Source of the DNA: Catajapyx aquilonaris
Taxonomy: Eukaryota
Assembly: GCA_000934665.2 (NCBI GenBank)
Contig: JYFJ02003691.1
Span: 1 to 38,860 of the forward strand
Direction of reading: 5' to 3'
DNA: 38,860 nucleotides
Shown here piece after piece: positions 1 through 38,860 of this stretch; the stretch's first letter is position 1; each line of letters opens with the position of its first letter. The notes under the pieces were generated by a model that saw only the letters and a program-made list of their open reading frames with translations, was not told where the DNA came from and searched no databases. The position numbers were made by a program, and so were the translations under genes.

Positions 1-248
1 GATTTGGCTGGAAACTATTTTGCAAAAATGTAGACAGTTGTCGATTTCAGATGTGTAAAAATAAAAATTCTGGGGGTGCATTGGAATTTGTCTAATTAAA
101 AAAAAAAAACTGAACTTACTTTCTGGATGCGCCTCGTATCATGCTGCAAGCTGCCTAGGAGAAAAAGCTGCCAATTAGCTGCTTTTATTTCATTATAGGA
201 ATCAGAATTAAGAATTATGCAAATAATATTAAAAGGGAATTAGGGAAA

Positions 249-406
249 GTATTTACGATATGTATTTAAATACTTCTGTATTTAAATACTCAGAAATGTA
301 TTGAAATACTGTATTTAAATACAGGAAAATCAATGTAGTTATAAATACATATCTAAATACCAAGAAGTATTTAAATACATTTGTATTTAAATACTGCCCA
401 TCCCTG
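249..406. mobile_element. Non-autonomous DNA transposon (hAT-type MITE) remnant with an array of palindromic GTATTTAAATAC units
   Basis: Repeated gtatttaaatac-like palindromes end in tgcccatccctg (reverse complement CAGGGATGGGCA, a hAT-MITE-like terminus). The left end is degenerate and no TSD is seen. Confidence 0.5.
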
Positions 407-512
407 AGTACATCAACTATGCACCTATGGTTATTACCACATCTCGTCATACCAGGGTCTTCACTCAGATGTCGGTCGACGAGGACGACTAAGGCGTGAG
501 AATATGTGACTC

Positions 513-1016
513 TCATCGTGGGAGAATGGCTGGTCTCGCTGTCGGCACCCGAAGTATCCCCTCAATTCGGGTGGGATGGCTCCTGCGAGGGATGGGGAAT
601 TCACAACCCCCCGCTGACTCTTCGACTCTTCCTTCTCCAACACCTTCTTCTTCTAATATCACTTCAACTTCGTCTACATCTTCTTCTTCAACATAGAGGT
701 GGTATTCCCCGACGTAAAAATCATCGTCGCCATCAACACCAGCAGTACCATCTTTTTCTTCTTTGACTACAGATGCCGCCAATGGACGGGTAATTTTCCC
801 GGTAAGGGCCTGCACCATAGACCGATTCCACTACCACCGCCGCTGGGCTTCATGCTCCTCAGCACAGTTCGCATGATCGTCCCAGCATTCCGTGGAAAAT
901 TGTGAGTAGAGATATCGGGCGTAGAGCTTTGTAGACCTTCCCCATTGGGGAGCTCGTGCCGACTTACACACACCGATTGCGAGCCCTGCTAGTAGGCTCG
1001 CGGTATTATCACACAT
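513..1016 (-). pseudogene. Orphan acidic protein gene (about 168 codons, MCDNT...DDFYVGEYHL...), possibly a Polinton accessory gene
   Basis: ORFs 831-1016 and 513-818 are in frame across one TAG (831-833), which is CAG in the paralog at 13623-13956. A GT-AG intron (1017-1090) lies directly before the ATG. Confidence 0.5.
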
Positions 1017-1473
1017 CTAGAGAAATGAGCAAGAGAGCTCATGGTTTTAACGAACACTCATGACAACTTCTATACACGCGGTTGTCTTACACACTAGTTG
1101 ATAATACAGCTTTGTGAAAAATCTTGACGCATTCATCCCCTTTTGAATTAGAGCAAAGAGGTACAATGTCCCACCATTGAATTAGAGCAAAGTGGTGATG
1201 CTGCTCAAGAATTAATTCAGCAGCTATAAAAAAAAACAATACCGATGATATATTATGTAATCACTTAGTGAAAAAAAAAATCCACGCGGATATCTTACGA
1301 ACTTTTCAATCCCTTTACGCATTCAAAATAATGATTCCCATTTCTCGCATCACACTTAATCAATGCTACTTAAAATTATCACCGAGGGTGTATGAAATCA
1401 CTTCACGAAAAACTACAGCAGTATACATCAAACTCAACACCGCCACTCTCCCACCTACATACACTATTTATCT

Positions 1474-1496
1474 TATCAGGAACAAGGTTCCTGACA
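1474..1496. promoter_or_regulatory. 23-bp repeated motif containing the inverted repeat TCAGGAAC-AAG-GTTCCTGA (copy 1)
   Basis: Identical to 2221-2243; partial copy at 25664-25675. The regulatory role is inferred. Confidence 0.4.
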
Positions 1497-1655
1497 GTAC
1501 CCCCTGTTTTCCAAAAAAAACAACAAAGCGTATGTTTTGTTTTAAACTACATCCTTCAAAATGTCACATTACAAACAAGAAATTTCAGTACAATAAGGTT
1601 CGAGTTCAGTCTGCATATTATGCACAGCCACCATCTTCATCCATATGACCCTCCC

Positions 1656-2128
1656 TCAGGCACCGGTCCCTATTGAAGCAAGTCTTCTTCTTCCGACGGC
1701 TCCCAAGTCCATTTGAAGAGTTGGGTCTTCTTCTTCATCCTGGAGAGATCTACCAGGGGTTGGCGGCACCAGAGGTTGGGCTATTTGTCGCCGCTGTCGG
1801 ACCACCTCTTCTTGTAAGCCAAAAGCCAGGTCCGCGATGAGGTGGAATGCTTGTGAATGGCCAACATTGTCTTCATCAGTCGGCAACCCCACGCGCTGCA
1901 ATGCTGCACGACAGGCATCTTCTTCCTGCGCACGTCGCTGCATAGACAGCTGTCCCCCCCCCCCCTCCAACGGAGGTAAGCAGACGTGGGGAGGAAATGG
2001 ACCATCGGTTCCTCTTCATCCACCAGGATGAAGTCGATGGGAGGTCCATCATCTTTCTCATGCGATGGCGGCAGGTACGCTATCCCGACAGCCGATGGTG
2101 CAGGACGAGACCAGCGCCGGATGTCCAT
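1656..2128 (-). pseudogene. Frameshifted orphan ORF downstream of pPolB
   Basis: ORFs 1781-2128 and 1656-1970 can be joined by a frameshift in the poly-C run near 1954-1965. It is co-oriented with pPolB. Confidence 0.3.
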
Positions 2129-2220
2129 ATCCCCACAATGACGTCAGGATTCAAAGGGGGAGGAGAGTTGGGGCACTGGGCACGTGCCGGAAGGGGTTGG
2201 AAATACATATTATGTCACAA

Positions 2221-2243
2221 TATCAGGAACAAGGTTCCTGACA
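2221..2243. promoter_or_regulatory. 23-bp repeated inverted-repeat motif (copy 2)
   Basis: tatcaggaacaaggttcctgaca, identical to 1474-1496. Confidence 0.4.
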
Positions 2244-2795
2244 ATCTTTATGAAGGAGCACTCACACATCCACAACAAACTTCACAATGCCAGAGTGTAT
2301 GATGAACTGACACTGGAGGAGGGACCAACTCAGAAATGTCTTTATATAGTGCTGTTTTATCGTATGATTTAACGTGAACAATATTGAGCTTAACTGGTAT
2401 GCGGGGGGAAAATCGGCCTATAGGACCTTACCCCCTACGGAATGCACTTTCCCTTACGGATTTATGCAGGAATCTACACCACCGAGCATCTGGTCATTAG
2501 GAAACCCCCTAACAATTCCTACCTATGAAAAAATGTCAACCATTCCTCAGGATTTTCCCATGACAAGTCGTTGTTTAACTAAGGGGAGGTTGTAAGTCGA
2601 AAATGACAAAAATAAGTTTAGAAATATAATACAAATTTTAGTGTCTTTTTCAGTATTTTTATTACACCTGTTGAAAAATTAATACAATAGAAACCCCATA
2701 TAGTTATTTTTGAAACCCTCAAATTAGTCCTTGACTACGTAATCATCACAGGATGACGATGGGGGCTAATGGGTGAGAAGGGCGGGGTTCCTTAC

Positions 2796-5265
2796 CTAAA
2801 ACCGTAAGGATGCGAGTCGTGAACTTTTCTTTACTCTTTTATCGAAAACTATTCTGTATGTTTTAACCACCTCTTTCTCCACCACTGAATCGTCTGGAAG
2901 TCTCTCAATTTTTCTAGGCTCAACGACAGAGCATGAGCTTTCACCCTCGATTAACAGCATGGTTTTGAGAGTCTCCAAATTGACAATCTGCAATGCTCTA
3001 TAATTCAGTTTGATGCCTTTAACCTTTAGAGACACCGACTCCTCTCCCCGGTCATTTTTGACCACGTATCCGTAATTTTTCGGCCCGCCGGAGCAAAATT
3101 GGGTTATTGATGCTCCCGGTCCGTATTCCTCCAACTCGTTAGTCAGCTCACCTAGGTAATCTCCAGTTGGTAGGGGTGTGTCTCCAGGTCCGGTTACGTA
3201 AATTACGGAATCGGTGTCGCAGTACACCCGATCCTGCAAGTCTTCCAGATATTCGTAGAGTTTCAGGCGAGCTTGGCGGGCCGTTGTGAAAGCTCCGAGG
3301 ATAACATTGGTGGATGGGTGGGACTGTGGAAGATCATCTCTGGGTTTGGAAGTTATGGACAAGGTGTTCTCACCTACAGGTAAAACTGACGTCACCTCAC
3401 AACCAGGGTCTACAACTGTTCCGTTGTATGTACGGCCTTAGTGCGTGGTTTGGCAGGGTTCATCGCATATCGGCCCCAAAAGCTATTCAACATCAGTTTT
3501 GCCAGTGCCCTCAGACCCGAATTCTTGACGATCTTGTCGGGTTCGAGAGTCACTCCCTTGCGAGTCAGGTAGTCAGCCACATACTTCTCCTTGTCATCGG
3601 TTGTCTTGGACCAATCAGGCCATCCCGAGGCTTCCTGCTTCATCTTTTGGAATTTATCAATGTATGACCCAAACAGACCTGTGGTACCAGTTGCGGGGTC
3701 ATACCTTTCGGTATGCTAATTCCACACCTCATACATTTCCCTGACTTTGTACCCCAGCTCCACGGCCTTTCTCAATTCCATGGTAACCCAAGTACCCACC
3801 ATCTCGCGGCCCTTATCTTTGTGAGTGCAGGGGGTGGATTGATTGCACTCCTCTGCACACCTCCGACACAGTGTAAATATGAGCACCCACCTATCTTGCA
3901 ACCTAAAACTGGTTTGTCCAGGTTTGTGGGCGGAAGAACTCGAGACTTGACAATCCCCTCGTGGGAGTCGAGAGAAGCGAAGTCTCGGGTTATCACCACG
4001 AGGGTCCCGACAGGGTAAACACCGTACTTGCATACCCACGGGGAGAGCGACGTTACATCCGCATAGTGTACTTTCTCTCCATCCGCTGGATTATGAAACA
4101 ATTTGTAGGCCCTGTCCTTCCTCCCATAAGCGAGTCTCCCGGGTTGATTGGTTCCATATTGGGAGGGAGGTTTGAGAGAAAGGCACGTAGGATTGGATCG
4201 GTGTGAATTTGCGTACGGAATTGACACTCCCAGATTGTGTGTAACTCCACTTCCCAACCGGCCTGGAGAATTATCTGTTTCTTTGTTTAGTTTTTTGATA
4301 CCTAAAGTCCATCGTGGTAGTAGGATCGTCTTCCAATGCACTCATACGATTTGCGAAGCAAACGGGGCATCCATGAAAGTAGCATATGTAAAATTCGTAC
4401 AGATGCACGGTGTCGCCCTCCTGGCGGTATCCATCCACTTTGTGACGACCCATGGGTTGCTCTAGACCGTTCCCTTGAAAGGACATCGTTGTTCCTTGTT
4501 GATATACATTGGTCGTGATGGAGTGACCACCCTGCTTCAGTTGATGATCAATCCAATGGAGCCACTTCAGGGCAATGCCTGATTGCTTATCGTATCTGTA
4601 TCTTCCAGCAGGGATATTTGCTATGGACTTTTTTGGCATCATGTTACGTCTGTAGGTGAGGTGACATGCCTGAGGGAGGGTTATGGCTACTACAAGGGGA
4701 TCGACTCCATTTTCTGAGAGGAACATTGACCGAAACGTCAGACAAGCACCCTTCAGAATAGCTACATCCGCTGGTCTTTTAATACATACCCTCTTTCACC
4801 CAGTCTTGCTTTCTCACAGACATGCCATTCGAGGAACTTGGCTCTCTCGGCTTCAGACGTACCATCTGGATCTAACTCTGTTAAATTGGGGAGAGGTCCG
4901 ATGTAGTCCTGATTGTCAGAGCGGTTGGCAATATGGGGAAAGTACCCCTTCTCCTTGGGGAGTGCAGACAGCGGCATTGGTAGGAAACTGGCACTGTCCT
5001 TAAAGTGTATATCAGCATCGTTCATGTACATGACTTTTAACCCATTTGCAATAATATCAGGGTCTCGACCCTACTATTCAACCATTTGCTTTAGGATAAA
5101 TTGGCCATCGAAGCCTTTAAGGTTGTGAGCAATCACGATGATATCTTTGGGTTTACGGAACATGCGGATACGCTTGACAAAATCACCAATGGCTGTAGGA
5201 CGTTAAAAAATTTGCTGACGTACTCCACAAGTGCTGCAAAAATGTTCAGTGTCGCAATCGAAGCG
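2796..5265 (-). pseudogene. polB: Polinton/Maverick (adintovirus-like) protein-primed family B DNA polymerase, multiple frameshifts, 5'-truncated
   Basis: Motifs occur in the correct order: IVIAHNLKGFDGQF (Exo II, about 5095-5135), FKDSASFLPMPLSALPK, KGYFPH, VDGY..YEF..CYFHGCPVC (Vsr-like insert), GGRT, YADVTSLSPW, KLMLNSFWG, YCDTDSVIY, GPKNYGY, KVKGI. Confidence 0.93.
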
Positions 5266-5752
5266 AGGAGGGACACTCCGGCAGGAAATGACGACCGTCG
5301 ACTTGGGTGGCTGCCAGTCTAGCTTCCGAGTCGGCCACTGCTCACTGTAAGTTTCCTTCCCGCCCCAGAGTTTCACCCTCCCTGCTTAATTCCACCCTGC
5401 AGAAGCTGTCACATTGCCCACAGGCGATGGTCAGCAACAATGGGCAGTGTCGTCACTCTTATCAAAACTATCGATCAAACCTACGAACAGTCCACAGTTA
5501 CATATCAACCACAACGACTATTAACTAACCTCCTTGATGAAGTCTCAACTGCTGAATGACATGAGAAAAGGCAGGGACGCGACCTTTCGCTGGGCAGGGG
5601 GGTCAGAGGGGGGACTCGAAATAACATGCCCCAGGCCAAGACGCAGGAGGGTAGCAACAAGGGGGACACTTTGAAAGAAGCAACCAAATGATGCCAGTAA
5701 TGACCAGCGTCGTGGGTTTAACATAACACAAGAAATATTAAAGACGACAACA

Positions 5753-5945
5753 CTATACAGCTGTCTCCACAGCCTTTACAATCTGCTGTTGGGTGTCTGG
5801 TGGGAGAGCTTCAAAAAGCTTCCCGCAGGCCAGCTGAGCTATCATTTCGGATGAAGCCGTCAGGAAGGATTTTACGAGGGCTTTTTTTAATCGAAACACA
5901 TAAGAGTCCCATGATTCGTGAGGTTGCAAAGTAAGCATAGACTTT
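5753..5945 (-). pseudogene. Possible retrotransposon gag fragment
   Basis: LTLQPHESWDSYVFRLKKALVKSF...LFEALPPDTQQQI resembles the Q..ES...Y..RL gag major-homology-like pattern. Confidence 0.35.
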
Positions 5946-5994
5946 GTTGGATCCGCCAGGTCCGATCGGAACTAATGTACTCCGGAGTCCGGAC

Positions 5995-7020
5995 CATGCA
6001 CGTTTTACACCATTTAGGCCAGTCTGAGGCCTCCTGCTTCATTTCAAGGAATGTGTTGATGTATGAGCTAAACAGATCCTGATTACCCGTGACAGTATCA
6101 TACCTGGCTATTTCATATCTCCGCACCTCGTCAGTCTCTGTAATTTTGTACCCCATTTCTTGTGTCTTGCTGAGCTCCAATGTCACCCACGTGCCACTTA
6201 TCTCCCTCTCGCTATCACTGTGAGTCCAGGGTGATAACTGTTCTACACTGTCGGCACACTTCCTGCATAAAGCGAATAGCAGCTTCCCTTCAATCTTGCT
6301 TCCTAACACAGGCTTGTCTAGAGTGGTTGGTGGTAACACTCGACATTTCACTAACCCTTCAGATGAATTTAGAGGGGGAAGACTCGGGTGATCACTTCTG
6401 GGTGACCTACCGGGAATACACCATACTTACAAACCCACGGATAAAGAGAAGTGACGTCGGCATAATCTACTCGCTCGCCTTCGACAGGTTTGAAAAAGAG
6501 TTTGTACGCCCCAGTCCTTCCTCCCATGAGGCTTTCCCTAGGATTTATTGGCTCCATGCAAGCAGGCAGGGTTGAAATTAATGCGCGGAGCTCCGGATTT
6601 ACTCTCATTTTTGCTCTAAACTTACACTCCCAACATTACGTTAAATTCTACATTCCCAAGCCGCTTAATCATGCATTCCCTCTGCATCGGACGTTGGTAC
6701 CTGACATCCATAGTGGAAAATTGGTCTTCCCCTAACGACACCCTGCGATTCGAGAAGCATGTAGGACTACCATGAAAATAGCAACCATAAAACTCGTAAA
6801 TGTGTGTGCGTCACCTTCCCGTAACCGTAAGTATCCATCAGCCTTGTATCTCAATATACGCTCTTCCGCCCCATTCCCTTGAAAGAACAGCTGTATTTTT
6901 TTCACCAGGGTTTTTTGCGTTTCTAATACACTCTGTCGTCCATTCTCCTTCTTAAGATTGTAATCAACTGCAGCAAAGTCAAAGAAATAGTGGATTACCA
7001 GTATCGTCCACTTCTTAGTC
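5995..7020 (-). pseudogene. polB: Second, diverged Polinton pPolB fragment (Vsr insert to palm region)
   Basis: MEPINPRESLMGGRTG, YADVTSLYPWVCKYGVFPVGHP, GTWVTLEL, YINTFLEMKQEASDWP. Paralogous to about 3600-4600 but with many substitutions. Confidence 0.88.
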
Positions 7021-7028
7021 CGGGCACG

Positions 7029-7567
7029 CATGGCACATTCGGAAAGGATTCTATCAAGGTCAACTCCTCACATGTAGGAATTGAACCGCTTGACAACATT
7101 TGGCCGAGGGATATAAATTGATGATGATGGTGTGCTTAAGATGGCATCACTGATGCACTGTATAACAGCAAATGGATTAGTGAGCATGAAACATCCACCT
7201 CTCTAGGATCAAAAAAGACCNAAAAAAAATAAAAAGAACAAAAAAACACACATTTGTTCAGTTAACGTTGGGGGTGGGGTGGCCTTGCCTGCCCTCCCCT
7301 ACAACGTCACAGGTGCTTGGCGCAGTATAGCCATTGCTGCTGTTGCGCCATTAAACCATTAATCAATCAATCAATCATGGCACATTCGGAAAGGATTCTA
7401 TCAAGGTCAACTCCTCACATGTAGGAATTGAACCGCTTGACAACATTTGGCCGAGGGATATAAATTGATGATGATGGTGTGCTTAAGATGGCATCACTGA
7501 TGCACTGTATAACAGCAAATGGATTAGTGAGCATGAAACATCCACCTCTCTAGGATCAAAAAAGACC
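7029..7567 (+). repeat. 192-bp exact direct repeat (7029-7220 and 7376-7567) flanking an assembly N
   Basis: The sequences are identical from catggcacattcgg to aaaagacc; there is a single N at 7221. Confidence 0.9.
7222..7375 (+). mobile_element. 3' end of a SINE/LINE-like element with an (AATC)n tail
   Basis: Ends ...gcgccattaaaccattaatcaatcaatcaat, a microsatellite tail typical of non-LTR retroelements. Confidence 0.5.
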
Positions 7568-8230
7568 CTTAAATAACAGGATCATTCCCATGATACTGTT
7601 TACCTCAGAACACTGCAAGTGGATGAGTGTCTTCATTTGACTGGAAATTGGCTTACGTGATGATAGCATTTGGAGCAGTTAATTTAATGGCTATCATCAA
7701 ATGTATTGGCCATGCTTAAGCAATATGGGGTAGTGTCTTTCAGTGGCTGCAAAGTAATAACTTACTTAGTTATTTTAAGCAGTTTGGAGGTTCCTCTTAG
7801 TGGTTATGAAGGTATTAGTTACTTTAAACAGCCCTGGAGTAGCCCACATGTAGTAAGTCCTCTTTGGCCAGTTACACCTGCAATCCTGTTTATCTACAGT
7901 CCTTTTATTTGGCTTCAGACCATGCAAGTATGCCCATGTATAAGTTTAATATTATAGTATGGAAATGTCTTCTGGGCGAAAAAAAAAAAATCCAGAATAT
8001 TACCCTACCCAGTTCTCCATTTACGTATTAGAATACTGCAGTATCCAGTCATATGTCAGCGTATCTACATCCCTTATAAGCATTGCTTTTGAGGAAACAA
8101 AATCCGAACTCATTCTGTGCTCAAAGAATCTGGCAGAAATGTCGCTGTTTCTTTTATCTCTAGTGTAATTCAATCCGTACACTAGTAATATCATGCAGGC
8201 CCACAATAAGTCAGTAAAACGATGACGCAT
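7380..8230 (-). pseudogene. Decayed piggyBac (PGBD2/3-like) transposase
   Basis: Manual translation of about 7390-7465 gives IYIPRPNVVKRFNSYM*GVDLDRILS, the YN..MGGVD motif with the third catalytic D. The upstream extent is uncertain. Confidence 0.65.
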
Positions 8231-8349
8231 TTAAGACCAAACTTTCCAAATCACACTCTAGTACAGTATGTACATTGACACACATGGCTACCGATTAAAT
8301 ATGAATCTAACTATATCCGCAAGAATTGTGAGTGAAAAAAAAAAACGTC

Positions 8350-8480
8350 TCTACACCTACCAAACATGACGCCTTCTCCTTACCCTCCGTTACCTTGTTT
8401 GCCAAGAAATGGAAACGCACCCCCTCCTCGTACAGGGTCCAGGGCGCGTTCGGCCCCGGAGCGTACTCCTCCATCCTCAT
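8350..8480 (-). pseudogene. N-terminal gag fragment of a Ty3/gypsy (K02A2.6-like) LTR retrotransposon
   Basis: MEEYAPGPNAPWTLYEEGVRFHFLANKVTEGKEKA matches the W..Y.ER...F.AN.V pattern. Confidence 0.55.
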
Positions 8481-8519
8481 CTGGGCCATCTCCACATGTT
8501 CTCTATGAGATAGAACTGA

Positions 8520-9280
8520 CCCATTGGTTGTGAGATTTTGTTCAACGCCATCAAATGGAGCATCGCATCTCGTATTTCTGAATTGTTTCGCTGTCTCTCT
8601 GGTTTTAAGTATGTACGCTCCACCTGAGGCCGAAACAAACTTGTACAATGCACTGCACACACAATGTCTTCGAAGGAGATCTTACAAGTATCTTCTTGGG
8701 GAGGCCACCTCCTCGGAAGGATAGTTTGGGGGTAACACCTTCCGACATTTCTTCAACCACTCTAACCCAGACGACAACTTCCACAACACATGCCACAAAT
8801 GTTCCTGCAGCGTACTGCACCTCTTCTGGCTTCTCTTGATCGGGTTTGGAAGTACATGATGCAGTCCTCAGAGGCTGGCCACACGACAATTCAAACACTT
8901 GCATTTGTGTGTTGAGTGTTGCTGCACAACTGAACCGCTCTATAGTAGTGTCGTATCAGGGTCTCCACCTTATGGGCAAAGTTATCCACAAATTCCTCCG
9001 TAGTCACGGTTAATGTCGTCAACCTCGTCTTGTCGGTTGAAAGCCATTGCCGATACTGTGTGTCGTCTATGTCCTCCAAAGCAGCGACAAGGCGAGGGTG
9101 TTTGATGATACCAGCCCGTCGTGGATACTCCGTGCACCACCTCATCATGCAACCCTCGGAGTCAGGGCTGCAGACTGTTGTCGCCATCCAAGCCATCAAG
9201 GTGTCCTCTCCAGGAAGGCTGGCTATCATCAACTTCACGTTTTGATGATGTATACACACTCATACATTATGGGTACCTGG
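8520..9280 (-). pseudogene. Internally deleted Cys-rich DNA transposase (Sola2-like, tentative)
   Basis: CIHHQNVKLM...VCS..SEGCMMRWC...YRQWLSTDKT...HYY is joined to the C-terminal GTFVACV...WV.VVEE domain; the catalytic core is missing. Confidence 0.55.
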
Positions 9281-10029
9281 AAATGATGCAGTATTTTTAA
9301 TAAGCCATTTCCGTTATGTACGATCCTTATTACTAAGCAGAACGCATCCAATATTATCGTAAGGTTTTTTTAAAACAATTATTTTGAATGCTTGAGCACA
9401 ATACAGCATAAGCATGACTCACCTCCCTCTTTACTCCAGCTACCTCCAGCGCCACTGACAGTTATGCAACTCATAATTCCGTGAATCCGATCAACATAAG
9501 AGCCACCCTCCAAGACCAATTATCACCTCTCCGTTCCAGGAGGAAGGGCTCTTTGAGTCACCGGCCCCCATCGGGAGTTGTCCACTTCTGAGAGGTCCAC
9601 TGTTGAGGTCTCCCCCTTCGGCGAGGTCCACTATAAAATCCAGGTCTGAAGGCTGGCTGGAGTGCAGGGTGTCCACTTCCCCATTTTCTATGGGAGGAGA
9701 GGACTGCTGGCTCCCCCGCTAGTCATGTTGCCCTTGGTTCTGAAGAGACGAGCCACAAATCAGAATGGAAACTTTGCAAAATTACTCTCAACTTACGCTC
9801 TGAATCCCACCGAATCCTTCCCGGTTCCCGGTCGCAGCCGTGGATTTGCCCCATCGCGAAAGATAATTCGGGACACAGAGAGGTACATAACCTTGCATAA
9901 ACTTACATTCCCCCATATCAGTTCTATGGGATTGAGATCACAGTGGTACGGAGGCAATCGAATTACTTGGTGCCCGCGTATTTTTGCCAGTTCGTCGATG
10001 TCACTTCTTCACTCGCGACTTGCGTTGCG

Positions 10030-10420
10030 TTGCACATGACCCACCGCGAACTTCCTTGGGCAAGTTGCACTGACAATATGTTCATACTCCTGTGGAAGGG
10101 TCGCGCTCTCAATATGTCTCAACCGTTTCTCAATGAGACCAAAGGAACGGTCGCAGGGCAGGAAACTAAGGCCAGGTTCAGGAAATCGGTGTAGTATCTT
10201 GTGAAATCGTCCGAGTCTCACGCATGTGTAGAGAAACTGCGCCATGGCTTGGTTTTTATTTTGTGCACAGCAGTTATCAGAAAACAGATAAATCTCTTGA
10301 CTTTGTCCCAAAATATTGCCAACGTAGTGGTGTAGAAAGCTTATGTAATATGACTTCGTTTGACCCTTTCCTGCCCAAACTTTCATCGTAGTACATGTAA
10401 AAATGTGTCTTTCCTGAGCT
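10030..10420 (-). pseudogene. Sola1-like DDD transposase core fragment
   Basis: FYMYYDESLGRKGSNEV (frameshifted), LFSDNCCAQNKN, HRFPEPGLSFLPCDRSFGLIEK. Confidence 0.75.
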
Positions 10421-11560
10421 TGCTGCATGGATAGCGAAGTTATATTCCCAGAGGGGGTGAGTAGGGAAGTCACGTGTTCACTACGCAAAGTGACGTCAGA
10501 TGCTGATGACGAACACAAAGGCTAATATGCTCTCCACCCTCGATCTCACCCACTCTGGTATGCTGACTCCAGTGGGAGCAGGGTCAACTCTGAGGGAGAT
10601 CTCACGGGCATCGGTCATTAGAACCCTCATGTAAGCCGTCTTCTCATGCAGAAGTGACAGCCCCATTAATTCTGCTGAAGCTGAGGAATCGGGTGACATG
10701 GTTGGATGTGGAGAGGACGGAGATTTAGGGTGTGGAGAATCAGTGGCCCCCATCCCCCCCTTAGCCATGGAGGCACCCCCCGAAGGAAAAGTTCATATCC
10801 AGTGAAGATTTTCATTTTTATTTAAAGGGAGGTGACTGGTAACTGTTTATTATTACCAAATCTACGGAACAAGAGAAGAAAACAATGAGTAACCTGACGG
10901 CGAATGGCATGCTGCTAACGTGAATAATTAACCGGCGGTCATTATTACGGGACGACAGACGCACTGGCTCACGGTCGGCTGTCTCTCGGTGTCAAGCTGG
11001 GTGTCGATGTCGCCCTAGCTGCTAGGAGTCAGGAGCCTTCACCATTCCATCCATTCTCGCCTGCTTCCATCTTCCCGTTTTCTGAGCCGAGGTGCCGACC
11101 AACATGGCCGCCGTCTCCCCCATCTGTCCCCCACCCTGCTTCTTGAAAGTCACGTGACGCCTTCTCCTTAACACTATAACCTCCTTGGGAATAACCTGTA
11201 CAAAATGGGGGAATATTCACTATGCCTACACTTGCACCATCACGTCCTTATTCTGGGATTCACCTTTATCCTCGATGGCGTTAGGGCACTTGATTGACAC
11301 AATAAGAGGGGTACACTATTCAGCCAGTTCCCTCGGTTATCCACTCTCACAAACGTCGGTCTGGTGTGGTGAGTACTCGATGATCGTATGCATTTGTCTA
11401 AGAAGGGAGGTATTAATTCTACTAGTCTACCAGTACATAATTACAGCTTGCATAACATTAACTTACATCATGGGGTAGAGTGAGATTTAGATTTTCAATA
11501 TCTATCCTCTCAGTAGTGATGAAGGCCTTTGTTCTAGAGTTGAGAACTTTTGTCAACATA

Positions 11561-12470
11561 CCTTGTGATGAGAAACGCTTGATGTTGCCCAAATTTTTCA
11601 CCGAGTGACCAAGATGGTTGCCCAAAATGTGCATGTATGGAGTTACACTCAGTTTGTCATACTGCTCCTGAAGCTCCCGCAGTTGCAAATAATTTTCCAC
11701 CCATGATCGTCCAGCTGCTTCAACCTCATTTGGTTGTCCGGATGTAACTGTTTCCAGCAATGCATCCAATTCCTGAGGGGAGACAACAGCATTCATAACT
11801 TCAGTAGAAGTCAATGGCAACTTGCCATTATTGTAGTGGTGGACTCGCCAATCATTTTCAACCAAAAAGGGAATGTGTAACCAGACAAGACTGACTAATG
11901 CCTTGTTAGCATCTAATTATGTTTCCCAAACGTACAATCTGATTTCACATTTGAATTTTCATGTCTACTCTGAACCTTGAAAGTTACTTACGTGCCAAAG
12001 TTGACACACGTCCTCCCTGGCCAAATTCATCGAGTACTAGACTACCACAAGAGGAATATGTCTATATTACCTGAGAGTGTTGACAGTGCGATCTTATCCC
12101 TTGTGTTTGGGAAAATCTTGACTCGGACACCACATTTCTGCATGGCAACACCTAGCTGTTGGAGGGCAGTTCTTGGCAGTCCTTGCCAATTTTGTGTTCT
12201 TCTTCTTTGGTCCACTTTTTCTCAGTCTACCAATTCGTCCCAACCGCCTGTCGACAACTCTCATTTGTAGGTGTAGGGTGTCAATGATGACGTCGTCAGG
12301 ATTGAGATGGAAAATTGGAAGATGTTGAACTCCATTCCTGTCCGATGCAGTCCAAGGCGCGGAGCTCTGCCTCACTCTCTCCACATGTCATCCACAGTTT
12401 GTCGCTGGTCACGGTGCAGTAGACGCGTGTTTAGAATTGGCGGCCTTCAATCCCATCACTACTAACTCAG
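11561..12470 (-). pseudogene. Intron-containing RAG1/Transib/Chapaev-like transposase, C-terminal half (family member A)
   Basis: MGLKAANSKH..YC, IIDTLHLQMRVVD and VTPYMHILGNHL...KRFSSQG, followed by a GTATGT donor. These parallel RAG1 CTLC, DALH and TNYFHK..H..EG.E. Confidence 0.65.
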
Positions 12471-12677
12471 ACCCTTCCACCCCTTCTCATTGCACTTCAC
12501 AAATTAATGATATGATCAAAAATGCATTAGAATTTATTCTTCAATGGAAGACCTATAATATATTCATGACAATTATTTAAGGCAAAGAATACTAGGACCT
12601 ACATAATTATGTAAATGCAACAATAAATTTCAGCTAATTTTTTAAAGCTTGCCTGGATGGTTTTGGAGCTATCTCTC

Positions 12678-13455
12678 CTGCTTGTGCCTGTGACACAATG
12701 AAATGCAGCTTTGTCACCTTCAATGTGCAGCTTCACGTTCGTGCCACAGTCCTTCATTCCCTGCAGGAGCCTGTCGACGTTAGTAGTTGTAGGCTTGAGC
12801 ATGCCCAGCCTCTTCAGCTTGGCATCCATTTCTTGGCATTCTAGAAGGATATTTTCCAGGAGCTTGTCTACAATCCTCATCATTAAATGGAGGGTGTCCA
12901 CCATGACATCTGATGGTTCTACTGCTAGCCACGGCACGAGACGGACGCCGTTACCAGCAGTAGGGAGGTCCCTCAGCATCGTTTGGATGGTTCTCTTCTC
13001 TGCTGTTCTCTCTGTCCTCCAGAGGTCGTCTTTGTGGACTGAGCAGTAGAGGCACGGGTGATTTGCCGTGGCGTTCCTGAGCCCCAGTGCCATCTGCGAA
13101 AAACTTCATGCGCTTGCCAAGTACTTTGACGGGAACAGACTTCTGGGCCGTGCTGAAAATCTGTCTGTTGCAGGCTAACCTGCTGATCTCCTCGCCGAGA
13201 GAGGAGAGAGCCGCATTCCAGGCGGAGTAGCTTTCGCTCTCCTCGAAGATAATGATAGTCCTGTGGGTTGAGACCGACTCCACGTTTTGGCCTGATCCTT
13301 AAGGCGGAATCCATCCCCCTCGATTTTCACAGTAATATTCAAAGCTTCCAGTGGGACACCCCGCTCGCGGCTCACATCCCGAATGGCCTCTCTGACATCC
13401 TCTTCGAAAGAGTGGGTGCGCACGGCGGTGATTGTTCCCTCTATTCTGGTCACCT
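12678..13455 (-). pseudogene. Intron-containing RAG1/Transib/Chapaev-like transposase, N-terminal catalytic part (family member B)
   Basis: ITVKIEGDGF (first catalytic D), FEESESY, MKFF..MALGLRNATANHPCLYC, MVDTLHLMMRIVDKLL; two frameshifts. Confidence 0.65.
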
Positions 13456-13622
13456 GAGTGGGTATAACAATTTTCGGGTGTAATTATTGTACCGTATTTC
13501 AATATAAATCATTTGAAAATGACCAGAACTTTCTAATTTTCATAATCACCCGCAGTCTCTTCGAGTCCTCCTCCTCCAACGCCTTTTTTTGACAGCACTT
13601 CGAACTCGTCTTCTCCTTCAGC

Positions 13623-13956
13623 TTATAGGTAGTATTCGCCTACGTAAAAATCATCAACATCAGCAACTGCAACTTCTTCCACCTCCTCTTCTACTATAGG
13701 GGGCATCACTTCCACTTTACGCAGAGGGATAATTTTCCCGTCAAGTCCCTGAACCATTGAGCGGTTCCACTGCCACCGCCGCTGGACTTCATGTTCTTCT
13801 GCGCAGTTCTCATGATCATCCCAACACTGTTTCCGAAAATTGCGAGTCAAGATAGGTGGCATAGCTAGATGTGGACTTTCCCCATTGGGGTGCTCGGGGA
13901 GACTTGCACCCTCCGTTCGGGAGCCCGGCTATTAGTGTCACGGTATTATCACACAT
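13623..13956 (-). pseudogene. Diverged paralog of the 513-1016 orphan gene
   Basis: MCDNT...RAPQWG...CWDDHENCAEEHEVQRRWQWNRSMVQGLDGKI...DDFYVGEYYL; conserved 5' intron at 13957-14022. Confidence 0.55.
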
Positions 13957-14272
13957 CTTGAGAAGCAAGAGAGCACGGTTTTAACGAACACGCATGACAA
14001 CTTCTACATCTGGTTGTCTTACACACATGATGATGATGATGATGTCCAGCAATGTTTGTAAACTAGAACTAACTCACTAAGTAACTAACAAGCAAGGGAT
14101 GATGATTATGATGAAGAAGAAGAATTCCAGCGATGTTTGTAAGCTGGGACTCCATTTCTTCTGCCCAAAACCCCTCCCCCCCCCCCTTCCCTGGTTATGA
14201 TCGGCTAAACTCTGGCGCATCACCGCTCCACCTGTCCATGTCCCTCCGTCTTCTTAGGACTTCTCGTCTGCC

Positions 14273-14541
14273 TTATTCTGCAGCTGCCTTCTTGTTGAGT
14301 CTTTTAGTTGGGCCAGAAGGCAGGGCCTGGACATTAGGCCCTCGCTTGCGGCTTTTTCGCTGCTGTATGATGCCTCCACCATGCCAGTACTCATCATCCA
14401 TCTTTTTATACTGCCGCTTTTTCCTGGAGTACGCAGAGTGCACCTGTCTTCTTCGCAGGGCTCTGAACACGTCTTCTGCTGCGTTCCACTTATTTGTACT
14501 GTGGAAAGCTGTATTTAATACGTCATTTTTCTTCTCAAGAG
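14273..14541 (-). pseudogene. Terminal exon of a RAG1-like transposase carrying the putative catalytic Glu
   Basis: The acceptor ttctag|CT CTT GAG AAG AAA AAT GAC is phase-1 compatible with CAA G|gt donors, giving Q-A-L-E-K-K-N-D; basic C-terminal tail. Confidence 0.5.
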
Positions 14542-15279
14542 CTAGAAGCAGAATTTGTTGCAGATTAGGCTTGTGCATTTTACACTGACACACTTGGACA
14601 TATTACTTATCAATTTCTTCGTGCATTTAATTTATACATATATGCATTATTCGCACATAGAGGCCTACTGTACAGGGTGTTCATGAAAAACACCGACACA
14701 CCTATATCATCCCCGACCTAGGGACCAGACGATCACATTATGTAGAGGAGTGATTATTCCTGGGCCGCCTCATTACCGCGCAAATTGCCTTCAAACAGGT
14801 AGTATAAAATATCCTGGAAGTTAGACCACCCAACGAACCCTTCCCCAGTCAGAAGGGTCTGGAAGGTCTGGGGGCCGGACTTCGTTGGTTTGTTTCCAAC
14901 AGGTGGTAAGGCCTCTATGACTAATTACACCTGTAAATTCTATTTAAAAGTCATATTATCAGTGGTATGTACAATACTACATACATTTTCACACATGGCA
15001 TGACAATCTCTATGTAAATGTACCTTGCACACGGTCCAATACAGTCATAGCGCATTACAAAATTAATAATTCTTATTTTCCCATGGCATTTGTATATTGA
15101 GCCTCGTAGGGTTGTAGAGGAACATCCAGGTCTTCCACGTGGCTATCAGAAAAATCACCCCCGATGAATGATGCTTCCATGTCATCTTCGTCAGATTCAT
15201 CGCAGCTGGAATCTCTTGCCAAGATAATGACGAGGTCATCAAATATTTCCTCATGCGGCTGCAATAATCGTCTGCTTCT

Positions 15280-16300
15280 GCTTTGTTGTCAGGACGATTG
15301 ATGTGCCAACCCGGTGTGCCGTGAGAATAGAGCAGAGGATACTGGAACGCCTCGCACAGAGGATGGAAGGAATTGACAGTGTGTGGCTTTGCTTGGCCCA
15401 CCTTCCAAATGCAAATCTGACGAGGGTTGTAAGCCTCTGACTCCGTGCTGATGACGGCAGCCACCTCCATTATTTGAGGACGGTCACCTAGAACCGGGCC
15501 GTGAGTTGCACGAGTGGTCTCCTCGAAGACGAGGTGCGCGACATCTGAGGGCTCACGACTCAGGCGCTTGAAGTGGTCGATAAGTGGATTATTCGAGTGC
15601 AAGTAATCCGAAATGGCAGAAACGATCCCAGAATCCAAGCTCTCCTGGTTGGCCCAACGCTGCCTCTCCTCACCATCATCAATGTACAAGTACGAGTGGT
15701 TTTTGTAGGGACCACCGTACGACAGGTCAAACACCTTGTGGTAGGTCCTTCCAAGAATTTTTGTAAAAGAGAGACCTGTCCGCGCATGTTGGAACCCGTG
15801 TGGCACTACAAGTGCACTGAAAGCGAAGATGTCGTTATACATCCGCGGCCTCTGCCAGAATTGACCAGACTCATAAAAAACGCCGTCAAGAGGTGGAAAG
15901 TTGACGACGTTGTACGAGCCACGACCGCAGCACCATTCAACCCTGCCTGGCTCCTCCTGAAAAACATGGGCCTGACAGTCCTGGCACTTGTGGCAGTCGG
16001 CTGACAGCAGTGAGGGCGTTTGCAGTCTATACGCGTCGACTTCCTTCAGTTGCTCTCCGCGCCACTCACCGATCCCCGTCTTGCGCCTGAGGTGAGGTGG
16101 CAGGTACCTGGCTACACGAGCTTCATAAGCCCGGCCTGAGGGTCGCACTTGCTTCGGGTTGGTCCGAGAGTAAGTACGCCTAGCGTCTTGCACCGCATCA
16201 GGGTGGTTTTGCTGATAGCGGCACCTAGCCTCAGCCGCCTGGTCTTTGACTGATTTTGCAGTGCACTTAGGGCGCCCACGCTGCTTTTTCTTGGGACGTC
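15280..16300 (-). mobile_element. Helitron RepHel N-terminal fragment (zinc finger plus Helitron-like N region), lacking Rep and helicase
   Basis: CQDCQA..F.EE...CCGRG, RMYNDIFAFSAL, KILGRTYH, LYIDD, NNPLIDHFK, EVAAVI, HPLCEAFQYPLLYSHGTPGWH. Confidence 0.85.
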
Positions 16301-17334
16301 GCCTCCCAACATGGGACGCCTCCTCATCGCAAGTCTCAAGGACAAGCCTGTGAACGACATAAAAACGGAGGACACCGTCCACTGCAGAATGCAAGAGAAG
16401 GAGGTGGGCAAGACCAGCCTGAGTAGAGCACCGGAAAAGACGTGCGAGTTTCGCTCTCATCATGTAAATCATCAGCACTGATGACCCACTAGGTGGCGGA
16501 TAGAAACTCTTAAAGCATTTCAACCTGTCAAAATCTTCAAAGTAGCTCTGGTAGTTTCACTTGACCAGTGCGGCAGGGAAGGAGTGGGAGATACCGAGTG
16601 TCTCTTCATAGGCCCAAGTTGTGATTTTTCACTTAATTTTCTGCCTAGTATATCCAGGTATCCCATAATTGTGTTTTATACTAGCCTGATAGTATGATTG
16701 TTCAATTCAGTCTGTCATATTTTTCTATTGCCAACCACTGCACTGTCAGAATTAAAATTATTTATTACATGTTCATGGCGTTGTGAAACTCTAAAAATTA
16801 CAGAAATGTCACACCAGTCGAGTACCTTCGCAAAAGCTGTGCAGAATTTCCCAGAAGCGGAAAAAATTACCCAGGCTAAGTACTTATAATTGGGTTAGAT
16901 TTCCACCGACGTTTTATTTATGAAAAATTTAAGGTCCTTCGAAAGGCGTCCCCCCTTCCTAGATACTATTGCCTTGGTCTTCATTATGTTGAGTTCAAGT
17001 TTTTTTTTTGCCAAACCATGGTTGAAACAACTAACTAATGGTTGTCATCAGTTGGCTTACATAACTAATGGACCCTTTCTCATTGACAAAAATGTTTGAA
17101 ATTATACCCAAGTGAGGGAGAAACACATCCTCATCAGTACCAACAGACACGCACATGTTTAACCTGACCGCGTCGTGAACGAAGTCGGCAGACACTCCCT
17201 AATGTGTGTCTGGGGAGGAATTCTTGCCAGGGGAGGTATTATTGCCAGGGGAGGTATTATTGTTGAGAATAAAACACCTAGTTTTTCAATATTTGTTTTA
17301 TATTCACTGATATTCCGGGTGAATCTTATCTGGG

Positions 17335-17350
17335 AGGTTGAGAACCATTG
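17335..17350 (-). repeat. Buster/Charlie-type hAT terminal inverted repeat
   Basis: Minus-strand CAATGGTTCTCAACCT preceded by the 8-bp ctcTAcac (nnnTAnnn) target. Confidence 0.5.
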
Positions 17351-17358
17351 GTGTAGAG

Positions 17359-17500
17359 AGTGTGACAGCAGTACCAGTAATACATGCATGTTGGGGAATC
17401 AGTCCTTGTTACAATTTTGCAACGCCTCAATGGCGTGCTTAGGCGGTGACCCTGCAAATTCTTGCCATTTCTCAACCCGCATGTCCCATTCTCCTTTTAG
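17359..17500 (-). pseudogene. hAT C-terminal dimerisation domain fragment (THAP12/P52rIPK-like)
   Basis: Manual translation PPKHAIEALQNCNKD*FPNMHVLL. Confidence 0.6.
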
Positions 17501-18013
17501 AGGATGGACAGACTAGTGTTATGGAGGTCATTTTTGTAGCAGTGAATAGCACCTTCCAAGTCTGGAAATTCATTCCTCACGGCATGTTCTACACCACGGG
17601 CACTCCTTCACTGCTTATTCCGTTTTCCTCCTCGGCTTCCCGCTGGTTGCTGGTCCCTCCGGGGCGTTAGGCTCTCCTTTGTTCCTGCAGACTGTGTGGG
17701 GTTAGCCAGGGGTGGAAGGGTATCGCTCTTGGTTTGTTTTGGCGCTGCGGTGGAGCCTCAATGCGGCGTCTCTTTGTGGGAGAGGTGGGCCAACCTGGCT
17801 GCTTCCTCTTTTGCCCACGCTTGTCAGTCACAGTTGCTGGTGGCTGAGGAGCTGCAGGTGGTGGTGCCTGTGACTCATCATGGGCTCATGGCTGCTGTTC
17901 TGCCTTACGGCCCTGCTGGCCTTCTGTCTGGTGGCATAAGGATTTATGGCCTTGGCCACTCCACAGGATCTGGCGTCTTGCCACCCCTTCACAAGGGCCC
18001 CCCCTGATGTTGT

Positions 18014-18750
18014 TTATCGCTGTCTGCAAACGGCACCAAAATTAGATGCCGTAAGTCTCGGGTACCTCAATTCCTTCCACAAGTCACTCTTACCTTGGTT
18101 CAGTGTCTCCTTCTGCATGGTTTCTTGCTCGGCTTTACTAACTTGAAGGGATGTCATGTATTCTCCGCAGGCCGCCTTCATGTCCTCGTCAGAGATGTCC
18201 ATTTCGAGGGAGTTGGGACCACGCTGTTGTCGTACGTGTTTTCATAGAGGTAGTTCAGAGTGGATCTTTCTGTACCACCTTCTTCGCCACTTCCTTCCTC
18301 TTGCGCTGCTTCAGTTTCCTCCTTCCCCGTGACTTCTCACCTGCTTACCGCCTTCTGTCTTGCTTCAATAGCACACGCTTCGTGAAGAAGCCCGGACTCC
18401 TTTGAAGCACCCGCCTCAGGGGAGACAGGTGGCAGCAAGGTCTGCGTGTGAAGGACATACCTGCAGCGGCACACCTTCTGCCATAACTCACTCTCTTGGT
18501 AAAATTTATTCTCTTTCCCCCGCACATTCTCTCAACGGCACACGCGAAGTGCTCTGCCGAATTGCTGTTATTATTCTGCAGCAAGCGACCAACTTTGCAG
18601 ATCAGGGGGTTTACAATGGTCATTACTTCTTGGAAGAGGCCCGTCTTTTGCAACTCGGCGACTTGTTTTTTCTCGTCCAAGTTCTTCCTGGTGCAGATTG
18701 TCCCTGCATTTGGAATGGTCCCCGAAGACGTGGCTAGGGCCATTCAACAC
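18014..18750 (-). pseudogene. DDE transposase C-terminus fused to a YqaJ/lambda-exonuclease domain (Kolobok-E-like, tentative)
   Basis: NGPSHVFGDHSKC, NNSNSAEHF...GGKRINFTKRVSYGRRCAAA, then TLNQGKSDLWKELRYPRLTASNFGAVCR (YqaJ N-terminal motif). Confidence 0.72.
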
Positions 18751-19103
18751 CTTGCCTTGTGGAAAAGGAATATCTTTAACTACAGTAGCACCTTCCACTA
18801 CCAGCTTAATTCTGGTGGTGCTATCCAGTTGATCGCTCCCATCTGTGCTGAGAATCAGCAGAGGGGCTGATGTTGTGATTTCTGCATCAGGAGTCTGAAA
18901 ATTTTGAAATATCATGTAAGCAATGGATTGTGTTCCAGAAAACTTGATAATTTCTCGACTACAAGCTTGCATATAGGCCTACTTAGGAAAAAAACAAAAA
19001 ACATGTGGTATGTCCCCTAGGTACGTGGGAAGTCCACTTGCAAGCAAATGTGACAGAAGGTCAAATTATGGATGTAATTGGGATAAGGGTTAGGGTTGGC
19101 ATT

Positions 19104-19732
19104 TGAGATTAAGGGTAGGTTCCGATGCCCACCGGGTTCTCCAGTCCAGTCCAGAGTGGGTTGGGGCACTCTTAATCAAGGCGAATTCCTCAGTACACAT
19201 TTATTGATCAGTACATGACACAATGGTTATAGACATTATACAGACATTGTACAGGATGACCACCCGTGCTTACAGCTGGACATGGAACCAGGACTTCACT
19301 GGAAACACGTGCACAGTATTGACACCCTCATACTCACTGCTGGTACTGGCGCCGGCTTCTCGGCTCCAGGAATAGCTTGGGTCTCTTCTCCCGTGTCTCT
19401 GGACTGATCCAGATGACCAAGTAACTGCTGACTGGTCGATTCTCCTTATGATCGACTGCTCTACCGTTCCTCCGACTCGAACTGGCTGAATCCTTATATA
19501 GCGCCCCTGATACTTTCGGTTTCTTCTGATTTTCTTAGAAAAGCGGGTTTGGTGGTCCTTGTAGGCTCATACAGTATTACTTTCTGTTCTTGTCCGGGTT
19601 GTAGGTCAATAGGCAGTCAGTAGGACTCCATTACTCTAGGTACATATAGCCATATCGCTCTTCCTCAGTTCCATGTATATCTGCTGGTTATGTGATATTG
19701 CCAGGAAAGGTGCTTCGGGGTGGATTACAACA
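19104..19732 (-). mobile_element. Candidate solo LTR
   Basis: TG...CA ends with near-TSD GCATT/GCATG; minus-strand TATATAA (19494-19500) upstream of AATAAA (19200-19205); non-coding. Confidence 0.45.
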
Positions 19733-19910
19733 GCATGTTCATTTTCATGCAACAAGGAAGGCCACGCGAATGCTTTGTTAATTGATATGTTTGCAAATTT
19801 GATTTTAAAGGTAATTAGATAAAAAATGTCACTCTCCGTGATGTTGCTGCTGCGTGTACGCTAGCCCATTTATAATAATAGCATAAAAATTATTTTGCAG
19901 CACTGCATAC

Positions 19911-20232
19911 CTTCATCTTGTGTATCCCAGTTGGCTGCACCGCATATGTGGAAGTGCATTTTCCTATAATCCTGGTTCGTCAGGGATTGGTAGCTTCCCA
20001 GTGTAAATGGGTCTGTGCTTCCTGGTAGGTTCTTGACTTCGCTGAAATCCCTGTACAGTAACAGGTAGGGGCCAGTGTGGTCAGGGATGCTGGCCATTTG
20101 CGTTCTCATGGCAGTTACCAGGGCATCTCTCAGCCGAGCTGCATTAGAATTCACTCCCACTGTCACTGTGACAGACGTCATCTTACAACGCACTGGCCTG
20201 CCTTGGTCCTTTCTTACAAAGGAGCCTTTTAT
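19911..20232 (-). pseudogene. Exon of a ubiquitin-like-fold domain typical of transposon-borne G2E3/HECT-like genes
   Basis: YLLLYRDFSEVKNLPGSTDPFTLGSYQ...Y.KM.FHIC pattern; flanked by a tgcag acceptor and a gtatg donor. Confidence 0.4.
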
Positions 20233-20375
20233 CTGCAAATGAAATAATTACTGGAGTTACTACATGCCTGTGGCTGTTGGTCCTGTCAAGTATATTATGT
20301 TAGTACAGCAACTTACGAGTGCTGTAAACTCTGCTAGAGAAAGTAACCCGTTAAATATCCACCTTTACTCTGAAT

Positions 20376-21040
20376 TCAAAACTGATTTATACTTACAATC
20401 ACTGATGGACTTACGAAGTTCAATTGCCGGGGTAGTTTATCTTTTATTTCTGCGAGTGCTTTCAGGAATTCAGGTGGGCTTATTACGTAGGGACTCAATT
20501 TACCCATCGCTGCTAAATCAATTGCATGAATGAGCTGTGTAATGTCTGTGTGACACTGGGCCAATGCTGATTCAATTTCTCTTAAGTAATTGTCGATTCT
20601 CTCCAAACTCATTAGATGTCTCTCCAAAACCTTGGGCCAGTGCTGCCAGTGAAACAGTCAAGTCTTTCGTGATGTTTGCTAATCTGTTGTTAAGTCTGGT
20701 ATTCCGTATTGTATGTTCATTTCCTTGGTCTAAGAGGCTCGTCTGGTTTTCTAGTAAATGTAACGTCTCCTCTTTACTCCTATCTAACTCTTCTATTTTC
20801 TCGTTAATGGCGGCGGTTAAGTCTGCGTCATGTAACGTGCCAAACATCCATTTCAGTACACTTCCACGCCCATTCATGAGTCCTCTTCGATTTCGGCCAC
20901 TCCTGACTGTAAACGAATCAGTCAGTCCTGACAACATACCCTCCAATCTATAAGTTTCATTGAGCAAGTGGTCCTTTTCCTTTAACTCTAAATAACTTAT
21001 CAATGCTCTAAATCCTTTGTTACTGCTTATTGAATTTTTT
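20376..21040 (-). pseudogene. env: Envelope fusion protein (baculovirus F / errantivirus Env-like) fragment
   Basis: Furin site RNRR followed by the fusion peptide GLMNGRGSVLKWMFGTLHDAD, a heptad region and GKLSPYVISP. Confidence 0.8.
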
Positions 21041-21061
21041 CCCCGTGACTGTCATTTAGTA

Positions 21062-21851
21062 CATTTGTCTAAGAAGGGAGGTATTAATCTTATTAGTCTA
21101 CCAGTACATATTATGTCAACATACCTTGTGATGAGAAGCTCTTGATGTTGCCAAAAAATTTTAACCCAGTGACCAAGATGGCTGCCCAAAATGTGCATGT
21201 ACGGAATGAAGTTCCCGCAGTTGCAAATAATTTTCCACCCATGATCGGCCAGCTGCATCACCCTCATTTGGTTGTCCGGATGCAACTGTTTCCAGCAATG
21301 CATTCAAGTCCTGAGGGGAGAAAACAGCATTCATAACTTCAGTAGAAGTCAATGGCAACTTGCCATTATTGTAGTGGTGGACTCGCCAATCATTTTCAAC
21401 CAAAAAGGGAATGTGTAACCAGACAAGACTGACTAATGCCTTATTAGCATCTAATTATGTTTCCCAAACGTACAATCTGATTTCACATTTGAATTTTCAT
21501 GTCTACTCTGAACCTTGAAAGTTACTTACATGCCAAAGTTGACACCCTGGTGTCATCAGAAATTATTCCTTGCAGTTTGGATGGCAGTTTCTTTAAGGGA
21601 GTATTTCTATCCTTGCCTGCAATTTTTAAAAAAAAATGTTAATATTGCAGCTTTCGGCCAAATTCATCGAGTACTAGACTACCACAAGAGGAATATATGT
21701 ATATTACCTGAGAGTGTTGACAGTGCGGTCTTATCGCTTGTGTTTGGGAAAATCTTGACTCGGACACCACATTTCTGCGTGGCAACACCTAGCTGTTGGA
21801 GGGCAGTTCTTGGCAGTCCTTGCAAGTTTTGGGATCTTCTTTGGTCCACTT
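21062..21851 (-). pseudogene. Second copy of RAG1-like family member A (direct repeat of 11391-12217)
   Basis: Near-identical blocks. This copy has deletions but retains an extra exon segment (about 21547-21655, GKDRNTPLKKLPSKL) that is absent from the other copy. Confidence 0.75.
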
Positions 21852-22439
21852 GCTGAACTTCTTCCTAGAAGAGATCTTCAGCTGACTGCTGTCTTCCTTA
21901 TGCAGGCTTGCATCTTCTCGCTCCATATTTTCATCGGACTTCTTGTCTCCACTACCGGGGGGTCAGTACTCAGCAAGGAGGCTTGAAGGGGACAGTTGGT
22001 TAGCGGTGGCCAATAGAATGAAACATCAGCTCAGATTGGGAGGTCATTGGTGATCAGCATCACCTGGCTTATGTGCAGGTAAATTGTCACGCTGTGCAAA
22101 AGTTTCTTTTCGATAAAGATAACGAACTGCAGCTGGAGAGCTTTCATAAAGCAGTTCATTGTAAATTATTCTCCTGACATTCACCACCATCGGTCAAATT
22201 GTAGAGAAGGCTGAGATAATTTTTTTGAAAATATTGCTCAACTGACACGATTCAGTACATCCTGTGCATATGCCACGTCATCCTGGGTTGTCTCGTGCAT
22301 ATATCCTGGTTCCTCTCTGAATGATGATAGAAGGTTGACCAGTGTACCTACATTTGGCACATGGCTGTATTTTATATATGTCCTTATTTATGGTGTATAT
22401 CAAATGAATGTAATTTCTACTTGATGTTTCTTCTGCTTG

Positions 22440-22740
22440 TTGCCCAAAGAACATCCCTACATTATTTTTATTGAAGCTGGCGGCCCTGGCCAGACTGGTC
22501 GCTTCAGGCACCCGAATAGAGGGAGAGGGATGTCGACCTAAATATCCTCGGAACCAATCCTTCCCAGCCATTTCGTGGTCTTTCCAAGAAGGTGGGATGT
22601 CGATGCGGAATGCAACTGCACATAGAAAAGCCAATCGTCTAACATCTTGTGGTGTCAGGCCAAAGTAAATACTCTCCTCTTTTTTAACGTAGCTTTGCAG
22701 TTGACTTTTGAGAGCAGGGTCTATGGTTTGATTTTGGGTA
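22440..22740 (-). pseudogene. pogo/Tigger (CENP-B HTH) transposase fragment
   Basis: YFGLTPQDVRRLAF...AGKDWFRGYLGRHP...IRVPEATSLARAASFNKNNVGMFF. Confidence 0.85.
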
Positions 22741-22957
22741 TGAAATATTATACAAATTTTAGTGACTCTCTTCTACGGGCATTTTATTACACCTGTTGTA
22801 AAATTAATACAATAGAAACCCCACAGCTGTCTTCAGGCACCTCGAGATACCATTAGGTTCCAGTAGGGGGTTTCACAATAATACAATGACCAATCGCTGA
22901 TTTCATAACCAGAGGCTCCAAGTGACATTTTACAGCATCTTCTGACGTTAGTATTAC

Positions 22958-23159
22958 AGAGCGTCGACTCCCCAAGGTGACAATAGCAAAGGCCTCCGAA
23001 GCGTTCGCACTCACCTCTTTATGCAGTGCAATGCTATACCGACTGTTAGACAATCGATTCGCCAACACAAAGTTAAACTGATATGTGGTCTGCAACCACA
23101 AGATGTCACGCAACTGCTCCAGCTAGCGAGGCCAGATTTCTGCTGAGATGATGGACCCC
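22958..23159 (+). repeat. About 200-bp direct repeat shared with 34309-34510
   Basis: agagcgtcgactcccc...gatgatggacccc is nearly identical at both sites. Confidence 0.9.
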
Positions 23160-23662
23160 GGGCGGGGCGAAGACGTGTTTGGCGCCCTCTAGTCGGTGCT
23201 CCGTGGTCCTGGCCCAATCCCATGGTGAAGTAGGAAGGGGCCGGTTGGGCCCAATCGCGGGCACCAGGCTGGCCTCCAGCTCCCTCGGCGGGCCCGGGCG
23301 GAAACGCAGCGGCCACGGCTGCCACGGGTGGTCCACATGGTGGACGTGGCCCCCCGGCGAACCCCTGTCCACTTCCGGGGCGAACACAGGGGCAGGAAAC
23401 TGGGTTCCTCTGGAGCATCTCTCAGGAACAGAAGCGGGTGGGCGGGGCGTCCCATCACGGGCGCCCGCACGTGCAGTCCCAGGACGGCCGCGGCCACGGT
23501 GGTGGCCCCTGGCAGCCGACGAGGCGCCGGCCTCACGCTGGGCGCCGAAAAAGTTTACCCATGGCACACCAATGCATGGCCCATGGAACCCTTCAGGAAC
23601 GGAGTCCTTGAAGTGATAGAATCCCTCACAATCAGACAATGTTGCAAAACATTCACATAGGC

Positions 23663-24525
23663 CAGAGGTTCTCAAACTTTTTGGTCCGCGGAACCCTGAG
23701 CCCGAATCTCAACTCATAATTTATGCTAGGAATACCTAGCTCCAGTGATCCTCTCATTCGACCTTCATTTTGGCTAGGCGTTTTTTCTCCCCGCCTCCTG
23801 CTATTGTTTTTAAGGTACAAAATTTTATTAGAACAGACGTATCAAATAATAAAGACAATGCAAACACTACCTGCTAATGGGATGAGTGCAGTTTCATGTG
23901 ACTGGATATGATGCTTTTTATGTTGGGATCAATGTTTGATAACTGTACCCGAAGGTCAGGGGCATCATTGAGCCTGTTCCTGTACCTGCTCTTTGCATAG
24001 GCATAAGCAGAAAATCCTACCTCACATCTATAGGTCGTCACAAAAGGGAGAAGGGCGAGAACTGCTCTTTTGGGTATGGTTGGGTACTCAGAGCAATCCA
24101 ACCCAAAATTCATTCAGTGACATGGACGCAAATTTGGCTTTTAAATTTGAATCGCATGTAAGTTCAATGGACTTCTCATACACTGGTACAGAAAACGAAG
24201 GAGGTTTCTGACGAACTTCAAATGGGTTTCGTACCCAGTCAGTATCCAGGTTTGTGTCTGGGAAGTACTCTGACAGAGATTGCTCGAGTAGCTTCAAATG
24301 CTGACAAATATTTTCTTTTAACATCATCTCCGATTTGCAATTTATCTTCTCTGACAAACTGATCCAAAAGACCAAATGTTTCTTCTTCAATACAATCTAT
24401 CAAAAAATTAATTCTGGTCTTCAGTGATGTGATTTTATTTTGTCTTGGGCTGAGAAAGTTGTTATAGTTTTCCCCTGCAAAGACATCGTAATTTCACTCA
24501 TTTTCCAAATATGTCAGCGAGCCAA
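23663..24525 (-). mobile_element. hAT Buster/Charlie (ZBED8/ZBED5-like) element, 3' portion with TIR
   Basis: WVRNPF, EFWV...YPTIPKRA...LPFVTTYRCEVGFSA...KSRYRNRL...LRVQLS...HSSH*; TIR CAGAGGTTCTCAAACT at 23663 preceded by acaTAggc. Confidence 0.9.
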
Positions 24526-25248
24526 TTTTCGCTACATAGTAGAATCTACATTAAGATAAGACAGGAACCTACCAGCACTCTGAGAGAGGCCTACATTGAA
24601 TATAAGTAGGTTCTGCGACACTTATTGCATTACACTTTCTGTGCCTCACATACTGCATTGGAACTCGGTATTCAGTTAAGCTCCATGACAATGAATGAAC
24701 ATGAGATACAGGATGATCCAAGTCAAATACTTTAGTTGCTTAAAATCAATTCACTCAGTGATCTCCACATTATGCTAAAGGGGTAATTCTTCTAGCAAGG
24801 TCTCTGGTTCTAGTGTGCCTTGTACCATGTTGCATATCAGATCTTCATTCAAAAATGAATTGCAGAGTGACGTGATGAAAATATAATGACATATTGCATG
24901 AAAGTAAGAATTCTTAAGAACAACACTACACAACATGCGGAGAAGTACGCATGTAGCAAGAAGAAAGATAGCACATTCACTAACACATGGTGCGTGTTGT
25001 CGGGCACACATAAGAAAATATTTTGACATGATCTCGGATTAATGAACCTTGCATTGTATTTAGGCCTGTTTTGTGATTACCACAAGTATAGGAACATAAG
25101 CATCAGGTAAATATGTTATGTGGATACAAACCATTCTGGATTCCTTCCGCTGCTTGGAGTTGAACATTAATTTACGATCTTTTGCAAAAACTTAAAGAAA
25201 GATGGTAGCCTTCGTTTACGGGTGGTGTGGAGGTACAGGGCTTACAAT

Positions 25249-25473
25249 CAGTGGTGGGCACAGTTAACCGAAAATTTAACTTCATTAACCGTTAATCAAG
25301 TAACTAAAAAAGTTAACTTCATTAAATGTAAAACGTTAAAGGGCTAGAAAAATTAATGGAAGTTAACGTTAACAACTTAAGTTAACTTTTATTTTATGAA
25401 TTTAACCTTTTTTATCTAGGACCCTTTAAAAAATAAAAACAGACCTAGAGTGCTAAAGTTAACTAGAGCACTG
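25249..25473. mobile_element. hAT-type MITE with GTTAAC palindrome arrays
   Basis: Starts CAGTGGTGGGCACAGTTAAC, has many gttaac units, ends gttaactagagcactg; flanks cttacaat/ctacaac. Confidence 0.5.
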
Positions 25474-25932
25474 CTACAACATACGCCTAATTCAGTTACG
25501 CTATTACCTGTTCCATACAAAAAGTATTAAACAAAATAATTCAAACACCAAAAAAGTTTATTGGTTAGCATTAGCATACATGACTCCATCATTCATTTAT
25601 TAACCAATGATGATGGTTTCCCCTCATAAAAACCAATCTTTTAAAAGTTTTTTAAGGTGTGTCCAGGAACAAGGTACCGCAAAATTATTTCACTGGTTGA
25701 AATCCTATCAGAATTCACAGCGGGTCATTAAGATGTAATGTCAAGGTGTATCATGCAACTCCAGCATTTTTTTTTTTCGCGACTAGATAGCATCCTTACA
25801 TTCAAACCAATCCTACAATCCGTACATCTGCAAATAACCAAATTTAATGTGTAAAGGGGAAAAAACAAGCGATATTTCAAATGTCTGCTCAAAACAATGT
25901 TACTAACTTTATTAACAGCTATGTTTGATCCT

Positions 25933-26341
25933 GTACATCAACTATGCACCTATGGTTATTACCACATCTCGTCAAACCAGGGTCTTCACTCAGATGTCGG
26001 TCGACGACGAAGGCGTGAGAATATGTGACTCTCATCGTCTACCAATGGCTGGTCTCGCTGTCGGCACCCGAAGTATCCCCTCAATTCGGGTGGGATGGCT
26101 CCTGCGAGGGATGGGGAATTCACAACCCCCCGCTGACTCTTCGACTCCCCCTTCTCCAACACTTTATCACTTCAACTTCGTCTACTTCTTCTCCTTCAAC
26201 ATGGAGGTGGTATTCCCCTACGTAAAAATCGTCGTCGTCATCAACACCAGCAGTACCATCTTCCTTCTCCACCTCCATCTCTCCTTCTCCGACTACAGAT
26301 GCCACCCGTTCCACTGTACATGGAGGGGTAATTTTCCCGGT
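25933..26341 (-). repeat. Direct copy of 408-803 (3' half of the orphan acidic gene)
   Basis: High nucleotide identity from gtacatcaactatg to taattttcccggt, with small indels. Confidence 0.9.
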
Positions 26342-26963
26342 GGCTGTGGTTCCTCTTCCCGCTGGTTATTGGGGACGTTCCTTCGTTCTTCCCCGTCCGC
26401 TGATGTCTCCGGCCGTTGATTCGCCTGTCGTGGGTCTAGGTTACCCCCGAGACAACGGTGTGAGTTCCGGGAGTGTCCTGGAGGGTTCGCTGAGCCCAGC
26501 CCGATGACGGTGGAGTGACCAAGGGATGAGGCCACTGGTGACACGCTCTGAAGGTCCAAACGGCTCCAAAAATCGTCTTCTTCTGGAGGGGAGGCCTCCT
26601 CGGTTGTTGGGAAGACCACAGCGGAAGGGGCCCACGCCTGGACGATGATTCGGCTACCTTCCGGATAATAGCGCCAGTCGGTGATCCTGTGCGCATTGAT
26701 ACGCACCACTTGGAGTCCCGGACCTGATGGGTCCGGCGATATCATCACTGAGCCGTGGGTGGCTATGTATTCTCGAAGACGGAGTTGCATCCACGGTTGT
26801 GGGGCGGTAATCGGTGCTGGGAGAGTGTAAGTTCGACCGGGTATCTTGGTTGAGAATAATCTTCCAGGAAAGGAGGGAGAGGTGTGGAGGAAGTCATGAT
26901 GTATGATCGAAGGAGGACAGAGGACTGACTGGCCAAATCCCGGCGTTCAAACGGGAGGGGCAT
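26342..26963 (-). pseudogene. Orphan GC-rich ORF with one frameshift
   Basis: ORFs 26763-26963 and 26293-26790 overlap; protein-like composition but no family recognised. Confidence 0.3.
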
Positions 26964-27560
26964 TCCTAAAGTGTGGCCACTGCAAAACGTCAGTCATTAA
27001 CCTCCCCTGACTTGTATCAATGATCATGGGAAACGACCCTCTATCGTTCCTCCAACTGTCTTCCTCTGCTGACTCGATACCTCAGAGGATGCACGGAACA
27101 TATTGCGCTACTTCCCGTGGACACCTGATCCCCTAAAGGCTTAGATGCAGCCTGGGAAAGTGTTCCCTGGTCGTTGACACTTTACTTCCGTCTGTGTGTA
27201 TGCATGCTGGCGAGTAAACTGAATGGGGTATAACCCAAACGCATATCCAATATCAGGCTTACTTCTTATGTATTTTCCTTATACTGTATATAAATCCTCT
27301 ATTATGACCACACTTGCAAAAAGGACTTGAGGAACTACTGTGTAACTGTATATGTGTGTGTGGGTGGTGTGGGTGTGTTCACCGCCCATGAAGGGCAAAG
27401 TCATATACCGTATGACGTTCGAGAGCGCGATTAAAAGTTACCTAACATGTTGCAAAATGAACTACGCAATGCTCTAAAATTTGACGCTACTCTCACTCAA
27501 ACTAAGGCAATACTGCTGAAATCTTTTACTAAGGATCGTGCTTACTCAGCAATGGTGACA

Positions 27561-27883
27561 GACGTGTGGCCCGCCTACAGGTTTTGGGCGTATGCCAACA
27601 CGGCCGGTCCCTCAACCGGCCGTGTGACGTTGCTGTGGATATGAATCTTCTGGCGATAGGAAGAAAAGGCGTTTTTGTGATTTTTGGTTTTATTGGCTAA
27701 AAAATAGTTCCCCACACATGATTTACCGGGTTCCGACCGGTTTCGCTCGTAGCGAGCTCATCAGGGAGAATGTTTGGATGTGTGGGCATTGGATCATACA
27801 ACTAAATTACATACTACTAGTACAGGCGGGCGGCCCACCACACTCGTGCGGCAACGGGCCGAGCCGCCGGGCAGAGCGCCTAC
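27561..27883 (+). repeat. About 300-bp direct repeat shared with 35121-35412
   Basis: gacgtgtggcccgcctac...gcagagcgcctac present at both sites. Confidence 0.9.
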
Positions 27884-29189
27884 GACCAGTGGTATCGTCA
27901 CGCGGGTTTGGGAACAATGGGACACACTGATCACCTAAGGGTTTGGGGTAGGTTTACAAGAGACGGCGACTGACGACAGTCAAACAGTACGACCACGAGG
28001 GCTTCCTGCATATGGGGGGATTCCTGAAAGGTACTCCCCCCATAGAGGAAAAGTGAACATAACATGGGTAGGGGCGACAAAATTGGGGACGGGAGATTGC
28101 GACAAGTTGGCCGGCGTTGATGTCCGCAGGGGAGATTGTTGATTTCTGCACCCACTTGAGGGTGGGTGATCGGCTTCGTCCGGCTCCTCGGTCCTCAATG
28201 TGGTGGTTCGTCGCTTGGAGATGTTCGCCCCTACCCATGTTGCGTGGATGCAGTCCGGACTAGGAGTGTGGCGAGGTGTGCCCACCCCTTGTCACAAACA
28301 GTGGAAGCGTGAAATTAAATAGATTCAAAGAAGCAGGAAAGACAAGTCAACTTAAATACATTTATTAGAATAATTTTTTCCATACGTACAGAATCGAGTG
28401 GCAGACTAGGGCAAAACCCCAACCAGACTGCTTGTGTGTGCCGCCTCGAGTTTCATAATTTGCCCAACGGTCAGTCCCACCCTGTGGTAGTGTCTGCTAT
28501 TAATAGTGCAAATTCGTTTCACTGCCCAACTCAACCAGCATGCCAGAACCCAGCATGTTAATATGGTACTTTTTGTGCACCTTATTCACTTCCAATGTTT
28601 CAATTTCATCCCGTATGTACTTGCTGAAGACATCCTCCAAATGTTAACATGGGATGAGCCAAGGTTTTTAAAACCACAAGCCGACTTGTGTGTCCATATT
28701 TATGCAGCTACAAGTTCACAATATTCTCTACTAGAAACAAGCGGCATCAACAGGTGAGCATATCATCATACAATCAAGTAATGAAAAATCGAGTAATGCG
28801 TATTGAAAAATGGATCTGAGAACAATCTATGAAAAATGGCAGTGCAAATTACCTCGACGTCTTTCCTCTGCCATTTTATGGGAACAGGAAAAAAATTATT
28901 TTCCCCTGTGCCTGAATATAAGTCATTTCTTTTGGGTACTCTGAATCTGAAACAAGTCGGAAAGATTACAATAACTCTGGACTCAATACGCATTGGTACA
29001 CCCTGCACATTGTAGGTGAATGCAGTGGTACTGTAATGCTCAAATGGATGTATTTTGTTATTTTTTGGATTCCTTATTGGTGTTGAACTGATTCTCAAGC
29101 CACTTCCACCTGGAATGTATTTTTGGCAGACCAAACTGCAACATCCCTCTACAAACATTTTGGCCAAGTTCCTTGGATTTGAAATGGAT

Positions 29190-29400
29190 CCAGGGCGAAC
29201 ACGTTTGCGAAAAGGTCCTTAGGACTTGAGTAGATTTATTGCTTTCGGGACACTAGACTGCAAACATTTGAAGTGCTTGAAATTACAGGTATTTGTACTG
29301 CTACAACATTTATGACAGGATTTCTACCACCCCAACTACCAAGTTTCTTTTTTTTTTTGGCTGTGCCGCAGTCTCCCAAGGCTTCCATGGTTGTAGCTGC
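29190..29400 (-). pseudogene. Possible decayed THAP domain
   Basis: SSTSNVCSL...RKRVRPGSI resembles the VCSxHF...RLRPGAVP motif. Confidence 0.25.
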
Positions 29401-29868
29401 TACTGTAGAACCATTTCCACAGGTGGGCGTCTTGGACAGGCCTCTGGGATCTGGAAGGACCATTAAAATTTGTTCAAATGTCTGACGCCCTAAACCCAGA
29501 CCTTCAAACACTACCAGAGTAGCATGTAAAACAATATCATGTGAATTTTGTAATCTAAAATGGTTGGTTTGGTTTAGGTTAAATTGCATTGGCACCATAC
29601 TGACCCATAAGCAGCCAAACAAAGAAATCGCTCCTTCACCTTGTCCTTGGTGGGCACAGAGTATCTTCCATCGGCGGAGTCCCGCGTCAACCTTTCTTCC
29701 AGATCATCCAACCTGAAAAGAACATAGGCTACATATAGTATCATTCTATCATAAAGTAAATAATAAAATAATAATAAATAGTATACCAAAACATGGAACC
29801 TAAAAAGCGTTCTGGCAGTGCGAATAGAAAGCTCAAAAGAGACAGAGACAAAACTGCCACTGCAAATC

Positions 29869-30223
29869 TCAGCAATTGGCTCCGCCCAAACAAAGAAGAA
29901 AATGAGGTCCTTGAAGAGGTGACCTTGTTGATACCTCTGACGACAGACGCCTGGGCACCATGAGCTGCCTTCCCCTCTTTGTGGCACTCTTCTCCTCATA
30001 TAGGGCATCCAGTTTTTTAAAGATGTTCCTTGCTTTTGTCCTCAGCCAGGGCAGTTGTTTCTTGAGGAAGATTTTTTTTATTACTACTCCCGCCTTCTGC
30101 TTCCTCATCCCCACTTTCCTCGCTTGAAATAAATTCCCTTTTGAGGATCTGCTTCGCCTTATCTTTGTCTTCTGCTGCCAGGTGGTGAAAACCAGTTTGC
30201 CTTCTTTCCAACTTATGAAACAC
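29869..30223 (-). pseudogene. C14orf93-like / CACTA-associated accessory protein exon
   Basis: ILKREFISSEESGDEE...KQLPWLRTKARNIFKKLD (SSEES..LPW..LD pattern). 30015-30368 is duplicated at 37116-37467. Confidence 0.5.
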
Positions 30224-30381
30224 TATTATATGTAAATTAGAGAGGCATGCTATAGAGCTTATACCTTCGGGGGGGAAGGGGGGGGCTGCTATGGCTGGTT
30301 TAGCATGAAGTAATAAATGTAAAGAACCTTACATGCAATATTCAATCTGTGGAATATTTAGGTAGCGGAAAATAAAATCAC

Positions 30382-30544
30382 CTCCGAGGCTTCGTGACTG
30401 CCTCCAAGAACTGGTGGAGTAGGCTGGACAATGGCCACTCCTTCCGTAATACAGCCTCGGAGCCACTACGGCCATCTCCGAGCGCCTTCTTTTCCCGGAC
30501 ATATTTATCCCTCAGGCTTTTCCATCGCGCCTTGGCCTCGGTAA
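30382..30544 (-). pseudogene. MADF/Myb-SANT exon (PIF/Harbinger accessory protein-like)
   Basis: Manual translation TEAKARWKSLRDKYVREKK...SGS...WP...FL, bounded by a ttacag acceptor and a gtgatt donor. Confidence 0.7.
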
Positions 30545-30674
30545 CTGTAATTAAAACATTTCATTAAGACCTTATCAGGGTAATGTCCATATCTGATTCC
30601 CAAAACTGCTTGACGTGAATTACCAAGGCACATCCATATAGCCTACCATGTGAAAGAAAAAACTGGGATTGGGA

Positions 30675-30975
30675 TTACTTATGAATGGAATATGGAGGAA
30701 TCAGTTGAAAGATTTTCTGGCTTATGTACGCCTCCTCTGCTTTTGACACTTCTTCTGTTTCATGCAACCATTGGAGTCGTATTGGCCTGCAGAACCTTTT
30801 GGACGAAGGTCGGGGATTCTTCCATATAATGCTATCATCATTAGTAGCCACTAATCGGAGGGGTACAAGTGAGGTGACAAACACACTTCCATCATTTACC
30901 CCTTCTTCAGTGGACTTGCCAGTTTTGTGATCTTCTCCATCTGTCCCAACTTTGTGTCTTCTATAGCCAGATAGC
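30675..30975 (-). pseudogene. Canonical Transib transposase fragment
   Basis: SVFVTSLVPLRL...IIWKNPRPSSKRFCRPIRLQWLHET, a hallmark Transib/RAG1 segment. Confidence 0.88.
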
Positions 30976-32304
30976 CACAGTTGCTTTGGCTTCTTCCAAA
31001 TAAACCAAACCAATCTTCTTTGGTCCACTTTTCCGCAGTCTCTCGCCAATTTGTCCCAACAGCCTGTCAACAACTCCCCTGATATTTCCCCTCGATTACC
31101 AGCGGATGACGCCTTCGTAGGATGGGGAATTCATAAGCGTCATCTTCAACACTAGCAGCAGCAGCATCTTTCTTCTCTTCCATCTGTTCTGCAGGCTCTA
31201 GGTGTAGGAGATGTAGGTCACGCTCTAGGTCTAGATGCTGAAGATGTTGTTTACGACCTAGCCCTATTGTGCTGGTTACAATAAAAATGGGAAAGGGACA
31301 TAAGCCATATCAGTGTTCGAAATTGGGATACATAGGCAGGTCGCCAGTGGCACCTGATATGTATAGCATGGTCGCCAAAACTGTATGTCTAGTCGCCATT
31401 ATTTTATTATATATCATTACTGTTCCACAGCATAAAATCGCCTATAGTTATAGTGTACAGCGTTAATATACTTCACAATTCAGAAGCATATTTAATATTT
31501 TACCAACTGCTTCTTTTTAGACACGGAACTGCAATAATAGCCTATACTAATCGCATCAATGATGGATTCGCTTTGTTCCTCGGTGTTGATTTTATGCTGG
31601 CAGACTCCTCTTCTTCCTCGTCAGCTGGTTTGCTGACTTTGGCAATGATACTGCCCACAAAAAAATACGAAATCTTGCGTTTTGCCATTTTCCTCGGGAG
31701 AGCACTTCTCGAGTCCGATCCGCCTCTCTTGCCGACTGCGACTCGAAATCAGTCGAAAGAGTGGAAAGACGATCTAAGACTATTTCGAAACTTCTCTCTC
31801 TCTCCCCCGTCCCCCCCCCCTCCCCCTCAACCCTCAAGGCGTCAATGCACTCATGACTTATACCGGTCATCGACCTTGCAACTTCTTCACCACACCTTCC
31901 CTGTTCCCTCCTCCTAATTATGTCCATCCTGTCGCCTGTCCCGCTTTCCGCTTTCCCCTCCTCTACATCTGGCTGTGACCCCGCGTAGCCGAGTCCTTCC
32001 TGCTTTGTTTCATAAATTTGTATTCCACCCAATTGGTCGTGTTGTTCATCCTTTCCATCCTTTCTCTAGACCTTGTCTCCTTCAGTTCCCTTATCCCCTG
32101 CTCCCTCCGAACGTCCCAAGTCTGCAATTGCCATTCCTCCTGGTTTTCTCTCCCCATTTCCCTTCCCTTTAACGCTTCCCACCAGATATTCCCACCTTTC
32201 CCCCTTTCTTTTTTCATCTCCTCCCATATCTTTCGCAGCATCAAAAGGATTGAGAAAAAACTTACACTTAGAGGGATAAAAACAATTGCAAACTGGTTTA
32301 GAAA

Positions 32305-33931
32305 CTAGAAATAATAGGTTCTCTAAGGCTTGGACTCAGATAGTCTACATCCGACATTTATTGCTCTCAAGCCATCATGAATCCCTTAGACCTCCGCTCT
32401 ACTGTCCCCATTTGAAGCACTCCCTTCCTCTTTTCTACTATGTGCGCCAGATCTTCTTTGATGGCCATTATCTGCTGGAGTGCAGCGAGAGACTTGCCCG
32501 TGGCGACATACCCTGGTCTGGTAGTCTTGACGTCCTCCATCATCCCCTCTGTGAAATGTACATTCCGTTTCCCAGAGAAAACAGGGGCAACAGCAATCTG
32601 TCCTTCCCCTCCTGAGAGAAGATTGGTTTGGCAGGCTGAAGTCAATTTGGCATATAGGGGAGAGTAAAAGTTACAGCAGTGGTGCTTTCCCCCATCTTCT
32701 TCATTTTGTCACCAATGTCCCTTCCAGTCTACCAGTTGCCGGTAGTCGTGATTTCTGACAAGATGCTCAAATCTTCTTTAAACGTTCCAAATATGCCGTG
32801 AAAGACTAGTTGAGCTGCAATGGCAGTATCCATCGATCCATTTAATGTCCAACTGGTTTCGCAGCAGGTTTGGTACGCAGCAAAACACCCAGTTCCAAAG
32901 TAATTGAACGCTTTGATTCCTTCAGTAGGAGCCCTCGGGGTGACACATGTGAACTCTCCTTCTTCGAACTTGGTATACGCTTTAATGTAATCCACTGTCA
33001 ACAGTGCGTGACTGAGCATGGTCAGAGGAAAGAAAGCCCTTTGAGCTTGCCTGGTGGTTGTGATCAGCGCAATGTCAGCCAGAAGCCCCATTACCATCCT
33101 GATTTGGTAGGCGGGTCTTCCTCGAATTGCCATCAGAACCTCGGTGATGCTGGGAATATGGCTCAAAGCTCTGGTGACCGCGGATGTCCACTTTTGGGAG
33201 AAGGGGTCTGTCGGATTAGATCTTGCATGTAGGAGTACAGAAGTCAAAGGCCTAGAGACTGAGCCATGCTGCTTCTTCGCTCTGGTGGGAAACTGATTCC
33301 TTCCAGCAGAATGTGGTGTTTGGGCAACAGTCCGTAATCAGCGACTTTGACCACTGTTTGTCCTTTTCCCTGAGTCCTTCCAATGGGCATCTCTGAATTG
33401 CCAATTCTAAATTCTTTGATCCTGAGAGAAAATCCTGAAGCAAAGTTTAACAGGGTGCTTGCTGTTCCATACCAGTGATTGCGGTCTCCAGCTGCTGGTA
33501 CAGAAAAAGGTTAGCCCAAACATTGCAGCAGGGGTTTTCATGACTTTTTGGAGAGTGACCAAGGTGGTGGTGTAGTTCTTTCCTCCGTGATGGATTGTTG
33601 GGGCTTGAGTCCTCACTTTGTTTATCAATTTCCCCTTCTGGCTGACCTCCTGCCTCAAGAGAGTGAATATGGTGTTCATGATGCTGGTGGCCTGAGTTGA
33701 AATGTTGAGGTTCATGACAGCATTCGAGACTTTGAAAGCCACCAGGAATCTCAGGAATGTGACCAAAATGAACCCCAGGACTTTCTCCTTCTGATCTTGA
33801 TTTAGGTCAATCCGTGGTCTCTTGGATTATGATATCTCTTGGGTTGGATCGTCCGCACTCACTACTCTCTTTTTATGCGTCTGGGCTTCCTCTGCTGTCT
33901 CCATCTCTTCGGGGTTTGGTTCGGTAGGCAT
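32305..33931 (-). pseudogene. NP: Endogenous orthomyxovirus (quaranjavirus-like) nucleoprotein, apparently full length, with stops and frameshifts
   Basis: ATG at 33931; QLVFHGIFGTFKEDLSILSEIT..W, SACQTNLLSGG..QIAVAPVFSGKR, GTV. These parallel influenza NP QLVW..EDL and QISVQPTFS. About 1.6 kb, no introns. Confidence 0.8.
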
Positions 33932-34051
33932 GATTCAGGTGTTAAGTAAGAGTCTGTTTCTACAGGTTCGGTTTAAGAGGAAGAGGAATTTCATGTAACG
34001 TGCCCTTTGTCTTAATACAGGATGTGTTAATGCTGATTATTTAAAAAATAC

Positions 34052-34300
34052 CTCTGCAGCGGAAAGATGCTGCTTCTCTGAGTTCTCTCTCTCCCGAACC
34101 TCCAATTTAATCTTGCAACGATCGGGAAGTGCCTCGATGGTTGTGTTGACCCAGTCCTCCCACTCTGGGTCCCATTGTTGCAGAAGCAGATTGTTTTCTT
34201 CGGCCTCTATCTGAAATGTCTTCTTAATAGCTTGAAGGAGTTCTTCTTTTTCCACATTAAATGTAGCCTTCTCCTTTATGTAGGTGACATGGTATGGCAT
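34052..34300 (-). pseudogene. SAMD3-like N-terminal (PB1/ubiquitin-like) exon, transposon-associated
   Basis: ELLQAIKKTFQI...LLLQQWDPEWEDWVN...LPDRCKIKL; GT donor at 34051. Confidence 0.5.
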
Positions 34301-34567
34301 GTTGTAATAGAGCGTCGACTCCCCAAGGTGACAATAGCAAAGGCCTCCGAAGCGTTCGCACTCGCCTCTTGACGCAGTGCAATGCTATACCGACCGTTAG
34401 ACAATCGATTCGCCAACACAAAGTTAAACTGATATGTGGTCTGCAACCACAAGATGTCACGCAACTGCTCCAGCTAGCGAGGCCAGATTTCTGCTGAGAT
34501 GATGGACCCCAAGAAGTCGAAAGCGAGATCAGTGGATTCTCCAAAGGCGGCCTCATACTGGGGGATC

Positions 34568-35593
34568 TTACGCCATCCAACACCCATAGGATCGTACTTC
34601 ACGATCCGCCGTCTCGGCCCGGATGAGTTCAATCCGGCGTTCGACTATACGTCGTTTTGGTGCCGGCAGGCTGGCCAGGAGCTCAAACCGTTTGGTCGTT
34701 GTTCTGGCCAAGAGCACGCGCCGGTGCCTGTACATTAGGGTCGCCAAGTCCGTGCTTGCGACCCGGAGTAGGGCGTCAAGCTCGTTCCATGCCTCTGCTG
34801 GGAGGAGCTGCATGTTAGGATTATAATGCCCTGGATGGAGCGGGTGGAGGGGGTCTCCTGCCACCACGCTACGCAGTTCGTCATCAAGCACTGTGCGGAA
34901 CCAGAGTTCACTCCGGAACAGTCTGGCCATATATCTTGTGGGCGCGTCCGACGGGGGCCCCAAACTGGCCTTCCGCCAAGAAGCGGCGAATAGCGGTGCG
35001 GCTGTCATGTTTTGGCCAGGGCCCAACTCCATGCCCGGGGCGTTTGCCGCCAGCGTCACTAGGTTAGGTTATCTGGGTCCCCGTAGGGCAAGCCGGTTGA
35101 CCGGCCAGGCTAAGGCCTGGGACGTGTGGCCCGCCTACTGGTTTTGGGCGTATTCCAACACGCCCGGTCCCTCAACCGGCCGTGTGACGTTGCTGTGGAT
35201 ATGAATCTTCTGGCGATAGGAAGAAAAGGCGTTTTTGTGATTTTTGGTTTTATTGGCTAAAAAATGGTTCCGACCGGTTTCGCTCGTAGCGAGCTCATCA
35301 GGGAGAATGTTTGGATGTGTGGGCATTGGATCATGCAACTAAATTACATAGTACTAGTACAGGCGGGCGGCCCACCACACACGTGCGGCAACGGGCCGGG
35401 CAGAGCGCCTACAGGCCGCTTCACAAATTCGGCGGAAGGCTGAGCGGGCGGTAACAGGGCTCGGGCGAAATACCAGCGATTGAGCCACTAGCGCCAGAAT
35501 CGCCCTGGCGGGGCGGAATGCTGGTAGGTGAACCCACAAATTCAGCGGCCTCCGACGAGAAGCTGCTTCTGAAGAAGACGACTCTGTTGGCAT
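34568..35593 (-). pseudogene. Orphan GC-rich gene relic, possibly spliced
   Basis: ORFs 35135-35338 and 34568-35059 share a frame across stops; polypyrimidine-AG acceptor near 35210. No family recognised. Confidence 0.3.
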
Positions 35594-36559
35594 TGTTGGT
35601 GGAGGAAGATCGTGCCGAAGCCCATGCAGCGTTCTTAACCAGGCGTCTTAAACAGGCTCAAAGATTGAAAAAGATTTGCGTGTGGCATATTTGACATTTG
35701 AGCCTCGGTTCATCACACTGTCCCGTGGCCTTCAGGATCAACTGTCCCATTAAAAAGCAGTGGCAGAGATTTATTATACGCGCTACGGATATACTGTATG
35801 AGTGTATGTTTTCTGGAAAGGGAGCGGTTGTAGAACGGCCAGGGGAAATGGGGGAGATGGAGGAGAGGTTGGAAACCATTCCACTTGGTCTTTGGTACAG
35901 TGCTTGAAAAAAACTGCCATGTACCCCCACAAGCAGCACACATGCAGAGCAGTGGGAAGTGTGCACGAGCTTCTGAAAAGAGAACCAAGAAAAAGAACTA
36001 AGCACAAGAGTCACCAAAGGCATTTTCCTAACACATGTTTATGCACCTTGCATGAAGTCAACATGGTCTACTAGCATGACTTATTTTATTACAAATTGGC
36101 ATCATTATTAAAGCTCTTGAATCAGGCTGATTTGAATTTTTAAATGCAAGTTAGTGCAATTTTGATGCCAATTGAAATGATTACATTTGTGAAGCGGGTA
36201 ATATAGTTCAGATGTCAGATGGATACCAGATGCCAAGGGATGCATGCATGCATCAGAGACACATGTTCACCTTTTTTTGGGCTGCTCAGCACTAGTTCAG
36301 AGCAACCAAATAGATCTTATGCCCAACAATGAAAGGTATGGATCAACTGGCTTATGGGAAATAATAGCACACCTTCATCGACGCCGCCTGTATCCTCCCC
36401 CTCTGCTGTTGTTGCCATGATGGTTTGGGGGCCTCTTTCTGCGGCACATCTGGCATTTTTCTCCACCCCAAGCACATCTGATAGAAGAAATAATCAGTTT
36501 AAGAGTACGGCATAAACCCAAGAAAGAATGTAAAATCAGCATGCAGAAATTATAATCAT

Positions 36560-37115
36560 ACCCCAGGTTTCCAAGAAAGGTCATGCAGGTTCCCTTCTCA
36601 TGTCCCCTGGTGTGACAATCGTCACACCAGTCGACTTGGTAGGCAGGGACACCCAGGACTTCCTGTGTGACTCTAGGTAGAGCAAAATCTGGGCTCAGCA
36701 CATTTTTTAGCACATTTCTCAGCAAGCTGGCCCAGATTTTGCTCCCCTTCTTGGAAAAGTGAACACCATCGCATGCCAGCATCATCTTCAGCTTCCGCGC
36801 AATGGGCTGTAGAGCAAAATTAAAATTCCATGTAATTGCATCCTCATGGAAATTTTATAATAAAAAACTCACGCTGATCTTAAGGAGGAACACTCGTGTG
36901 TCCTGGCACACCTTCCTCAGCCGCTGATTCCAAAAGCGCCGCAATCCCTCCCTCATGCAGGACTTGCCGTGTGACCTTCTCCACCCTCGGTGGTACCTCA
37001 CACACGACAAGCCTGCATGAGGGCATTGCCTTTCGAAGTATCATGATGAAGCCCTTCAACTTCTTCAATTCTTTTCTTGCCATCTCCAGGGGATTGGCTT
37101 TGGTGGCGATGTTAG
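36560..37115 (-). pseudogene. SGNH/GDSL hydrolase C-terminal half plus CCHC zinc knuckle, spliced
   Basis: LVVCEVPPR, DGVHFSKKG (block V), CDDCHTRGHEKGTC (CX2CX4HX4C); GTGAGT...TACAG intron at 36807-36872. Confidence 0.6.
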
Positions 37116-37467
37116 TTTTAAAGATGTTCCTTGCTTTTGTCCTCAGCCAGGGCAGTTGTTTCTTGAGGAAGATTTTTTTATTACTACTCCCGCCTTCTTC
37201 TGCTTCCTCATCCCCACTTTCCTCGCTTGAAATAAATTCCCTTTTGAGGATCTGCTTCGCCTTATCTTTGTCTTCTGCTGCCAGGTGGTGAAAACCAGTT
37301 TGCCTTCGTTCCAACTTCTGAAACACTATTATATGTAAATTAGAGAGGCATGCTATAGAGCCTATACCTTCGGGGGGGAAAACCCTGCTATGGCTGGTTT
37401 AGCATGAAGTAATAAATGTAAAGAAGCTTACATGCAATAGTCAATCTGTGGAATATTTAGGTAGCGG
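37116..37467 (-). repeat. Direct copy of 30015-30368
   Basis: Near-identical sequence including the flanking intron-like DNA. Confidence 0.9.
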
Positions 37468-37859
37468 CATTTGCTATTTAGCGTGAAAAAATGGTAACAC
37501 TTTATCTTAGTGTACAGTAGGCCCTACATGTATGGATATATCCATAAATTAGCTATAATTGCAGTATTTTAAATTTAATTAATTTTTTCCTTAATTAATA
37601 AGCCCCAAGGAAAAAAAACAAATTAATTTTATTGCATTACATGTCATTCACACTCTAGATAGAGCACGCACAGGCTGTTGTGACTGAAAACCTTGCCCTT
37701 GTGGAGCGCAATACAGTAATTCACACTAATAACACAGCGCAACAAAAAAAACTTTCGGCGTATTTACTCGGAAACCACTACGCACATCAAGTTAGTGGGA
37801 CCCAAAGTAGCTGGGAAACGCCCGGGATTTCTCTCCCAAAATGTGCAGTGGGTCAGGGT

Positions 37860-38860
37860 GACCTGTCAGTGTGCTGAGGAAGAATACGGTACGCTTATCT
37901 CTCCATCTCCCAGCCAACATGCTTCCACATTTCATGAAATCCACTGTTCCTTTCTTGATGTTTTTACTTTTCAGGTCAACAGGGAACCCGCTAACAATTT
38001 GCCGCACTGTCCCCCTTTCTGCCAGATCGCGGAAGAGCCGTGGTGATGAGTAGAAGTTGTCGACAAAGAGTTGGTGTCCTTTGTTTACGTACTCTTCCAT
38101 CAACTCCATGACGACCCTGTATGCCAAATCATGCTCTGGTTTTCCGGAAGGATCCTTCCCGGTGTAGACCTGGAACAAAATATTGCCCAGAGAACAAGAG
38201 GCAAGTCGTGAAAATAGCAATTATAGTTACCTGAAACTTGAGCACGTAACCTGTGACAGCATCTGCCAGCACCCAAATCTTGATCCCAAACTTCTTGGGC
38301 TTTGCTGGCATATACTGCCTAATTTGCATGCGGCTCTTAGTCCCGACCATTTGTTCATCGAGACTTAGTTGCTATGCGTCCCGGTGAGAACATCAGGGGT
38401 AGCACCTTGGAGATGGCATCAATGAGTGGCCTGACTTTGTAAAGTCTGTCGGGCTCGGGGTTTTGCGTCAGATGGTTGTCATTAACATGGAGCACAGACA
38501 GAATGTCCGTAAATCGGTTGCGGCTCATGACATTTCGATACTAGTCACAGCGGGTCATTGGGTCTGTACTCCAATAGTCCGACACCTGTGACTTTCCTTC
38601 AATTACCATTGCCAGACAGAGCCCCAGGAATCCCTGAAATTCCGGATCTGTAACGGGCTCCCAGTTCTTCATATTTTTTTCTTTTCTTCCCATCCAGACC
38701 TTCTTGCGTTGCATACAAGTTTGTCTGCTCAACCAGCTGAGTCATTACTTTGTCATCGAAGAACTTATGAAAAAGTTCGAGTGGTGTCATCTCTCCATAG
38801 TTACTGTTTTTGATGGCCCTATTGCCACCAGTAAATGGAACCCCTCAAAAACGCACTCGT
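37860..38860 (-). pseudogene. piggyBac (PGBD4-like) transposase with an intron, frameshifted
   Basis: TPLELF..FF, MSRNRF, LSLDEQMV, QYMPAKPKKFGIKIW, LFVDNFYSSP, WRDKR; 61-nt GT-AG intron at 38170-38230 joining LKFQ|VYTGK. Confidence 0.92.

Follow-up and report, generated by a model that had tools for sequence, protein, structure and literature searches.

Cluster 38 of Aedes aegypti is described as a flamenco-like unidirectional piRNA cluster, whose layout yields one long antisense transcript and phased, 1U-biased piRNAs of 24-29 nt (PMC7161354). In Drosophila, the strand bias of flam-like clusters is reported to be driven exclusively by env-bearing Gypsy elements (PMC10643416), and FlaHMM predicts such loci from genome sequence by repeat strand bias alone (PMC11400887). 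Core piRNA clusters of mosquitoes are enriched for virus relics in antisense orientation and are fed by read-through from upstream genes (bioRxiv 10.1101/2022.08.22.504762).

We analysed a 39-kb stretch of DNA (38.9 kb, hereafter the window) from an animal genome, probably that of an arthropod. It is a mosaic of disrupted genes, one from an RNA virus and the others from transposons. Like Aedes cluster 38, the window is repeat-rich and carries transposon fragments together with a non-retroviral RNA-virus relic on one coding strand and no recognisable functional gene. It differs from cluster 38 in that it holds one virus relic (an orthomyxo-like nucleoprotein) instead of many, in that DNA elements (Polinton polymerase, Helitron, piggyBac, DUF7869) make up most of its verified transposon relics and in that it lies wholly inside the region, with cluster ends and promoter outside. 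Flam-like loci span 227-1085 kb (PMC10643416; PMC11400887), compared to 38.9 kb visible here. Furthermore, the bias in the window extends over DNA transposons, whereas only one Baculo_F-type env and no reverse transcriptase or integrase match were detected. Because of this single env relic and the lack of both enzymes, the locus departs from the flamenco template, and we rejected its assignment as a strict Drosophila flamenco or flam-like cluster, for which an enrichment and strand bias of env-bearing LTR elements of the Gypsy family would be expected. With the mosquito core clusters, the candidate locus shares a virus relic antisense to the precursor, which here is a proposed one. The read-through model described for mosquitoes would also allow for a plus-strand precursor without a dedicated promoter; any upstream gene would lie outside the window.

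Coding relics and their strand

Both strands were treated equally in a Pfam scan of 555 stop-to-stop ORFs of at least 40 aa, comprising 205 ORFs of at least 70 aa (98 plus, 107 minus) and 350 ORFs of 40-69 aa. All ten ORFs above the curated Pfam cut-off are located on the minus strand, and none of the roughly 300 plus-strand ORFs reached it. The three relics confirmed by database searches (the nucleoprotein, the Helitron fragment and the second DUF7869-family piece) are encoded on the minus strand as well. The one-strand bias of the coding relics is real. The verified set consists of the following relics:

2799..5202, minus strand: protein-primed B-family DNA polymerase relic 1 (Polinton/Maverick type), at least six ORF pieces in three frames
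5890..7067, minus strand: protein-primed polymerase relic 2, internal fragment (DNA_pol_B_2 at 6372-6635, 27.3 bits)
9814..10521, minus strand: DUF7869-family DDE-type transposase, internal fragment of about 140-190 aa (Pfam DUF7869, 36.1 bits)
15066..16556, minus strand: 5' fragment of a Helitron protein, intact open frame of 497 aa (protein database search)
20379..21051, minus strand: Baculovirus-F-type (errantivirus-like) envelope relic (Pfam Baculo_F)
30381..30560, minus strand: MADF DNA-binding domain relic (MADF_DNA_bdg, 23.0 bits, cut-off 22, E 1e-4)
30678..30956, minus strand: second relic of the DUF7869 protein family, part C-terminal to the DUF7869 domain (tblastn)
32388..33862, minus strand: endogenous orthomyxo-like nucleoprotein relic of an insect orthomyxo-related virus (protein database search)
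37795..38844, minus strand: piggyBac transposase relic (DDE_Tnp_1_7 on five ORFs in three frames)

Polymerase relic 1 matches DNA_pol_B_2 at 3413-3715 (34.1 bits, cut-off 25.8; Pfam) and, below the threshold, at 5077-5202 (19.4 bits, profile positions 2-30). Its C-terminal ORF (2799-3437) contains the sequence YCDTDS, which we take to be polymerase motif C. Relics 1 and 2 align in direct orientation (3610-4175 vs 6009-6575, 66.7% nucleotide identity; blastn), and all blastp pairs between their ORFs are direct, too. DNA_pol_B_2 was the only Polinton gene family that Pfam detected near 2799-7067, with no match to rve, capsid, ATPase or others, and the blastn self-comparison of the window revealed no inverted repeats except for a local palindrome at 260-394. 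Without genes for integrase, capsid, ATPase and protease and without terminal inverted repeats, the region represents polymerase fragments and not a whole Polinton/Maverick.

The Pfam match of the first DUF7869 relic falls on the ORF at 10012-10521, while tblastn covers 9814-10450. A phmmer search returned 1375 library proteins (E <= 1e-3), the best 150 of which all align only to query residues ~490-660, and the family HMM was matched only at profile positions 297-439 of 571. Weak DDE_3 and IS630 matches at 9796-10008 point to an IS630/Tc1-like C-terminal motif. To the second piece, at 30678-30956, residues 211-307 of protein P0019 align with 39% identity (E 2e-11, tblastn); the DUF7869 domain of P0019 is located at residues 6-160. 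The Helitron fragment shows 51% identity (E 2.7e-80) to insect proteins with the domain PF14214 (Helitron_like_N). Homologue residues ~1-301 map to 16058-15177, and later parts of the homologues were found nowhere in the window (both tblastn). The ORF aligns only upstream of the homologues' domain, which sits at 462-570 of P0005. In the absence of the Rep (Helitron_like_N) and PIF1-type helicase parts, it was not classified as a whole Helitron.

The five piggyBac ORFs score 59.8, 48.1, 28.0, 38.9 and 27.4 bits against DDE_Tnp_1_7 and cover profile positions 1-281 of 349; a read-through scan gave 73.7, 72.2 and 41.1 bits in the three frames. This relic may extend beyond the end of the window. 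The read-through scan also recovered the MADF relic. The envelope relic matches Baculo_F at 20379-20657 (24.5 bits, cut-off 24.1) and weakly at 20575-21051 (E 0.037).

The best match of the nucleoprotein relic is the nucleoprotein of Hymenopteran orthomyxo-related virus OKIAV171 (E 1.2e-33, 98% query coverage). It is nearly full length, as residues 32-511 of 543 of P0001 map to 33862-32397 (tblastn), but its coding sequence contains three in-frame stops and is frameshifted at least once; a Flu_NP match at 32370-32708 is weak (E 0.034). This non-retroviral relic shares its coding strand with the neighbouring transposon relics, all of which are partial.

Two plus-strand ORFs had sub-threshold matches (E <= 0.01) to unrelated families, HTH_upst_double_PIN (32280-32612) and DUF7146 (20062-20244). 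In the window, neither a plus-strand protein family above the Pfam cut-off (555 ORFs) nor a tRNA or Rfam family was detected. This is consistent with the claim of the sequence-only reading that the window contains no host gene, as no plus-strand gene is recognisable, and falls short of proving it. That reading had been made without tools, and many of its family names were not reproduced, which raises the question of whether the bias could have arisen because one strand only had been translated. The identical scans of both strands, with 0 of ~300 plus-strand ORFs above the Pfam cut-off, and the shorter and less protein-like plus-strand ORFs refute such an artefact, to which we assign next to no probability.

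Four further minus-strand candidates were named by eye from motifs:

~18035-18058, minus strand: putative YqaJ motif
22281..22772, minus strand: ORF, putative pogo/Tc5-type HTH region
23877..24396, minus strand: two ORFs, putative C-terminal part of a hAT transposase
36378..36854, minus strand: ORF with a DGVHFS motif, putative end of an SGNH esterase

The pogo/Tc5-type candidate had no Pfam match at E <= 1 and none in the PDB, and its AF2 model reached a pLDDT of 38.7. For the hAT candidate, Pfam gave no match and the combined database query was empty. The SGNH candidate matched neither Pfam nor NCBIfam, and the PDB contained nothing better than E 0.6.

Independent insertions and local repeats

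The tool-verified relics correspond to seven to nine independent insertions from at least six unrelated families and cover ~9.4 kb (~24%) of the window; 76% is without annotation. The count may be as low as seven (P = 0.016), because the polymerase relics adjoin and the two DUF7869-family pieces could derive from one element. For seven to nine relics, the probability that all share one strand is 2 x 0.5^7 to 2 x 0.5^9, which corresponds to 0.016 to 0.004. This is significant and far from the value of 2 x 0.5^20 given in the sequence-only reading, which overstated the case by assuming 20 independent fragments. More than 20 relics, all on the minus strand, had been proposed; the common strand holds for the seven to nine that tools verified (10/10 by Pfam, 3/3 by database) and does not carry over to the larger number. 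The hAT, pogo, YqaJ, SGNH and SAMD3-like relics gained no tool confirmation, while a second piggyBac, a second hAT, Sola, RAG1-like, Transib, gag and LTR relics were neither located nor confirmed. Within the verified set, DNA transposons do dominate, as had been stated; at E <= 0.01, Pfam detected no family of reverse transcriptase, integrase or gag in any of the 555 ORFs. As only ~24% of the window is tool-annotated, non-coding or very decayed plus-strand elements could be hidden in the remainder.

Further repeats were detected within the window:

408..1105, 13539-14037 and 25922-26435: three-copy direct repeat (blastn, 90% and 72%)
11243..13105, minus strand: family without a name, with direct copies at 11243-12387 and 21055-21877 (~90%, blastn)
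22836..30511 and 34040-37523: three collinear direct segments in common (98%, 88.5% and 95%)

The blastp pairs of the three-copy repeat are direct as well. Database and profile searches yielded no name for the family at 11243-13105, which includes diverged paralogous pieces at 12602-13105 and 30964-31095; blastp aligned 12097-12387 with the former at 34% over 74 aa (E 1e-8) and with the latter at 63% over 30 aa. The block at 22836-30511, for which blastn at word size 7 revealed no further segments in common with 34040-37523, probably represents one local duplication that was disrupted later, judging from the order of its segments. All repeats within the window are direct (blastn, blastp). They are weak extra evidence and do not add independent insertions, because they resemble low-copy local duplications; several of the items that had been listed twice as separate insertions may have the same origin, as may all in-window repeats. 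Summed DNA-contig depth at 90% likeness, which is a poor measure, is near the local baseline (~30-130) across most of 10-30 kb and suggests that few close copies exist elsewhere as piRNA targets, which counts against a piRNA source.

These repeats bear on the possibility of a neutral transposon graveyard, situated within repeat-rich chromatin, in which the orientation of a few independent insertions is due to chance and was inflated by local direct duplications. Direct orientation throughout, the apparent confinement of several repeats to the region by contig depth, the collinearity of three pairs, as after a single duplication, the lower bound of seven insertions and the unannotated 76% of the window would all be in line with this. 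Duplication, however, accounts for repeated items and not for the common strand of different families: the relics stem from at least six families that are too unrelated to have been copied from one another, and the plus strand yielded none among the 555 ORFs. Considering also the asymmetry of ORF lengths described below, we regard a neutral graveyard as improbable.

Homology-free strand asymmetry

ORF length differs between the strands independently of homology. ORFs of at least 150 aa number 21 on the minus and 6 on the plus strand, and when the window is divided into 39 bins of 1 kb, the minus strand holds the longest ORF in 30 of them (p = 0.001). Among the 24 bins that contain no verified relic, the minus strand prevails 17 to 7 (p = 0.064, hand tally). 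Minus-strand ORFs also have the more protein-like composition, with 9.7% aspartate plus glutamate (D+E) versus 5.0% in plus-strand ORFs. For the polyadenylation signal AATAAA, we counted 16 occurrences on the plus strand, where base composition predicts 12, and 32 on the minus strand, where it predicts 18; this agrees weakly with a plus-strand transcript that reads through.

Such a transcript could also be an ordinary one. The window may be a giant intron or an untranslated part of a plus-strand host gene or lncRNA without a role in the piRNA pathway, in which purifying selection purges sense insertions, as their polyadenylation or splice signals harm the host transcript, and antisense relics accumulate. 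Transposons in introns are biased to antisense, and the window resembles introns of long genes in its one-strand excess of relics and in that the transcribed strand, which here is the proposed one, is depleted of polyadenylation signals. Relative to the plus strand, every verified relic is antisense, AATAAA is found there half as often as on the minus strand, and the window contains no exon-like Pfam match, as would be expected inside an intron. The antisense bias of introns is, however, usually moderate (roughly 60-70%) and strongest for LTR and LINE elements, and is far from complete for a set that comprises cut-and-paste transposons, a Helitron, a Polinton polymerase and a virus relic. In the window, all verified relics follow it, DNA transposons and the virus relic included; at 65% antisense, seven of seven to nine of nine would have a probability of 0.02-0.05. 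Flamenco itself is a spliced Pol II transcript. We consider the intron explanation unlikely.

A possible uni-strand piRNA source locus

Our preferred reading, which we hold with about even confidence on the basis of the relic arrangement, is that the window lies within a uni-strand (unidirectional) piRNA source locus like Aedes cluster 38. The window contains a dense array of unrelated fragmentary transposons (nine relics verified over 38.9 kb, from at least six families) with a strong orientation bias (10/10 Pfam, 3/3 database, 30/39 bins). As these are unrelated families and all relics but the near full-length nucleoprotein are truncated pieces, the array matches descriptions of piRNA clusters. 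At the level of sequence, the window thus shows what the uni-strand cluster claimed in the sequence-only reading requires: a dense one-strand mosaic of truncated, unrelated mobile-element relics together with an RNA-virus relic, and no recognisable gene on the other strand.

In such a locus, a long plus-strand Pol II transcript would start left of the window, from a promoter or by read-through from a gene. This precursor would be antisense to every relic and would be cut into primary piRNAs directed against Polinton-type, DUF7869-type, Helitron and piggyBac transposons, an env-bearing retroelement and an orthomyxo-like virus. Antisense insertions or captured fragments would yield silencing piRNAs and be retained, whereas sense insertions would yield useless piRNAs, or stop the precursor by their own termination or splice signals, and be lost. 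Only one coding strand would survive such an orientation filter. That the locus is transcribed, and from which strand, is an inference, as are the processing into piRNAs and any silencing that they would exert.

It may further be speculated, more tentatively, that a flamenco-type one-strand 'memory' locus exists here outside the Diptera models, whose filter also acts on cut-and-paste DNA transposons, Helitrons, Polinton-type elements and an orthomyxo-like virus. If so, unidirectional clusters could serve as antisense archives of a general kind, directed at DNA elements as well as at segmented negative-strand RNA viruses. If small RNAs do not confirm the piRNA reading, the window would be an ordinary strand-biased repeat region. 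If they do, they would add a unidirectional piRNA cluster in a species without one described here. Its content would depart from the textbook case, as DNA transposons, a Helitron, Polinton polymerases and an orthomyxo-like nucleoprotein take the place of Gypsy retroviruses. The locus would then help to test whether the antisense filter works generally in such clusters or is retrovirus-specific, and whether segmented negative-strand RNA viruses leave relics in the archive as they do in mosquitoes.

Protein families on the two strands

The window (38,860 bp, ~46% G+C) has a plus strand that is C- and T-rich across most 2-kb windows, a single N at 7221 and a sole tandem repeat (17212-17262, 18-bp unit x2.8; tandem-repeat scan), and tRNA and Rfam scans of it returned nothing. 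All stop-to-stop frames of both strands, 205 of at least 70 aa (98 plus, 107 minus) and 350 of 40-69 aa, were compared with Pfam. The curated cut-off was exceeded by ten frames, every one of them on the minus strand; no plus-strand frame reached it in the same scan.

Table. Matches above the Pfam curated cut-off
3413-3715 and 6372-6635, minus strand, DNA_pol_B_2
10012-10521, minus strand, DUF7869
20379-20657, minus strand, Baculo_F (baculovirus-F-type env relic)
30381-30560, minus strand, MADF
Five frames within 37795-38844, minus strand, piggyBac-type DDE_Tnp_1_7

Plus-strand Pfam rows at E <= 0.01 were confined to the unrelated families HTH_upst_double_PIN and DUF7146, both below threshold, and the minus strand carried comparable sub-threshold noise (AmoA, AATase, Radical_SAM, DUF885 and Cytochrom_C_asm). 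Reverse transcriptase, integrase, gag, hAT, Tc5, YqaJ, RAG1 and GDSL families had no Pfam match on either strand. A relaxed Pfam search (E <= 1) covered 87 ORFs of at least 100 aa, namely 33 plus and 54 of 57 minus ORFs, with the Pfam-positive minus ORFs 3413-3715, 10012-10521 and 37795-38220 set aside, and gained only weak Flu_NP and Baculo_F matches. One Pfam scan of a set of three read-throughs, with stops as X, added little beyond the ORF scan, and NCBIfam gave just two rows for 93 ORFs, both far below threshold. Since both strands were scanned equally, an artefact of the sequence-only reading is excluded. In database searches, the closest homologues of the relics were insect proteins and insect viruses. 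Together with the env relic, these homologues point to a probable arthropod host.

Four further minus-strand pieces were picked out by eye. Judged by motifs typical of these families, 23877-24396 may be a hAT C-terminus, 22281-22772 a pogo/Tc5 HTH, 18035-18058 the start of a YqaJ nuclease and 36378-36854 the end of an SGNH esterase. Searches of Pfam (E <= 1), NCBIfam and PDB, a combined database query and structure modelling lent support to none of them. A PDB sequence search with 22281-22772, 36378-36854 and 12602-13105 found no credible match, and the hAT-like and pogo-like pieces, submitted as one combined read-through database query, gave 0 matches. AlphaFold2 models made without alignment for two ORFs, including 22281-22772, were unusable (pLDDT 38.7 and 39.1).

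Individual relics and their independent number

The longest frame in the window (15066-16556, minus, 497 aa) resembles insect proteins carrying Helitron_like_N (E 2.7e-80). It aligns only to the first ~300 residues of its homologues (tblastn), and the Helitron relic that had been proposed for the minus strand is therefore present as a 5' fragment. The frame is uninterrupted, whereas neighbouring relics are full of stops; either it is of much more recent origin than the other relics, or something else has preserved its reading frame. Two short repeats of very high copy number lie in this region, at 14670-14953 and 16300-16472, where the summed DNA-contig depth reaches thousands compared to a baseline of ~30-130 and contigs end at the borders. 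The second of them sits within the Helitron frame.

In the representative protein library, 1375 proteins are related to the DUF7869 frame. The best 150 of these align solely to this frame within the 1103-aa read-through of 8608-11916, and 11461-11916 and 8608-8955 were for this reason not assigned to the DUF7869 protein. A hidden Markov model built from 36 full-length proteins of the family matched only at profile positions 297-439 of 571 and found no further part of the family on either strand of the window; judged by this profile, the relic is a small internal fragment. P0019, a homologous protein that carries DUF7869, also aligns, by another of its regions, to minus-strand positions 30678-30956 (tblastn, E 2e-11), which marks this stretch, by homology, as a second relic of the family. 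The DUF7869-family fragment continues into an LPPY..LNPIE motif at 9796-10008, where DDE_3 and IS630 match weakly, and the alignment of P0017, another member of the family, spans this region. Together, the motif, the weak matches and the P0017 alignment suggest that DUF7869 proteins are IS630/Tc1-like DDE transposases.

A nucleoprotein relic of viral origin had also been proposed and proved to be real and nearly full length, yet broken. The frame 33826-32640, with stops as X, resembles nucleoproteins of insect orthomyxo-related viruses (E 1.2e-33, 28% identity, 98% query coverage), and residues 32-511 of a 543-aa viral nucleoprotein align by tblastn to 33862-32397 on the minus strand. The relic (32388-33862) is interrupted by three in-frame stops and shifts frame near 32654-32666. 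Among its closest matches is P0002, a protein from the genome of the butterfly Colias eurytheme; similar nucleoprotein relics therefore exist in other insects.

The sequence-only reading had counted more than 20 relics, all on the minus strand, and put the chance of this at 2 x 0.5^20. The strand was borne out for every verified relic by the two-strand scan and the database searches; the number shrank to between seven and nine. Tools verified nine relics (two polymerase, two DUF7869-family, and one each of Helitron, env, MADF, nucleoprotein and piggyBac), all on the minus strand. Together they span ~9.4 kb, about 24% of the window's length. The polymerase fragments adjoin each other and share 67% nucleotide identity (self-blastn), and the DUF7869-family pair might stem from a single element, so that a cautious independent count is seven. 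The probability that all lie on one strand is then 0.004 (2 x 0.5^9) to 0.016 (2 x 0.5^7), which is significant and replaces the earlier figure. The Pfam matches agree with the earlier naming of both polymerase fragments, env and MADF. Of two proposed piggyBac copies, one was recovered (37795-38844), and no tool found the other, nor a second hAT, Sola, RAG1-like, Transib, gag or LTR relic. The one-strand pattern in the window is real, with about three quarters of the window unannotated.

Strand asymmetry and repeats within the window

The asymmetry also appears in measures that do not use homology. Frames of at least 150 aa number 21 on the minus and 6 on the plus strand (p = 0.006), an excess that stands although stop codons are slightly commoner on the minus strand (4.52% vs 4.20%), and, of 39 1-kb bins, 30 have their longest frame on the minus strand (p = 0.001). 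The bias probably extends, weakly, into unannotated sequence, since the longest frame is minus in 17 of the 24 bins without a verified relic (hand tally, p = 0.064). In frames of at least 100 aa, D+E and K make up 9.7% and 5.4% on the minus strand and 5.0% and 3.0% on the plus strand. S, L, P and C are more frequent in the plus frames of this size, as is typical of antisense translations, and these plus frames look nonsense-like by eye. At 174 aa, the longest frame of the plus strand (31393-31914) belongs to 31400-32300, a low-complexity stretch that is purine-rich on the minus strand. Long frames are open here on either strand and are unlikely to code for protein.

Neither cut-and-paste transposons nor Helitrons nor virus-derived DNA should favour one orientation on insertion. 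Some strand-dependent filter is therefore needed to explain why unrelated fragments all lie on one strand, and transcription is the obvious candidate. As a rival reading, the window could lie in an intron, or another non-coding portion, of a gene on the plus strand, in which sense insertions were selected against. This would account for the strand of the relics and for a twofold plus-strand deficit of AATAAA (16 plus vs 32 minus), but the orientation bias of intronic transposons is partial and chiefly concerns retroelements, and we consider this origin unlikely. Counts of A-runs and T-runs (15 vs 12) showed no strand excess.

Repeats within the window are likewise mostly direct. Self-blastn gave 13 direct and 2 inverted off-diagonal matches, both of the latter belonging to a local palindrome at 260-394, and 82 of 83 protein-level ORF pairs (blastp) were direct, the single inverted pair being marginal (E 8e-4 among 798 queries). 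The palindrome is imperfect, lies in an AT-rich stretch (250-400) where the palindromic word GTATTTAAATAC recurs several times, and sits immediately left of the first repeat copy. A 192-bp sequence is present at 7029-7220, ending there at the N at 7221, and again with 100% identity at 7376-7567; this pair is probably an artefact of gap closing or assembly rather than biology. Three further pairs are collinear between 22.8-30.5 kb and 34.0-37.5 kb and look as they would after a single duplication. The repeats seem confined to the region of the window, because the summed DNA-contig depth over them, by the tool's own caveat a poor measure, is only ~2-4x the local baseline. Local duplication tends to yield direct copies, with or without an insertion bias. 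Given the likely artefact, the collinearity and the local confinement, we discounted the direct repeats as independent support.

Few independent events combined with direct duplications could also have left a neutral graveyard, which we regard as distinctly improbable. Over most relics the same poor measure of depth is near baseline, which hints at few close copies elsewhere for piRNAs to act on; such scarcity would be in keeping with either an old archive or a graveyard that has no function.

Relation to known piRNA clusters

A known system that shares the one-strand mosaic layout of the window is the unidirectional piRNA cluster. Judged from this layout, such a cluster is a plausible and the best available reading, and we put the chances that the window is one at about even; transcription, its direction and piRNA production are here inferred. 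A search of sequencing runs for the window listed four DNA runs, all of one study, and a fifth run of unspecified kind with hardly any of its words; no RNA run was among those listed. A mosquito study describes core clusters in which virus relics are enriched in antisense and which are fed by read-through from upstream genes (bioRxiv 10.1101/2022.08.22.504762). In Drosophila, one study uses the repeat content per strand to predict flam-like clusters from sequence (PMC11400887), and another attributes the strand bias of flam-like clusters exclusively to Gypsy elements (PMC10643416).

The window shares its layout with flam-like clusters and differs in content. The sequence-only reading had called it flamenco-like, which agrees with the general unidirectional layout; the strict definition of flamenco does not fit, because the relics of the window are mostly DNA elements, env is represented by a single relic, and reverse transcriptase and integrase had no match. 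If the piRNA-cluster reading is true, the window would be a further unidirectional piRNA cluster, one unusually rich in DNA transposons.

Follow-up and report, generated by a model that had tools for sequence, protein, structure and literature searches.

A probable endogenous copy of an orthomyxovirid nucleoprotein gene among co-oriented transposon relics of Catajapyx aquilonaris

The window, that is, the whole 38.9-kb stretch of Catajapyx aquilonaris DNA that was analysed (JYFJ02003691.1, 38,860 nt), carries on its minus strand a relic at 33931-32298 that is very probably a non-retroviral endogenous viral element (EVE), namely a dead copy of an orthomyxovirid nucleoprotein (NP) gene of a deep lineage. 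The phmmer search, the family-profile search, and the colinear tblastn alignments agree on a near full-length, disabled NP gene, which an earlier note made from the sequence had proposed. Specifically, what was copied into DNA would be the NP coding region, complete or nearly so, of a member of the Orthomyxoviridae in the wide sense, and the source of the relic would be a segmented negative-strand RNA virus of the arthropod ‘orthomyxo-related / quaranja-like’ radiation.

The coding relic spans 32298..33931 from start codon to terminal stop (~1.63 kb, minus strand), is intronless, and is spread over three frames. The ATG is located at 33931-33929 and the terminal stop at 32300-32298. The stop-to-stop frames downstream of the ATG are 35, 139, 88, 202, and 113 aa long and alternate among three frames. 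All nine full-length NP relatives (9/9; 510-553 aa) used as tblastn queries are colinear with the relic over homologue residues ~1-525, with E values of 2e-29 to 4e-61. Frame -1 (33904->32657) covers homologue residues ~1-400, frame -2 (33516->33250) covers residues ~146-235, and frame -3 (32654->32310) covers residues ~408-525. The same nine relatives give no second NP match in the 38.9-kb window. The reading is interrupted at seven places, namely four in-frame stops (33829-33827, 32731-32729, 32369-32367, and 32360-32358) and three frame changes (near 33507-33515, 33250-33252, and 32654-32657). With these four stops and three frame changes the relic is dead as a gene, and the description in the earlier note of an intronless ORF broken by several stops and frameshifts holds.

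The read-through used for alignment and tree building, with X at the seven breaks, is 536 residues long and consists of 8 minus-strand pieces. Piece 1 (33830..33931, 34 aa from the ATG) ends at the in-frame stop 33827-33829, and piece 2 (33515..33826, 104 aa) continues in the same frame up to the frame change near 33507-33515. Piece 2 contains the basic block SKRPRIDLN, the counterpart of SKKPKIELN in relative P0002. Piece 3 (33253..33507, 85 aa) lies in a second frame, carries the strongly conserved block HHILLEGISFPPERRSSMAQSLG, is 49-51% identical to relatives P0015 and P0006 over 79-89 aa, and ends at the frame change near 33250-33252. Piece 4 (32732..33250, 173 aa) returns to the first frame, includes QLVFHGIFGTFKEDLSIL, and is followed by the in-frame stop 32729-32731; piece 5 (32657..32728, 24 aa) keeps this frame up to the frame change near 32654-32657. 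Piece 6 (32370..32654, 95 aa), in the third frame, carries QIAVAPVFSGKR and is followed by the stops 32367-32369 and 32358-32360, between which only the 2 aa of piece 7 (32361-32366) are left. Piece 8 (32298..32357) comprises 19 aa (MSDVDYLSP...) and the terminal stop 32298-32300, and aligns weakly with the C-terminus of P0015. Because this conserved block, ‘MSD(V/L)...’, still aligns with P0015 beyond it, the stop at 32367 is probably a secondary lesion rather than the ancestral end. The extent from an ATG at 33931 to a stop near 32305 had been predicted beforehand; its end is right because MSDVDYLSP, past the stops at 32367 and 32358, aligns with P0015. The two NP-type motifs singled out at that stage are also present: the 202-aa frame carries QLVFHGIFGTFKEDL, the 113-aa frame carries QIAVAPVFSGKR, and both fall on the most conserved consensus blocks of the family.

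Of the 1.84 billion representative proteins searched exhaustively with phmmer, 212 match the 202-aa frame alone at E<=1e-3; 82 of them reach E<=1e-10 and 1 reaches E<=1e-30 (best, 1.3e-31), and many of these matches are 500-600 aa long. Matches of this number and strength are far beyond chance. A word-indexed search of longer proteins with the same frame found a 416-aa product of Colias eurytheme (P0001; 41% identity, E 7.7e-30) and also a 550-aa protein encoded on a 1910-nt contig. We aligned 41 full-length family members (alignment A1), and a search with A1 returned 35 proteins, including the ‘Nucleocapsid protein’ of Hemipteran OKIAV183, Lepidopteran OKIAV1731 and OKIAV178, and Coleopteran OKIAV184. 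Other A1 matches are unnamed proteins, encoded on contigs whose 1.65-2.5 kb correspond to the length of an NP segment, and genome products of Colias, Arctia, and Euphydryas; some of these genome products carry a fused transposase or phosphatase domain, which genomic copies would be expected to show. Named NPs searched against the window by tblastn match the relic colinearly in three frames (OKIAV183, E 9e-38; OKIAV1731, 6e-39; OKIAV184, 2e-29). The relic keeps 15 of the 17 invariant or near-invariant family residues, the other two being one at a break and one changed, and 48 of the 54 A1 columns with at least 70% consensus.

Searched against PDB sequences, the A1 profile matches solved NPs and little else, with E values from 1.7e-13 to 2.2e-7. 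The best profile matches, which had been set as a check, are orthomyxovirid, namely Thogoto virus NP (8cjw, 1.7e-13; 8ryt, 4.1e-13), influenza D NP (5n2u, 1.1e-8), and influenza B NP (3tj0, 2.5e-8). The alignment of A1 with Thogoto NP pairs the blocks FHxxFGTxKEDLxIL and PxFSGxR, and QLVFHGIFGTFKEDL and QIAVAPVFSGKR are both inside the aligned part. None of the four larger pieces of the relic reaches the gathering score of Pfam Flu_NP (PF00506); the one sub-threshold match, of piece 6, has 13.1 bits where 25 are required (E 0.034) and lies at the expected place in the model (417-449/534). An E value of 0.01 or lower for Flu_NP is reached by 2 of the 41 A1 members and missed by 39, which shows that the Pfam model, built on influenza NPs, is too narrow for the arthropod radiation.

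The AlphaFold model of relative P0002, built with A1, has a mean pLDDT of 82.9 and a pTM of 0.82. Compared with BFVD, it gives 24 matches at E<=1e-3, of which 22 are named, all as orthomyxovirid NPs, and 2 are unnamed. The best match is Phasmatodean OKIAV167 (2.2e-37, TM 0.86), and Hubei earwig virus 1, Soybean thrips quaranja-like virus 1, Jingshan fly virus 1, and Bemisia tabaci quaranja-like virus 1 are among the other leading ones. Compared with PDB, the model matches influenza D, Thogoto, and influenza A/B NPs, the best being influenza D (4.5e-11, TM 0.57). Thogoto (8cjw, 8ryt) and influenza A/B/D NPs are thus matched both by the family profile and by the predicted fold of a relative, although they are very distant from that model (10-15% identity, TM 0.46-0.57) and the relic pieces miss Flu_NP. 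The 173-aa piece of the relic itself was modelled with a pLDDT of 81.8; it is a poor query because it represents only part of a fold with two lobes. Its best Foldseek row is influenza D NP at E 0.55, without a significant match, and in VIA-align NPs score Z 3.5-4.2 among unrelated helical proteins with Z up to 5.5. The assignment of the relic to NP rests on sequence links via its relatives.

The relic is distant from all of these proteins. Its full-length identity to the 41 A1 members is 35.3% at most, with a median of 26.7%, and its local identity to any match is at most 41-50%. The tree (IQ-TREE quick search, LG+C20, 524 columns, 87 rows, root not known) was calculated from the relic, all 79 proteins of at least 430 aa among P0001-P0179, and seven shorter proteins that are best hits or genome copies, the other shorter proteins being left out; classified Quaranjavirus, Thogotovirus, and influenza NPs are not among its rows. 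The relic is an unresolved branch inside a 61-row group (SH-aLRT 86), with an end branch of 1.06 changes per column. It is outside a 49-row clade (support 97) that holds OKIAV183/184, OKIAV178/1731, and all lepidopteran genome copies. Kaefer et al. 2019 (PMC6932829) place OKIAV183 and OKIAV184 in a proposed genus O1 and OKIAV181 and OKIAV178 in O2; in our tree the relic belongs to neither.

A full-length identity of at most 35% and a deep, unresolved branch show that the source virus is undescribed and belongs to a deep lineage without a close described relative, in line with the earlier suggestion of a possibly undescribed virus. Because the conserved sites are well kept despite the low identity, the distance between relic and known viruses is mostly viral divergence rather than decay. 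The phylogeny proposed as a check has been built and puts the relic deep, among rows other than the Quaranjavirus, Thogotovirus, and influenza NPs it was meant to include. The earlier label ‘quaranjavirus-like’ fits only as the loose label that depositors give to the insect radiation, as in the ‘quaranja-like’ neighbours of the P0002 model; the relic lies outside the clade of named OKIAV viruses, and NPs of the strict genus Quaranjavirus are absent from the comparison.

In the one sample available at depth, the viral-derived sequence is continuous with non-viral chromosomal DNA. The sampled words of 31900-34400 are present to 86-87% in four DNA runs, which come from one sample and one study and are possibly the source of the assembly itself, thus not independent of it. 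In each of three DNA runs, a single unitig of 2126-2133 nt spans 32207/32213-34338 with 0 differences. Both 32207-32242 and the sequence beginning at 34309 have a raised read depth and are therefore repeats. Between these multi-copy repeats lies a unique stretch of 2.07 kb (32243..34308) that holds the relic and, beyond it, 55 nt of non-viral sequence on the 3’ side and 377 nt on the 5’ side. The repeat adjoining the 5’ flank (34309..34510) is a 98% copy of 22958-23159 (family D3), and the flanking repeats recur elsewhere in the window. Run X5, from another sample with the same species label, is too small (32 million letters) and covers only the repeat 31956-32004. Integration is thus as had been claimed, with unitigs from one sample joining the relic to its non-viral flanks. 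Together with the disabling lesions, the bridging unitigs exclude a replicating virus and make a chimeric assembly unlikely.

Orthomyxoviruses, like other negative-strand RNA viruses, have no DNA stage, and a retroelement enzyme must therefore have copied the NP RNA. We infer that NP (+)-sense RNA would have been reverse-transcribed by such an enzyme in a germ-line nucleus and then inserted. The flanks of the relic have no common word of at least 7 nt that could be a target-site duplication. There is no poly(A) remnant at the relic, the only A-run being A6 at 32214 inside a multi-copy repeat, and Pfam finds no reverse-transcriptase domain in any window ORF of at least 75 aa. The marks of insertion may have eroded. 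Of the ‘NP segment’ proposed earlier, the part that can be recognised is the coding region; segment termini, a poly(A) remnant, and a target-site duplication were not found. Specifically, GTAGAAAC (33963-33956) and GTTTCTA (32305-32299) were considered as segment termini and dropped, the match being 7 nt long and the second copy overlapping the terminal stop codon. No other orthomyxovirid domain was found by Pfam in the 172 stop-to-stop ORFs of the window, a weak search as influenza models miss this radiation.

Directly upstream of the relic, in the same unique stretch, is an intact 87-aa ORF (MPYHVTYIKEK..., 34037..34300, minus strand). It has no Pfam or PDB sequence match and gives weak atlas leads to small domains of ubiquitin-like, CIDE-N, and PB1 type (score 0.88-0.91). 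The ORF is at most a candidate part of the viral insert. An intron joining it to the relic (GT ~34051, AG ~33964) was rejected: the joined frame stops after five codons and makes no fusion protein.

The surroundings of the relic are transposon remains on the same strand. Pfam and homology searches place on the minus strand two DNA_pol_B_2 domains (protein-primed type-B DNA polymerase; 3413-3715 and 6372-6635), a DUF7869 domain (10009-10521), a 497-aa Helitron-like frame (15063-16556), a Baculo_F envelope-protein fragment (20379-20657), and piggyBac transposase (37792-38220, 38132-38371, and 38602-38844). The best relatives of the Helitron frame, at 47-51% identity, are from Frankliniella occidentalis, Macrosteles quadrilineatus, and Phyllotreta striolata. 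The F-type envelope gene represented by the Baculo_F fragment is of the kind known from insect errantiviruses; together with the relatives of the Helitron frame, which are insects, it suggests that the host is probably an arthropod. All eight homology-backed transposon pieces (8/8) and the NP relic are on the minus strand and 0 on the plus strand, a count that corresponds to about 6-7 independent elements; the common orientation noticed earlier is thereby upheld. None of the 76 plus-strand ORFs of at least 75 aa yields a credible domain; their single Pfam row, on the strand opposite the relic, is a sub-threshold HTH match. For ORFs of at least 150 aa, the minus strand has 21 and the plus strand 6. 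Every one of the 13 repeat families of the window is direct, and none is inverted. Two repeat blocks, 27561-27864 = 35121-35401 and 30015-30368 = 37116-37467, have a similar spacing of about 7.1-7.6 kb, which suggests that one segmental duplication may have occurred in the region and inflated the direct-repeat count. A search of the window against Rfam gave 0 matches.

If the relic has any activity, it would act only as RNA, with plus-strand transcription of the region giving piRNAs antisense to NP mRNA. From its setting and from known systems, we put the chance that it feeds such antisense piRNAs at roughly even. According to 10.1101/396382, 81.4% of the EVEs inside arthropod piRNA clusters give primary piRNAs, compared with 35.7% of those outside. 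In flamenco and in the flamenco-like EVE cluster of Aedes aegypti, as PMC7161354 describes them, transcription across the co-oriented elements yields a single antisense precursor from which phased piRNAs are made. It is conceivable, and in our judgement rather unlikely, that the window belongs to a uni-strand piRNA cluster of the flamenco type, in a little-studied arthropod, and that the NP relic, the sole trace so far of a deep, unsampled quaranja-like branch, supplies antisense piRNAs. If this were true, those piRNAs would act against any surviving member of the virus branch of the relic. An antiviral effect at present is improbable because a near-identical virus must still circulate.

Almost as easily as not, the same NP-derived EVE could be wholly inert, giving neither transcripts nor small RNAs, and its co-orientation with the transposons could be an accident of local duplication. 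The two repeat blocks at 7.1-7.6 kb spacing suggest such a duplication, the 35.7% figure for arthropod EVEs outside piRNA clusters (10.1101/396382) is low, and the authors of PMC7161354 allow that EVE small RNAs may be a by-product. However, about seven independent relics of unrelated transposon classes have the same strand as the EVE, and the 13 repeat families include no inverted one, a layout that is a hallmark of uni-strand clusters.

Readings that deny a dead EVE altogether fare much worse. Contaminating viral cDNA or RNA that was mis-joined to host repeats by the assembler is very improbable: the supporting runs do all come from one sample, and the flanks are multi-copy repeats, where assemblers err, but a replicating virus could not carry four stops and three frame changes, no other viral segment was found in the window, and the unitigs of three DNA runs join the relic, with 0 differences, to unique non-viral sequence on both sides (377 nt and 55-90 nt). 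Slighter still is the chance of a domesticated host gene that still makes an NP-derived protein. Its conserved residues are unusually well kept (15/17 and 48/54), and some insect orthomyxovirid EVEs are found in transcripts with intact ORFs (PMC12810003); against this, the longest open frame of the relic is 202 aa, amid four in-frame stops and three frame changes. Equally hard to credit is a homologous family that is cellular or from another virus group, with the NP label a mis-annotation propagated among metatranscriptome proteins. Most relatives are indeed unnamed, and 39 of 41 miss Flu_NP at E<=0.01, yet the family profile matches solved Thogoto and influenza NPs with E values down to 1.7e-13, the predicted fold of a relative matches solved NPs down to 4.5e-11, and relatives are encoded on contigs of NP-segment size (1.65-2.5 kb).

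Taken as a dead NP-derived EVE, the relic resembles several known systems. In Chilo suppressalis, PMC12810003 describes orthomyxovirid EVEs, including NP copies that match OKIAV178, with piRNA-like small RNAs; among them CsOrEVE4-8, like the relic, are DNA copies of the NP coding region among transposons. The NP copies of Colias eurytheme, Arctia plantaginis, and Euphydryas editha bear the annotation ‘unnamed protein product’. No single protein matches the relic better than the Colias copy P0001 (41%, E 7.7e-30), whereas the lepidopteran genome copies cluster with OKIAV178/1731 and the relic is outside that 49-row clade. The NPs of OKIAV183/184 (O1) and OKIAV178 (O2) are colinear with the relic over ~500 residues and have conserved blocks in common with it. 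OKIAV183 NP (P0010) has a full-length identity of 35.0% to the relic, which is a disabled DNA copy and not a viral RNA segment. Drosophila flamenco and Aedes aegypti cluster 38 (PMC7161354) resemble the window in being repeat-rich and in having dead transposons on one coding strand, and in Aedes EVEs too; in contrast, what is seen of the window is its layout, over 38.9 kb.

Both the orthomyxovirid NP EVEs of ticks and insects and the piRNAs derived from them have been described repeatedly (for example in PMC12810003), and the relic adds a further member without changing established knowledge. A 2010 survey of EVEs reportedly contained an earlier tick orthomyxovirid example. Orthomyxovirid EVEs, mostly derived from NP, are on record for ticks and insects (PMC10675110, PMC6580184, and PMC4384744 among others). 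Whereas many arthropod orthomyxovirid NP EVEs are partial, the relic is near full-length; this length, the depth at which it branches in the tree, and the strict co-orientation of its surroundings are its modest points of interest. The relic can serve to calibrate and root trees of Articulavirales, and knowledge of it helps to avoid false ‘virus discoveries’ in host transcriptomes. Its co-oriented transposon surroundings also make the locus a convenient test case for piRNA immunity derived from EVEs in hosts other than mosquitoes.

The broken viral nucleoprotein relic (NP relic) lies between two repeat blocks, at 27561-30368 and 35121-37467, whose repeats (families D8/D9 and D2/D11/D13) are 95-100% identical. 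Because D8/D9 and D2/D11/D13 are similarly spaced, at about 7.1-7.6 kb, the arrangement suggests a segmental duplication, with the viral relic situated between the two copies.

The stretch directly 3' of the NP relic (31600-32250, minus strand) is purine-rich, with minus-strand purines at 66-82% as far as about 31850. Read depth in the DNA runs at 31900-32069 and 32207-32242 is several-fold above that of the relic, and both segments are therefore multi-copy. Directly upstream of the relic, an intact 87-aa ORF (34037-34300, minus strand; MPYHVTYIKEK...) shares its strand and its unique stretch, and starts 9 nt away from the repeat edge at 34309. The ORF matches nothing in Pfam or among PDB sequences; its sole leads, from the atlas, are weak ones and point to small ubiquitin-like domains (CIDE-N and PB1). 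The ORF could be an exon of a host gene or a transposon, or derive from a different RNA of which a fragment was inserted together with the relic. The GT at its end is a candidate splice donor. The repeat adjoining this unique stretch (34309-34510) also forms the edge (22958-23159) of a GC-rich island at 23000-23700, which has 55% GC and where several reading frames, on both strands, are open over long distances.

A baculovirus-F-type envelope protein relic is present at 20379-21051 on the minus strand (Pfam Baculo_F, E 1.3e-5), and the adjoining 159-aa frame contains an RNRR stretch resembling a furin cleavage site. Its probable source is either the env gene of a retroelement resembling errantiviruses or a further viral relic. 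Protein-primed type-B DNA polymerase, which is carried by Maverick/Polinton-type elements, is represented by two degraded minus-strand copies, at 2796-4795 (Pfam DNA_pol_B_2 at 3413-3715) and 5887-6635 (DNA_pol_B_2 at 6372-6635).

Across the window (1-38860), the mobile-element relics that can be identified all lie on the minus strand, and all 13 repeat families are direct, with none inverted. With its co-oriented relics and direct repeats, the layout resembles that of a uni-strand piRNA cluster.
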